Assembly: GCA_043810635.1 (NCBI GenBank) | Contig: JBDRNY010000028.1 | Span: 1 to 35,167, forward strand | From: Candidatus Micrarchaeota archaeon | Lineage (GTDB): Archaea > Micrarchaeota > Micrarchaeia > Anstonellales > Anstonellaceae | Direction of reading: 5' to 3' | DNA length: 35,167 nt | In this document: positions 1-35,167 of the stretch, in pieces | Position numbering within the stretch: the stretch's first letter is position 1 | Layout: each line of letters starts with the position of its first letter | Program-made: the position numbers and the translations under genes | The notes under the pieces: model-generated | What the model saw: only the letters and a program-made list of their open reading frames with translations | Database searches by the model: none | What the model was told of the DNA's origin: nothing

Positions 1-1
1 G

Positions 2-328
2 ATGTTCAAAAAAACAAGTGTTTTGTACAGAAAATTCAATAAACCCCTAAATAGATTTTTCAACAAAGAAACATTGAGTGATATATCTGCCATGCAGTCA
101 GGGACTGTAACGCGTGTGCTTGAAAAAACCGGGGAGCTTAAAGGATTGAACAAGGAGGAAATGCTTGAATATGCAAATAATGCTGTTGACAAAGAGCTTA
201 AACGGACAAGATGGAAATATCACTTTAACATAACGGTTGTGCCAGAAGAATTTCATAAAATGCTTGCTGAAAACCTTACAGGGATAATAAAATGTGCCCC
301 AAAAAATATGAGAATCGGGAATATTTAG
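2..328 (+). CDS. Hypothetical protein, 3' part (probably truncated by window edge)
   Basis: Open frame from window start; stop overlaps the convergent glnA stop by 4 nt; no recognisable motif. Confidence 0.55.
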   Translation: MFKKTSVLYRKFNKPLNRFFNKETLSDISAMQSGTVTRVLEKTGELKGLNKEEMLEYANNAVDKELKRTRWKYHFNITVVPEEFHKMLAENLTGIIKCAPKNMRIGNI

Positions 329-1671
329 ATTGTTTCCAGATATTGGTTTACTTCCCAATCTGTAACTGCCACCCTGAATGAATCCCATTCTTTTGTTTTT
401 GCGCGCACATATTTTTTCAATAAATCCTCCCCCAATGCCGAGCAGATTGCATCATCTTCCTGCAAATATTTTATTGCCTGCCACAATGAATGGGGCAGGG
501 TGTCTATTTTTTTCTCTCCCAGCTTTTTTTCATCAAAGCCAAATACATCTTCTTCAACAGGGGAGGGCGGCTCTGTTTTATTTTTAATTCCGTCAATTCC
601 TGCTTTTAGCAATACTGCAAATGCAAGGTAGGGGTTTGCTGAAGGGTCGGGGTTGCGTATTTCAAGGCGGGTGGCTTTTTCTTTTCCGGGGGAATATTTT
701 GGAACGCGTATTAATGCAGAGCGGTTTATCTGCGCCCAGCAAATATAGGTGGCGGCTTCATAGCCCGGCACAAGCCGCTTGTAAGAATTTACCAATGGAT
801 TTAGTATTGCGCTCATGGCTTTTGCATGCTTCATCTGCCCGCCGAGGAAATAGTAAGCCACCTTTGATAATTTGTATTTGTCAGAAGAGTCGAAAAATGT
901 ATTCTCCCCATTGGGCGTGAAAAGGCTTTGGTGCACATGCATTCCATTTCCATTAATTCCTGTAATGGGCTTTGGCATAAATGTTGCATGAAGGGAGTGC
1001 TTTTGTGCAATTGCCTGTATGATGTATTTTAGGGTGATTACCCTGTCTGCTGTTGAAAGCGCTTCGCCGTATTTAAAATCAAGCTCATGCTGGCCAAATG
1101 CAACCTCATGATGGGATGCTTCAACATCTATATTCATTTTTTGTGCAACTGACATCATCTGCCGCCTTGCCTCAAATCCTGCATCCATTACCAAATCAAA
1201 ATACTGGCCCCTGTCATGGGGCTCTATTGTCCTGTCTACGGCTGTTTTAATCCCGCCGTTTTCTTTTTTAAACAAAAAGAATTCAAGCTCCGGGCCGGTG
1301 TTGAATATATAGCCCATCTCTTCCGCCTCTTTCATCACTTTTTTCAGCACATAGCGCGGGTCGCTGCCATAAGGCTTTCCGTCGGGCATGTACACATCGC
1401 ATATTATTCTTGCAACATTTGAGCCGTTTGATGCAAACCAGGGAATAATGCAATAGGTGGAAGTATCCGGGCGGAGCATCATATCGCTTTCAAATATTCT
1501 TGCAAACCCTTCAATAGAAGAGCCGTCAAACCAAAGCCCTTCAAGCGCATATTTGAATTTGCTTATGGGTATTGTCACGCTTTTTGCCATTCCCATCATG
1601 TCAGAAAACTGCAAATTCACGAATTCCACTTTGTCAATTTTCATTTTTGTAAGCAATTCATCAGAATCCAT
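325..1671 (-). CDS. glnA: Glutamine synthetase type I
   Basis: FDGSSIEGF, GPELEFF, HHEVAFGQHE, ATFMPKP..G.NGNGMHVHQS, RLEIRNPD motifs; ATG at 1671 follows GGTGTGAG. Confidence 0.97.
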   Translation of the reverse strand: MDSDELLTKMKIDKVEFVNLQFSDMMGMAKSVTIPISKFKYALEGLWFDGSSIEGFARIFESDMMLRPDTSTYCIIPWFASNGSNVARIICDVYMPDGKPYGSDPRYVLKKVMKEAEEMGYIFNTGPELEFFLFKKENGGIKTAVDRTIEPHDRGQYFDLVMDAGFEARRQMMSVAQKMNIDVEASHHEVAFGQHELDFKYGEALSTADRVITLKYIIQAIAQKHSLHATFMPKPITGINGNGMHVHQSLFTPNGENTFFDSSDKYKLSKVAYYFLGGQMKHAKAMSAILNPLVNSYKRLVPGYEAATYICWAQINRSALIRVPKYSPGKEKATRLEIRNPDPSANPYLAFAVLLKAGIDGIKNKTEPPSPVEEDVFGFDEKKLGEKKIDTLPHSLWQAIKYLQEDDAICSALGEDLLKKYVRAKTKEWDSFRVAVTDWEVNQYLETI

Positions 1672-1713
1672 TCTCACACCCCAAAAAACAATATAAAAAA
1701 GATTTGGATTAAC

Positions 1714-1725
1714 TTATATATATAA
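1714..1725. promoter_or_regulatory. Palindromic TATA box (TTATATATATAA) in the glnA/Lrp divergent spacer
   Basis: Perfect 12-bp palindrome about 43 nt upstream of the glnA ATG; matches the archaeal TATA consensus on both strands. Confidence 0.55.
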
Positions 1726-1837
1726 AATAGCCTGAAATTGGATAACAAATGAATAGAAAAATGGATGAAAGTAAGCAAATGTTAATTAATATGCTGAAAA
1801 ATAATAGAAATATAAACATTTGATGCAGGTGGGAGAG

Positions 1838-2281
1838 ATGGAATTGTCTGAGGTGGATAAGAGGATAGTTAATGTTTTGCAGGAAGACGGGAAATTGTCA
1901 TATCGTGAAATTGCGAAAAACACAAGGGTATCGCCTGTTACTGCAATGAAACATGTGCATATGCTCGAAAAAGAGAAGGTGATTAGGAAATATTCTGCAA
2001 TAATTGATTATGAAAAAATAGGGTTTGATGTATCAGTTATTGTGGATGTGAGGGTTGCAAAAGGGAAATTGTTCCAGGTTGAGAAAAAAATTGCAAGCCA
2101 CCCGAATGTTTATGCAGTGTATGACAATACGGGGCAGTTTGATGTAACAGTTATTGCAAGGTTTCGGACAAGGGCCGGAATGGATAAATTCTTGAAAAAT
2201 TTGCAGAGTTACGAATTTGTGGAAAGGACTGAAACCAAATTGATATTAAATACGATAAAAGAGGAAGGGGTGAAAGTGTAG
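1838..2281 (+). CDS. Lrp/AsnC-family transcriptional regulator
   Basis: N-terminal LSEVDKRIVNVLQEDGKLSYREIA HTH, IDYEKIG linker, TGQFD RAM domain; SD GGTGG. Confidence 0.95.
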   Translation: MELSEVDKRIVNVLQEDGKLSYREIAKNTRVSPVTAMKHVHMLEKEKVIRKYSAIIDYEKIGFDVSVIVDVRVAKGKLFQVEKKIASHPNVYAVYDNTGQFDVTVIARFRTRAGMDKFLKNLQSYEFVERTETKLILNTIKEEGVKV

Positions 2282-2339
2282 GAATATATTTAAACATTCA
2301 ATAAATGTGGATAACATGGCAAAAAGAAAAAATAACTTT

Positions 2340-2394
2340 TTGCCAGACTTTGCCGGAAATGCCCGGTAAAATTTGGAGGCAAAGCTGATGGTAA
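2340..2394 (+). promoter_or_regulatory. Family D start-codon-covering hairpin, copy 1 (uORF 2316-2369 MAKRKNNFLPDFAGNAR runs into it)
   Basis: TTGCCA-GA-CTTTGCC ... GGCAAAG-CT-GA-TGGTAA; homologous to the hairpin at 8353-8403. Confidence 0.7.
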
Positions 2395-2927
2395 CAAGAA
2401 AAAGGCGAAAAGCGGGAAGGAAGGCGGGAAAAGCGACAAAGGCGCGTGTAAAAAAAATAAAGCGGGCAAAAAAAGGCGGACAAAAATTGAAAAAGGCGAA
2501 AAAAACAAAGGCGGGAAGGAAAATTAGAGCAAAAAAAATATTGAAAGAGATGCCTGCTTCGGAAGAGAAAAAAATAATTTACAGAAATACTGCAAGATTT
2601 TATTCACTGCCTGTGCAATTAAACCTTGTAATAAACGGCACGCCGTTCCACCTCATAACCCATCCGTTTGTAAGGTTTCATGCAGTGCAATCCACAATTA
2701 TAGGGTGGAAATTTTCAATTACATATTCATTGCTGATAATTTTCTCATTATTGAATATATTTTTGTTTAAGGGAGTTTATTTGGAATGGCTGGTATTGCT
2801 GTTCGCTGCCGCTTTAATTGTGCATTCCCTTATTTCAATTTTTCTTATCAACAAAACTGAAAAAGGAAAAGTGGTTGCGCTGCCGATAATGGGCAGGATG
2901 GCAAGAAGGATTGCAATGGTGGGCTGA
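2388..2927 (+). CDS. DUF4870/Tic20-like membrane protein with Lys/Arg-rich N-terminus
   Basis: FVRFHAVQS motif, hydrophobic helices, C-terminal LPIMG; SD GGAGG; stop overlaps the eno start (TGATG). Confidence 0.7.
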   Translation: MVTRKRRKAGRKAGKATKARVKKIKRAKKGGQKLKKAKKTKAGRKIRAKKILKEMPASEEKKIIYRNTARFYSLPVQLNLVINGTPFHLITHPFVRFHAVQSTIIGWKFSITYSLLIIFSLLNIFLFKGVYLEWLVLLFAAALIVHSLISIFLINKTEKGKVVALPIMGRMARRIAMVG

Positions 2928-4196
2928 TGCCGAAAATAAAATCAATTTACGGGAGGCAGGTGCTGGACAGCAGGGGAAACCCTACAGTGCAGGCAATTGT
3001 TCAATTAGATAATGGAATTTGTGCAAGTGCGATTGCGCCCAGCGGGGCGTCTACAGGAAGATTGGAAGCAGTTGAATTAAGGGATGGCGGAAAAGAGTTT
3101 GAAGGGAAAGGAGTAGGCAGGGCCGTGAATAATATTAATACTGCAATTGCAAGGGCAGTTAAGGGGATGGATGCCGGAGAGTATGAAAAAATTGATGCAA
3201 AAATGTGTGAAATAGACGGCACTGCGAATAAGGCGAAATTAGGGGCAAATGCAACAACTGCAGTGTCAATGGCTGTATTAAGGGCTGCGGCAGCTGCAAA
3301 GGGGATGCCGATATATGAATTTATGGAGGGAAATGTGCTTCCGATTCCGTTTATGAATGTAATTAACGGGGGAAAGCATGCGGGCAGCGGGCTGGCTGTG
3401 CAGGAATTTATGCTTGCGCCTGTTGGATTTAAGAATTTTTCAGATGCCATGCGTGCCGGGGTGGAAGTTTATCATATACTTAAGGAAATTATTAAGAAAA
3501 GATATGGAAGCGGAGGAACAAATGTCGGGGATGAGGGGGGATTCGCCCCCATGGTGGAAGAAACCGGGGATGCGTTGCAATTATTGGAAGACGGAATTGA
3601 TGAAGCGGGGTATGGAAAAAAAGTTTTGCTTGCATCAGATGCTGCGGCAAGCGAATTTTATAATGAAAAATCTGAAAGATATTCTATTGACGGGCAGGAA
3701 TTGGAAGGGGATGAATTAATTGATTATTGGAAAAGCATTGCAGAGCAGTATCCGATAATAAGCTTGGAAGACCCGTTTGAAGAAAAAGATTTTTATCATT
3801 TTGCAAAATTGAGGGGGGAAATTGGAAAGAGGTGCCAAATTGTCGGGGATGATTTAACTGTTACAAATTTGAAAATGGTTAAAAAAGCAAAAAAAAGAGA
3901 GGGCAATTAATGCATTGCTTTTGAAAGTAAATCAAATTGGCACTGTAAGCGAAGCTGTTGAAGCGGCAGAATATTGTTTTGCCCATAAAATGGGCGTAAT
4001 GGTAAGCCATCGTTCGGGAGAAACCGAAGATACTACTATTGCGGATTTGGCTGTTGGATTGAATTGCGGGCAGATTAAAACAGGCGCGCCTGCAAGAGGG
4101 GAAAGAACTGCTAAATACAATAGATTGACTGCAATTGAAGAGGAATTGGGAAAAAAGGCAAAATATTTGGGGGAGAAAGCATTAGTCAGGTATTGA
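2927..4196 (+). CDS. eno: Enolase, split by a +1 frameshift in the A8 run at 3889-3896
   Basis: [30 protein letters not shown] in ORF 2927-3910; [26 protein letters not shown] in the next frame; deleting one A joins them. Confidence 0.93.
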
Positions 4197-4463
4197 TTTA
4201 TTTTCTTTTTTTGGAAAATGGTTTTTGAAAAAATCTTTTATAGGGTGCTTTTTCTCTTTATTTTGGGTGGAATTTTCGGATTGCTCAGAATTTTCAGGGA
4301 TAATACGCCTGATGAAGACGTTATTTTCTTTTTCATCATAAGTGACTGTGACACTAAACCCTTCCTTTCTAATAAGATTGACTGCTCTCATTATTCTTTT
4401 TCTTACTTTTCGGTCGACAACTTCCATCTTAGGGATATCTGAAAATTTCTTCATGCAACCCAC
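4182..4463 (-). CDS. Small hypothetical protein
   Basis: 93-aa ORF 6 nt downstream of the preceding minus-strand gene; fills the gap and overlaps the eno 3' end by 15 nt. Confidence 0.55.
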
Positions 4464-4469
4464 TTTTTC

Positions 4470-5135
4470 CTAATCAATATTTTTCTCAACCCAGCTTTGG
4501 GTTTTGAATCCGGAAGCAGTGTAATTTGAGTTTATTACAATGCTTGGAAAGGAATTTACTTCATATTTCATCATAAGCGCATCAACAATCGCGCTTCCAA
4601 GCTCTCCGTCAAAAGAGTAGATTCTTACATTTTCGCCAAGCTTTTTCTTTAATTGTGAAAGCTCTTCCCCCTGCTGGGCGCAGTCATCGCATTGTTTGTT
4701 CGAATAAAAGTAAAGTATGGTGGAATAGTTTGCACCGCATGTACCCCTCACTTTTTGGGAAAGAAGGAAAGTGTTTGCCTCAAGCATAAAATATTTTTTC
4801 TTAAGTTCAACATCTTCAACTCCCCTCTTTTCCTCAAGATAAGATATTTTGCTTCCCAATTCTTCGGTTCGGATGTCTAATTTTGACAATTCATCCCTGT
4901 ATACGGGGCAGAAGGCGGGGGAATCCTCTTCAAGAAGGTAGAGAAGCTCGATGGAATTTATGTCAGCACTCACTTCATCTATTCCCGAAGAAAGCCCTGT
5001 AATGCTTGCCTGCTCAATCATTTTTCCGATATAAATTCCTGATATGAAAATAATCGTGCTGATAAACAGTGCCGCAAGGTAGAGGGAAAGGCTTATTCTC
5101 CTCTGGGTGGGGCGGGCATTATCCAAAATTATCAC
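4470..5135 (-). CDS. Membrane-anchored protein with C-terminal thioredoxin-like fold
   Basis: N-terminal TM helix; ILYFYS...CDDC and FPSIVIN (cis-Pro) motifs; start overlaps the GT2 stop. Confidence 0.75.
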   Translation of the reverse strand: MIILDNARPTQRRISLSLYLAALFISTIIFISGIYIGKMIEQASITGLSSGIDEVSADINSIELLYLLEEDSPAFCPVYRDELSKLDIRTEELGSKISYLEEKRGVEDVELKKKYFMLEANTFLLSQKVRGTCGANYSTILYFYSNKQCDDCAQQGEELSQLKKKLGENVRIYSFDGELGSAIVDALMMKYEVNSFPSIVINSNYTASGFKTQSWVEKNID

Positions 5136-6337
5136 CAGCTGAATTTTCCTCCGCTTTTTATTTCATTATATGCGGCGGAAAACCAGAATATTGTTATTAA
5201 GACGGGATATAATAAAAGGTATAGCACTACGGAACGCAGGCTGAATTTGTCATGCGCAAACATTTTTTTCATTCCGAAGAAAAACCAGAAAAACAAAAAT
5301 CCTATCCAAACAATGATGAGTATGTGGATAAGATTCAGGTTTAGGAAAAGCAAATCCCATCCCCAGAATATTCCATATTCCCCGAATGTAATCATCCTGT
5401 AAGAAAGTATGGAGAGGGAGACAACAAGCATTATGTATCCGAGCATGGTGAAAGGCATTACAATAATTCCCAAATCCCCGTATTTTGGATTGATTAATCC
5501 AAGGTATTTTACAGCATTCCAAAAACCGCCCCTCTGCCACCTTGTTCTTTGCTTCATAAGCTCGAAAAAACTGCGGGGAATTTCAGTGTAGATGTCGCTG
5601 TCTGTTGTGCTGTTTATCAAATATCCGTGCTTTTGTATGCGCAGGGCGATTTCCTGGTCTTCAACAAGGCTTTTTGTATCAAAACCCCCCACTTCCAGCA
5701 ATACTTTTCTTCGGTATATGCTGAAAGGGCCGGGTGTCACTGTAACAGATTGGAGCATGTTCATTATTTTTCTTGAAAAAAGCGCAAACAAATATTCAAC
5801 CCTCTGCACATCTTCAAGAATATTTCTTGCTTTTCTTACTTTTACTGCAGAAGCTACTGCGGCGACTTTTTCCGAATCAAAATTTGCAAGAATGCGCCTC
5901 AAAGAGTAGGGGCTTACATATGAATCCGCGTCAAGGCATGCCACCATTTCCCCTTTTGCCCTTTGTATTGCAAAATTCAGGCTGTCTGCTTTCCCGCTGT
6001 TTTTCTTTCTTATCAATTTTATGCATTTGTGCTCTTTTGCAAGCTTTTGGGCTATTTTTGCAGTATCATCTTTTGAGCCGTCGTCAACAACAATTATTTC
6101 AAGCTTTTCTTTCGGATAATCCAGGGAAAGCACTGAATTCACGCATCCTTTTATATAATCCTCCTCGTTGTATGCAGGAATTATTATGCTTACAGTAGGG
6201 GTCCAGCCGGTAATTTCCCTCTTTTTCTCGTGGATATTGCCCATATTGCGCAAATATACAAGGGTAAAAAGCACTGCTACAAAAAGGCCTACGAATGCAA
6301 AGAAATATTCTACAAACCACAGCTGCATTAGAACCAC
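5132..6337 (-). CDS. Processive GT2 glycosyltransferase (PgaC/IcaA/cellulose-synthase-like)
   Basis: PAYNE, DDGS, DAD, ED and QRTRW (QxxRW) motifs; N- and C-terminal TM helices. Confidence 0.92.
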   Translation of the reverse strand: MVLMQLWFVEYFFAFVGLFVAVLFTLVYLRNMGNIHEKKREITGWTPTVSIIIPAYNEEDYIKGCVNSVLSLDYPKEKLEIIVVDDGSKDDTAKIAQKLAKEHKCIKLIRKKNSGKADSLNFAIQRAKGEMVACLDADSYVSPYSLRRILANFDSEKVAAVASAVKVRKARNILEDVQRVEYLFALFSRKIMNMLQSVTVTPGPFSIYRRKVLLEVGGFDTKSLVEDQEIALRIQKHGYLINSTTDSDIYTEIPRSFFELMKQRTRWQRGGFWNAVKYLGLINPKYGDLGIIVMPFTMLGYIMLVVSLSILSYRMITFGEYGIFWGWDLLFLNLNLIHILIIVWIGFLFFWFFFGMKKMFAHDKFSLRSVVLYLLLYPVLITIFWFSAAYNEIKSGGKFSW

Positions 6338-6433
6338 ATATTGCCAGAATAAATTATACGGGCATGTAATATAAAAATTTCAAAAACACGCTTTAAAAAC
6401 CTTTTAGAGGGGAAAAATGAAAAAGCAAGGCAG

Positions 6434-7387
6434 TTATTTTGCCTTAGATTCATCTTTTTTGGAAGAGGGTTTCTTTTCATCATGCTTGCTTATTTCATCC
6501 TTTTCTCCGGGGGGTTTTTCCCCCTGCTCTGCATCCGGCTTTTCCTCCTGCTTCGGCGCCTTTTTCTCGTGTTTTGGTTTTTTGGAAGGTTTTTCCTCTT
6601 TTTCTTCCTTTTCATCCTTTTTCTCGGATTCTTTTCCTTCCTCCTCCTTTTTCTTGCCCGCTTCCTTTTCATCCTTTTTCTCGGATTCTTCTTTTTCCTT
6701 CTCTTTTTCCACCTTTGCCTCTTCTTCTTTTATTTCCTCAACTTTTTTATCAGCCTCTTCGTCTTTTTTCTCCTCGTCGCTAAGCTTGGTTGCAAGCTCT
6801 TCAAATTCCTCAAATGTAAGCTTGAATTCGTCATAAGAAGAAACTTTTCCCCCTGTCATGGCAAGCTCGCGCGCAAGCAACCAGAATATTAATGAAAGCG
6901 AGCGCCTTCCTTTGTTGTTGCAGGGTATTGCCCAGTCAATAAACATTGTGAAATTGTCTGTATCGCACAAACCTACTGTCGGAATGCCCATCTTGCCGCA
7001 CTCAACTACTGCCTGCCTTTCCCCTTTCGGGTCGCTTACAAAAACAAGCTTTGGCTCGGTAAAGTCGTCTCTTGCAACGTTTGTGAATGTGCCGGGAATA
7101 AACCTTCCGCTCACTACTTTGCACCCTGTCAATTTTGCAAAAGCTTTTGCCGCCAAAGAAGAATAAGTTCTGCTTGCAATAATAACAATGTCGGAAGGCT
7201 CGTATTTTGAAAGCACCTTTCCTGCAAGCCTTATTCTTTCATCAACTTTCCTTAAATCCAATACATACAATCCATCATTCCTCATCCTGTAAATAAAGCG
7301 CGCCATGTCGATTGTGCGCAACTTTGTCCCGATATGAATACCGGTTTCCAAATACTTCTCTTGTTTTATCAACAATCCTTCAGCCAT
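6434..7387 (-). CDS. rps2: 30S ribosomal protein uS2 with ~110-aa K/E-rich C-terminal tail
   Basis: YLETGIHIGT, GRFIPGTFTN, LCDTDN, IPCNNKG; SD GGTGA. Confidence 0.96.
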   Translation of the reverse strand: MAEGLLIKQEKYLETGIHIGTKLRTIDMARFIYRMRNDGLYVLDLRKVDERIRLAGKVLSKYEPSDIVIIASRTYSSLAAKAFAKLTGCKVVSGRFIPGTFTNVARDDFTEPKLVFVSDPKGERQAVVECGKMGIPTVGLCDTDNFTMFIDWAIPCNNKGRRSLSLIFWLLARELAMTGGKVSSYDEFKLTFEEFEELATKLSDEEKKDEEADKKVEEIKEEEAKVEKEKEKEESEKKDEKEAGKKKEEEGKESEKKDEKEEKEEKPSKKPKHEKKAPKQEEKPDAEQGEKPPGEKDEISKHDEKKPSSKKDESKAK

Positions 7388-7472
7388 TTCATCACCTTTT
7401 GCAAGAGGTCCGCAGAAACACACGCATTATGCGAGGCCACTTCTTTCGGGCACACTTGCGTATTAACATAAA

Positions 7473-7622
7473 TTTTTCTTTTTTTTCTTTTTTTTCAAGG
7501 GGTTTTTTCTTTTTTTTTCTTTTGGGGGTGAAACCCCTACAAAGCCCTACGGGCTTTGGGGCCCCAAGACGCGAAGCATCTTGTAGGGCCTCAGACCCTT
7601 TTCTTTTCTAAAAAGAAAAGGG
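7473..7622. repeat. Composite degenerate family A element with nested family B double hairpin
   Basis: Mirror-like T tracts around CAAGGGG; GGGGT-GAA-ACCCC hairpin; B element 7535-7588; perfect CCCTTTTCTTTT/AAAAGAAAAGGG hairpin. Confidence 0.7.
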
Positions 7623-7632
7623 GATATGGGAA

Positions 7633-7706
7633 TGGGGCCACCGAGATTTGAACTCAGATAACCAGCACCCCAAGCTGGCAGGATAGCCAGATTACCTCAT
7701 GGCCCC
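7633..7706 (-). tRNA. tRNA-Pro(GGG)
   Basis: Cloverleaf GGGGCCA/TGGCCCC, anticodon arm CCAGC-TT-GGG-GT-GCTGG, T-loop TTCAAAT; follows rpoN as in other archaea. Confidence 0.95.
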
Positions 7707-7714
7707 GAATAATA

Positions 7715-7912
7715 TTACATTTTATCGTACTTCGCCACCTTGTCCATTATTTCCACATGGGAGATAAACATGCGCCTGCAGCATATGCGCTTAACTCCTA
7801 AATCATCAAGCACATCAGCAGGCTTCTCGCCAGCTTTCACCCGGGAAATATAATCTTCCCAGTGATGCGCGATAGGTGCGCCGCATGTAAAACATCTTAT
7901 TGGAAAATACAT
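7715..7912 (-). CDS. rpoN: RNA polymerase subunit N (Rpo10)
   Basis: PIRCFTCG ... [13 protein letters not shown]. Confidence 0.97.
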
Positions 7913-7924
7913 TGACATCCCCCT

Positions 7925-8362
7925 TTACCTGTACGATTTCTGGAATCTTGCGCGTGCTTTTGGCCCTTGGTATTTCTTAGGCTCAATGCGCCTTGAATCT
8001 TCTGCAACCAAAAACCTGTCGTGTTTGAGCATTTTTTCCTTTAATGAGGCGTCTCCTGAAAATTTGACAAGCGCGCGGGCGATTGCAAGCCTTGCAGCCT
8101 GCGCCTGCCCCATTGCCCCGCCGCCTTTTACATTGACATGTATATTTGCCTTTGAAGCAACTTCTTTTGCAAGATTAATAGGCTCGTAAATCAATTCCCG
8201 CATATATTTATTCGGAATTGCGTTTATGTTTATAGAATTTATCCTTACAATTCCTTTTCCGTTGCAAATGGATGCGCGGGCAGTGCTTTCCTTTCTTTTT
8301 CCCCTCGCAACTATTCCGGCTTTTTTTCTTGAAGTTTTTGAAGATTTTCTTTTTTTTGCCAT
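7925..8362 (-). CDS. rps9: 30S ribosomal protein uS9
   Basis: GKRKESTARA, VKGGGAMGQAQA, C-terminal GPKARARFQKSYR. Confidence 0.97.
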   Translation of the reverse strand: MAKKRKSSKTSRKKAGIVARGKRKESTARASICNGKGIVRINSININAIPNKYMRELIYEPINLAKEVASKANIHVNVKGGGAMGQAQAARLAIARALVKFSGDASLKEKMLKHDRFLVAEDSRRIEPKKYQGPKARARFQKSYR

Positions 8363-8427
8363 CAGCTTCGCCTCCATCTAATTTCGGCGAAGTCTGGCAA
8401 AAATGTTTTTGCTGTTTTTTTTGCCAT
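8353..8427 (-). promoter_or_regulatory. Family D hairpin copy 2 plus 21-aa uORF (8362-8427, MAKKTAKTFLPDFAEIRWRRS)
   Basis: TTTTTGCCA-GA-CTTCGCC ... GGCGAAG-CT-GA-TGGCAAAAA; uORF has SD GGTGG and its TGA overlaps the rps9 ATG. Confidence 0.7.
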
Positions 8428-8435
8428 AACACCAC

Positions 8436-8858
8436 CTAAGATTTGAATCCAAACGCCCCGCAAAGCTTGCCCATAGTCGTGCTTTTGAACAAATCTTTTC
8501 TTGCAAGGGCTGGATCTGAAACCGCATTTTTCATATCAACATCTGACGGAACATCATTGTACACTTTGAGGCGCTTGAGCGCTTCCCTTCCGCGCCTGGT
8601 TTTTTTCGGGAGCATTCCCTTCACTATTTTTTTGAAGAGAAGGTGGGGGGTGCGCGGGTATTTTACGGAATTTTCAGGGTTTCTTTTGTCTTTAAGGCTC
8701 CTTCTTACCTTAAGCTTTTCCGTTTGGAATTTCAAAGTTCCGCTCAATACCAGGTCTCTTGCGTTTGCAACTATTACCTGCTCGCCCACAAGAATGCTTT
8801 TTACAATTTTTGCGGCAAGCCTTCCAGCAACAATTCCTTTTCCGTCATAAATTTTCAT
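8436..8858 (-). CDS. rpl13: 50S ribosomal protein uL13
   Basis: IYDGKGIVAGRLAA, YPRTP..LFKKIVKGMLP, GREALKRLKVY; synteny. Confidence 0.95.
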   Translation of the reverse strand: MKIYDGKGIVAGRLAAKIVKSILVGEQVIVANARDLVLSGTLKFQTEKLKVRRSLKDKRNPENSVKYPRTPHLLFKKIVKGMLPKKTRRGREALKRLKVYNDVPSDVDMKNAVSDPALARKDLFKSTTMGKLCGAFGFKS

Positions 8859-8867
8859 TGCATTCAC

Positions 8868-9182
8868 CTACACAAGCACCGAAATGTTTTTTCCGTCCGG
8901 ATTTTTCTTTTTTATTTCATCAACAGAAACAATTTTTCCGCCGGATTTTTTTATTGCCTCTTTTGCGCCTTCACTGAATCCGAGCGCCGCAATTGTAATC
9001 GGGTGGGAAATGCTTCCGCTTCCGAGCACCTTGTCTGCAACAACAACAGTCTGCCCGGATTTTGTTATTTTTGAGAGCCTGGAAAGGTTCATGCCTCTTC
9101 GAGCTCGCACAGACCTGGAAAGCAATTCCTTTGCCCTCTTCCAAAAGCCCGCACTTTTTTCATCTTTTTTCGCTCCTTCCAT
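8868..9182 (-). CDS. rpl18e: 50S ribosomal protein eL18 (short N-terminus)
   Basis: W..AKELL, NLSRL, VVVADKVLGSG, AALGFSEGAKEAIKKSGG; SD GGTGA before ATG 9182. Confidence 0.93.
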   Translation of the reverse strand: MEGAKKDEKSAGFWKRAKELLSRSVRARRGMNLSRLSKITKSGQTVVVADKVLGSGSISHPITIAALGFSEGAKEAIKKSGGKIVSVDEIKKKNPDGKNISVLV

Positions 9183-9238
9183 ATCATTCACCGAATTTTT
9201 CATTTTTTTCTTTTTTCAGATCGTTTTTCTTTTTCCGA

Positions 9239-9350
9239 TTTTCTTTTCTTTTTCCCAAGGGTTTTTCTTTCATATTGTTTTTCTTTTTCCGTTTTCTTTT
9301 TCTTTTCCCGAGGGTTTTCTTTTTCTTTCCCAAAGAAAAAGAAAAGGCTC
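9239..9350. repeat. Family A element (full copy 9292-9350) plus tandem partial copy centred on CCCAAGGG (9254-9261)
   Basis: T4CT5CT4-CCCGAGGG-T4CT5CT3-CCC-A3GA5GA4-GGCTC; abuts the tRNA-Leu 3' end. Confidence 0.85.
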
Positions 9351-9435
9351 TGCAGGGGGAGGGATTTGAACCCACGAACCCCTAAGGGACCAGCCCCTCA
9401 AGCTGGCGCATTTGACCTGGCTTTGCGACCCCTGC
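9351..9435 (-). tRNA. tRNA-Leu(GAG)
   Basis: GCAGGGG/CCCCTGC acceptor, CCAGC-TT-GAG-GG-GCTGG, long variable arm, TTCAAAT. Confidence 0.95.
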
Positions 9436-9503
9436 ACGAACGTCAGTAAGTGCTGGGGGGCAGCGGCCCGTAAGGCCGATCGGACCCCTGCACCAACATC
9501 AGT
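9427..9503. repeat. 21-bp direct repeat of the tRNA-Leu 5' junction flanking a GC-rich hairpin
   Basis: gacccctgcacgaacgtcagt (9427-9447) vs gacccctgcaccaacatcagt (9483-9503), 19/21; CGGCC...GGCCG hairpin between. Confidence 0.75.
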
Positions 9504-9514
9504 TACTATGAATT

Positions 9515-10120
9515 TCATTTTTTCTTTGCCTCTCTTTTCAGCCCCGCAAGCTCTTTTGAGAGCAGGGTGCATTTTTCGGATATAATGTTTGCTGTTTTCA
9601 GGAGTATTTCCCGCGGGGGCATTTGCATAAAGCTTTCCACTTCAAATTCAAAATCTGAAGGATACTCTGCATCACCGAGAGCTTTGTATCCTGCAAGCCC
9701 TGCCTGCCATTTTGCATGCTTCCTCCCGATTCCTGAAATTGCCTTTGCTTCAAGGCGCAAATTCTGCGCTTCCAAAAGCTTTAGCAAAGGCATGCGGTCG
9801 GTTGCAACTTTTATTTTGCTTACTGTGCTTGAAAGGACTGAGGAATATACTGTGCAGGGGCCGGAAGCGTCAAGGGTGAACATAACTTCCTCATCTTCCC
9901 CGACTCCCGCGCCCATGCGCAAGGGAATAAGGCCGATGCGGTGGGCTATGTATTCGTCAAAAAGGGTGCTGCTGTTTTCATACAAAGTCACTTTGTCGAT
10001 TGCAAATGTCGGCACTTGCGACATGGCAAACCTTCTCAAAAGGTTTGCAAATGAAGTTGAAGATGACTTGAGAGTAAACTTCATCTTCAGCTTGTCTTCT
10101 TTTTGCACATTTAATTTCAT
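9515..10120 (-). CDS. rpoD: RNA polymerase subunit D (Rpo3), lacking the Fe-S domain
   Basis: ANLLRR...VPTFAI, NSSTLFDEYIAHRIGLIP, GRKHAKWQ, FEVES. Confidence 0.96.
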   Translation of the reverse strand: MKLNVQKEDKLKMKFTLKSSSTSFANLLRRFAMSQVPTFAIDKVTLYENSSTLFDEYIAHRIGLIPLRMGAGVGEDEEVMFTLDASGPCTVYSSVLSSTVSKIKVATDRMPLLKLLEAQNLRLEAKAISGIGRKHAKWQAGLAGYKALGDAEYPSDFEFEVESFMQMPPREILLKTANIISEKCTLLSKELAGLKREAKKK

Positions 10121-10132
10121 ATCCACAACCCC

Positions 10133-10882
10133 CTATACTCTTCTTCCTCTGCGCCCGCCGGGGCGTTTTGTAGTGTCTGTAGGAACAGGAGTAACATCTT
10201 CAATTTTTCCTACCCGCACTCCCTGCCTTGCAACAGTTCGCACAACCGCCTGCGCTCCGGAGCCGGGTGTCTTTGTTCCGTGCCCGCCCGGTGCGCGTAT
10301 TCTTATATGCAACCCGGTTATGCCTCTTCCTTTTGCCTCATTAACCGCGCGTATTGTTGCCTGCATTGCAGCATAAGGCTTTCCCTCCTCCCTGTCTGAT
10401 TTTACAATCATTCCTCCTGAAGCTTTTGCAAGAGTTTCTGCGCCAGACAAGTCTGTTATTGTTATTATTGTGTCGTTTTTGGATGAATATACATTGCATA
10501 TAGCCCATTTTATCGGGCCCCGCATATAATCTCTGACAGGCCGGCCTCCTCTTTGAAATCTTCCGCCTCCTCTCGGAGGGGCAACTCCCCCGCTCGGCTT
10601 GTCACCTTCACCTTTTTTCTCTGGCTTGAATTCTTTTCCTTCTTCAGCCCTTGTATCTTTTACTTCATCTTTTGCCTCGGTCTTTGCATCTTTTTTTTCA
10701 TCTTTTTTTGCATCTTTTTTTTCAGTTCGCCCTTCTTCTTCTTTTGTATTTTTTTCAACGGGCTTGTGTTCTTCTTTTTTTTCATCTTTTTTTTCTGCCC
10801 GCACTTCCTTTTCGTTTGCTTTCTCGCCTTTCGCCTTTGCCTCGGTTTTTGCATCTTTCTTTTCTTCTTTTTTGTCATCCAT
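10133..10882 (-). CDS. rps11: 30S ribosomal protein uS11 with ~120-aa K/E-rich N-terminal extension
   Basis: [41 protein letters not shown]. Confidence 0.96.
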
Positions 10883-10896
10883 AAAAATCACCTAAT

Positions 10897-11505
10897 TCAT
10901 GCCTTTGCTATCTGCTCCTCTTTTTTCTGCTCCGGAGCTTCTGAAGGTTTTGCCTCTTCTTCTTTTTTCTCGCCACTTTCCTCTTTCGGAGCTGCTCTTG
11001 CACTCTTTGGAGCTTCTTCAGGAGGGCTGATGTCAATTGCCTTGAAATATGAAACAGTGGGCTCTTCCTCTGCAGTAACAATATAGGAAGGTATGTTTAC
11101 CCTTCTTCCTGCAACAGAAATAAATCTGTGGGTAATCAATTGCCTTGCCTGCTTTGGGGTGCGTGCAAGCCCCCGCTTTAGCACAAGGGTTTGCAGCCTT
11201 CTTTCAAGAAAATCCCTGATATTTAATGCCAAAATATCTCCAATGCCCATATCTCCTTTTGCAATTCCAAGGCGCTTTAATTTTGCCACAAGCTTTTGGC
11301 CCCGCCTCTCCCCTTCCTCTCCGAGGGAGAGGAGATTTCTTGCAGTCCGCCTCATTCTTTTTAATTCAGACATTGCTGTCCAAAGCTCTCTTGTTTTCCT
11401 CAATCCATACTCTTTTTTTAGCACAGATTCTTCTTTTATCCTTTCAAGGTCCCACATTTTCCGCGGGGATTCTGCCTTCGGCCTTTTTCGTTTAGGGTCT
11501 CCCAT
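10897..11505 (-). CDS. rps4: 30S ribosomal protein uS4
   Basis: MGDPK, YGLRKTRELW, LERRLQT, QARQLITH. Confidence 0.97.
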   Translation of the reverse strand: MGDPKRKRPKAESPRKMWDLERIKEESVLKKEYGLRKTRELWTAMSELKRMRRTARNLLSLGEEGERRGQKLVAKLKRLGIAKGDMGIGDILALNIRDFLERRLQTLVLKRGLARTPKQARQLITHRFISVAGRRVNIPSYIVTAEEEPTVSYFKAIDISPPEEAPKSARAAPKEESGEKKEEEAKPSEAPEQKKEEQIAKA

Positions 11506-11515
11506 CTAAATCACC

Positions 11516-12175
11516 TTACTTTTTCTCCTCAGCTTTTGGCTTTTCCTTGGGTTTTTCCTCGGCGACTGGCTTTCCCTTTTCTCTTCCTTTGCCTGTCTCT
11601 TCCGCCTTGGCGGCTATTGCCGCGGCTTTCACAGCCTTTCTCATAACACCAACAGTCATTCCGGTTCTGCCTGTGGTTCGGGTTCGCTGCCCGCGCACTT
11701 TCTGCCCGTATGAATGCCGGTATCCTTTCCATGTCTGGGAATCTTTTTCATGCTCAATATCCTGCCTTACAGCATAAATCAAATCTGTTGAAATTGCGTG
11801 TGAAGGGGAATTTGTCTGAAATTCTTTTTGCCTGTTAAGCAGAAAATCATAAACTCCGTATTTTTTCGGATTTGAAAGAATTTGCTCCAATCTGGTTACC
11901 ATCTGCTCGTCAAGCTCGCCAACCAAAATTGTGCTTTTCAATCCAAGCTCTTTTAATGCGATTTTTGACAACATTTTTCCGACTGTAGGGCCTATTCCCC
12001 TTATTGCCTGTATTGCGCGGGTAATTTTCCAGTGCCCTTTCAAATCTCTTCCTGAAATGCGCACAATTCCCCGGATTTCTTTTCCATCCACCGTTGTCGG
12101 GATTTCCTTTTCTTCTTTAGGCCTGTGCTTGCCTTTTCCTTTCTTTTTCTTATCTTTTTTTGTTGCCATTCCCAT
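11516..12175 (-). CDS. rps13: 30S ribosomal protein uS13
   Basis: IVRISGRDLKG, IRGIG, WKGYRH..GQKVRGQRTRTTGR. Confidence 0.96.
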   Translation of the reverse strand: MGMATKKDKKKKGKGKHRPKEEKEIPTTVDGKEIRGIVRISGRDLKGHWKITRAIQAIRGIGPTVGKMLSKIALKELGLKSTILVGELDEQMVTRLEQILSNPKKYGVYDFLLNRQKEFQTNSPSHAISTDLIYAVRQDIEHEKDSQTWKGYRHSYGQKVRGQRTRTTGRTGMTVGVMRKAVKAAAIAAKAEETGKGREKGKPVAEEKPKEKPKAEEKK

Positions 12176-12236
12176 TCAATTCACCATAACACAAATTACT
12201 TTTTTTAATACAAAAATTTCGCCGGAGGTTTGAATT

Positions 12237-12372
12237 CGCCGGAGGTGGGATTTGAACCCACAAGCCCTAACGGGCACATGCTCCCTGTTTTTTCTTTTTA
12301 ATTAAATTTTTTCTTTTCAAAAAAGAAAAAATTATTCCAGGCATGCGCACTACCAGGTTATGCGACCCCGGC
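12237..12372 (-). tRNA. tRNA-Ser(GGA) with a 52-nt intron at position 37/38 (12283-12334)
   Basis: GCCGGGG/CTCCGGC acceptor, CATGC-CT-GGA-A [intron] A-GCATG, long variable arm GCCC-GTTA-GGGC, GTGGG-TTCAAAT-CCCAC. Confidence 0.92.
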
Positions 12373-13209
12373 ACGAACTTCAGTGAGTACTGCTTTTGGG
12401 AGGATTTTTTCATTTTCCACTCTCCCAATTGCTATTAAATCTCCCTCCTTATTTCGTAATTTTACTTCCGTGCCTTCCTTTAATTTTGCCTCATCATATG
12501 CCACACCGGACAGCGCCAGAGGCGCGCCGCGGCATACTGAATCTATGGCCTTATCCTTAATCATAATAGAAGGCAGTGTAAACATATCGTCGGCGGGCTT
12601 TATTAATCTTTTTATGAGGGAAGAGTCCCCTTTCCCTCGATAAATTGCCATTCCGTCCTGCAAATCTGAAAGAGAAATGAGCATTTTCTCATCGATATTG
12701 CCTATTGCAACTCTCCTCAATTCCAGCATTTTTCCTCCTTCAAATGCTTTCCCAACATCTTGGCATAAATTTCTTATATAAGTGCCTGCTTCAACCCTCG
12801 CCCGAAATAAAATATTTTTTCCGTCCATTTCAATTGCCTTAAACTCGTAAATTTCCCTTTTTCGCTTTCTTTTTGCAACTGCAGAATGGAGGGGGGGAAT
12901 TTGCTCTATTTTTCCTATAAATTTATTCATTTCTTTTTGCACAATTTCAATATTGGAAGGAGGATTTCTTATTCTCATTACTCCGACATAAGTTTTCTCT
13001 TTTCCAACAACAAACCTCAGCAATTTTGTTGCCTTGTTTATGCCAATTACCATCACGCCGGATACTTGGGGGTCTAGGGTGCCTGCATGCCCTGTTTTTC
13101 TCACCCCCAATAATTTCCTGACATAAGCAGTCACTTCATGGGAAGAAGGGCCCCTCGGCTTGTCTAGCAATATAAACCCCGCATTAAGCAAATTTTCAAC
13201 AGATTGCAT
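12358..13209 (-). CDS. cbf5: H/ACA RNA-guided pseudouridine synthase Cbf5 (TruB family)
   Basis: LDKPRGPSSHEV, GHAGTLDP (catalytic Asp), QIPP..SAV, AGTYIR, compact PUA domain. Confidence 0.95.
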   Translation of the reverse strand: MQSVENLLNAGFILLDKPRGPSSHEVTAYVRKLLGVRKTGHAGTLDPQVSGVMVIGINKATKLLRFVVGKEKTYVGVMRIRNPPSNIEIVQKEMNKFIGKIEQIPPLHSAVAKRKRKREIYEFKAIEMDGKNILFRARVEAGTYIRNLCQDVGKAFEGGKMLELRRVAIGNIDEKMLISLSDLQDGMAIYRGKGDSSLIKRLIKPADDMFTLPSIMIKDKAIDSVCRGAPLALSGVAYDEAKLKEGTEVKLRNKEGDLIAIGRVENEKILPKAVLTEVRAGVA

Positions 13210-13244
13210 GGAAATTCCTCAAGCTCTTTAAAGCACATCAAAAT

Positions 13245-13270
13245 CCAACAATAAAAACTTTTAATGTTGG
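13245..13270. promoter_or_regulatory. Near-perfect 26-bp palindrome containing TATA-like boxes for the divergent cbf5 and TPR genes
   Basis: CCAACA-A-TAAAA-AC-TTTTA-A-TGTTGG; TTTTAA lies about 27 nt before the TPR ATG. Confidence 0.5.
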
Positions 13271-13290
13271 CAATATAATAATGTTGTTAT

Positions 13291-14343
13291 ATGGAAGGCA
13301 GTCATCGGTTTGGATCAGGCTACTACCCAGAAAAAGCAACTCCGGGAAATGACTTATTCAGAGATAGGAATAGTGCCAGAAAAACTATGCTAGAGATTGC
13401 GCTGGATTACCTTAAAAATAAGGAATTTAGATTGGCAATAGGTGCATTTACAGAAGTGATAGAAAATTATGAAAGCATGAATAAAAACAGCGATAAATAC
13501 TCTTGTAAAAATCTGGCTCAGGCATATTGCGGGAGGGCTAAAGCATCCATATGGATTAAAAACCGTGAGGATGCGCTGGAAGATTTTAGCAAAGGAATAG
13601 AAATTTACTCACGAAGAGATGACTCGACATGCGACTACCGTAACTCAGAAGCACGCAACCAAAGGGCAAATTTATATATACGAGCAGGAAAATTTGAAAA
13701 AGCGGAAGAAGACCTTATTGAGGCAAAAAGACTAAACCCAGATAACTTTCATACATATAATAATTTTGGAAAATTAAGACATAAGCAAGGCAAGTATTGC
13801 CAAGCAATTGAAAATTTTGAAAAAGCAATTAAAATAAATCCAAGATACTTCTCTTCCTACTCCTTTCTTGCAGACGCATTTCTGCATATAGGTAAATATG
13901 AGAAAGCAATAGAAAGTTATACTAGAGCAATAAAATACGGAAGAAATAATATATATCATTATAACGAACGAGGAAGGGCAAAATTATTTCTTGAAAACAA
14001 AAAGAGGGAAATTGCGGATTATAGTAGTGCTATTGAAGATTTTGACATGGCAATAAAACTAAAGAAAGACCATGTGTTTGCCTGGGCAAACAGGGGGATA
14101 GCATATTATAAAAGTGGAAATTATGATGCTGCCATTGAAAATTTGAAATGGGCAGATGAACTGACAAGAAATAATGGAGGGAGGAAGGCAGGTACAGACG
14201 TGTACTTTTATCTGGCAAAAGCATATTCTGAAAAAGGAGAGTATGGACTTGCAGAGGAGAACATCAAAAAAGCCATAAAGCTTAGGGAAAAGCCGAAATA
14301 TGTGAAATTGCTGGATGATATCCAGAATATTCGCAAATATTAA
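13291..14343 (+). CDS. Tetratricopeptide repeat protein
   Basis: Multiple TPR units (TYNNFG...AIENFEKAIKINP; AWANRGIAY...AAIE). Confidence 0.92.
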   Translation: MEGSHRFGSGYYPEKATPGNDLFRDRNSARKTMLEIALDYLKNKEFRLAIGAFTEVIENYESMNKNSDKYSCKNLAQAYCGRAKASIWIKNREDALEDFSKGIEIYSRRDDSTCDYRNSEARNQRANLYIRAGKFEKAEEDLIEAKRLNPDNFHTYNNFGKLRHKQGKYCQAIENFEKAIKINPRYFSSYSFLADAFLHIGKYEKAIESYTRAIKYGRNNIYHYNERGRAKLFLENKKREIADYSSAIEDFDMAIKLKKDHVFAWANRGIAYYKSGNYDAAIENLKWADELTRNNGGRKAGTDVYFYLAKAYSEKGEYGLAEENIKKAIKLREKPKYVKLLDDIQNIRKY

Positions 14344-14409
14344 TAAACACTGTGTGTATAAAAAGCCGAAATTGCGCATGTTATATGCATTCCAAGGCGG
14401 AAAAAGGAA

Positions 14410-15303
14410 TTAGCTTATAATTGCCGCACCAATAAAAGCAAGCAATGCACCGACAATTTTTTGCACCCAGCCTTTTCTTTCTTTCAAAAATATTATTCCC
14501 CCCAATGCTGCAACTATGACAAATGTATTAAACAGGGGAATAACAACTGATGCCTCGATTTTTGCCAGGGAAAGAAGCAAGAAAACATGGGAAACGGCTG
14601 CAAATGCGGAAAGCAAAAGCGAAACCCATGGCCTTTTTTCAAAAACTTTGCCGGTTCTTTCAAATGCTTTTTTTCCCATCATTGCAAAAAATATAATTGT
14701 CGGAATTATGAAGAGGGGGATGGCGTAAATAAGGGGCGGGAATAATTGGGAATTTACCCTGTCAATTACATGGCCTGAAGCAACAAACAAGGCTGCAAAC
14801 AAAATAAGCCCGACTCCTGCAAGCTTGAATTTGCCCCCTGGGCGGTAAATGCAAATTACTGAACCTGCCAAAATAAGCAAGCCTGCAAATATTTTCTGCC
14901 CGGTAATAACTTCTGAAAGAAACAAAAATGCAAGAAGCATTCCCCATATTATTTCAGTCTGGCCGAGGATTGGGCGTATGGAGCCTTCCACTGTTTGGCT
15001 ACCTTTGAATGTAAAGTAGATAAATACGGCATAAAAAACTCCTGCTAATGCCATAAGAATCCAGTTTAGCTGGGGAATTTCGCCGATGGGGGGCTTGCCT
15101 TCTGTTGCAAAATCAAATCCGAAAGTTAATATTAGCAAAAGAAGGAATGCTACTGTAGCGCCCTCAGTTAGGGCGAGTGATGCCAGATAATCTTTCTCAT
15201 CTTTATTCAAAACCCTTACAAGAAGGCTCCATGCTGCGGTTGTAAGTATTGAAAGTACCAACCAGCCCATTGGAGGAAGCAAATCATATGGATTAAACAG
15301 CAT
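14410..15303 (-). CDS. EamA/DMT-family transporter (paralog 2)
   Basis: About 10 TM helices in two repeats (FLSEVIT.QKI; FLKERK...KIVG). Confidence 0.9.
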   Translation of the reverse strand: MLFNPYDLLPPMGWLVLSILTTAAWSLLVRVLNKDEKDYLASLALTEGATVAFLLLLILTFGFDFATEGKPPIGEIPQLNWILMALAGVFYAVFIYFTFKGSQTVEGSIRPILGQTEIIWGMLLAFLFLSEVITGQKIFAGLLILAGSVICIYRPGGKFKLAGVGLILFAALFVASGHVIDRVNSQLFPPLIYAIPLFIIPTIIFFAMMGKKAFERTGKVFEKRPWVSLLLSAFAAVSHVFLLLSLAKIEASVVIPLFNTFVIVAALGGIIFLKERKGWVQKIVGALLAFIGAAIIS

Positions 15304-15329
15304 GTAAATTCACTTTCAAACTAGGTTTA

Positions 15330-16229
15330 TTAGGCTATAAGTGATGCACCTGCAACTGCAAGCAGTGCGCCAATTATTTTCTGAATCCAGCCTTCTTTTT
15401 CATTAAGCAAAATGGCTCCGCTTATTGCTGTAAGCACAACTGACAGGCTAAGGAGGGGGATTGCTACTGACAAATCCATTGAAATAAATGAAAGCAAAAC
15501 TGAAATAAACAGAACCATGCTTATTGCGCCAATAAGCGAAATTTCCCTCGGATATTTTTTGAATATTTTGCCAATGCGGGCGGTGGCATCTTGCCCCATA
15601 AGAAAAATGAGTGAGAGTGCAGGTATAACGTGTATGGGTATTGCAAAAATAATGGGGCTAAAATACTGCAATGCGATTTTGGTTGCAGTATCAGCGCCTG
15701 CTACAAGAGCTGAAGCTATTAGCACAAGCAAGACCCCCTCATTTATTTTCCAGTTTGTTTTGCCGGGCCGATAAAGGCAAACTATAGAGCCTGCGATTAT
15801 CAAAATAGCTGCAATAATTTTGTAAAATGTTATTTCCTCTGATAAAAATACTGATGCAAACAAAAACACCAGAATAAGCTTTGTTCTTGAAATAATGTGG
15901 CGCTCTGCAGCATCCACCTGCCTTGATGCCTTGTAGGTAAGGTAGACAAATACAGACATGAGAATTGAGCTAAGAAGTGCAACTCCCCAGCCAAATAAGG
16001 GGATATTTCCAAGTGTGGGCTGAGCTTTTGAGCCAAAATCAAAACCAAGGAAAAGAATTGCAGGAATTAATAAGAGTGCTGTAACTATATTTGAGGATGC
16101 ACCGGTTGCAACAAAATCTTTTTCTTTTTTCATAAGCCCTCTTACGGCAAGATTCCATGCACTTATTGAAATTATTGCAACTACAACCCACCCCAGAGGG
16201 GGAAGCAATTCATATGGATTGAACAGCAT
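15330..16229 (-). CDS. EamA/DMT-family transporter (paralog 1)
   Basis: Same architecture; shares the MLFNPY.LLPP.GW N-terminus and GW.QKI.GALLA C-terminus with its neighbour. Confidence 0.9.
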   Translation of the reverse strand: MLFNPYELLPPLGWVVVAIISISAWNLAVRGLMKKEKDFVATGASSNIVTALLLIPAILFLGFDFGSKAQPTLGNIPLFGWGVALLSSILMSVFVYLTYKASRQVDAAERHIISRTKLILVFLFASVFLSEEITFYKIIAAILIIAGSIVCLYRPGKTNWKINEGVLLVLIASALVAGADTATKIALQYFSPIIFAIPIHVIPALSLIFLMGQDATARIGKIFKKYPREISLIGAISMVLFISVLLSFISMDLSVAIPLLSLSVVLTAISGAILLNEKEGWIQKIIGALLAVAGASLIA

Positions 16230-16263
16230 AAGAAATCAACAAAAAGAAAGAATAAAAAGAAAA

Positions 16264-16446
16264 CTATGAGCTTACCGCAACATCAGTAGGCTCAAGGTGC
16301 TTTATTGCACACTTTCTTTCCTTTTTTCTTTTAGGGCTTTTTATCATTACACAATTGTTGTCCACAACTTTTGTAACAACCACTTTTTCGCCCGCATCTC
16401 TTCCTGCAAGCTTGACGCAAATTCTTCCCGGTTTTATTGCACTCAT
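16264..16446 (-). CDS. rpl14e: 50S ribosomal protein eL14 (60 aa)
   Basis: GRICVKLAGRDAG.KVVV, HLEPT. Confidence 0.94.
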   Translation of the reverse strand: MSAIKPGRICVKLAGRDAGEKVVVTKVVDNNCVMIKSPKRKKERKCAIKHLEPTDVAVSS

Positions 16447-16573
16447 AAAAATCCCTCATTTTCTAAATAAGCCTATAGCTTAGTTGTATGCAACATTATG
16501 CCATATTAATCTTCAAATACCTTTCCATCCTTTCCAAAAGGTTTATTTGCATTGTTGGTATAAATAGCAATAT

Positions 16574-17512
16574 ATGCCTAAAAGAGTGACAACAGATGGA
16601 AGATACCACACACTTGAACGCAAGCTAAGAATAAAAAGGAAACATATACAGGAAGGGGAGAAAGGAGGAAGGACTAAGTTTGCATACAGAAATATTGAAT
16701 CCGGCTTGGAGCCAGAGAATGGGCAAGATATCTGCAATAATGGATTCAGGAACAAGCCAGACGACTGGCAGGATATCTCCTGTGATTCGGACGCAAAGGA
16801 GTCAATAAACAAACGGGAGAGTGCCTATGAGCACTACAAAGAAAAAAAATACAGCACTTCACTGAAAGAATGCAATGAAGCGATAGAATTAAACAAAGAA
16901 AACAATCTCGCCTATCTTCTTCTTGGCAAAATATATCTTGCAATATGCAAGCCAAAGAAAGCGCTTATTGCGCTTAAGAGGTCGGTTGAATTATACCCTG
17001 AAAGCCTGCATGACTACTGGAATATGGGAAGAACATACATAAAGCTCGAAAAGTTTAAGGATGCTAAGGCATGCCTTAGGCAGGCGCTTAAAATAATAAG
17101 TAAAAATGGAGATGATAGCAAATACAATTTGATTAAATCAGAAATTTTATCATCTCTTGGGAGAATTTATGAAGAGAAGAAAGAGTTTGACAAGGCTTTG
17201 AATAAATATGCCGAAGCTGTTTTATGCTCTCCTGAAAATCCCAACATATACAAAAGAAGGGCAATATTATATAACAACATGAGAAACTATGACTTGGCAA
17301 TAGAAGATGCAGACAGGGCGATAGAGCTTGGACTAAAGATATCAACAGTGTATCAAATAAGAGCAAGGGTATTTTACAACAAGGAAGATTTTAAAAGTGC
17401 TTTGCAGAATGCGAAAAAAGCATGGGAAATTGAACCTGGCAGCCCTAAAACTAAAGAATTGATTAACCTGTGCTATTTCCAGCTTAATAAGTTTAGTAAA
17501 ACAATAAGATAG
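16574..17512 (+). CDS. Tetratricopeptide repeat protein
   Basis: TPR units (AYLLLGKIY, YWNMGRTY, IYKRRA...AIEDADRAIEL). Confidence 0.9.
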   Translation: MPKRVTTDGRYHTLERKLRIKRKHIQEGEKGGRTKFAYRNIESGLEPENGQDICNNGFRNKPDDWQDISCDSDAKESINKRESAYEHYKEKKYSTSLKECNEAIELNKENNLAYLLLGKIYLAICKPKKALIALKRSVELYPESLHDYWNMGRTYIKLEKFKDAKACLRQALKIISKNGDDSKYNLIKSEILSSLGRIYEEKKEFDKALNKYAEAVLCSPENPNIYKRRAILYNNMRNYDLAIEDADRAIELGLKISTVYQIRARVFYNKEDFKSALQNAKKAWEIEPGSPKTKELINLCYFQLNKFSKTIR

Positions 17513-17523
17513 AAAAGGGAAGA

Positions 17524-18108
17524 TTAGATTTTTCTTTTTTTGTGAGCATCAAGAATTTTTTCCGCAGTTTCTTCCGGCTTTGTATTCTCATCCGAAGAAA
17601 CAATCAAATCAAACCCTGAATGGTCATATATGTTTATTTTGTAAATTTTCATATACCTTTCCTTATTGCCTTCATCTCTTTTTGAAATTGCTTTTTTTGC
17701 CTCCTCAACGCTTTGGCCTTCCCTTCCTGAAACGCGCTTTGCACGCACATCAAGAGGCACATCAATCCATACGCGAAAAGGTTTTCCTGGGGCCATCCAG
17801 GGGCCCAGCCAGGTGGATACCACAACTTTTCCGTCTTTGCATGCATCACGCAAAGCATTGTCAAATTTTTTGTCAATATCCGCATTTTCCCGCGCTTTTG
17901 CCTGAAATTCTTCCAATGACATGCCTGCCTTTTTTGCAAGAATTTTGAATGTGGGCTGCACAACTATCCATCCAAGCTTGGAACCTACAATTTCAGCTAC
18001 TGTGTTTTTTCCGGCGCCTGCCAATCCGCTGATGCAAATGATATCTGAAGGACCGGGATATTTTGAGCCTGGGAAATTTTGAATTTTTTCCTCATTTTTT
18101 TCGCTCAT
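17524..18108 (-). CDS. cmk: Cytidylate kinase
   Basis: ISGLAGAGKNT P-loop, GMSLEEF, RAKRV..RE, RYMKIYKINI; synteny. Confidence 0.93.
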   Translation of the reverse strand: MSEKNEEKIQNFPGSKYPGPSDIICISGLAGAGKNTVAEIVGSKLGWIVVQPTFKILAKKAGMSLEEFQAKARENADIDKKFDNALRDACKDGKVVVSTWLGPWMAPGKPFRVWIDVPLDVRAKRVSGREGQSVEEAKKAISKRDEGNKERYMKIYKINIYDHSGFDLIVSSDENTKPEETAEKILDAHKKRKI

Positions 18109-18125
18109 AAAATCCAATCCGAAAT

Positions 18126-18452
18126 TTATTTTTTCTTTTTGCCCTGCATATAAGGAAGAAACCTTACAGGCACATCATCTATTGAAATCAAGCCTTCAGC
18201 AAGCCGGACGCGCAATTTCAGCACTTTTCGCATAATAGATGAGGAGAGCCGTCCCCCGAATGGGCGGGTGGGCCTTCTTTTTGTTTTTGCAATAGAGCGC
18301 GTGGAATGCACCCCTGAAAGCACTTTGCCTGAAATGGCGCATTTGTGCTTTTTGCCCTTCTCCCTTCTCCTGTATCTTATCCTGCTTTCACCCTGCTGTG
18401 TCCGGTATTTTATCCTTCTTACAGAGCGCGAGCGGTCTTTTGGCTTTGGCAT
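18126..18452 (-). CDS. rpl34e: 50S ribosomal protein eL34
   Basis: MPKPKDRSRS.RR, KTKRRPTRPFGG.L. Confidence 0.93.
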   Translation of the reverse strand: MPKPKDRSRSVRRIKYRTQQGESRIRYRRREKGKKHKCAISGKVLSGVHSTRSIAKTKRRPTRPFGGRLSSSIMRKVLKLRVRLAEGLISIDDVPVRFLPYMQGKKKK

Positions 18453-18577
18453 AAATATACACCTCTTAAATATTATTTTTATTTTCCTTTTCTTCAGCAT
18501 AATTATTTTTTAATTATTATTTTTATTTTCTTCCGTTTCCGCATCATTAATTTTTTCTCGGCTTTATTCCCGTTTTT

Positions 18578-19318
18578 TTAATTTTTATTTTCTTTTTCGC
18601 CATCAATATTTTCCCCGCTTTTTGCATTATCATCTTTTATTTCACTTTTATTCTCGTTTTTTTCGCCAGTATTTTTTTCGGGCGGATTTTCGGATTTCTC
18701 ACCGTTATTTTTTTCTTTTCCGCCTTTCTCGCCGTTTTTTTCATCAGAATTTTTTTCGGTTTTGTTTCCGCTTTCTTTATTTTCGTTTTTTTCATCATTA
18801 TTTTTTCCAGATGCGGAAGCTGGGCTGAGGAATTTCTGTTTTACTTTAGTGTAGATTGTAGTTATTAAGTATATGCCAATGCCTGCAAGAATTACTGTAA
18901 TCCAAAACCATCCCACAGGTCCGAAGGTATCCCTCCAATTCGGAAAGTTTTCAAAATTTTGAATAAATATCGGAAGGGAGAAGGGGAGGGTTATTTCAAA
19001 TCCAACAAATGTATCTTTCAAAATAGGCATTATTATTGCCAAAGCGGGAATGATTATTATCAATGGTTTCATTTGGGAAAATTGGGTTGTGAGCATTTTC
19101 GGCATAAATTTTTCATATTTTCGGTTTACTTCCTCAACCCTTTTGGAATTGCCGGATTTTGATGCTTCGGAAAGCTCTTTTTGCAATGCTTTCATTTCTT
19201 TTTGCATTTCTTTTGCCTTGTTTCTGTCAACTAATTTATTCATAAGAAAGCGGGAAGCTAAGGAGTAGACTACTCCGATGGCGGCTACGATGTAAACAGT
19301 GTCAATTCCAAAATACAT
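18578..19318 (-). CDS. DUF106 (EMC3/TMCO1/Oxa1 superfamily) membrane protein with K/E/N-rich tail
   Basis: TM-coiled coil-MKP-TM...GWFW pattern; conserved position after adk. Confidence 0.87.
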   Translation of the reverse strand: MYFGIDTVYIVAAIGVVYSLASRFLMNKLVDRNKAKEMQKEMKALQKELSEASKSGNSKRVEEVNRKYEKFMPKMLTTQFSQMKPLIIIIPALAIIMPILKDTFVGFEITLPFSLPIFIQNFENFPNWRDTFGPVGWFWITVILAGIGIYLITTIYTKVKQKFLSPASASGKNNDEKNENKESGNKTEKNSDEKNGEKGGKEKNNGEKSENPPEKNTGEKNENKSEIKDDNAKSGENIDGEKENKN

Positions 19319-19329
19319 TTTTCTCAACT

Positions 19330-19875
19330 TTATTCAAGCAGTTTTGCAAATTTTTCCTGCGTTTGCTTGAGCTTTCCTTCTGCATTTGTTAAAATAATTG
19401 CGGGCGCGCCGGTAATAACAGAATATGCTGCCAAATATGCGCGGTTTATTTCATCATGCTCGTGCAATGATGCTTCTGCCTGGTCGTCGCGGGTGCGGCT
19501 GGAATCTTTTTTCCTTCTTTTCATAATATCTTTTATGGGCGCGGTTACAAGCACCAGTCTTTCAACAGAAATGTTTGGAAGAAAGGAGAAGGGAAGTCCG
19601 GGAAGATAGCCGGTGGGGGTGTTTACTGAACAATGGGTGTCTAATATTACATTTCTTTCATTTTCTGCAGAAAGTTTTTCCCCTATTTTTGCCTGTATTT
19701 GCCTTTGCTTGTCATTGGATAGTTTGCGTATTTCATCCCTATATTTTACCCCATATTCGCCGGATGCAATTTCCATCATCATTGTTCCGTAATTAATTAC
19801 TTTCCAGCCAGCGCTTTCAGCAACTGCCAAAACAGTACTTTTTCCTGCGCCGGGCAAACCCATTACAATTATCAT
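19330..19875 (-). CDS. adkA: Archaeal adenylate kinase
   Basis: GLPGAGKST, NYGTMM, RDEIRKL, LDTH, GYLPGLP, D.SRTRD. Confidence 0.96.
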   Translation of the reverse strand: MIIVMGLPGAGKSTVLAVAESAGWKVINYGTMMMEIASGEYGVKYRDEIRKLSNDKQRQIQAKIGEKLSAENERNVILDTHCSVNTPTGYLPGLPFSFLPNISVERLVLVTAPIKDIMKRRKKDSSRTRDDQAEASLHEHDEINRAYLAAYSVITGAPAIILTNAEGKLKQTQEKFAKLLE

Positions 19876-19888
19876 ACATTCACCTCAT

Positions 19889-21376
19889 TTACCTTCCAAG
19901 AAACTTGGATATAATAGCACTTTGTGAAGCAACATTATATTTCTCAATATCCTGGTACAGTCTATACAAAATGCCTACTGTGAGCAAAATTCCTGTGCCG
20001 GTTCCGAGCGCACCTGTCAAATCAGCAACTCCTGCCAGCAATCCTACAAATGCAGAGCCCATTATTACTATTGGAGGAATATATTTTTCCAAAAGCGCAG
20101 TAACTATTCTTGGATCCCGACGGTATCCCGGAATTTGCAATCCTGCGGAATCCAGCTGCTCTGCAACTTCTTTTGGCCCCATGCCTGTTGTATCCACCCA
20201 AAACTGCCCGAATATTATGCAAAGTATCATCAGGAAAATTATATAAATAACGATGTGAAGCCATTCTGGTATGCCCAAGTAAGGAGTTTGGGATGTTAAA
20301 TAAAATTCTAATTGCGCCCCATAATCTGTTCCGAATTGGCGGTGGGCAGGGGAAATTAAATACATAAATCCGTCAATAAACCTTGGGGAAACCCCTTCCC
20401 CTCCAACAGCTCTTCCAAAATAATTTATTAAATCCACGCCTTCCCCGCATATCATTGCAGGGTCGATTGCTTCTGGGTTGAATTCCCCTCCAACACACAA
20501 ATGCTGGCCAACCACTGCCATTGCCATAAACTGAAAGTTGGCAAGCAATGCAAATGCCAATATTACCGGAATATTTGAAACATACATGAATTTTATCGGA
20601 AATCCGGTGGCAACCCCCCTTGCCCTTTCAAATGCAAGCGGAATTTCCACTTTTATTCCTTCCAAATAAACAATTACAAGAAATACTATTATTGTAAATA
20701 CTATCGGAAGGAAGGCGTCAAATGCTTTTGCTATAACCTGGGCGCCCCCTTCTGCAAATATTGACAATATTCCTGCCTCGCCAAAAAATATTGTAAACGA
20801 GCCTCCTATTATTGCAAATGAAACTCCGGCTGCAATGAAAAGCGAAATTCCTGAGCCGAGGCCGTATTTGGATACTATTTCATCCAAATAAAGCAATATT
20901 ATTGATGCAAATGCTATCTGCAATACCACAAAAACATGGGTTAATTCCCCGAAAGTGCCTACCAAAGGCAGGCCTGAAAGAAATACGAATACATATGCCT
21001 CAAAAAAGCATAATGCTATTGCAAGCAATTTCTGGGTGCCGTGGAATAATGATTTTTCCTCGGGGTCTTTCATATTTACTTCCAATACTTTTGCACCGAC
21101 AAACAATTGAAGAAAAATCGAGGCAAGCACAATAGGCCCTATTCCTATTGTAAGCAAAGAGCCCATCCTTGAAGCAGTAACTATCTGAAGAAAATCTGTG
21201 GACATGCCAATATCCGGGTCCACTCCTATTGCCAATACATTGTACATTGCAAAAAATATGAATAATGCAAGCCCGGTCCATATCATGCGCTCTGCAAAAG
21301 AAGGGGGAATTTGGGGTGAGTGTATTTCAGGCAAGAGGCGCAGAATGGGCCGAAGTGCTTCCAATGGTGTTGCCAT
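19889..21376 (-). CDS. secY: Protein translocase subunit SecY
   Basis: GSLLTIGIGPIVLASI, SKYGLGSGISLFI, YVSNIPVI, GLQIPGYRRDP, GTGILLTV. Confidence 0.98.
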   Translation of the reverse strand: MATPLEALRPILRLLPEIHSPQIPPSFAERMIWTGLALFIFFAMYNVLAIGVDPDIGMSTDFLQIVTASRMGSLLTIGIGPIVLASIFLQLFVGAKVLEVNMKDPEEKSLFHGTQKLLAIALCFFEAYVFVFLSGLPLVGTFGELTHVFVVLQIAFASIILLYLDEIVSKYGLGSGISLFIAAGVSFAIIGGSFTIFFGEAGILSIFAEGGAQVIAKAFDAFLPIVFTIIVFLVIVYLEGIKVEIPLAFERARGVATGFPIKFMYVSNIPVILAFALLANFQFMAMAVVGQHLCVGGEFNPEAIDPAMICGEGVDLINYFGRAVGGEGVSPRFIDGFMYLISPAHRQFGTDYGAQLEFYLTSQTPYLGIPEWLHIVIYIIFLMILCIIFGQFWVDTTGMGPKEVAEQLDSAGLQIPGYRRDPRIVTALLEKYIPPIVIMGSAFVGLLAGVADLTGALGTGTGILLTVGILYRLYQDIEKYNVASQSAIISKFLGR

Positions 21377-21427
21377 GAATAAAACCTTGATAACTAAACT
21401 TTAAAACTAATTCATCCCGCTTTTTAT

Positions 21428-22033
21428 TTATTTTATTTCTTTTTCTTCGCCTGCTTTTTTTGCATCAGATTTTTCCTTTTCAATTATTTTTCCGCCGGCT
21501 TTATTTTCGCTTTTTTTCACTTCTTTTTTTGCTTCCGCCTTATTTTTTTCCTCAATTTTATTTTCGCCCGCTTTTGCATCAATTTTTTCATTTTCTTCCT
21601 TTTTGCCAGCTTTATTTTCCTTTTTTGCTAATTGCACAAATTTCCCGCCGGCTTTTTCAATTCTCGCAATTGCCTTTTTTGTCGCAGAAATTGCGGTTAT
21701 TTCAACTGCTTTTGAAATTTCGCCTGTGCCGAGTATTTTTCCATTAAATTCAAATTTATCAGTTATTTTGCCTTTTTTCAGCATATTGTTGATTTCATAC
21801 AAATTAATTGCATCAACTTCTTTTGTTGTTGGGTTGTGGAATCCAAACCTTCCCCCATGGCGCATAAATTCCCTTTCATATTTTGTTACATATGTAAAGC
21901 GGTGCTTGTGAAATCCGGCTCTTCCTACCCCTCCTTTGCATCCGCTTCCCCTCTTATTTTTGGTATTGCCAGTGCCGCAGCTGCGTGTGCCGCGGAATTT
22001 GTGGATTCTTTTTCTTTTTCTATTTCCTGCCAT
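21428..22033 (-). CDS. rpl15: 50S ribosomal protein uL15 with K/E-rich tail
   Basis: RGTRSCG.G..K.KRGSG.KGG.GRAG..KH, KILGTG, IEKAGG. Confidence 0.95.
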   Translation of the reverse strand: MAGNRKRKRIHKFRGTRSCGTGNTKNKRGSGCKGGVGRAGFHKHRFTYVTKYEREFMRHGGRFGFHNPTTKEVDAINLYEINNMLKKGKITDKFEFNGKILGTGEISKAVEITAISATKKAIARIEKAGGKFVQLAKKENKAGKKEENEKIDAKAGENKIEEKNKAEAKKEVKKSENKAGGKIIEKEKSDAKKAGEEKEIK

Positions 22034-22052
22034 CATAACCACATTTTCATAA

Positions 22053-22108
22053 TTTTCTTTCTTTTTCCCGAGGGTTTTTCTTTCTTTTCTAAAGAAAGAA
22101 AAAGGCTC
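22053..22108. repeat. Family A element
   Basis: T4CT3CT5-CCCGAGGG-T5CT3CT4-CT-A3GA3GA5-GGCTC; perfect 14-nt mirror; overlaps the rpl30 stop. Confidence 0.88.
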
Positions 22109-22676
22109 ATATCATTCTTTTCAATAATTCATCAATTGATTCTCTAGGCCCCAAATCTCCCATTGGATAGCGCTTTTTCCTGTTTTTCCATCCTTTTCTG
22201 GGGGGGTGGAGCCGGAAATTTCTGTTTATGCCAACTTCCTTGGGGGATTTGCCTGAAAATAATTGGGATGCAATTTTTTCAATTTCATCTTCTTTTTTCA
22301 ACTCAGAAAGCTTCTTTTTTCCGATTTGCCCTCTTTTTGAAAGCAATTTTACAAGCATATCTTTGCTGATATTGCCCCATGTAACATAATCCTTGCATTC
22401 CAAAAGCATTCCGTTGTAAGAGGGGGATGTGTGGATTATTGTTGCCTGGTTGGAGCGTATTAAGTTGAGCATTTCAATAGTGTATTTTCTTTTGGGGTGG
22501 ATGCCGGTTATGCCCCTTACTCGCACTATTGCAATAACCGCCGGCTTGTGAGAAGCTTCTTTTATTTCATTTTCTGTTTTAGCCGGGCTTGCATTTTTTG
22601 CCGGGTTTTTGATTTTTTCATGCTTATTTCCGGAATTTTTTGCCGGTTTTTTTGCAATTTCTTTTTTCTTTTCCAT
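22107..22676 (-). CDS. rpl30: 50S ribosomal protein uL30
   Basis: AIVRVRG, GML..CKDYVTWG, FRLHPPRKG, GDLG.R. Confidence 0.95.
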   Translation of the reverse strand: MEKKKEIAKKPAKNSGNKHEKIKNPAKNASPAKTENEIKEASHKPAVIAIVRVRGITGIHPKRKYTIEMLNLIRSNQATIIHTSPSYNGMLLECKDYVTWGNISKDMLVKLLSKRGQIGKKKLSELKKEDEIEKIASQLFSGKSPKEVGINRNFRLHPPRKGWKNRKKRYPMGDLGPRESIDELLKRMI

Positions 22677-22774
22677 AAGTATCATCTTGTTTCTTTCTTT
22701 TCCCGAGGGTTTTCTTTCTTTTCAAAGAAAGAAAAGGCTCTTTTCCATAAGTATCATCTTGTTTCTTTCTTTTC
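22667..22774. repeat. Family A element (22690-22740) within an exact 36-bp direct repeat of the rpl30 start region
   Basis: tcttttccataagtatcatcttgtttctttcttttc at 22667-22702 and 22739-22774. Confidence 0.9.
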
Positions 22775-22779
22775 ATAAT

Positions 22780-23556
22780 TTATGCTTCATTTTCTTCTTT
22801 TTTCTTTTTCTCGGGCTCGGGGGAGCTTTTCACGTCTTTTACAGATTCGTGTATTTTTGCGACTTCTTCCCCTTTTGCACCCATTTCACTCCAATCCCCG
22901 TGGTATTTCATGCTGTTGAGGGAATTCAGAGCATTTGCGGCAGCCATTGCCATATTATATATATTGCGAGTATGGCCGCGTGAAAATGACCATGCATTCT
23001 TTACTCCGGCATAGGTAAGCACTTTTCTTACAATAGGGTTTGCAGCCAATCCTACCCCTCGCGGGGCGGGCTTTATTGTCACTTCAACAGAACCGTTTTT
23101 TCCTGTAACTGTAATAGGAATGCTGTGCGGGGTTTTGGATGTATCTTCCCATGAGCCGCTTCCCCTCGGAACGCAAACCATTCTTCTTCTTGCATCCCTT
23201 GTTGCGGTTTCTATTGCAGGGCGCACTTCTTCGCTTTTGCCTGTGCCTATTCCAAAATGCCCGTTTTTGTCCCCTATCAATACAACAGCCCGGAATTGGG
23301 CTTTTCTTCCGCAGTCGGTCATTCTTTGGGTGTTTTTTATGTCAAGAGTTTCAGACTGCAAAGTTGGAAGCAAAAAGTCAACTATTTCAGGCTCTAAAAT
23401 GGGCTTGCCCAGTTCATATATTTCCTCGATTGAGGTAATTTCGCCTCCTTTAACCTTTTTTCCAATACTGCTTTTCGGAACCCAGTCTTCAATATTAAGG
23501 CTGTCCCTTTTGTCTCTCCCTCTTCCTCTTCCTCGTCCTCGTCCTCGTTGAGCCAT
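22780..23556 (-). CDS. rps5: 30S ribosomal protein uS5
   Basis: WVPKS.IG, EPEIVD.LLP, QRMTD.GR, GSGSWE, PAPRGVG. Confidence 0.97.
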   Translation of the reverse strand: MAQRGRGRGRGRGRDKRDSLNIEDWVPKSSIGKKVKGGEITSIEEIYELGKPILEPEIVDFLLPTLQSETLDIKNTQRMTDCGRKAQFRAVVLIGDKNGHFGIGTGKSEEVRPAIETATRDARRRMVCVPRGSGSWEDTSKTPHSIPITVTGKNGSVEVTIKPAPRGVGLAANPIVRKVLTYAGVKNAWSFSRGHTRNIYNMAMAAANALNSLNSMKYHGDWSEMGAKGEEVAKIHESVKDVKSSPEPEKKKKEENEA

Positions 23557-23560
23557 CCAT

Positions 23561-24145
23561 TCACCTGCTTAATATTTTCCCTTTTGTTTCCTCAAAAATT
23601 TGAGGAAGGTTTTTTACATCAATATTTTTCTTTGCATACCTGGAAAACTGCTTTTCATATTTTTCCTTGTTTTCGGTTTCAAGCTTTTTTGCATATTCTG
23701 AAATATGGGTGCCGCTTATCCTTTTCACATCTACAAGGGTGTCGGGCATGTTTAATTTCAACCCCCCTTCTTTTGCACCCAGTGCGGCTGCAAAAAGTAT
23801 TCTTCCGTTTGTGGCGCTTGCCATTCCGATGTCAAGGTGGGCGGATTCTGTGCCTGCACTTTTTGCCCTTTTTGAAGCCAGCATGCCTGTAAGATAGGCA
23901 GTGGGTGTGTTTGCCTGCGGCAGCCATCCGAATTTTTCAAGCTCGTGCGAGCTTGCCATGGCAAGGGTTCTGTCTCCCTTGGGGTGGAATGCGATTATTT
24001 GCACAACAATATTTTTGTTGCTGGCGCGCACAACAAGCCTTGGGGTGCCTGCCTTTATCATGCCGAGGCGCTTTGTGTAATTTGTCCTGTTTTCGCGCCT
24101 TCTCCTGAAAGCCACCTTATATGTCGGCCCTGTTGCTTTTGCCAT
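23561..24145 (-). CDS. rpl18: 50S ribosomal protein uL18
   Basis: GPTYKVAFRRRRE.RTNY.KRL, RLVVR, NTPTAYLTG, LDIG. Confidence 0.96.
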   Translation of the reverse strand: MAKATGPTYKVAFRRRRENRTNYTKRLGMIKAGTPRLVVRASNKNIVVQIIAFHPKGDRTLAMASSHELEKFGWLPQANTPTAYLTGMLASKRAKSAGTESAHLDIGMASATNGRILFAAALGAKEGGLKLNMPDTLVDVKRISGTHISEYAKKLETENKEKYEKQFSRYAKKNIDVKNLPQIFEETKGKILSR

Positions 24146-24156
24146 ATAAATCAACA

Positions 24157-24615
24157 TCATTTCTTCGTTTCCTTCAGCATATTATTTTCTTTCAAATAAT
24201 TGACAAGCTGCTGCTTGCCTTTGAAGGAATTTCCTTTTATTTTCAAATAAACTTTTTTTGCATCCTTTTTTTCAAGCTCCCCTTTTTCCACAAGGGAAAA
24301 GAGGCGCTTTCTTTGGGAGCGGACTTTTGCCATCCAAAACTCTTTTGGATTGCGCCTTGCACGCTTGGTGCCTTTTCTGCTTCCCCTGCCGCGCCTTCTT
24401 CCGGCTCTTTTTGCTTCTTCTTTTAATCTTGCGCGATATCTGCTTACCCCGCGCCTTGGAAGGGCTTTTATTACTCCGTCTTTTATCAGGGTGCGAACAT
24501 CATCTCTTGTAAGCGCTTCTGAAATTTTCTTGCCTTCGGTGGGGCTGAGCCAGATTTTGCATTCGCCGATTCCGAGAATGGACGCTGCAAGCCTTTTGAT
24601 GGTTTTTTGACCCAT
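24157..24615 (-). CDS. rpl19e: 50S ribosomal protein eL19
   Basis: KRLAA.IL, ALTRDDVR.LI, RGRGSRKG, WMAKVRSQR, KIKGNSF. Confidence 0.96.
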   Translation of the reverse strand: MGQKTIKRLAASILGIGECKIWLSPTEGKKISEALTRDDVRTLIKDGVIKALPRRGVSRYRARLKEEAKRAGRRRGRGSRKGTKRARRNPKEFWMAKVRSQRKRLFSLVEKGELEKKDAKKVYLKIKGNSFKGKQQLVNYLKENNMLKETKK

Positions 24616-24624
24616 AAATATCAA

Positions 24625-25092
24625 CTACTTCTTTGCACCCGCATCCTCTTTTTTGCCGGATGCTTCATTTTTTTCAATTTTTTTCTCATTCGCACCCGCA
24701 TCCTCTTTTTTGCCGGATGCTTCAATTTTTTCTTTTTCCTCAAATTTTTTCGGATTTAGCACTATTAATTTTCTTTTTGCTGCTTCTTCCATTAATTTTA
24801 TTCTTAATTTTTTCCCAATAGACGCTGAAATCCGCACAAGACAGTCTTTTACTTCTGCAAGCTCGGATAAATTGCGCACAAGAATTTCTTTTTTTCCTTT
24901 TGGATGGAGAAACCGGATGGCTTTTGCCTGCCCGTATCCTATTGAGGGAGATTTGCCCATATGCGCTTTTTTGACTCTTTTCTTGTTGTCTATCCCCCTC
25001 TGCCTTCTCCAATTTTTCTTAATTCTTTTGCGGGAAGAGCGCCCGTAATTGGGGCGGAGGAATTTCGGCTTTTTCTTTTTCTTTATTTTCAT
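24625..25092 (-). CDS. rpl32e: 50S ribosomal protein eL32 with repeated C-terminal tail
   Basis: KPKFLR, WRRQRGIDNK, PSIGYG, LHPKG. Confidence 0.95.
   Translation of the reverse strand: MKIKKKKKPKFLRPNYGRSSRKRIKKNWRRQRGIDNKKRVKKAHMGKSPSIGYGQAKAIRFLHPKGKKEILVRNLSELAEVKDCLVRISASIGKKLRIKLMEEAAKRKLIVLNPKKFEEKEKIEASGKKEDAGANEKKIEKNEASGKKEDAGAKK
24635..24724. repeat. 33-bp in-frame direct repeat (EASGKKEDAGA x2), period 57
   Basis: Identical segments at 24635-24667 and 24692-24724. Confidence 0.9.
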
Positions 25093-25102
25093 AAATATCA
25101 CA

Positions 25103-25618
25103 CTATTCTTCCACAGGGTATATTCCGTCCTGGAATACCCGCGAATCTCTTCCGACTATTTTTGTTGCAATTCTCAAATTTGCAACAGTCTGGCCAACAT
25201 CATCTTTGTCAGGGCCGCTTACTGTTATGCTCTGCCCTTTCACTTCAACTTTTGTATCCCCCATCACTCTTGAAACTCTTGGCTTCCTTTCCCCAATAAA
25301 ATTCTTTATTTCAATTTCCTTTCCTTTTAATGAAACTGAAATAGGGAAGTGGGCGTAAATAATTTTCATTTTTCTTACATACCCTTTTGCACAGCCTTCA
25401 AACATATTCAAGATGTGCTTTTTTGCTGTGTTTGCCTCGCACAGGGCGCCTCTTAGCAGAATTTTTCCGTTGGATAATGAAATTTCTAATCCTCTCAATG
25501 AAAATACTTTGGAGCTTTTTCCTTTCGGCCCGCTCACTGATACAGCAAATCCATTAACAGTTGCCTGCACCTCCTTGGGAATTTCCAATGAATACTCAAC
25601 AATGTTGCTTTTTGCCAT
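25103..25618 (-). CDS. rpl6: 50S ribosomal protein uL6
   Basis: VSGPKG, YAHFPI, NFIGE, VGQTVAN, RD.RVFQDGIY. Confidence 0.96.
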   Translation of the reverse strand: MAKSNIVEYSLEIPKEVQATVNGFAVSVSGPKGKSSKVFSLRGLEISLSNGKILLRGALCEANTAKKHILNMFEGCAKGYVRKMKIIYAHFPISVSLKGKEIEIKNFIGERKPRVSRVMGDTKVEVKGQSITVSGPDKDDVGQTVANLRIATKIVGRDSRVFQDGIYPVEE

Positions 25619-25626
25619 AAATATCA

Positions 25627-26013
25627 CTAATATACATAAGCTATCAGGCGCCCGCCTGTATTTGCCTTCTTTGCCTCCGCATTTGTCATCATCCCTTCGG
25701 GGGTGCTGACAATAAGCAAGCCGAATCCGACTCCTGGGATAAATTTCTGCTCCCATTCCACCCATTCGTTTTTTCTTATTGGATATCTGGGTTTTATTGC
25801 ACCGCATTTGTTTATTTTGCCCAAAAGCTTTACCCGGAAATAGCCAGTATAACCCTGGTCAACATATTCAAAATCCCCGATATAGCTTTTTGCCTGCAAT
25901 ATCTTGAGTATTTCGCGCACAATCTTTGAAGGTTTTACCTCGCAATCGGGCTTTCCATTCATTTCATGCGTTTTTATTACGTTCAACGCTTCTGCAAGCA
26001 AATCTTTTGACAT
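25627..26013 (-). CDS. rps8: 30S ribosomal protein uS8
   Basis: YIGDFE, LLGKINKCGAIKPR, IVSTPEG, GGRLIAYVY. Confidence 0.97.
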   Translation of the reverse strand: MSKDLLAEALNVIKTHEMNGKPDCEVKPSKIVREILKILQAKSYIGDFEYVDQGYTGYFRVKLLGKINKCGAIKPRYPIRKNEWVEWEQKFIPGVGFGLLIVSTPEGMMTNAEAKKANTGGRLIAYVY

Positions 26014-26026
26014 TTTACCATCCTCA

Positions 26027-26200
26027 TCAATATTTTCTAAATCCTATCTGCTCCGCAATCTCCCTAAACACTCTTCTTGAAAGCTGCAGACCGTAGGAGC
26101 GGATAATGCCTTTGGCATTTCCGGTTATTCTGCATTTTCTTTTTCCTTTTCCCCTCTTCCTGTATTCGAAAGGAAATGGTTTTTTCTTTTTCTTTGCCAT
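26027..26200 (-). CDS. rps14: 30S ribosomal protein uS14 (Zn ligands mostly lost)
   Basis: GKG.RKC, IIRSYGL.L.R.VFRE.A..IGFRKY; synteny. Confidence 0.93.
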   Translation of the reverse strand: MAKKKKKPFPFEYRKRGKGKRKCRITGNAKGIIRSYGLQLSRRVFREIAEQIGFRKY

Positions 26201-26219
26201 AAATATCATCCATTTATTT

Positions 26220-26266
26220 TTTTCATTTTTTGCCTTGCCGCATTTCCATAATTATTTTTTTCTTTT
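26220..26266. repeat. Family C spacer repeat, copy 1
   Basis: ttttcattttttgccttgccg-ca-tttccataattatttttttctttt; near-identical to 28468-28515. Confidence 0.8.
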
Positions 26267-26301
26267 TTTTCGTTTTTTCCGGTTATTTTTTCATTTTTTA
26301 T

Positions 26302-26835
26302 TTAATCTATTTTCACTCCAAGCTTTTCCTCGGCAAATTTTATTCCGTCCTCTTTTGAGAGGCGGTGCTTTTTGGAAATTCCTGATTTTGCGCGCCTGCG
26401 CTTTGAAACTCTCCATCCCCCTTTTCTTTTGAGGGTGATGCAAACATCAAATCCTATCATTCCTATTTTCGGGTCGTATTTTGCCCCCGGAAATTCAATA
26501 TATTCGGGCACTCCGAAGCTGAAATTGCCCAAATTGTCAAAATTTTTCTTTTTAAGCCCGAAATCTTTTGCTTTCAGCGCTTTTTTCACAAATTCAACCG
26601 CCTCTTTTCCGCGCAAAGTTGTTTTTGCCCCTATAGGGTCTCCTTTTCTTATTCCGAACGTGGGATTTCGCACTTTTGCAAGGGTTTCGATTGCAGTCCT
26701 TCCGCTGAGGCGCTGAAGCAATGTTTTTGCATTTTCCAATTCCTGCCCAGCCTGCCCCGCGCCTATGTTAAGGGTGATTTTGTCAATAACCACTTCCCGC
26801 ATCGGGTTCGGCTTTGCATTATTTTTCTCTTCCAT
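26302..26835 (-). CDS. rpl5: 50S ribosomal protein uL5
   Basis: NPMRE..I.KITLNIG, FGIRKG.PIG.K.TLR, GNFSFG, YDPKIG. Confidence 0.97.
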   Translation of the reverse strand: MEEKNNAKPNPMREVVIDKITLNIGAGQAGQELENAKTLLQRLSGRTAIETLAKVRNPTFGIRKGDPIGAKTTLRGKEAVEFVKKALKAKDFGLKKKNFDNLGNFSFGVPEYIEFPGAKYDPKIGMIGFDVCITLKRKGGWRVSKRRRAKSGISKKHRLSKEDGIKFAEEKLGVKID

Positions 26836-26855
26836 ATCAATTCACGATTTAAAAA

Positions 26856-27557
26856 TCATTCAAAATCCTTGTCAACCGCTATAAGGTATTTTGTAAGTGT
26901 GGTAAATTCCCCTTCAGGGGATTTGAGCATTGATTCAGGCTCCATTGAGCCTGCCCTTTCCTGAATTTTTTCAAGGGTTGCAAGCTTTCCTGCGTGCTTT
27001 CCGCGAATAACAACGCATTTTGCCCCCGCATCCAATGGAAGGGAAGACAAAATCTTGAATTCAGGAACGCTCATTTTCAGTGTGGAGCCGACTTTTGCAT
27101 TATTGTCAGAAGGCAAATTCCTTCCGTCATGCAGAGTAAGCATCAATTTCTTCCCCCGCTCGGTGCGCTTGCCAGTTATTTTGCAGAATTTTATTTTTGC
27201 CTGCTCGGGGGGAATTTCTTTTGCCCTCAGCTTTCCGCCAATCATCTGCAGTCTCCATGCTTTTTCCATTTTTGGAATTGAAATTATATCCATTATTCCG
27301 ACAGGCCTTTTTTCATTTCTTCTTGCTTTTCCGTCAACAAGCACTGCGCCGGAATTAAGCACTTTTTCCACTTCTTTCATTGAAGCGCATACCTGCAATT
27401 CATCCCGCAAAAGCATTGCAAGGCTCATGCTTCGGCTTGCAGAATGGGGGCCCGGGCTTGTGGATACCAGCCAGTATTTTGCCTTTCTTTCTTTAACCGG
27501 AAGCGCGCGCGGAAGTGCAATTCTTTTTGTATGCGGTGATTTTCCTTTTTTACCCAT
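26856..27557 (-). CDS. rps4e: 30S ribosomal protein eS4
   Basis: H.KR, SPGPH, LLRD.L, VDGK.R, PVGIMD, LHDGRN, GKHAG. Confidence 0.96.
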   Translation of the reverse strand: MGKKGKSPHTKRIALPRALPVKERKAKYWLVSTSPGPHSASRSMSLAMLLRDELQVCASMKEVEKVLNSGAVLVDGKARRNEKRPVGIMDIISIPKMEKAWRLQMIGGKLRAKEIPPEQAKIKFCKITGKRTERGKKLMLTLHDGRNLPSDNNAKVGSTLKMSVPEFKILSSLPLDAGAKCVVIRGKHAGKLATLEKIQERAGSMEPESMLKSPEGEFTTLTKYLIAVDKDFE

Positions 27558-27569
27558 AAACATCATCTT

Positions 27570-28001
27570 TCAATTCTTTTTTTCACCAACTATTTTTTTC
27601 TCATCATTTTTCTGCACCGGTGCGGAAGAAACTTTTTTTCCGGAACGCTCCAGCATTGCCTTCCTGTCTTTGAGGGAAAAATCCCCCTCGATAATTTCCG
27701 TATTTGAAGGCTGGATTGCAATCATTTTTTCAATCCCTTTTGCGTTTTTCCTTGTCAGCCCTTCAACATAAATAACAAGGTCGGAATAATCCGCCTCCAT
27801 AACAGTGCCGGTTTTTCCTTTCAAATTTCCGACAACCACCTTCACCTTGTCCCCTTTTCTCACAACAGCCGCCCTTCTTGAAGTGCCCAATTTCTGGCGC
27901 AATTCTTTTGAAAGGTGGGTGTGCATCATTTTTCTCCTTTTGTGCAATGGGGCCTGCGCGCGCGCCTTGCGCTGTTTTCTTGGCTGTATTGAACTTGCCA
28001 T
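27570..28001 (-). CDS. rpl24: 50S ribosomal protein uL24
   Basis: SIQPRKQRK...APLH, LSKELR, VRKGDKVKV, IQPSN. Confidence 0.96.
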   Translation of the reverse strand: MASSIQPRKQRKARAQAPLHKRRKMMHTHLSKELRQKLGTSRRAAVVRKGDKVKVVVGNLKGKTGTVMEADYSDLVIYVEGLTRKNAKGIEKMIAIQPSNTEIIEGDFSLKDRKAMLERSGKKVSSAPVQKNDEKKIVGEKKN

Positions 28002-28011
28002 CATAAGCACC

Positions 28012-28410
28012 TTACACAACTGCGGGGGATATTGCCGCAACTTTCGGAAACCTGTCTGCAACTTCCCGGGCTATTGCACCTTTGATTTCGGTTCCTACAG
28101 GAAGCCCCTGGTCATCTATAATAACAACCGCATTATCCTCAAAGCAAACCCTCATGCCGTTGGGGCGGCGGTACATTTTTTTCTGCCTTATTATAACCGC
28201 TTTCATTACCTTGCCCCTTGTGGCAGTGGTTCCTTTTTTCACAGAAACTATTACAATATCTGCCACTCCTGCTTTCGGATACATTCTGTATTTTGCTTTT
28301 GCGCCTTTTATGCCGATTATTTCCACTATCTTTGCTCCCGAATTGTCATTGCATGCCATCCTGCTTCCTATGTGCAAACAGCGGCTTATAGTAGCGCCCA
28401 ATCCTTTCAT
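28012..28410 (-). CDS. rpl14: 50S ribosomal protein uL14
   Basis: DNSGAK, VSVKKG, AVIIRQ, FEDNAVVI, KGAIARE. Confidence 0.97.
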   Translation of the reverse strand: MKGLGATISRCLHIGSRMACNDNSGAKIVEIIGIKGAKAKYRMYPKAGVADIVIVSVKKGTTATRGKVMKAVIIRQKKMYRRPNGMRVCFEDNAVVIIDDQGLPVGTEIKGAIAREVADRFPKVAAISPAVV

Positions 28411-28467
28411 ATTTATTCACCATTATTTTTTTCTTTTTCCTCTTTTATTTCATTTTTTTTCTTTTCA

Positions 28468-28515
28468 TTTTCATTTTTTGCCTTGCCGGCTTTTCCATAA
28501 TTATTTTTTTCTTTT
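28468..28515. repeat. Family C spacer repeat, copy 2
   Basis: ttttcattttttgccttgccg-gct-tttccataattatttttttctttt. Confidence 0.8.
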
Positions 28516-29006
28516 CATTTTTCCTCGTTTATTTCATCCTCCATTATTCTCTCTTCTTTTTTCGCCCTGTCTTGTTTTTTGTTTTCATCGGTTTTTTCGG
28601 ATTTTTTGTCATATTCTTTTCTTTCGGCTTTTCCTCCGTGTTTCCTCATATGGGCACGCTGGGCTTCGTCATGGGCTTTTACCTGCCCAGGCATAAGATG
28701 GCCTTCTCCTTTTTGTACTATTTCCGTGACTATCCATGCTTTTGTTTTGGATATTTTGCGGCATTCTGCTATTTCCACAACATCCCCAACTTGCGCGCTT
28801 ATTTCATCAGGGTTGTGGGCCGCTATTTTGGATATTTTGCGGGCATATCTTTTGTATTTTGGAACATATGTGACCATGTCCCTTTGCACAATAACAGTGC
28901 GCTTTGAGCGGTCTGATACAACCACTCCCTGCAATGTAAGCCCGCGGGTGGGCATTGTGGATACTCCTTTATTTTCTGCCATTAAATCAAACCCATTAAC
29001 ATTCAT
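28515..29006 (-). CDS. rps17: 30S ribosomal protein uS17 with charged C-terminal tail
   Basis: RG..LQGVVVS, PKYKRY, AHNP, GDVV.IAECRKISKTK; start could be 28982. Confidence 0.95.
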   Translation of the reverse strand: MNVNGFDLMAENKGVSTMPTRGLTLQGVVVSDRSKRTVIVQRDMVTYVPKYKRYARKISKIAAHNPDEISAQVGDVVEIAECRKISKTKAWIVTEIVQKGEGHLMPGQVKAHDEAQRAHMRKHGGKAERKEYDKKSEKTDENKKQDRAKKEERIMEDEINEEK

Positions 29007-29272
29007 TACTTCAGTTTCGCATACAACCTCTTGCTCCTTTCTTCAGGCCGCACCTGCGCAGCATTTAAATCCAATATTTTTTTGGAATTTGCTATTTGCG
29101 CTTTTGCACCTTTTTTGGGAACAACTTTTCTTTCATTTTTTTCTGTGAGCAATGTGACGGTGTTGAGTGTTTCGCGCACAATTTTCCCCTCAATTCCGAT
29201 ATTGTTCGGATTTGGGGAATTGGTTATGCGAACATTCAATCCAATCCATTCTTCAGCCATTTCAATATTCAT
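29006..29272 (-). CDS. rnp1: Ribonuclease P protein component 1 (Rpp29)
   Basis: EWIGL.V.I, GIEGKIVRET.N, VPK, RPEER; synteny. Confidence 0.92.
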   Translation of the reverse strand: MNIEMAEEWIGLNVRITNSPNPNNIGIEGKIVRETLNTVTLLTEKNERKVVPKKGAKAQIANSKKILDLNAAQVRPEERSKRLYAKLK

Positions 29273-29586
29273 CGCCTGCTCACTCCGGGCACCACAGTTA
29301 TTGAATCAGGAGCATAACCAAGCGATACCAGAAGGTTTTTCATTTTCTGCAGATGGTTTCCCTGCAAAACAACAATCCCTTCCTTCACCGTTCCCCCGCA
29401 GGCAAGCTTTTGCTTCAGCTTTTTTGCGGTTTCGGCAAGCTTGTCTTTGTCAAGCCCCTCAATAACGGTTACCAATTTCTTGAACCGTTTTCTTGTGGCA
29501 TATACCCTCAATCTCACATCTTCTTTTTCGATTGCGTCGGATATTATTTCCCTCATCAGTTCGTCCTTCGGAAATATGTTCCCCAC
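29269..29586 (-). CDS. Translation initiation factor aIF1 (SUI1 family)
   Basis: RFKK.VTVIEG, LKQKLACGGTVK, LQGNH; GTG start with SD GAGGTGA. Confidence 0.94.
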   Translation of the reverse strand: MGNIFPKDELMREIISDAIEKEDVRLRVYATRKRFKKLVTVIEGLDKDKLAETAKKLKQKLACGGTVKEGIVVLQGNHLQKMKNLLVSLGYAPDSITVVPGVSRR

Positions 29587-29595
29587 TTATTCACC

Positions 29596-29862
29596 TCATT
29601 TTTTTGCGTCCGCCTTCTTTGAAGGCGCCGCCCTCTTTATCTCTTCTTTCTCACCTTTCTTCAAATCCTCCCTTCTTGAAAGGATTGTGAGTATTCTTGC
29701 AATTGTCTTGCGGAGCTCGCGGATTCTTCCCGGGTTTTGGGAGCGGCCTCCGCCTGCAACCATCCCTTTTTCCGAATTGAGCTCTTTTCTTAATTCAAAG
29801 AGCTTTTGCTCCAAAGATTTTGAATCCATCTCATGAATTTCTCTTTTTCTTATTATTGCCAT
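29596..29862 (-). CDS. rpl29: 50S ribosomal protein uL29
   Basis: MAIIRKREI..M, NPGRIRELRKTIARILT. Confidence 0.95.
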   Translation of the reverse strand: MAIIRKREIHEMDSKSLEQKLFELRKELNSEKGMVAGGGRSQNPGRIRELRKTIARILTILSRREDLKKGEKEEIKRAAPSKKADAKK

Positions 29863-29882
29863 AAACATCATCATATAGCCAA

Positions 29883-30644
29883 CTATTTTTTCCTGTCCCT
29901 TCTGCCTCTCTTTCTTTCTTCTTTTTTCTTGTCATCGTCATCAGAGCCGCTTCCTGCAAATGAAATCGCTTTTCTGCTTCTTTGCGGCACGCCTGCCTGC
30001 TCCCCGTCGGTTATATCTGCTGCTTTTGAAATTACATTCGGCACTTCCACTTTGCTTACTTCTCCTTTGTCAGGGAAAATTGTGCCCGGCATTACAAGTC
30101 TTACCAATACTCCGATTGCCCCCGCCTTTGGATAGGCAGTAACATGGGATACGCGCACAAGGCGGGCAGGCTCTCCTGCTTTTGGAACATGACCCGCGGC
30201 AACGCGAAGAGCTTTTGCCCTTCCCCCTTTTGCTGCCAATTTTCCTGAAGCGATTATTTCCCCTCCCAAAGCTCCTGCAGACATAATATCCCGGAGGGAG
30301 GAGTGGAGTATGGCTCTGGGCTTTTTGCCCATTTCAATAAACCTGCAAACTTTTTTTGCAATAAGCCGCGGCTCTAATTCCGGCCTTTTGGATTCGGAAA
30401 CCGAAATCTGGGGATTTTCAATTTTGAAATTTTTTGCAATATTGTCTGTAAGCTCGCGTATTGTCCTTCCTTTCTTTCCAATAACCCTTCCCGGGTTTGT
30501 TACTTCCACACCTATTCTTGTAACCATGGGGGTGCGCTGGATGTCAACATGGGTAAATCCGGCTCTGTCCAACTCTTTTTCCAAATACTTGGATACCTGG
30601 TAGCGGATTATCGCCTCGTCAACAAATTTCTTTTCAACACCCAC
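29883..30644 (-). CDS. rps3: 30S ribosomal protein uS3
   Basis: EKKFV, RAGF, RTP, PGRVIGKKG, GALGGEI..SGKL. Confidence 0.96.
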   Translation of the reverse strand: MGVEKKFVDEAIIRYQVSKYLEKELDRAGFTHVDIQRTPMVTRIGVEVTNPGRVIGKKGRTIRELTDNIAKNFKIENPQISVSESKRPELEPRLIAKKVCRFIEMGKKPRAILHSSLRDIMSAGALGGEIIASGKLAAKGGRAKALRVAAGHVPKAGEPARLVRVSHVTAYPKAGAIGVLVRLVMPGTIFPDKGEVSKVEVPNVISKAADITDGEQAGVPQRSRKAISFAGSGSDDDDKKKEERKRGRRDRKK

Positions 30645-30665
30645 TTCAAAACACCTTCAATATCA

Positions 30666-31607
30666 TTAATTTGATTTTTTAGCTTTTCTTGAATTTTTCT
30701 GCTTTTTTAATATTTCGGACATTTTCGGCTTTTTTGTTTTTTCTTCCATTTTTGCATTATCAACTTTTTTCTTTTCTTCCTCTTTTTTTATTTCAACCTT
30801 CTTTGTTTCGGATTCGATTTTCGGCTTTTCCTCTTTTTTAACATCAACTTTTTTTGTTTCGGATTCGGCTTTCGGTTTTGCTGTTTCAATTTTCTTTTTT
30901 TCTTCTATTTTCTTTTCACCTAGCTCGGCTTTCGGCTTTTCCTCTTTTTTAACATCAACTTTTTTTGCTTCAATCGGCTTTGCAACCTGCTTTTCCTCTT
31001 CTTTTTTTACCACAACCGCTTTTGTTTCGGGAATGGCCGGTTTTGCTGCGGGTGTGGCTTGTGGTTTTGCTGTTGGAGTTGTTTCGGCTTTTTTTTCTGC
31101 GGGTGTTGGTTTTGCGATAGTTGGTTTTTTTGTTTCAGTTGGCTTTGCTTCTTTTTTCTCCCCTGTTTTCAATTCCCTTAGCACAATTTCAACAAATGCT
31201 GTTTCAAAATCCTGCCTGTTTCTTCTTCCTTTTGCAGCCATGCGCGGGTAAACCTCCTGCTTGTTTGCTGCAATATGAATAATTTTGCACTCCCCCATGC
31301 CTTTTGCCATTGCATTTGCATAAGCATTTTGCAATACATTAAGCACAATTTTCACGGATTTTACAGGCCAACCGCCTTTCTTTCCTCCAAATTCGCGAAG
31401 ATGCCCTCTCCTCTTATTATGCCTGAAATATCTGATAGGCCTTTTCTTTTCCAGTGCTTCTGAAAGAAATTGGATTGCCTTGTCTGCGCGCCTTCCCCTT
31501 ACATTTGCGCATACATTGCACAAATCCCGGTAGCTGGCATCCACTCGGTCAATTCGCGCGCGCGCCGTCATGGCATCTTTTTCTTTTGGCTGGTATCCAT
31601 ATGCCAT
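30666..31607 (-). CDS. rpl22: 50S ribosomal protein uL22 with ~165-aa P/A/K/E-rich C-terminal extension
   Basis: C..VRG, GWPVK, NA.ANA..KG, IIHIAA, R.A.GR, VEIVL.E. Confidence 0.94.
   Translation of the reverse strand: MAYGYQPKEKDAMTARARIDRVDASYRDLCNVCANVRGRRADKAIQFLSEALEKKRPIRYFRHNKRRGHLREFGGKKGGWPVKSVKIVLNVLQNAYANAMAKGMGECKIIHIAANKQEVYPRMAAKGRRNRQDFETAFVEIVLRELKTGEKKEAKPTETKKPTIAKPTPAEKKAETTPTAKPQATPAAKPAIPETKAVVVKKEEEKQVAKPIEAKKVDVKKEEKPKAELGEKKIEEKKKIETAKPKAESETKKVDVKKEEKPKIESETKKVEIKKEEEKKKVDNAKMEEKTKKPKMSEILKKQKNSRKAKKSN
30819..30967. repeat. 38-bp in-frame repeat in the uL22 tail (KKVDVKKEEKPK x2), period 111
   Basis: 30819-30856 equals 30930-30967. Confidence 0.85.
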
Positions 31608-31617
31608 AATTATTTCC

Positions 31618-32022
31618 CTACTTGAGCGGTATAAATTTGGAGCCTCTGGTTGCGCCTATGCCAGGGCCTGAGTGAAGCACTCTTCCTGTGCTGTGCGCAA
31701 AATCCCCTAATCTGTATCCTAATTTATCCACTGTTATTTGAATTTCCTTAAACACTTTTCCGTCATGCACTCCGAATTTCATTCCAAGCCAGGAAGGGAG
31801 TATTGGGGCGTCCCGCACATGGGTGCGGATTATTTTGTCTTTTTTTGCTTTTTTAGTTTCAATTGCTTTTTTGATTAATTTTTTGAGCTTGATATTTCTT
31901 CCTTCCATTGCCCTCTTTACCGCCCTTCTTGCGCGGCTGGTGAGAAGAGGAAGAGAATCCTCTAATGAAAGAGCTTCAAGCTCATTTTTTGACAAACCCC
32001 TGTATTTATCTATGCGAACCAT
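31618..32022 (-). CDS. rps19: 30S ribosomal protein uS19
   Basis: YRG, SRARR, IRTHVRD, HSGPGIGATRGSKFIPLK. Confidence 0.97.
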   Translation of the reverse strand: MVRIDKYRGLSKNELEALSLEDSLPLLTSRARRAVKRAMEGRNIKLKKLIKKAIETKKAKKDKIIRTHVRDAPILPSWLGMKFGVHDGKVFKEIQITVDKLGYRLGDFAHSTGRVLHSGPGIGATRGSKFIPLK

Positions 32023-32032
32023 TTATTCACCT

Positions 32033-32767
32033 TTATACTGTCCTGGTTTTTTTCCTCCCTGTTGATTTTGCTGCTATATGCCCCACTTTTCTTCCGGGCG
32101 GTGCACCCCTGCTTGTGCAGGAGCTTGTCCCCTTGTGATGCTGTTTTCCTCCGTAAGGATGGGTGTATGCATTCATCTTCACTCCCCTTACTTTTGGCCA
32201 AAGCCTGTTTTGGGCATGCTTTTTGTAATGATTTGCTCCTGCTTTTAGAAGAGGCATTTCCAATCTTCCCCCTCCGGAAAGCACTCCAAGCTCTGCGCGG
32301 CAATTTCCTTGCAATTCCACCACTTTTTTTGAAGGCAGCTTTACATATATTTTTCCTTCTTCTTTTGACACAAGCACCCCGTATGCACCGGGTGCGCGGA
32401 CCATTTTTCCGCCGTCTCCGGGGAAAAATTCAATATTGCAAATATACATTCCTTCGGGAATATTTTCAAGAGGCAAAACACAGCCCCTCTCAACCGGCGC
32501 ATCTGCACCGCTAAATATTTCATCGCCAATTGCAATTCCTTCGGGCGCGGGCAGGTGCAATTCGTCGCCATTTGTAAATTTGATATGCATTAAAATTGTC
32601 TGATGTCCGGGGTCGTCAACAAATTCCATCACTTCTCCGCGCAATTTTCCTGATTTTTCTATCTCATCCATTCCTCTGAAGCTTATTTTTGCCTTGTAGC
32701 GGTGGGAGGGGGCTCTGTATGCATTGGAGCCTTTTCCCCTTCTTTGCTGTTTCAATAATTTGCCCAT
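32033..32767 (-). CDS. rpl2: 50S ribosomal protein uL2
   Basis: MGK...QRRGKG, PSHR, DPG, PGDGGK.VR, WPKVRG..MN...HPYGG. Confidence 0.97.
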   Translation of the reverse strand: MGKLLKQQRRGKGSNAYRAPSHRYKAKISFRGMDEIEKSGKLRGEVMEFVDDPGHQTILMHIKFTNGDELHLPAPEGIAIGDEIFSGADAPVERGCVLPLENIPEGMYICNIEFFPGDGGKMVRAPGAYGVLVSKEEGKIYVKLPSKKVVELQGNCRAELGVLSGGGRLEMPLLKAGANHYKKHAQNRLWPKVRGVKMNAYTHPYGGKQHHKGTSSCTSRGAPPGRKVGHIAAKSTGRKKTRTV

Positions 32768-32776
32768 TTTTTTCAC

Positions 32777-33061
32777 CTAAACAATCTTAAGCTGAGCCGC
32801 AATATCGTCAGCTTTTCCTTCTTTTAATTTCACATAAGCATGCTTCAATCCCTTCGGGGTGATTTTGGTATTAACCCTCGCCACTTTCACTTTAAACAAA
32901 TACTCAACTTCCTCTTTTATTATTTTTTTGTGTGCATTCGGATTTACAACAAATGTTAATTGGTTTGCAAATTCTATCATTGAAATTGCCTTTTCAGTTG
33001 TAATAGGGTAGAGGAGGATTTTCCCTTCCCCGACTTTTATTTCATCTTTCTTTTGATCCAT
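32777..33061 (-). CDS. rpl23: 50S ribosomal protein uL23
   Basis: PITTEKA, NQLTFVV, LFKVKV..VNT, K.AYVKL. Confidence 0.96.
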   Translation of the reverse strand: MDQKKDEIKVGEGKILLYPITTEKAISMIEFANQLTFVVNPNAHKKIIKEEVEYLFKVKVARVNTKITPKGLKHAYVKLKEGKADDIAAQLKIV

Positions 33062-33073
33062 AAATATCATCCG

Positions 33074-33865
33074 CTATTTCTTTGCTAACTCATCAAGCGC
33101 TTTTTTTGTATATGCCGCCAGCCTTCCTGCTTTTGCGCCGGGCGCCAAGTCAAGCACTTTCAATTCTTTTGCAGAAACCACATCAATTCCCGCAATATTT
33201 CTTGCGGCATGCGCAAATTTTGATTTTGCATCCTCAACTACAAGCAAAAGGGATTTGGGCCTTCTTTTTCCGCCCTTCCTTGTGCGCACTCCGCTTCTTT
33301 TCTTTGATTTCTTTCCCCTTTTCAAATCATCATTAATTCCGATTGCATTCAGCAATTTTTGCGCAATTTTTGTTTTTTCAATATTTTCGCATGTTTCATC
33401 AAATATTATCGGCAAACTGAATTTTGCAGGCAATTTGTGCCCGCGGGCAATTATATATTCAGAAGAAGCGGTTGCGGCAAGCGCAGAACGCAATGCCTTC
33501 ATATATTCTTTTTTGTTTATTTTTTCAATAATAATTTTCTCAACTTTCGGGGGGTGCGCCCTTCTTCCTTTAACAGAAGAGGGTATCCTCCTTACTTTTC
33601 CAAACCTTCCTTTTGGAAGCACTTCCCTTGGAAGCATTGCAATTCCCTTGTTCTTTATTGAGCCATAGTCATCTTTTCTTCCCCTGTATTTTGCAGATGT
33701 TTGCATTCCGGCGCGCTTATACGGCGCTTTTGGCTGGTATTGCTTTGTCTGGTCTGAAATAGCCGCGCGCGCAATCAAACCAAGTCTTACAGGCTCTTCA
33801 AATAGGGAAGGGAGTGAAATTTCCCCGCTCTTTTTCCCGTCATTTGAATATACATCAGCTTTCAT
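33074..33865 (-). CDS. rpl4: 50S ribosomal protein uL4
   Basis: LP.LF.E.VR..LI.RA, AGMQTSA, GRRAHPP, KINKKE, LAPG...GRL. Confidence 0.96.
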   Translation of the reverse strand: MKADVYSNDGKKSGEISLPSLFEEPVRLGLIARAAISDQTKQYQPKAPYKRAGMQTSAKYRGRKDDYGSIKNKGIAMLPREVLPKGRFGKVRRIPSSVKGRRAHPPKVEKIIIEKINKKEYMKALRSALAATASSEYIIARGHKLPAKFSLPIIFDETCENIEKTKIAQKLLNAIGINDDLKRGKKSKKRSGVRTRKGGKRRPKSLLLVVEDAKSKFAHAARNIAGIDVVSAKELKVLDLAPGAKAGRLAAYTKKALDELAKK

Positions 33866-33878
33866 AAATATCATCTTA

Positions 33879-33987
33879 TTTCTTTCTTTTCCCGAGGGTT
33901 TTCTTTTCTTCCCTACAAATTGCCGAAGGCAATTTGGGGTCCCAAATCGCGAAGCGATTTGTAGGATCGTAAAGAAAGAAAAGGCTC
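33879..33987. repeat. Family A element with a family B double hairpin (33912-33965) in its loop, flanked by 14-bp direct repeat ctttcataaatatc
   Basis: T3CT3CT4-CCCGAGGG-T4CT4CT2-[B]-A3GA3GA4-GGCTC; repeats at 33860-33873 and 33987-34000. Confidence 0.88.
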
Positions 33988-34015
33988 TTTCATAAATATC
34001 GTCCATTATTTCTTC

Positions 34016-34957
34016 CTACTGCTTTGATTCAAGCGAAATCATCCTTACATCAGGCTCCCTTATTTCACTCTTTCTCACAGCCTTCCTCATCCTTACCAAT
34101 CTCTTCTGGGGGCCTGATACAGAGCCTAATATTACCAGGCATTGGTTTTTCACAATTCCATAATGCGGAAATCCTCCTTTGCAATTAACTTTTTCAGGAG
34201 AAGAAACTTGCATTATTCTTTTGTTTTTGTCCATTCTGTTGTGATAGCCCATCTGGCCTGCCATCGGAACCGTGCTTAGCACATTGCCAGGAGTCCATGC
34301 GCCCAAAGTTCCGACATGCCTTCTCTTTCCTGTAGCCTTCCTTCTTTGTATTCTTGTGCCAAACCTTTTCACTGTGCCCTGCCATCCTTTTCCTTTTGTA
34401 ACAGAAACAGTATCAACATATTCCCCGTTTTTGAATACATCAGAAGCTTTCACTTCCTTCCCTAAAACAGAATTAGCATATTCTAATTTTTCTTTCACAT
34501 CTTTGCCCCCCACCCCAATCATCATTTTCTCAATTTTCTTTTTTCCAAATCCGCATTTTTTCGGGGCGGTATAGGCAAGCACAAAAATATCATCAACATC
34601 TTCAGCTTTAATTTCATTTTTCTTTTTCAATTTCATTCCCATTTCTTTCAATATTTTATTATCATCAACAATTTTATCCTTCAAAATTTGCCCGCCCTTA
34701 AATGCGCGTATTCCATATATTATAATAGGGGGAGTTTCGACTATTGTGGCAGCACAATAAATTTCATTGTTTTTTGTCGGGGAGTCTGAATCATCTACAT
34801 AAGAAACAGTTGTCATTCCTGCCTTATAGCCCGCAAACCCCAGCAACCCCTTCTCTGCTCTGGGGGCCCAATAGCCTATGCTGGGTATCTGGCTTTTTGC
34901 CCTCTTTCTTGGGTTAAAAGCAAGAGAGCCTTTTCTTGGAAAATTGTGCTTTGACAT
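34016..34957 (-). CDS. rpl3: 50S ribosomal protein uL3
   Basis: PRKGSL.F.PRKRA, GYKAGMT, TKGKGWQG.VKR, R.VGTLG, AGQMGYH.R. Confidence 0.97.
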   Translation of the reverse strand: MSKHNFPRKGSLAFNPRKRAKSQIPSIGYWAPRAEKGLLGFAGYKAGMTTVSYVDDSDSPTKNNEIYCAATIVETPPIIIYGIRAFKGGQILKDKIVDDNKILKEMGMKLKKKNEIKAEDVDDIFVLAYTAPKKCGFGKKKIEKMMIGVGGKDVKEKLEYANSVLGKEVKASDVFKNGEYVDTVSVTKGKGWQGTVKRFGTRIQRRKATGKRRHVGTLGAWTPGNVLSTVPMAGQMGYHNRMDKNKRIMQVSSPEKVNCKGGFPHYGIVKNQCLVILGSVSGPQKRLVRMRKAVRKSEIREPDVRMISLESKQ

Positions 34958-35007
34958 TTCTATTCCCCATATTGCAATAATTGTTCTAAAGAAAATATTC
35001 CCATGCA

Positions 35008-35100
35008 GCACCCTCGTCTTCTTATTCAGAAAACATTTCAGATGCCAAGAACGATTTCCAGCATAATGCCGGAAGTGTCGTCTCTAAATTAAAGAGACGT
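35008..35100 (-). promoter_or_regulatory. Structured 5' leader of the rpl3 operon
   Basis: Consecutive stems CGTCTCT/AGAGACG, TTCCGGCA/TGCTGGAA and TCGTTCTT/AAGAAGACGA. Confidence 0.55.
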
Positions 35101-35123
35101 GAGAAGAAATAGGTTTACAAACA

Positions 35124-35130
35124 TATATAA
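35124..35130 (-). promoter_or_regulatory. TATA box of the rpl3 operon
   Basis: TTATATA about 25 nt upstream of the first leader hairpin. Confidence 0.55.
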
Positions 35131-35167
35131 GGGTATTGTAGGCAGATATAGGCAATTTTCATGCAAA

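Follow-up and report, generated by a model that had tools for sequence, protein, structure and literature searches.

Probable mobile repeat insertions with flanking duplications that rebuild gene ends in a Micrarchaeota genome

Insertion with long, variable target duplication has been described for bacterial, kilobase-sized restriction-modification genes, with repeats of >30 bp required (Nobusato et al. 2000, as summarized in Furuta et al. 2010, PMC2853133); the same account gives duplications of 19–26 bp for IS1630. Class II intrastrand triplex repeats (PIT/BoxC/TMECO) are bacterial, and Holder et al. 2015 (PMC4666352) link such motifs with rearranged loci. Transposing tRNA introns have been reported for tRNA genes in Thermoproteales (Fujishima et al. 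2010, as cited in PMC3239211). Phage T4 gene 60 carries a mobile translational-bypass element, an insert that ribosomes hop, according to the account in bioRxiv 10.1101/2022.08.31.505936.

Here we analyze a window of 35,167 nt (the whole stretch of DNA under study) from the Candidatus Micrarchaeota genome G000; G001, G002, G003 and so on denote other genomes compared. Five of its loci probably arose through insertion of mobile repeats, with a flanking duplication that rebuilds the gene end, a descriptive reading that commits to neither of the mechanisms discussed below.

Duplicated gene starts at five loci

The loci comprise the following features:

22739..22774, minus strand: rpl30 upstream repeat R (purine tract, SD-like GATGAT, ATGGAAAAGA)
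22690..22742, minus strand: type 1 element at rpl30 (model match 68.8 bits)
22667..22702, minus strand: rpl30 downstream repeat R, in which ATG 22685 opens the L30 ORF (22107-22685)
33987..34016, minus strand: rpl4 upstream repeat (diverged copy GGAAGAAATAATGGAC plus GATATTTATGAAAG)
33879..33986, minus strand: type 1 element at rpl4, whose loop holds a nested three-way-junction module
33859..33872, minus strand: rpl4 downstream repeat, in which ATG 33863-33865 begins L4 (MKADVYS...)
8415..8427, minus strand: rps9 upstream copy U (ATGGCAAAAAAAA)
8353..8402, minus strand: type 2 element at rps9 (model match 70.6 bits)
2316..2331, plus strand: 'DUF4870' upstream copy U, 21 nt past a TATA-like ATTTAAA
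2338..2397, plus strand: type 2 element at the 'DUF4870' gene (model match 62.1 bits)
9427..9503, minus strand: tRNA-Leu 5′ region (the tRNA itself at 9350-9436)

An earlier note on this DNA had described structured inserts between duplicated start sequences at these loci, and all five repeat pairs are indeed present, with periods of 72 (rpl30), 128 (rpl4), 65 (rps9), 72 ('DUF4870') and 56 (tRNA-Leu). The rpl30 copies (22667-22702 and 22739-22774) are 36 nt long and exact. At rpl4, GATATTTATGAAAG occurs at 33987-34000 and 33859-33872, extending to 16/17 identical positions, and at rps9, ATGGCAAAAAAAA occurs at 8415-8427 and 8350-8362. The 'DUF4870' starts at 2316 and 2388 agree in 14/16 positions; this label is unconfirmed, since the product gave zero Pfam matches at E up to 1. 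The 21-nt tRNA-Leu junction (upstream copy 9483-9503; working copy 9427-9447, running into the tRNA; 19/21 identical) encloses a GC-rich, single-copy insert of 35 nt (9448-9482).

Repeats were scored by their number of matches, less 2 for each mismatch, and compared with the best flanking direct repeat at 1500 random genome sites, for which the 99th percentile is 11. The rpl30 repeat scores 36, a value reached by 0/1500 sites; rpl4 (14) and rps9 (13) are equaled or exceeded by fractions of 0.004 and 0.005, and tRNA-Leu amounts to 15 by hand arithmetic under the same rule. The score of 10 at 'DUF4870' (0.04 of random sites) makes this repeat weak taken alone, in agreement with a caution already voiced in the earlier note. 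Further duplications in G000 lie at a tRNA-Thr gene, a candidate C/D-box RNA gene and one unnamed gene. Across loci the duplication length varies from 9 to 65 nt; only rpl30 (36 nt) and a locus designated C36:7202 exceed 30 bp, the remaining repeats being 9-29 nt long.

The claim that these are insertions is borne out by relatives, where the insert is absent from the same junctions: at each of the five loci, readable congeners possess a single start and no insert. The S5-L30 junction is insert-free in 11 relatives, L3-L4 in 9 and L13-S9 in 8, the tRNA-Leu insert is absent from 4 congeners, and the 'DUF4870' gene is insert-free in G003, the congener clearly readable there (G001 and G002 are not). 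In insert-free relatives both flanking repeats align to one start copy, at the five window loci and at a further locus, L7Ae. The upstream copy occupies the position of the relatives' sole start, and the downstream copy opens the intact gene. Upstream repeat R of rpl30 is placed about at the relatives' S5-L30 spacer and start, U of rps9 is preceded by the ancestral Shine-Dalgarno TAGGTGGT, the spacing between U and ATTTAAA at 'DUF4870' is identical in G003, and the L4 start at 33863-33865 agrees with the relatives' start ...GTGATATTTATGAAAGCTGATG.

Short uORFs opened by the upstream starts, another element of the earlier description, are found at the four protein genes and stop in the insert or at the working ATG. 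The rpl30 uORF (MILMEKSLFFL*) has its stop codon in the hairpin loop; that of rpl4, opened by ATG 33993 in the upstream repeat (MKEPFLSL...GNL*), stops within the insert; that of 'DUF4870' (17 codons) stops in the loop, 21 nt before the working ATG (2388-2390; ORF end 2927); and that of rps9 (21 codons) ends in a TGA overlapping the working ATG, the stop lying 2 nt before it. At rpl4, however, a further upstream ATG (34006) stays in frame across the whole insert into L4 (ORF 33074-34006).

The five loci are probably recent, species-specific insertions of small, non-coding, structure-forming repeats, placed a few bases or codons inside the gene 5′ end. The elements would be non-autonomous and would have entered with a long, variable target duplication. 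To judge from the sequence, the upstream copy would keep the ancestral position and become a decoy start with a short uORF, while the downstream copy would rebuild the start. Essential genes could survive insertion because the downstream copy restores an intact start.

Type 1 elements and template switching

The earlier note had attributed all the inserts to one mechanism, but at least two unrelated repeat families are represented among them, in addition to the single-copy insert. The type 1 module, found at rpl30 and rpl4, consists of a pyrimidine arm, a purine arm and a mirror purine tail; at rpl30 the order is GAG-CC-T arm-loop-A arm-CC-CTC-GG, followed by the tail, which overlaps the downstream repeat. 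In 46/55 distinct copies the tail is closer to the complement of the T arm read in the same direction than to the reverse complement of that arm (3 opposite, 6 ties). At the level of sequence, type 1 is the signature of an intrastrand triplex. A model of it, R1, matched 23/41 genomes, with 27 matches in G000, 19, 1, 3 and 1 in four congeners and up to 44 elsewhere.

Further type 1 or related features of the window are:

9208..9352, minus strand: type 1 element directly 3′ of tRNA-Leu (78.6 bits), followed by partial tail copies in tandem
7527..7632, minus strand: 3′ trailer of tRNA-Pro, containing a T/A hairpin plus the three-way-junction module also present in the rpl4 insert
12237..12372, minus strand: tRNA whose intron contains a T-arm/A-arm hairpin and which served within the window as the control for spliced inserts
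22054..22110, minus strand: type 1 element from the L30 stop to the L15 start, without flanking duplication

Across the order, type 1 resides mostly in tRNA introns and immediately past tRNA 3′ ends, without flanking repeats; the supposed targeting of gene 5′ ends therefore fits type 2 but not this family. The element starts exactly at the 5′ splice site in numerous tRNA introns, both in G000 and in relatives, and G033 has three identical intron copies in three tRNAs. Flanking repeats scoring at least 13 accompany 4/17 G000 copies, against 0.005 of random sites: rpl30 (36), C36:7202 (59), rpl4 (14) and the tRNA-Thr gene at C13:5773 (13). The repeat at C36:7202 is 59 nt exact by scoring and 65 nt when read by eye. 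A fifth, diverged type 1 duplication lies at the C5 locus (MKAVYEN vs MKIVYEC), and G001 and G016 contain type 1 with duplicated tRNA 3′ ends. The flanking repeat is absent at 13/17 type 1 copies in G000 and, with tandem arrays set aside, at 41/43 in relatives; hence, insertion does not always bring a duplication with it.

The position of type 1 at tRNA splice sites raises the question of whether the mRNA inserts represent introns of the bulge-helix-bulge (BHB) kind as well, cut out by the tRNA splicing endonuclease. The genome has a gene for this enzyme, and deletion of one 72-nt period at rpl30 would leave a single start. Nevertheless, we regard splicing as very unlikely: a strict BHB search found no frame-restoring motif at any locus (it is a weak search, as it also missed the window's own tRNA intron), the cuts of a type 2 BHB candidate would put S9 out of frame, the direct repeats are unable to pair mutually, and splicing would be needless because the downstream copy carries its own SD and ATG.

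Two other origins of the repeats concern their exactness and geometry. Contigs C13 and C39 both terminate within type 1 copies that are identical, which shows that the elements interrupt assembly, and exact repeats might arise as artefacts at multi-copy elements of this metagenome-assembled genome; yet the two copies have diverged at rpl4, the C5 locus, tRNA-Thr, 'DUF4870' and tRNA-Leu, and an assembler cannot produce divergence, which makes an artefact highly improbable. Off-target integration of a CRISPR-type spacer, with duplication of a target as long as a repeat, reportedly has a published precedent, and rpl30 shows a suitable arrangement of a 36-nt repeat, a 36-nt insert and a 36-nt repeat. 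Such an origin is exceedingly improbable, given that the rpl30 insert belongs to a 27-copy family rather than being a random spacer and that duplications at the other loci measure 9 to 65 nt.

The duplication would arise during insertion, and only duplications restoring a gene end would be kept. As to how, we tentatively prefer template switching from another copy of the element at a replication fork that has stalled, re-entry lying upstream of the departure point; this is possible rather than probable. Hairpin- or triplex-forming DNA would promote fork stalling. A single insertion with target duplication leaves one feature unexplained: the upstream repeats of rpl30 and rpl4 also hold a purine tract resembling the type 1 tail, which relatives do not have.

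Type 2 elements and pairing with gene starts

The hairpin at rps9 and 'DUF4870', which has two helices, is unrelated to type 1. Its model, R2, matched 15/41 genomes, with 10 matches in G000. The 5′ arm M is complementary both to the upstream copy U and to the working start copy D, and the 3′ side bears a GGAGG ribosome-binding site adjoining the working ATG. At rps9 the order is arm M (TTTTGCCA), GA, an inner hairpin with GGAGG, CTGA and arm D (TGGCAAAA), the latter containing the working S9 ATG (8360-8362). In the type 2 alignment, 96.7% of cells are paired and 4 pairs are changed on both sides. A perfect 8/8 Watson-Crick partner of M lies within 90 nt upstream in 17/20 copies, involving 12 distinct octamers, while mismatched M-upstream pairings gave 3/334. 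U, M and D thus covary as a triple. By eye, five copies with five different guides have an inner hairpin CTTGCCC...GGGCAAG in common.

Type 2 also differs in position between congeners. A copy before the L7Ae gene in G000 is absent in 4 congeners; the G001 flank is 88% identical there, and G000 has 68 extra nt past ATGGCAAAA. Conversely, G003 has a copy at the L3 start, where G000 has none.

The covariation could also reflect translational control leaders that evolved in place and are no insertion scars, M pairing with either U (start free) or D (start and SD masked) and the uORF passing ribosomes on by termination-reinitiation. The predicted rps9 fold does hide the working AUG in an M:D helix, and at rps9, G003 L3 and G001 PPIase the stop codon of the uORF shares bases with the working ATG (TGATG); at the second C21 copy, a nearer upstream ATG likewise gives a stop-start overlap by eye. 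However, the structure is not retained at the same gene in congeners, one module precedes unrelated genes, arm D is without an ATG in 7/20 copies, and the uORF peptides are unconserved, with two different reading frames over M. We therefore consider an origin as leaders decidedly unlikely, although type 2 may have acquired a secondary regulatory use after insertion.

For type 2, plain target duplication alone does not explain the U/M/D covariation. Template switching, too, leaves the perfect U:M complementarity across 12 octamers unexplained. The main alternative, which our analysis leaves doubtful, is that a single-stranded intermediate locates the insertion site through base pairing between M and the gene start, in the guide manner of IS200/IS605. 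IS200/IS605 and REP/RAYT elements carry, next to the foot of the hairpin, a guide that pairs over 4-5 nt with the flanking target. Type 2 resembles them in having, directly 5′ of the hairpin, an 8-nt arm M whose complement lies immediately upstream of the insertion, and a 3′ end that repeats this upstream sequence. It differs in its longer pairing (8-9 nt), its single conserved hairpin and repeats that, at 16-20 nt, can outrun the guide length.

It is conceivable, if somewhat unlikely, that type 2 is a start-codon-homing element, whose 8-9 nt guide M would pair with the first codons on ssDNA, with insertion right behind. Such an element would supply its own ribosome-binding site and start copy and could thereby colonize essential genes, and its guide would be re-set for new targets quicker than the hairpin core diverges.

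Neither family could be linked to an enzyme, and no reverse transcriptase was found in the genome, which is 82% complete. G000 encodes one partial Y1 transposase gene (C44) and nine TnpB-like genes; the hairpins flanking resident IS605-type Y1/TnpB-like copies (CCCCACAGC..., CCCACGCC...) are GC-rich and resemble neither type 1 nor type 2. Two further candidates were rejected. MITEs possess terminal inverted repeats, a related autonomous IS and target duplications that are short and constant in length; by eye, the L7Ae insert has no terminal inverted repeats, the duplications span 9-65 nt and the resident IS605 ends are unlike. The K-turn consensus, bound by L7Ae, places tandem sheared G.A pairs beside a 3-nt bulge; the conserved GA opposite CTGA/AAGA in type 2 gives the tandem GA, with a bulge of just 2 nt.

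Implications and comparison with known systems

Selfish hairpin repeats can apparently enter the essential, compact operons of a reduced genome while the gene survives, and the decoy starts and uORFs left behind could later turn into regulators. The tRNA-intron module of Micrarchaeota-type archaea is tied here to insertions in protein, tRNA and small-RNA genes, a link that bears on how archaeal introns spread. The U/M/D covariation is a concrete hint of base-pair-guided targeting; if this were true, type 2 would amount to an insertion system that is programmable through base pairing and has no known linked transposase. In annotation, gene callers that run automatically will choose wrong starts at such loci, as a 310-aa 'L4' ORF and a 150-aa 'S9' ORF illustrate.

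As in the insertions covered by the account in PMC2853133, the repeats far exceed the usual target duplications of transposons in length and vary more, a related genome has one copy to which both align, and a mobility gene is not linked; unlike those cases, the insertions are archaeal, carry non-coding hairpin cargo of 35-110 nt between repeats of 9-65 nt, and lie at gene ends. Type 1 shares with the class II triplex repeats of PMC4666352 the succession of 5′ pyrimidine, purine and 3′ mirror purine domains and the multi-copy occurrence, whereas TMECO is G/C-rich and bacterial and type 1 is A/T-rich, archaeal and located mainly in tRNA introns and trailers. Like the Thermoproteales introns cited in PMC3239211, one type 1 intron module occupies canonical and non-canonical positions of different tRNAs; unlike them, it also occurs in protein-gene starts with start duplication. 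The T4 gene 60 element, as described in bioRxiv 10.1101/2022.08.31.505936, is likewise a short, structured, mobile insert tolerated by its gene. There, the ribosomes hop; the inserts described here are followed by a downstream copy with its own start, so a hop is needless.

Start-region duplications and empty sites

The window is one entire contig (C28) of the source genome G000, a 1.11 Mb assembly in 89 contigs that is 82% complete. Two operons of archaeal type, identified with Pfam, lie on it:

Window, minus strand: ribosomal-protein operon L3-L4-L23-L2 ... S5-L30-L15-SecY
Window, minus strand: operon S13-S4-S11-RpoD-tRNA-L18e-L13-S9-RpoN

Reading the sequence at each locus confirmed all five repeat pairs described in the earlier note, at the periods it gave, each pair enclosing an insert between two copies of a gene start.

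Repeat pairs at the five loci
rpl30: 36 nt exact, period 72
rpl4: 14 nt exact, 16/17 on extension, period 128
rps9: 13 nt exact, period 65
"DUF4870" gene: 14/16 identical, period 72
tRNA-Leu: 19/21 identical, period 56

Measured against the best flanking direct repeat at 1500 random G000 sites (99th percentile score 11), the pairs at rpl30 (36), rpl4 (14) and rps9 (13) lie above that percentile and the pair at the DUF4870 gene (10) just below it; the DUF4870 label itself finds no confirmation in Pfam. The proposed upstream ORFs also hold: the upstream starts open short ORFs ending within the insert or at its end, and at rpl4 an additional ATG at 34006 is in frame through the whole insert. The downstream copy would be the working start, since only from this copy does the sequence run on into the conserved protein or tRNA, and the upstream copy is presumably a decoy. 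At rps9 the upstream ORF has its stop in TGATG, which may let ribosomes pass to the working start.

Comparison with relatives shows that the inserts at the five loci are insertions gained in the G000 species: wherever the same junctions were read, they carry a single start and no insert. The hairpin at the S5–L30 junction is absent in all 11 relatives read; the spacer measures 22–26 nt in the three congeners with a readable junction, two of which have a GTGAT-n4-ATG start. At L13–S9, all eight relatives have a single ATG, preceded in six by a TAGGTGAT-like sequence and continuing as ATGGCA, and the upstream copy in G000 occupies exactly this position. The L3–L4 insert is missing from 9/9 relatives read, and the junction of one of them, G007 (...AAGCAGTGATATTTATGAAAGCTGATG), is the very sequence split in G000. 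The DUF4870 gene of G003 has an ATTTAAA box, as in G000, followed 21 nt downstream by one ATGGCAAAAGC. In the four congeners, 8–50 nt separate tRNA-Leu from the rpoD stop, and a partial copy upstream of the tRNA is absent. A 33-nt query spanning part of the rpl30 junction had 0 matches in a metagenome scan, a look-up of sequencing runs with 10 kb of the window listed none, and a related-locus search with S9 returned one distant locus only.

Three other readings of the repeats were rejected. Mutual likeness of the rpl4 and rpl30 repeats might suggest that they are element-borne; however, L23 and S14 have GATGATAYTTATG as their start context too, so most of this likeness reflects a shared ribosome-binding context. 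An in-frame model for rps9, with the upstream MAKKTAKT as ancestral coding sequence, is less parsimonious than duplication: the N terminus of the downstream ORF, as it stands, is as long as in relatives. Repeats beginning at the transcript 5′ end would suit the DUF4870 gene and a copy at C36:7202 (contig C36), where they start ~21 nt past ATTTAAA, but the idea fails at L7Ae and at operon-internal genes.

Two further features of the window were recorded. Enolase is encoded in two ORFs, 2927-3910 and 3915-4196, because the frame changes at eight consecutive A (window 3880-3915, plus strand), with the Pfam C-terminal domain covered at positions 3-198 and 204-292; either a sequencing error or a slippery site could be the cause. 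In several ribosomal proteins (S11, S2, L22, L34e region), tandem repeats of 12–57 nt encode long lysine-rich, low-complexity extensions:

Window 10650-10890, 6430-6760, 30730-31030 and 18460-18810, minus strand: repeat-encoded ribosomal-protein extensions

Two insert families

The inserts at rpl30 and rpl4 are members of a single dispersed family (type 1), with the order GAG-CC / T-rich arm / loop / A-rich arm / CC-CTC-GG / second A-rich arm. In G000, 11 true copies turn up with a strict pattern and 19 with a looser one. A covariance model gives 27 matches in G000, 19, 1, 3 and 1 in the four congeners and as many as 44 in other genera; 18 of the 41 genomes searched have none. Such an uneven distribution is suggestive of proliferating elements. 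Almost every type 1 copy in relatives starts immediately after tRNA position 37, in a D-loop or immediately after the 3′ end of a tRNA. Covariation is seen in the basal helix (GAG/CTC, AGG/CCT, TAG/CTA). The second A arm is a mirror image of the first, not a direct repeat; in 46 of 55 distinct copies it is closer to the same-direction complement of the T arm than to the reverse complement, with three opposite and six ties. Judged from sequence, type 1 thus has the motif order of class II intrastrand triplexes, following the definition of Holder et al. 2015 (PMC4666352).

The loop of the rpl4 copy holds a nested module, present in other copies too, that forms a three-way junction whose two hairpins are of the UUCG type. 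This third repeat module, of the form CCTACAA-hairpin-TGGGxCCCCAA-hairpin-TTGTAGG, was found nested in type 1 loops, inside tRNA introns and in one tRNA-Pro trailer:

Window 33915-33975 and 7527-7590, minus strand: third module
G000 contigs, C5:494-596 and C76:22204-22299: third module
G000 contigs C59 and C32: third module in tRNA introns

In G034, intergenic type 1 copies have TATAA/TATAAG immediately 3′ of their purine tail; with its T-rich arm behind the preceding gene, the element could be a terminator-plus-promoter cassette.

The rps9 and DUF4870 inserts form a distinct family (type 2), laid out as TTTTGCCA-GA-(C-stem ... GGAGG ... stem-G)-CTGA-TGGCAAAA. An alignment of six copies supports two helices, with 96.7% of cells paired and four pairs changed on both sides, and the resulting model has 10 matches in G000 and is positive in 15/41 genomes. 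Copies precede S9, the DUF4870 gene, L7Ae (Pfam-confirmed), two unidentified ORFs, L3 in G003 and an ORF in G001. The signature is a triple: an upstream start copy (U) 5–56 nt before the hairpin 5′ arm (M), M being the reverse complement of U, and a working start copy (D) that pairs with M too. A perfect 8/8 upstream partner for M exists in 17 of 20 copies, representing 12 distinct octamers; in a control that set M against the region upstream of another copy with a different M, 3/334 were perfect. D lacks ATG in 7/20 copies, and the repeat may outrun the M-pairing part (13 nt at S9, 14/16 at the DUF4870 gene, 17/20 on contig C32). For the L7Ae copy, G001 provides a nearly identical empty site, AGGTGAGCAATACATGGCAAAAACTTACG, against which 68 nt, counted by hand, are inserted after ATGGCAAAA in G000.

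Identification of type 2 as a K-turn or a conserved L7Ae regulon was rejected, the bulge being 2 nt instead of 3 and the L7Ae copy missing in the four congeners. Separately, the L7Ae 5′ leader of G000 and all four congeners contains a conserved hairpin, GCTGA...TCAGC, then TATGAACC(G/T)ATGA (G000, C21, ~42990-43095), a candidate L7Ae-binding leader. Such leaders are known from other archaea.

Neither family is among those of Rfam, which returned three tRNAs only, whether at the gathering score or with E up to 1.

Long duplications and tRNA loci

Flanking direct repeats scoring at least 13 accompany four of the 17 type 1 copies examined in G000: rpl30 (36), rpl4 (14), C13:5773 (13) and C36:7202 (59 nt exact by script, 65 nt by reading). 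At C13:5773, 17/19 nt of the 5′ end of a tRNA-Thr are repeated, the intact tRNA lying downstream of the element. C36:7130-7330 (minus strand) holds a candidate C/D-box small RNA gene, GTGATGA ... CTGA ... ATGATGA ... CTGA, after an ATTTAAA box; its 5′ part, the first 65 nt, is doubled exactly around the element. In a fifth case, on C5, the duplicated stretch comprises a Shine-Dalgarno sequence and seven codons, now diverged (MKAVYEN vs MKIVYEC). On C44, 11 nt of a tRNA-Trp T-loop are repeated, a score equal to the null 99th percentile; the remaining 11 copies have no flanking repeat above null. Among 43 copies in relatives, true flanking repeats occur in two (22 and 24 nt), both duplicating a tRNA 3′ end as read by hand; two further high-scoring copies are tandem arrays and were not counted. 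Long, variable duplication thus goes with a minority of type 1 copies, and every copy found with one interrupts the 5′ or 3′ end of a gene.

The 35-nt tRNA-Leu insert is single-copy in G000. In its predicted fold, the partial tRNA 5′ copy on the upstream side pairs with the insert and a second insert stretch pairs with the working 5′ end, an architecture that resembles type 2. The 12-nt leader ACTGAnGTTnGT is found again ahead of the intron-bearing tRNA at 12372; there it forms the 3′ end of the cbf5 ORF. This ORF extends 15 nt into the tRNA 5′ end (window 12358-12384, minus strand), and ~22 nt of the tRNA 3′ end are repeated directly behind it, TTCAAA..CCTCCGGCGAA occurring twice (window 12225-12260, minus strand). 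Intron-bearing tRNAs are numerous in G000 (ARAGORN, Rfam). On C89 (7415-7530, minus strand), the intact tRNA-Val is preceded, at a distance of 28 nt, by a partial copy of the tRNA-Val(TAC) 5′ half with a 52-nt insert inside, and a similar fragment precedes tRNA-Val(CAC) on C32.

Origin of the insertions and comparison with known systems

Variable-length duplications are common to three unrelated inserts; terminal inverted repeats were not seen (read for the L7Ae type 2 copy), nor was an enzyme linked to the inserts. For these reasons we favour a host process, in which forks stalled by insert structures would undergo template switching and re-enter upstream. Triplex repeats have been linked with rearranged loci (Holder et al., PMC4666352). 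Template switching does not account for the perfect U:M matches of type 2, for which the natural alternative, by analogy, would be guide-directed targeting of single-stranded DNA in the manner of IS200/IS605. G000 contains one Y1 transposase fragment and nine TnpB-like genes; however, the end hairpins of these genes differ from both families, and a derivation of type 2 from resident IS605 copies was likewise rejected on unlike hairpins. Neither template switching nor guide targeting accounts for the purine tract, like the type 1 tail, included in the upstream repeats of rpl30 and rpl4.

Retroposition was discarded after an RVT_1 search of G000 (82% complete) gave no match, as were BHB introns in mRNAs, for which a strict search, which also missed the window's own tRNA intron, found no coherent motif.

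A limited literature search yielded no description of either family or of start-regenerating hairpin insertions in archaea. Type 1, taken on its own, corresponds to class II triplex repeats (PMC4666352) and to mobile tRNA introns, and the closest described category for the inserts is "insertion with long, variable target duplication" (PMC2853133).

Follow-up and report, generated by a model that had tools for sequence, protein, structure and literature searches.

The two start-codon hairpins in the 35,167-nt stretch of Candidatus Micrarchaeota DNA analysed here (contig JBDRNY010000028.1; hereafter the window) are copies of a non-coding repeat element of about 45-75 nt, which is probably a small mobile repeat carried by very small archaea of the Micrarchaeota and not a conserved switch of rps9 and of the membrane-protein gene that lies upstream of eno. 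The original prediction had read each hairpin as a leader burying the start codon of its gene behind an upstream ORF (uORF); in relatives these sites are empty, and the uORF proves to be an orphaned ancestral start. Both copies were inserted a few codons into their genes, and each lies between two copies of the sequence around the start codon, 13-16 nt long (the duplicated target, T; Table 1). Since T contains the start codon, its upstream copy was left behind as the orphaned start, and from its downstream copy the gene begins anew, preceded by a GGAGG that the loop of the element supplies.

Copy 1 (plus strand, 2340-2394) reads TTGCCA-GA-CTTTGCC-(23 nt)-GGCAAAG-CT-GA-TGGTAA and copy 2 (minus strand, 8400-8356) reads TTGCCA-GA-CTTCGCC-(13 nt)-GGCGAAG-CT-GA-TGGCAA. 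Much of what had been described from the letters held up: the fourth inner pair differs by a compensatory change (T-A in copy 1, C-G in copy 2), the GGAGG and the AUG (2388 and 8362) lie within the fold at both loci, each copy is preceded by a uORF beginning MAK, and the UGA of the copy-2 uORF overlaps the rps9 AUG. Exact matches to either arm are confined to these two sites in the whole window, and a reversed-pattern control returned no match in the whole genome. The FLPDFA peptide, thought to be read through the 5' arm, is not conserved, as a different frame runs through the arm in the copies at glyS, l7ae and L3. Copy 2 is predicted to fold as originally drawn (-21.9 kcal/mol, z -4.6, 0/200 shuffles as good), and copy 1 is not: in its 66-nt MFE structure (-18.2, z -1.9, 6/200 shuffles as good) the loop has other pairing partners, and when 121 nt are folded an upstream hairpin replaces the drawn fold. 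The name rps9 is borne out by a PF00380 match of 126.7 bits; the name DUF4870 is unconfirmed because the 179-aa protein so labelled has no Pfam match even at E<=1.

Table 1. Features of the two element-bearing loci (positions in the window; X, arm of the element; P1 and P2, helices)
Feature	Position	Strand	Remarks
TATA-like box TATATTTAAAC	2285..2295	+	about 26 nt upstream of orphaned ATG
Orphaned ancestral start, membrane-protein gene, now 17-codon ORF MAKRKNNFLPDFAGNAR	2316..2369	+	TAA in loop, 18 nt ahead of real AUG
Upstream copy of T, membrane-protein gene	2316-2331	+	
X'up (TGGCAAAAAG), 5' strand of alternative hairpin P1	2317..2326	+	10/10 Watson-Crick with X
Inserted block, 56 nt	2332..2387	+	spacer, arm X, GA, P2 hairpin with SD loop, bulge CT, G
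Arm X (CTTTTTGCCA), inverted copy of target start	2336..2345	+	partner X'up or X'down
Internal-loop 5' GA	2346..2347	+	GA in 54/54 family copies
P2	2348..2384	+	CTTTGCC 2348-2354, 23-nt loop, GGCAAAG 2378-2384; SD-like GGAGG 2375-2379
2-nt bulge CT and 3' GA	2385..2388	+	A is first base of real AUG
179-aa lysine-rich membrane-protein gene	2388..2927	+	no Pfam family; eno next, at 2927
Downstream copy of T (ATGGTAACAAGAAAAA), membrane-protein gene	2388-2403	+	14/16 identical to upstream copy
rpl13, upstream gene of the operon	8436..8867	-	PF00572, 65.6 bits
Ancestral rps9 SD-like AGGTGGTG	8430..8437	-	overlaps rpl13 stop TAG, 8438-8436
Orphaned ancestral rps9 start, now 21-codon ORF MAKKTAKTFLPDFAEIRWRRS	8362..8427	-	UGA 8364-8362 overlaps real AUG (UGAUG)
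Upstream copy of T (ATGGCAAAAAAAA), rps9	8427-8415	-	
Inserted block, 52 nt, rps9	8363..8414	-	spacer, X 8404-8395, GA 8394-8393, P2, bulge, G
P2 and following bases of rps9 block	8392-8386 and 8372-8366	-	CTTCGCC and GGCGAAG; GGAGG 8375-8371; bulge CT 8365-8364; G
rps9, 145 aa	7925..8362	-	PF00380
Downstream copy of T, rps9	8362-8350	-	X'down = 8361-8352

The history of the two sites can be read from relatives. At the rpl13-rps9 junction relatives carry TAGGTGAT..ATGGCA, and the inserted block is present in 0/5 of their junctions; the membrane-protein gene of relatives opens directly with ATGGCAAA without an insert, and 0/4 same-genus relatives have the block at the orthologous site. The same-genus relative G003 has an equal TATA-like box at equal spacing ahead of an intact ATGGCAAAAGC start, and the box at copy 1 would imply a leaderless-type mRNA beginning at the orphaned start. 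The element is likewise absent at glyS (0/4 relatives), at the 3' ends of an RNase HII gene (0/4) and an AP-endonuclease-like gene (0/3), and at l7ae (0/28 inspected loci), so that, with rps9 and the membrane-protein gene, empty sites are found in same-genus relatives at six loci; the window copies are therefore recent insertions. At RNase HII, the C-terminal codons and stop of relatives recur downstream of the element. The duplications measure 13 nt (rps9), 16 nt (copy 1), 34/37 nt (in genome G145) and 25/30 nt (on contig C36 of the source genome, G000), within an overall range of 0 to 37 nt. Insertion, as opposed to loss in the relatives, is the probable direction of change, a reading that rests on parsimony and the duplication footprint.

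A model built from four copies (R1) gave 13 matches at E<=10 in G000, nine of them below 0.01, and a second model (R2) gave 10 matches at E<=0.001, which are the ten copies of this 1.1-Mb genome. Matches occur in 14/61 relatives, and in a sample of the phylum 11/151 genomes match, all from one order (for example 0/45 in f13 and 0/25 in f14), with 0 to 19 copies per genome, the genomes being incomplete metagenome bins (G000 is 82% complete). The idea of a portable, structured, sense-oriented module is supported, and helix covariation in the family is strong. Helix positions are paired in 93.9% of cells, compared with 74.1% in shuffles (0/500 as high) and 38-55% with slid partners, and double changes occur in 15/16 pairs of the family alignment; for the 7-bp helix P2 the values are 97.2% and 7/7, all pairing percentages being inflated by the fitting of the alignments (A3, A5) to the model.

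The constant core consists of GA, P2 (with C-G, U-A and U-A at its base), a variable loop, a 2-nt bulge and a second GA. Ahead of it stands an arm, X, of 8-12 nt, whose sequence is reverse-complementary to the opening bases of the host sequence T at its flank, and the whole unit lies between two direct copies of T of up to 37 nt where recognisable. The footprint of mobility is therefore a target duplication of variable length together with an inverted target copy; constant terminal repeats are lacking, and a check of selected enzyme families (Y1_Tnp, TnpB-like, RVT_1, GIY-YIG) gave no candidate for a mobilising enzyme. Insertion may have proceeded through host repair or replication. We could derive no mechanism that produces the inverted copy of the target. 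The bearing genes are diverse (DAHP synthase, FKBP and IDI2 among others), the l7ae copy holds a spacer derived from glyS, and secondary copying between genes that open with ATGGCAAAA also occurs. No Rfam family matches the element, and a search of Rfam and the literature found no published description of it.

Since the arm on the 5' side repeats the duplicated target in inverted form, two mutually exclusive folds are available. Arm X and the target show at least 9/10 Watson-Crick pairs in 36/54 copies, against 0/51 and 0/54 in control windows and 0.6% in shuffles. In fold A the orphaned start and X would form P1 beside P2 and leave the real AUG free, and in fold B, the K-turn-like hairpin of the original prediction, X would pair with the downstream copy and bury the AUG. 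The combination of P1 and P2 is predicted to be the more stable in 34/45 copies (median 3.2 kcal/mol), and P1 of copy 1 appears in its 121-nt MFE fold. Among non-Watson-Crick cells of the outer helix, G.U outnumbers A.C by 47 to 3, an excess that is inflated by the model-fitted alignments and points to pairing on the sense strand. Perfect P1 stems could reflect youth instead of selection, for which only one orthologous pair speaks: G000 and G003 have a common copy at the 3' end of a DUF2666 gene, with compensatory changes in both P1 and P2.

Gene boundaries at both ends are occupied. Four of the ten G000 copies provide the AUG of a real gene and hold the SD or AUG within the fold, and a fifth AUG opens a mere 12-codon ORF; four others directly follow a stop codon, and one more lies within the final codons of an ORF. 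Outside the four start-codon copies, neither an SD nor a gene-opening AUG is present. The gene context is resolved for nine copies, and every one of these has the orientation of the gene that it touches; the tenth lies on contig C30. It had been proposed that copies unrelated to start codons, or in random orientation, would speak against a translational switch; stop-side copies do exist, and orientation is non-random.

Among the nine start-codon copies with real ORFs in the family, six have an orphan frame whose stop lies no more than 4 nt from the real AUG, and one more is an in-frame fusion. In five of the nine the frame closes in a UGAUG or AUGA that includes the real start codon, and in another it closes 2 nt earlier, and the spacing between the two AUGs equals 2 mod 3 in six of nine, for which our binomial estimate is p ~0.04, the glyS and l7ae copies not being independent. 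In copy 1 the orphan frame stops 18 nt early, and the tendency of stops to fall on starts is no more than suggestive. The gene may be kept expressed through the SD and AUG of the element and also through termination-reinitiation, given that orphan frames tend to finish at or next to the real AUG. Where stop and start codons overlap, translation of neighbouring genes can be coupled by termination-reinitiation, and the orphan frames resemble this arrangement in ending at the real start (UGAUG/AUGA in 5/9); they differ from it in that the ORF lying upstream is left over from an insertion and is not a gene, and reinitiation at the element is a proposed step.

That the core might be a K-turn was part of the original prediction, and the tandem GA on both strands and the Watson-Crick C helix 5' of the bulge (P2) agree with it, whereas the bulge of 2 nt in 54/54 copies does not. 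It is conceivable, although we consider it unlikely, that the copies form a regulon of L7Ae-sensing operators, in which L7Ae bound to the GA/NNGA loop stabilises the outer helix over P1 and occludes the SD and AUG, while P1 would counteract sequestration and so set the threshold of the response. Repression of mRNAs by L7Ae through leader K-turns is published (Daume et al., 2017; PMC5539422). In the element, GA stands on both strands in 54/54 copies (tandem G.A / A.G opening the NC helix), the 3b:3n pair is Watson-Crick and covaries (A-U 22, G-C 2, U-A 2, C-G 1) and the -1b:-1n pair is G:C, features reported to prevent folding without L7Ae (Huang, Ashraf and Lilley, 2019; PMC6298567). The near-isoenergetic folds and a G.U bias suited to an RNA helix would also fit such an operator. 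The element resembles the leader K-turns of archaeal mRNAs known from these sources, which serve for instance in l7ae autoregulation: these are mRNA 5' hairpins with tandem GA, whose fold contains or adjoins the SD or start and which, in the protein-requiring cases, have the same 3b:3n and -1b:-1n pairs. Those K-turns have a 3-nt bulge (GAU), and a K-turn is defined by a 3-nt bulge between the C and NC helices (PMC5499556). By contrast, the 54 distinct copies all have 2 nt (CT 22, CA 16, TA 6, GG 4, AA 3, CG 2, GA 1), although the models that found them were themselves made from copies with a 2-nt bulge and disfavour other lengths. In one copy the closing pair changes from C:G to A:U, and this covariation means that the G is unable to act as a third bulge base. 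The lineage itself keeps 3-nt bulges in the l7ae leader (25/28 relatives), in RNase P P12 (GAU) and in 23S Kt-7 (UUU). The l7ae copy of the element, an insertion found in G000 only (0/28 relatives), is for that reason no evidence for L7Ae sensing, and the clade's own l7ae operator is a separate, canonical 3-nt-bulge K-turn whose GA-GGUG strand is the SD. Given the 2-nt bulge and this separate K-turn, sensing of L7Ae by the element appears unsupported at the level of sequence. The element further departs from known leader K-turns in being inserted and not conserved at its gene, about half of the G000 copies lie at gene 3' ends and have no AUG, and the target genes are diverse. The set of L7Ae-family paralogues is much alike in genomes with and without the element. 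The invariance of the GA/NNGA core implies a bound factor, for which L7Ae is a possible candidate.

The conserved hairpin might instead act as single-stranded DNA that a transposase or nuclease recognises (IS200/IS605 TnpA, RAYT or Ssn-like), with folding of the RNA as a side effect, an explanation that we regard as improbable. Patchy distribution, variable copy number and tandem arrays would all suit it, a G.T bias would arise on top-strand ssDNA as well, some hairpin repeats are known to be bound by ssDNA nucleases (PMC11893778), and G000 has one partial Y1 transposase and nine TnpB-like genes. Yet the TnpA and TnpB loci of G000 have no model match, Y1_Tnp occurs in only 2/5 other element-bearing genomes, and GIY-YIG was not found in G000 although it is present in the element-free G002 and G004. 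All nine resolved copies of G000 are in sense to the touched gene, which also argues against it. IS200/IS605 elements are not known to duplicate their target, and where known transposases do so the length is fixed. RVT_1 was found in 0/5 element carriers. It is very improbable that nothing is mobile and that each copy evolved in place, by convergence, as a gene-specific leader or trailer. MAK starts are frequent (ATGGCAAAA occurs 106 times against 12.8 expected), so similar arms could arise repeatedly; convergence is hard to reconcile with the empty sites at six loci in same-genus relatives, with long duplications that contain gene-specific codons, with spacer and loop strings common to non-homologous genes, and with tandem arrays of the element that are 93-96% identical. 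Two further candidates were set aside. A C/D box sRNA carries C and D boxes at its ends and D'/C' boxes inside, together with guides about 12 nt long, and inspection by eye found no C box upstream or D box downstream at proper spacing around the window copies. The archaeal bulge-helix-bulge intron motif has two 3-nt bulges with a 4-bp helix between them, formed by two junctions; here a 2x4 internal loop lies beside a 7-bp helix, and the motif is excluded because the junction copies are direct repeats, unable to pair together.

The preferred reading, a small mobile repeat, places the element near the small non-autonomous hairpin repeats, which include REP/BIME, Correia/NEMIS, ERIC, the Rickettsia palindromic elements and archaeal MITEs. 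Like these repeats it is short, non-coding, presumably co-transcribed, hairpin-forming and multi-copy (10 in G000), and it is patchy, insertion-polymorphic between close relatives (six loci) and tolerated at gene boundaries. Unlike them, it has no constant terminal inverted repeats, its arm being an inverted copy of the local target that varies by copy, it duplicates long stretches of target (up to 37 nt) whose length is variable and not fixed, and its core is K-turn-like. We know of no cognate transposase. In Pyrobaculum, C/D box sRNA genes overlap the 5' ends of ORFs and MITE-like sRNA elements occur (Lui et al., 2018; PMC6009581); these share with the element a K-turn-type RNA in sense at a gene start, a start codon within a box motif (C' box or D guide) and the mobility of some copies. 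They differ in that the D'/C'-like strands of the window copies are parted by a 7-bp helix and not a short loop, and in that conserved inverted repeats flank the MITE-like element of Pyrobaculum. Insertion with long, variable target duplication was described by Furuta, Abe and Kobayashi (2010; PMC2853133), where direct host repeats, longer and more variable than transposase duplications, flank an insert without a mobility gene; those inserts are kilobase restriction-modification genes of bacteria with repeats of >30 bp, whereas here a 50-nt hairpin is joined to an inverted target copy.

Taken further, and only tentatively, the element may be a new kind of archaeal selfish element, with an inverted-target 5' arm and a variable duplication, that forms a two-state K-turn-like RNA switch at gene boundaries and, at starts, makes good its own insertion at the level of translation, by means of the SD that it brings and of a restart where stop and start overlap (UGAUG). 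Its core would be read by a factor, either to move the element or to control the host mRNA, and this factor could be L7Ae on a non-canonical K-turn with a 2-nt bulge.

The hairpin motif predicted ahead of two genes of the window is present exactly as described, on the plus strand before the gene for a 179-aa membrane protein (copy 1) and on the minus strand before rps9 (copy 2), with a compensatory change at the fourth pair of the inner stem (T-A in copy 1, C-G in copy 2). In both copies GGAGG and the AUG lie within the fold and a MAK-beginning ORF reading FLPDFA precedes the hairpin, the one at rps9 being terminated by a UGAUG overlap, while the arms of either copy have no further exact match in the window. 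The proposed fold is recovered for copy 2 (-21.9 kcal/mol, z -4.6, 0/200 shuffles as good), but not for copy 1, where the minimum-energy fold differs. The gene names rps9 and eno were confirmed, as was rpl13 by profile match, but the name "DUF4870" was not, since a search of the 179-aa protein against Pfam gave nothing even at E ≤ 1. A conserved FLPDFA-type peptide was rejected, as two reading frames of the arm are used in different copies. The reading frame of the enolase gene is broken in two next to A-runs (about 3881-3900), by either a frameshift or an assembly error in a homopolymer, and the length of the third tRNA gene makes an intron probable.

Location of the window copies and of neighboring or related features (G000, the genome to which the window belongs)
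Feature	Location	Strand	Remarks
Copy 1	window 2340-2394	+	before the 179-aa membrane-protein gene
Copy 2	window 8400-8356	-	before rps9
Enolase gene	window 2927-4196	+	two frames
Enolase ORF	window 2927-3910	+	Enolase_N and Enolase_C profile positions 3-198
Enolase ORF	window 3915-4196	+	profile positions 204-292
tRNA gene	window 7633-7706	-	
tRNA gene	window 9351-9435	-	
tRNA gene	window 12237-12372	-	136-nt span
glyS leader remnant	G000:C21 about 39320-39345 (L005)		3' arm of rps9 type, ahead of the full copy
RNase P RNA	G000:C21:42783-42998 (L011:1167-1382)		reduced archaeal form, just upstream of the l7ae operon
l7ae leader	G000:C21 about 43040-43100; relatives' loci L046-L074		conserved canonical K-turn or K-loop, non-bulged GA-GGUG strand = Shine-Dalgarno

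Comparison with related genomes identifies the window copies as an insertion element and not as a conserved L7Ae switch. The insert at the rpl13-rps9 junction, with its duplicated string ATGGCAAAAAAAA, is found in none of five relatives, and that at the membrane-protein gene, with a 16-nt duplication bearing two later changes, in none of four. The glyS insert is likewise absent from all four relatives compared; in G000 the full copy at this gene is preceded by a 17-nt remnant of an older one, both bounded by ATGGCAAAA, and this arrangement suggests repeated insertion and partial deletion. The l7ae gene, present in 59 of 61 genomes, was compared between G000 and 28 relatives (29 of 30 loci, one being left out for missing upstream sequence). 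G000 keeps the canonical leader motif of this gene but 68 nt further upstream, its leader containing ATGGCAAAA, a 59-nt insert and a second ATGGCAAAA that runs into the gene, and the insert occurs in 0/4 same-genus genomes. The MAK uORFs retain their own Shine-Dalgarno (SD) sequence or TATA-to-ATG spacing. Together, the empty sites of the relatives and the duplications argue that the MAK uORFs of the original prediction are ancestral start codons, orphaned by insertion.

The element belongs to a larger repeat family. A regular-expression search of G000 returned two further copies; a covariance model built from four copies (R1, alignment A2) gave 13 matches at E ≤ 10 in this genome, nine of them below 0.01, and another (R2, from 23 copies) gave 10 at E ≤ 0.001. 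Matches were found in 14 of 61 relatives and, in an even sample of the phylum, in 11 of 151 genomes, all from the order of the window, with 0 to 19 copies per genome; sample groups without a match include f13 (0/45) and f14 (0/25). Rfam searches of the window at gathering scores and of six loci at E ≤ 1 gave no family for the element, and no description of such an element was found in the publications searched on Micrarchaeota/DPANN repeats, K-turns and L7Ae. In alignment A3 (31 matches out of 28 of 39 loci), 93.9% of the cells pair, vs. 74.1% after shuffling (0/500 as high) and 38-55% with slid partners, and 15 of 16 pairs show double changes, though these pairing figures lean towards structure because A3 was fitted to the model. 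Pooling A3 with a second set (A5, 29 matches from 23 further loci) gave 60 rows; 54 distinct copies were left after removal of the rps9 copy read in antisense, a match within SMC coding sequence, a truncated unit of an array and three rows identical to others. The core pattern also matched two stretches in viral contigs, which are probably chance matches since both are without upstream complement and duplication.

Tandem arrays occur in three relatives (G003, G042, and G054), their units chained through shared target copies, so that the downstream copy of each unit is also the upstream partner for the unit after it. Periods of 47, 60, and 63 nt were observed at the 3' ends of G054:C7 and G054:C15, the start of G054:C1, G042:C1:437218-437455 and G003:C19. 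Several arrays run into contig ends, and hence they may be longer than assembled and a cause of assembly breaks.

A third component of the element, missed in the original prediction, is an inverted copy of its target. Arm X, the 10 nt before the 5' GA, has a near-perfect Watson-Crick complement at most 80 nt upstream, with at least nine of ten pairs in 36/54 copies (two control windows 0/51 and 0/54, shuffles 0.6%) and at least eight in 47/54 (controls 6/51 and 1/54). The complement of X is the first of the two target copies, so that X repeats the start of the target in inverted form; the arms vary from copy to copy, matching local host sequence, and a young copy in G145 has 34 of 37 bases duplicated together with an inverted copy of 11 nt. 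Since X is complementary to both target copies, the RNA can be modeled in two mutually exclusive folds, in which the hairpin P2 is accompanied either by P1 (X with the upstream target copy) or by the outer helix of the original prediction (X with the downstream copy). The fold with P1 and P2 is predicted to be the more stable in 34 of 45 copies, by a median of 3.2 kcal/mol; predictions favor P1 by 4.2 kcal/mol in copy 1 and the outer helix by 2.6 kcal/mol at rps9. The non-Watson-Crick cells of the outer helix comprise 47 G.U vs. 3 A.C, an excess that is biased by the scoring of the model and fits sense-strand pairing. Runs of 4-7 T on the sense strand lie in arm X of most G000 copies (e.g., window 2337-2341 and 8403-8399). 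T runs can terminate archaeal RNA polymerase, and the element might attenuate or end transcripts through them.

The original prediction held that the hairpin is a portable translational switch, either L7Ae-sensing or opened by uORF translation, and the element is indeed portable, structured and start-holding; its nature as an insertion, the empty sites and the 2-nt bulge of its core speak against a conserved L7Ae switch. All 54 copies, which are matches to models built on 2-nt-bulge copies, carry GA on the 5' strand and NN-GA on the 3' strand with a bulge of 2 nt. In the rpl3 copy of G003, A:U replaces C:G as the pair that closes the bulge; the G of this pair is therefore paired and no third bulge base. 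Alternative registers giving a 3-nt bulge were rejected by reasoning from the alignments, as they would break covarying P2 pairs. Canonical 3-nt bulges are present elsewhere in the lineage, in RNase P P12 of G000 (GAU), 23S Kt-7 of same-genus G001 (UUU) and the l7ae leader, and Huang et al. report a GAU bulge for the six known l7ae-leader K-turns (PMC6298567). The phrase "two-nucleotide bulge" is absent from the kink-turn and L7Ae literature searched. By its sequence the core can be described as K-turn-like, yet it lies outside the K-turn definition; it may bind L7Ae or another factor.

A canonical l7ae-leader signature (pair, NAU, GA, 2-45 nt, GA, GGU(G/U)) was found in 25/28 relatives, its GA-GGUG strand forming the SD 10-15 nt before ATGGC, and this motif is likely an autoregulatory site. 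No clear extra L7Ae-family paralogue was found in carrier genomes, G000 having one extra weak match below the family cut-off. The nearby RNase P RNA of G000 spans 216 nt vs. 288 model positions and scores 70.3 bits, under the Rfam cut-off of 84. Mimicry of rRNA was also considered and rejected, as the first 400 nt of the G001 23S rRNA, including the Kt-7 and H15 helices, hold nothing core-like (the G000 23S is not assembled), and readings as a C/D box sRNA or a bulge-helix-bulge intron were discarded because they do not suit the architecture of the element.

Four of the ten G000 copies lie on start codons (glyS, rps9, l7ae, and the membrane-protein gene) and have long loops bearing GGAGG. Four others sit immediately 3' of a stop codon, at DUF2666, RNase HII and AP-endonuclease-like genes and a 429-aa ORF on contig C36, and a fifth lies within the last codons of a translin-like ORF; loops of these 3'-end copies measure 3-4 nt in four cases and 8 nt at DUF2666. 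The tenth, on contig C30, is outside these counts, and all nine assigned copies are in sense orientation to the gene they touch. A reading of one copy as an EF-1alpha leader was rejected, since this copy stands before the conserved TATA box of EF-1alpha and so goes with the 3' end of the gene ahead of it. At RNase HII the last codons and stop found in relatives reappear 3' of the element, a duplication unneeded for survival of the gene that points to a mechanistic origin. In nine copies across genomes, the A of the 3' GA is the first base of an AUG that opens an ORF of at least 100 aa. The orphaned frame ends on UGAUG in four of the nine (glyS, rps9, rpl3, and FKBP), in an AUGA-type overlap at DAHP synthase and 2 nt before the AUG at l7ae; one is fused in frame, that of copy 1 stops 18 nt early and one continues out of frame. 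These ends hint, thinly, at a filter for ribosome hand-over.

The spacer of the l7ae copy reproduces glyS codons 4-7 in diverged form, which traces this copy to the glyS locus 3.7 kb away, via the ATGGCAAAA common to both. The string, encoding Met-Ala-Lys, occurs 106 times in G000 vs. 12.8 expected from base composition, and 55 of these occurrences open ORFs of at least 60 aa. The l7ae loop string is found again ahead of IDI2 in G003, three times in tandem, and a copy common to G000 and G003 has compensatory changes in P1 as well as in P2. No candidate mobilizing enzyme emerged among the RVT_1, Y1_Tnp, TnpB-like, GIY-YIG, and L7Ae-family genes examined: RVT_1 was found in 0/5 carrier genomes and GIY-YIG not in G000, and Y1_Tnp is partial in G000 and present in two of five other carriers. 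The 1.1-Mb G000 encodes nine TnpB-like (PF07282) genes besides its one partial Y1 transposase (contigs C67, C74, C86, C8, C45, C38, C11, and C44), and a covariance-model search did not find the element at the ends of the nine.

Among the systems nearest in function, REP/MITE-type hairpin repeats have a defining feature that the element lacks. The same is true of L7Ae leader K-turns (PMC5539422, PMC6298567), Pyrobaculum C/D sRNA genes with ORF-start overlap and their MITE-like form (PMC6009581) and insertion with long, variable target duplication (PMC2853133). The footprint, a variable target duplication with an inverted target copy, without fixed ends and without a candidate enzyme, fits none of the transposon mechanisms compared and may give workable access to the study of DNA repair and mobility in DPANN archaea.

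The family provides natural, probably bistable RNA modules for study, and the strictness of the K-turn definition and of L7Ae recognition can be tested cleanly on its tandem-GA core, which is invariant and has a 2-nt bulge. The combination of uORF and hairpin found ahead of rps9 and further essential genes should be annotated as the scar of a mobile insert and not as a regulatory leader of ancient origin, and gene starts in these genomes should be called with caution. Repeated insertions at the first codons of the essential genes rps9, glyS, and l7ae, and at rpl3 in a relative, are tolerated by a streamlined symbiont genome of 1 Mb, probably because the insert restores the start.

Follow-up and report, generated by a model that had tools for sequence, protein, structure and literature searches.

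The dispersed repeats in the 35,167-nt archaeal DNA stretch analyzed here (the window) are best explained as local representatives of a large archaeal family: short fold-back elements that belong to the "intrastrand triplex motif" type. The three arms of the element co-vary, the elements are insertions, and duplications of their flanks are frequent.

Element architecture

On the gene strand, which is the minus strand of the window, an element reads GAGCC, pyrimidine arm Y, short loop, purine arm R, GC linker and purine arm R'. R is the Watson-Crick pair of Y and R' is the mirror of R in each copy. The small GC linker in the clear window copies is CCCTCGGG, read on the minus strand. Three consecutive homopurine/homopyrimidine blocks in the order Y, R, third strand, the layout of class II / class IV intrastrand triplex motifs (Hoyne-Maher and Holder), were found in 4/4 clear window copies and in 124 short-loop elements from this genome and its relatives, which are kin, so that counts over them overstate independence. 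Elements are about 45-130 nt in size, with matching arms of 8-14 nt and a mean uninterrupted Y/R complementarity of 11.3 nt. The hairpin loop has a median of 2 nt (range 0-9), and the non-purine part of the linker has a median of 5 nt (range 3-14). The elements fall within the ITxF search criteria (stems 6-15 nt, loops 1-6 nt), with a minority of linkers longer than 6 nt. The shortness of the loops resembles that of designed fold-back triplexes.

The Y/R hairpin is closed by a 3-bp helix (GAG/CTC) with a conserved C.C mismatch step. This helix co-varies (GAG/CTC 27, AAG/CTT 6, TAG/CTA 5), and 38/41 of its pairs are Watson-Crick, 2 are wobble and 1 is a mismatch. R' is in register with Y past the hairpin, either as CC against GG or into the loop. 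A Watson-Crick partner for R' lies within 80 nt downstream in 24/123 copies and upstream in 7/123, and about three quarters of the copies have no such partner nearby. The GAGCC end is sharp and conserved and the opposite end is variable; on the plus strand, the sequence downstream of GGCTC differs from copy to copy. Termini of the form AGCC...GGCT, comparable to the terminal inverted repeats of a MITE (miniature inverted-repeat transposable element), occur in some long forms alone (3/123 in the strict test, e.g. L019). The hairpin was the minimum-energy fold in 6/6 folds, and nearest-neighbor folding, which leaves out base triples, shows the hairpin alone.

Copies in the window

Re-reading of the sequence bore out all six stretches of the initial annotation (Table 1). 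The arm formulas were correct (T4CT5CT4/T4CT5CT3/A3GA5GA4, T4CT3CT5/T5CT3CT4/A3GA3GA5 and T3CT3CT4/T4CT3CT4/A3GA3GA4), the core CCCGAGGG plus GGCTC was found in 4/4 clear copies, and the 33879 copy has a deviant Watson-Crick pyrimidine arm with the other two arms matching. All six copies lie outside genes in a single orientation, as had been described; this orientation is that of the neighboring minus-strand genes. A seventh window member inside a tRNA intron had been overlooked, as had the direct repeats that flank the 22690 copy (exact) and the 33879 copy (imperfect).

Table 1. Elements and related features in the window.
Feature	Position	Strand	Location	Remarks
Three-arm element	9292..9350	-	Directly 3' of tRNA-Leu(GAG) (9350-9436)	DNA fold: hairpin closed by GAG/CTC, third arm free
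Parts of the 9292..9350 element	GAGCC 9350-9346; Y arm; R arm; linker 9314-9307; R' arm to 9292	-		Linker CCCTCGGG
Purine tracts and mirror-only half copy	9200..9291 (half copy 9239-9271)	-		Half-copy linker CCCTTGGG
Three-arm element	22053..22108	-	Between L30 and L15	Fold z-scores -3.4 and -3.8
Three-arm element	22690-22740 within 22669..22774	-	Between S5 and L30	
Three-arm element	33879-33987 within 33860..34016	-	Between L3 and L4	
Degenerate composite	7473..7632	-	After tRNA-Pro(GGG) (7633-7706)	
Family member	12288..12331	-	In intron of type II tRNA 12236-12373	Rfam tRNA match 12237-12372; arms T6CT5 / A4GA6 / A5GA6, linker TTTAATT

The GAGCC of the 22053 copy (22108-22104) overlaps the L30 stop codon TGA. 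The exact 34-36 nt direct repeat at the 22690 copy (22669-22702 and 22741-22774) contains the third arm, the ribosome-binding site and ATGGAAAA of L30. The 33879 copy has a nested two-hairpin insert of about 60 nt inside its hairpin loop, and its imperfect flanking repeat of ~30 nt spans the L4 ribosome-binding site and start codon. The composite after tRNA-Pro holds a short Y/R hairpin, a nested two-hairpin insert like that of the 33879 copy, and a long purine mirror repeat around CCCCTTG. The region adjoining the tRNA-Leu copy is an incomplete tandem duplicate of the unit R-linker-R'-CGG-purine tract. No Rfam family other than tRNA matched the window at gathering score, and the tRNA matches numbered three.

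Covariation of the three arms

The check proposed in the initial annotation, three-arm covariation in a larger copy set, was carried out on the 124 elements by comparing the longest common run of R' with the mirror of R and with R itself. The mirror run was longer in 90 elements, equal in 27 and shorter, by 1 nt, in 7. Where the difference was at least 3 nt, the mirror was ahead 40 times and the direct match 0 times. The 66 distinct arms gave a mirror/tie/direct ratio of 43:17:6. The mean mirror match was 10.26 with an element's own partner and 8.04 ± 0.14 with shuffled partners, and 0/2000 shuffles reached the observed value. An independent set of 39 full elements from an all-prokaryote scan had a longer mirror run in 30, a tie in 9 and the opposite in 0. 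The mirror relation is beyond chance and statistically robust in the larger copy set.

Three-way matching was found for 47 distinct arm sequences. These contain 0 GG steps compared with 8.8 ± 2.5 expected (0/5000 shuffles), which is the rule for isolated C+.G-C triads. All three arms have changed together between orthologous tRNA-Thr(CGU) introns of two genera (A5GA3GAGA vs A4GA4GAGGG). A weak test for the hub arm, on the columns where Y and R disagree, mostly at arm ends, showed R' following Y in 14, R in 7 and neither in 11. Aperiodic arms are mirrored, not repeated (AAAAAGAGAG / GAGAGAAA and GGAAGAGAAAGAAA / AAAGAAAGAGAA). A strict core-plus-flank filter retained 9/66 CCC[AG]AGGG sites in the 1.11 Mb genome, and a backwards-read control pattern was nearly absent, with 0 matches in 41 genomes compared with 6 genomes for the real pattern. 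The 47 matching arms, the mirror excess, the partner shuffles, the missing GG steps and the tRNA-Thr introns support the original proposal of structural selection on three triplex-arranged arms. Templated copying, the other source suggested, cannot yield a mirror repeat.

Insertion and flanking duplications

The L3/L4 site is empty in 4/4 same-genus genomes, and the S5/L30 and L30/L15 sites are each empty in 3/3 readable ones. The three ribosomal-operon copies of the window are absent from four same-genus genomes and are therefore insertions, which answers the empty-site comparison suggested at the outset. A second occurrence of the 5' junction 10-mer lies no more than 260 nt downstream in 15/119 elements, compared with 3/119 for a control 10-mer located 40 nt further upstream. 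Duplicated target flanks occur in at least 8 genomes, and the repeats are 11 to 62 nt long. In contig C87, the duplicated start of a NusA-like gene carries 6 coding differences, all synonymous, for which a simple recent local duplication does not account.

The initial annotation had considered a mobile element or a processing/attenuation signal in ribosomal-protein operons. Mobility, or at the least insertion, is supported by the empty sites and target duplications. The processing/attenuation role is not supported, and the family is not specific to these operons, being associated as much with tRNA genes and introns.

tRNA genes and introns

ARAGORN places 19/124 copies inside tRNA genes, 19/19 in the sense orientation, and a further 25 no more than 60 nt from a tRNA. 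Copies within tRNA introns make up at least 15 percent of the total, and all of these are sense. The 80/124 copies located away from any detected tRNA are an upper bound, since ARAGORN under-detects. The element begins 0-2 nt after position 37 in the introns read, which belong to Ile, Arg, Thr, Ser, Asn, Met, Trp and Tyr tRNAs. One Tyr tRNA, with a 70-nt insertion in the anticodon loop, was confirmed by Rfam. The intron copy in the window begins 2 nt past the anticodon loop A, and the anticodon region of its host tRNA reads GGA by eye.

The six stretches first described are not bulge-helix-bulge introns; they are sited after tRNA 3' ends or between protein genes. The repeated flanks, inspected by eye, cannot form the bulge-helix-bulge central helix. 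The central 4-mer must be self-complementary and the 22690 copy has GGAA, so by eye there is no bulge-helix-bulge there. Micrarchaeota are described in PMC3239211 as having a broad-specificity epsilon2 splicing endonuclease and many introns, and a recent preprint states that the arrival route of archaeal tRNA introns is open (10.64898/2026.10.13.758758).

Distribution among archaea

The hosts are tiny symbiotic archaea (DPANN) with minimal genomes. The family was found in 28/176 genomes of the order (Anstonellales), and strict patterns detected an element in 0/4 other genomes of the same genus. The CCCTCGGG form is known from several archaeal phyla, and GAGCC and CCCTCGGG are kept across phyla. 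A Pacearchaeota record has tandem identical copies at contig ends (L164/L175). A search of the viral contig collection gave no match to the motif, and reverse transcriptase (PF00078) had 0 matches in the 82-percent-complete genome.

Discussion

The joint best explanation, to which we give about an even chance of being right, combines a three-stranded fold of single-stranded DNA, template switching by polymerases and persistence at harmless sites. The selected structure would be a three-stranded fold of one nucleic-acid strand with the third arm in Hoogsteen-type (mirror) register. It would arise when replication, or transcription in the wake of RNA polymerase, leaves the DNA single-stranded. 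The strand with two pyrimidine arms, which in the window is the plus strand and the template strand of the genes, could form T.A-T and C+.G-C triads, and the gene strand may be capable of a weaker purine-motif fold. Polymerases would stall at or bypass the folded template and switch templates, so that the element is copied and its flanks are duplicated. Copies would survive where they are harmless: in tRNA introns, at tRNA ends, in intercistronic spacers and at extreme gene ends. Those in tRNA introns would be removed by the broad-specificity splicing endonuclease, and those at gene ends would be tolerated when the duplication leaves one gene copy intact. At transcribed sites, only the orientation that gives the RNA one U-rich tract, not two, would persist. 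The bacterial PIT, BoxC and TM-ECO repeats are described in PMC4666352 as having the same Y-loop-R-loop-R' order, forming triplexes in vitro and occupying rearrangement-prone loci, and such triplexes can arrest polymerases.

Several points count against this explanation. Purine-motif triplexes are weak when A-rich and reportedly do not form in RNA (work cited in PMC4666352), but it is the RNA-like strand that carries the purine motif. The pyrimidine motif is on the template of the genes, not on the strand usually exposed. By reasoning, the GAG/CTC closure and the third-strand fold look sterically hard to accommodate together on the pyrimidine-motif strand. The weakness of the hub-arm test, the synonymous differences in the C87 duplication and the kinship of the copies also count against it. 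We infer the copying mechanism from junction anatomy only. A more specific reading, that these are self-copying triple-helix elements of DPANN and Altiarchaeota which fold as single-stranded DNA, duplicate themselves by template switching and give rise to a new intron upon landing in a tRNA gene, is tentative and rather unlikely. If true, it would supply the missing source of archaeal tRNA intron gain and the best comparative evidence so far for intramolecular triplexes in living cells.

The structure could instead be selected in the sense RNA, as a module of bulge-helix-bulge tRNA introns from which the non-tRNA copies are strays. A stable hairpin that starts just past the 5' splice site, with a purine tail, would aid folding or splicing or stabilize the excised intron. 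The all-sense copies in tRNA genes, the copies close by, the start next to position 37 and the Micrarchaeota endonuclease with its many introns favor this module, and the retention of GAGCC and CCCTCGGG across phyla suits a conserved recognition factor. However, up to 80/124 copies lie away from any tRNA detected, the flanks of the mRNA-side window copies are by eye unable to form the splice motif, and the third arm mostly has no Watson-Crick partner. We know of no role for a mirror purine arm in RNA. According to work cited in PMC4666352, RNA does not form purine-motif triplexes, and overall this alternative seems improbable.

That the element is mobile but non-autonomous, with its enzyme encoded at another place, or that it descends from intron RNA turned back into DNA, is doubtful to a similar degree. 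The arms would be recognition or priming sites, and the element could seed tRNA introns like eukaryotic introner elements. Mobility agrees with the empty sites, the target duplications, the sharp GAGCC end with its variable far end, the patchy spread and the tandem Pacearchaeota copies. However, the duplications are unlike the fixed stagger of a transposase, the arms vary between copies of one genome as simple copy-and-paste would not produce, and the searches of the 82-percent-complete genome and of the viral contig collection returned neither the reverse transcriptase nor the motif, respectively.

In ENE/MALAT1-type triple helices, an A-rich tract is clamped by two U-rich strands that carry isolated C and are separated by a small stem-loop. 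An antisense RNA from the window plus strand could similarly shield an A-rich 3' end in a U.A-U / C+.G-C triple helix, as it has the same order of Hoogsteen arm, small stem-loop, Watson-Crick arm and A-rich tract near the 3' end and obeys the isolated-C rule. Intrastrand triplexes of the pyrimidine motif are known to form in RNA (cited in PMC4666352). This reading is nevertheless very unlikely: the ENE/MALAT1 layout here sits on the strand antisense to the tRNAs and ribosomal-protein genes, no promoter or defined 3' end was seen, and the sequence after GGCTC varies. Least probable is that the pattern arose by chance from low-complexity (A3-5 G)n tracts, with arms made alike by slippage; the purine-rich coding strand of the genome is full of such tracts and many arms are nearly periodic, hence the 27 ties, but the 124-element mirror test with its shuffles, the independent 39-element set, the mirrored aperiodic arms and the backwards-read control contradict it.

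The preferred explanation, a selected single-strand DNA fold, bears on the long-standing question of intramolecular triplexes in vivo, for which most candidates are near-identical repeats and silent on selection. Here, dozens of different arms keep a three-way match, the type of argument that established RNA secondary structures. The family supplies short defined sequences for melting, CD and probing. An element that is both intron content and a fresh insertion with duplications is a concrete candidate for the origin of tRNA introns. The elements occupy ribosomal protein and RNA polymerase operons and tRNA genes, and they interfere with gene prediction: ARAGORN overlooks the interrupted tRNAs or labels them wrongly, and L4 acquires a false N-terminal extension.

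Comparison with known systems

The initial statement that no archaeal family of this kind had been described held in literature searches. The closest known kind is the PIT/BoxC/TM-ECO repeats of E. coli and other bacteria (Holder et al. 2015, PMC4666352, which cites Hoyne and Maher 2000 and 2002 on intrastrand triplex motifs). These share the one-strand order pyrimidine, loop, purine, loop, reverse-Hoogsteen purine (their class II), the pyrimidine-motif potential on the complementary strand, and many dispersed, mostly intergenic copies that are uneven among close relatives and lie at rearranged loci. The bacterial arms are G/C-rich and the repeats near-identical, whereas the archaeal arms are A/T-rich with isolated G/C and differ per copy yet stay matched. 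In this comparison, only the archaeal family has the extra co-varying closing helix with a conserved C.C mismatch, archaeal hosts, tRNA-intron copies and flanking target duplications. Folding of the bacterial repeats was seen in vitro, and the archaeal family is known from sequence alone.

Like H-DNA mirror repeats, R-linker-R' has what H-DNA requires of a sequence: a homopurine.homopyrimidine mirror repeat interrupted by a short spacer. Unlike H-DNA, the element also carries a Watson-Crick arm as a third arm on that strand, which allows each single strand to fold alone, and R' stays in register with Y past the hairpin, a feature that classical H-DNA can do without.

Archaeal bulge-helix-bulge tRNA introns resemble the family in that related short sequences recur in different tRNA introns and tRNA flanks, and the hosts have a broad-specificity splicing endonuclease. 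Intron transposition has been proposed for Thermoproteales (as cited in PMC3239211). Unlike such introns, the element also occurs outside tRNAs with target duplications, the five non-intron window copies have no splice motif, and the three-arm triplex pattern is undescribed for introns.

Arrangement of Family A elements

All six stretches of the window described in the initial annotation as Family A, a dispersed three-arm fold-back element, were inspected and read as stated. The neighboring genes (RpoN, tRNA-Pro, S2, RpoD, tRNA-Leu, L18e, S5, L30, L15, L3, L4 and L23) all lie on the minus strand. On that strand its parts are, in order, GAGCC, pyrimidine arm (Y), 0-4 nt loop, purine arm (R), linker CCCTCGGG and another purine arm (R'). 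Y and R are reverse complements, and R' is R read backwards, which makes it the complement of Y in the same reading direction. As single-stranded DNA, either strand is predicted to fold into a hairpin with a GAG/CTC closure and a 2x2 C.C (or G.G) step, leaving the third arm free; fold z-scores of the elements range from -1.6 to -3.8. A further member, overlooked in the initial annotation, lies inside a tRNA intron, and tRNA was the only family matched in an Rfam search of the window.

Some elements carry in the hairpin loop a nested module of two hairpins with TTCG-like loops in the frame CCTACAAA...TTTGTAGG. The hairpin sequences of this module vary from copy to copy and its layout is constant. 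At the L3/L4 site, an open frame (33074-34006) runs from an upstream ATG through the entire 33879 element into L4, a false 46-residue extension; comparison with four relatives places the true L4 start at the ATG near 33866.

Additional member, nested modules and flanking direct repeats of Family A elements
Feature	Location	Context	Direct repeat
Additional member	window 12288-12331	inside tRNA intron	
Nested module	window 33905-33970, minus strand		
Nested module	window 7515-7600, minus strand		
Nested module	contig C5 480-596		
Nested module	contig C32	tRNA-Asn intron	
Element with repeat	window 22690 copy	S5/L30	34-36 nt, exact
Element with repeat	window 33879 copy	L3/L4	~30 nt, imperfect
Element with repeat	contig C36 7140-7320		62 nt, exact
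Element with repeat	contig C87 2780-2960	NusA-like gene start	57 nt, 7 differences; 6 coding, all synonymous
Element with repeat		before a tRNA-Thr	19 nt of tRNA 5' end, differences acceptor-compatible
Element with repeat	contig C44		15 nt of a tRNA 3' end
Elements with repeats	other genomes		11, 21 and 23 nt

The three arms co-vary in mirror register

The genome and loci of relatives yielded 154 distinct candidates, of which 124 had A-rich arms and hairpin loops no longer than 12 nt and were kept. The mirror relation was scored as the unanchored longest common run, with equal freedom for mirror and direct alignments. This score replaced an earlier anchored test built on an automatic linker-stem finder (mirror 0.68 versus direct 0.79), in which long linkers were mis-anchored. 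R' matched the mirror image of R over a longer run than R itself in 90 elements, tied in 27 and was shorter by one base in 7, all with near-symmetric arms. Differences of ≥3 favored the mirror alignment in 40 elements and the direct alignment in none. Counting distinct R arms once (n = 66) gave mirror:tie:direct = 43:17:6, and a multi-phylum independent set gave 30:9:0. The mean match of 10.26 for true partners compares with 8.04 ± 0.14 when R' arms were swapped, and 0 of 2000 shuffles reached the observed value, which upholds the three-arm co-variation noted in the initial annotation.

The mirroring is seen directly in aperiodic arms, with AAAAAGAGAG, GGAAGAGAAAGAAA and AGAAAGAAGA in R becoming GAGAGAAA, AAAGAAAGAGAA and AGAAGAAAG, respectively, in R'. 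Between tRNA-Thr(CGU) introns of two genera, the prefix and linker are common and all three arms differ together. GG steps are absent from the 47 distinct three-way matching arms, compared to 8.8 ± 2.5 expected from composition. The closing trinucleotide changes at its first base together with the linker (GAG/CTC 27, AAG/CTT 6 and TAG/CTA 5), and 38 of 41 are Watson-Crick pairs. Ordinary pairing does not explain the conservation of R', because a Watson-Crick partner within 80 nt is rare (24/123 downstream, 7/123 upstream). The initial annotation had also offered templated copying as the source of the arms; this is excluded since a polymerase cannot make a mirror repeat. We can offer no explanation for these patterns other than structural selection, with the purine tracts read in a Hoogsteen-type register. 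The comparative data support well a triplex-type constraint on the arms of this candidate triplex.

Family size and distribution

In the window's 1.11-Mb genome (89 contigs, 40.6% G+C), scanning by composition alone (a Y run, an R run, a short linker and another R run) identified about two dozen true members, which have linkers of several types. The strict CCCTCGGG pattern occurred in 6 of 41 related genomes, with 0/41 for the control read backwards. Within the order, 28 of 176 genomes contained a looser AGCC-anchored pattern, and backward-control matches were rare. Scanning one genome per prokaryotic species for R6-AAACCCTCGGGAAA-R6 returned 48 loci. Their record titles name Nanoarchaeia, Nanoarchaeota, Woesearchaeota, Pacearchaeota, Aenigmatarchaeota, Micrarchaeota, Altiarchaeota, Thermoplasmata and a Hydrothermarchaeaceae archaeon. 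Of the 49 distinct matches, 39 have the whole layout with GAGCC, and two bacterial matches have no Y arm and look like chance. The motif had 0 matches in a viral contig collection, and a search of the window's genome for reverse transcriptase found none. The initial observation is confirmed, and the family extends beyond the window.

Insertion and flanking duplications

The three ribosomal protein sites are compact in same-genus genomes (~70% DNA identity). The element is absent from L3/L4 in 4 of 4, from L30/L15 in 3 of 3 and from S5/L30 in 3 of 3 readable genomes, the fourth S5/L30 locus being incomplete; the comparison of orthologous spacers proposed in the initial annotation thus turned up empty sites. 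After tRNA-Leu, one genome of another genus has a clear three-arm element with other arms, and same-genus genomes have degenerate elements (two) or none (two more). The empty sites between the ribosomal protein genes show insertion of Family A elements, whose mechanism and function we infer.

Many elements are flanked by direct repeats of the target sequence (table). An automatic test found that the 10-mer at the 5' junction recurs ≤260 nt downstream in 15 of 119 elements, compared to 3 of 119 for a control 10-mer lying another 40 nt upstream. In every case the repeat leaves the gene end intact in one copy. At the two repeat-flanked copies in the window, the repeated unit starts directly after the closing helix and takes in R'. 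A polymerase that skipped the folded template and then re-aligned would generate a repeat starting at this point with R' included. The alternative is a target duplication of variable length at insertion, and we cannot tell the two apart. The synonymous-only differences at C87 fit neither process in its simple version. There, the ribosome-binding site and 14 codons of a NusA-like KH-domain gene are duplicated on both sides of the element, and the duplicated gene starts look like a pair of alleles that have each evolved as coding sequence.

Family A is not alone in showing target duplication: downstream of tRNA-Pro(GGG), two same-genus loci (L129 and L138) carry a different two-hairpin insert in its place, and a direct repeat made up of the final ~15 nt of the tRNA and the bases after it flanks this insert. 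The C36 element has CAATTAGC after R', as do elements of two other genomes, and a C/D-box-like stretch (ATGATGA ... CTGA) lies just downstream of it.

tRNA introns and other gene contexts

According to ARAGORN, 19 of the 124 elements lie within tRNA genes, every one of them in the sense direction, and 25 more ≤60 nt from a tRNA; both counts are lower bounds because interrupted tRNAs are mislabeled or missed. In the introns read, the element starts 0-2 nt after position 37, and one tRNA-Tyr with an element was confirmed by Rfam. Micrarchaeota have many introns and a splicing endonuclease that accepts relaxed motifs (PMC3239211). The element may create introns or may only survive in them. Introns at D-loop or T-loop positions were not confirmed with 150 nt of flank: an Rfam tRNA match was obtained at 1 of 10 loci, and once the stretch was excised in silico, tRNAs were recognized at 2 of 14. 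One of these two (L151) was rejected as an intron, being a duplicated 21-nt 5' tRNA fragment ahead of an intact tRNA, and several of these cases may be duplications instead of introns. Splicing of the mRNA-side copies was ruled out by eye, the repeated flanks being unable to form the central helix. A simple terminator, with Y after tRNA 3' ends and stop codons (longest T run 4-6), does not fit the tRNA-intron copies.

The intron-bearing genes on contigs C74, C89 and C42 were called tRNA-Pyl and tRNA-Stop by ARAGORN, and the window tRNA at 12236-12373 was labeled Pro with GGA in the anticodon region; these calls are artefacts of long introns. Two elements of one related genome (L056 and L051) are in-frame and stop-free in the N-terminal coding regions of methionyl-tRNA synthetase and archease. 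Both are in the same frame (AFSFYKKENP-EEKKYN, translated by eye), and translation would add 20 residues to each protein unless the element is somehow removed. Related genome G034 (loci L049-L071) usually has after R' a conserved TATAAGTGYAAG-like dodecamer that resembles an archaeal TATA box.

Strand and nucleic acid of the fold

By the classes defined for bacterial motifs (PMC4666352), the gene strand (Y-R-R') belongs to class II (purine motif) and the opposite strand to class IV (pyrimidine motif). An arm composition of ~83% A/T, in which C is isolated, fits T.A-T and C+.G-C triads and so favors the pyrimidine motif. R' also keeps register with Y beyond the hairpin, which counts in the same direction. 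R' follows Y in all four cases of an internal hairpin mismatch read by eye (the window 33879 copy, contigs C89 and C30, and locus L058). Over all elements, scoring whether R' follows Y or R gives 84:35:5 for Y, much of it due to a CC/GG flank that is blind to parallel or antiparallel reading; arm columns alone give only Y:R:neither = 14:7:11. RNA reportedly does not adopt the purine motif (cited in PMC4666352). Copies in detected tRNA genes and the inspected mRNA-side copies of the window's genome are all oriented with Y-R-R' in the RNA. A fold at the DNA level is therefore favored. The orientation bias may mean that transcripts avoid carrying two U-rich tracts, or a stable RNA triplex.

Comparison with known systems

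Family A presumably resembles the ENE/MALAT1 RNA triple helices. The initial annotation knew of no archaeal family like it, and no description was found in the openly accessible literature. Among described elements, the PIT/BoxC/TM-ECO intrastrand triplex repeats of enterobacteria and other bacteria come closest; they fold into triplexes in vitro, mark rearrangement-prone loci and have an identical block order (PMC4666352). Family A differs from these repeats in its A/T-rich arms with isolated C, extensive arm co-variation, co-varying closing helix, ties to tRNA introns and flanking duplications.
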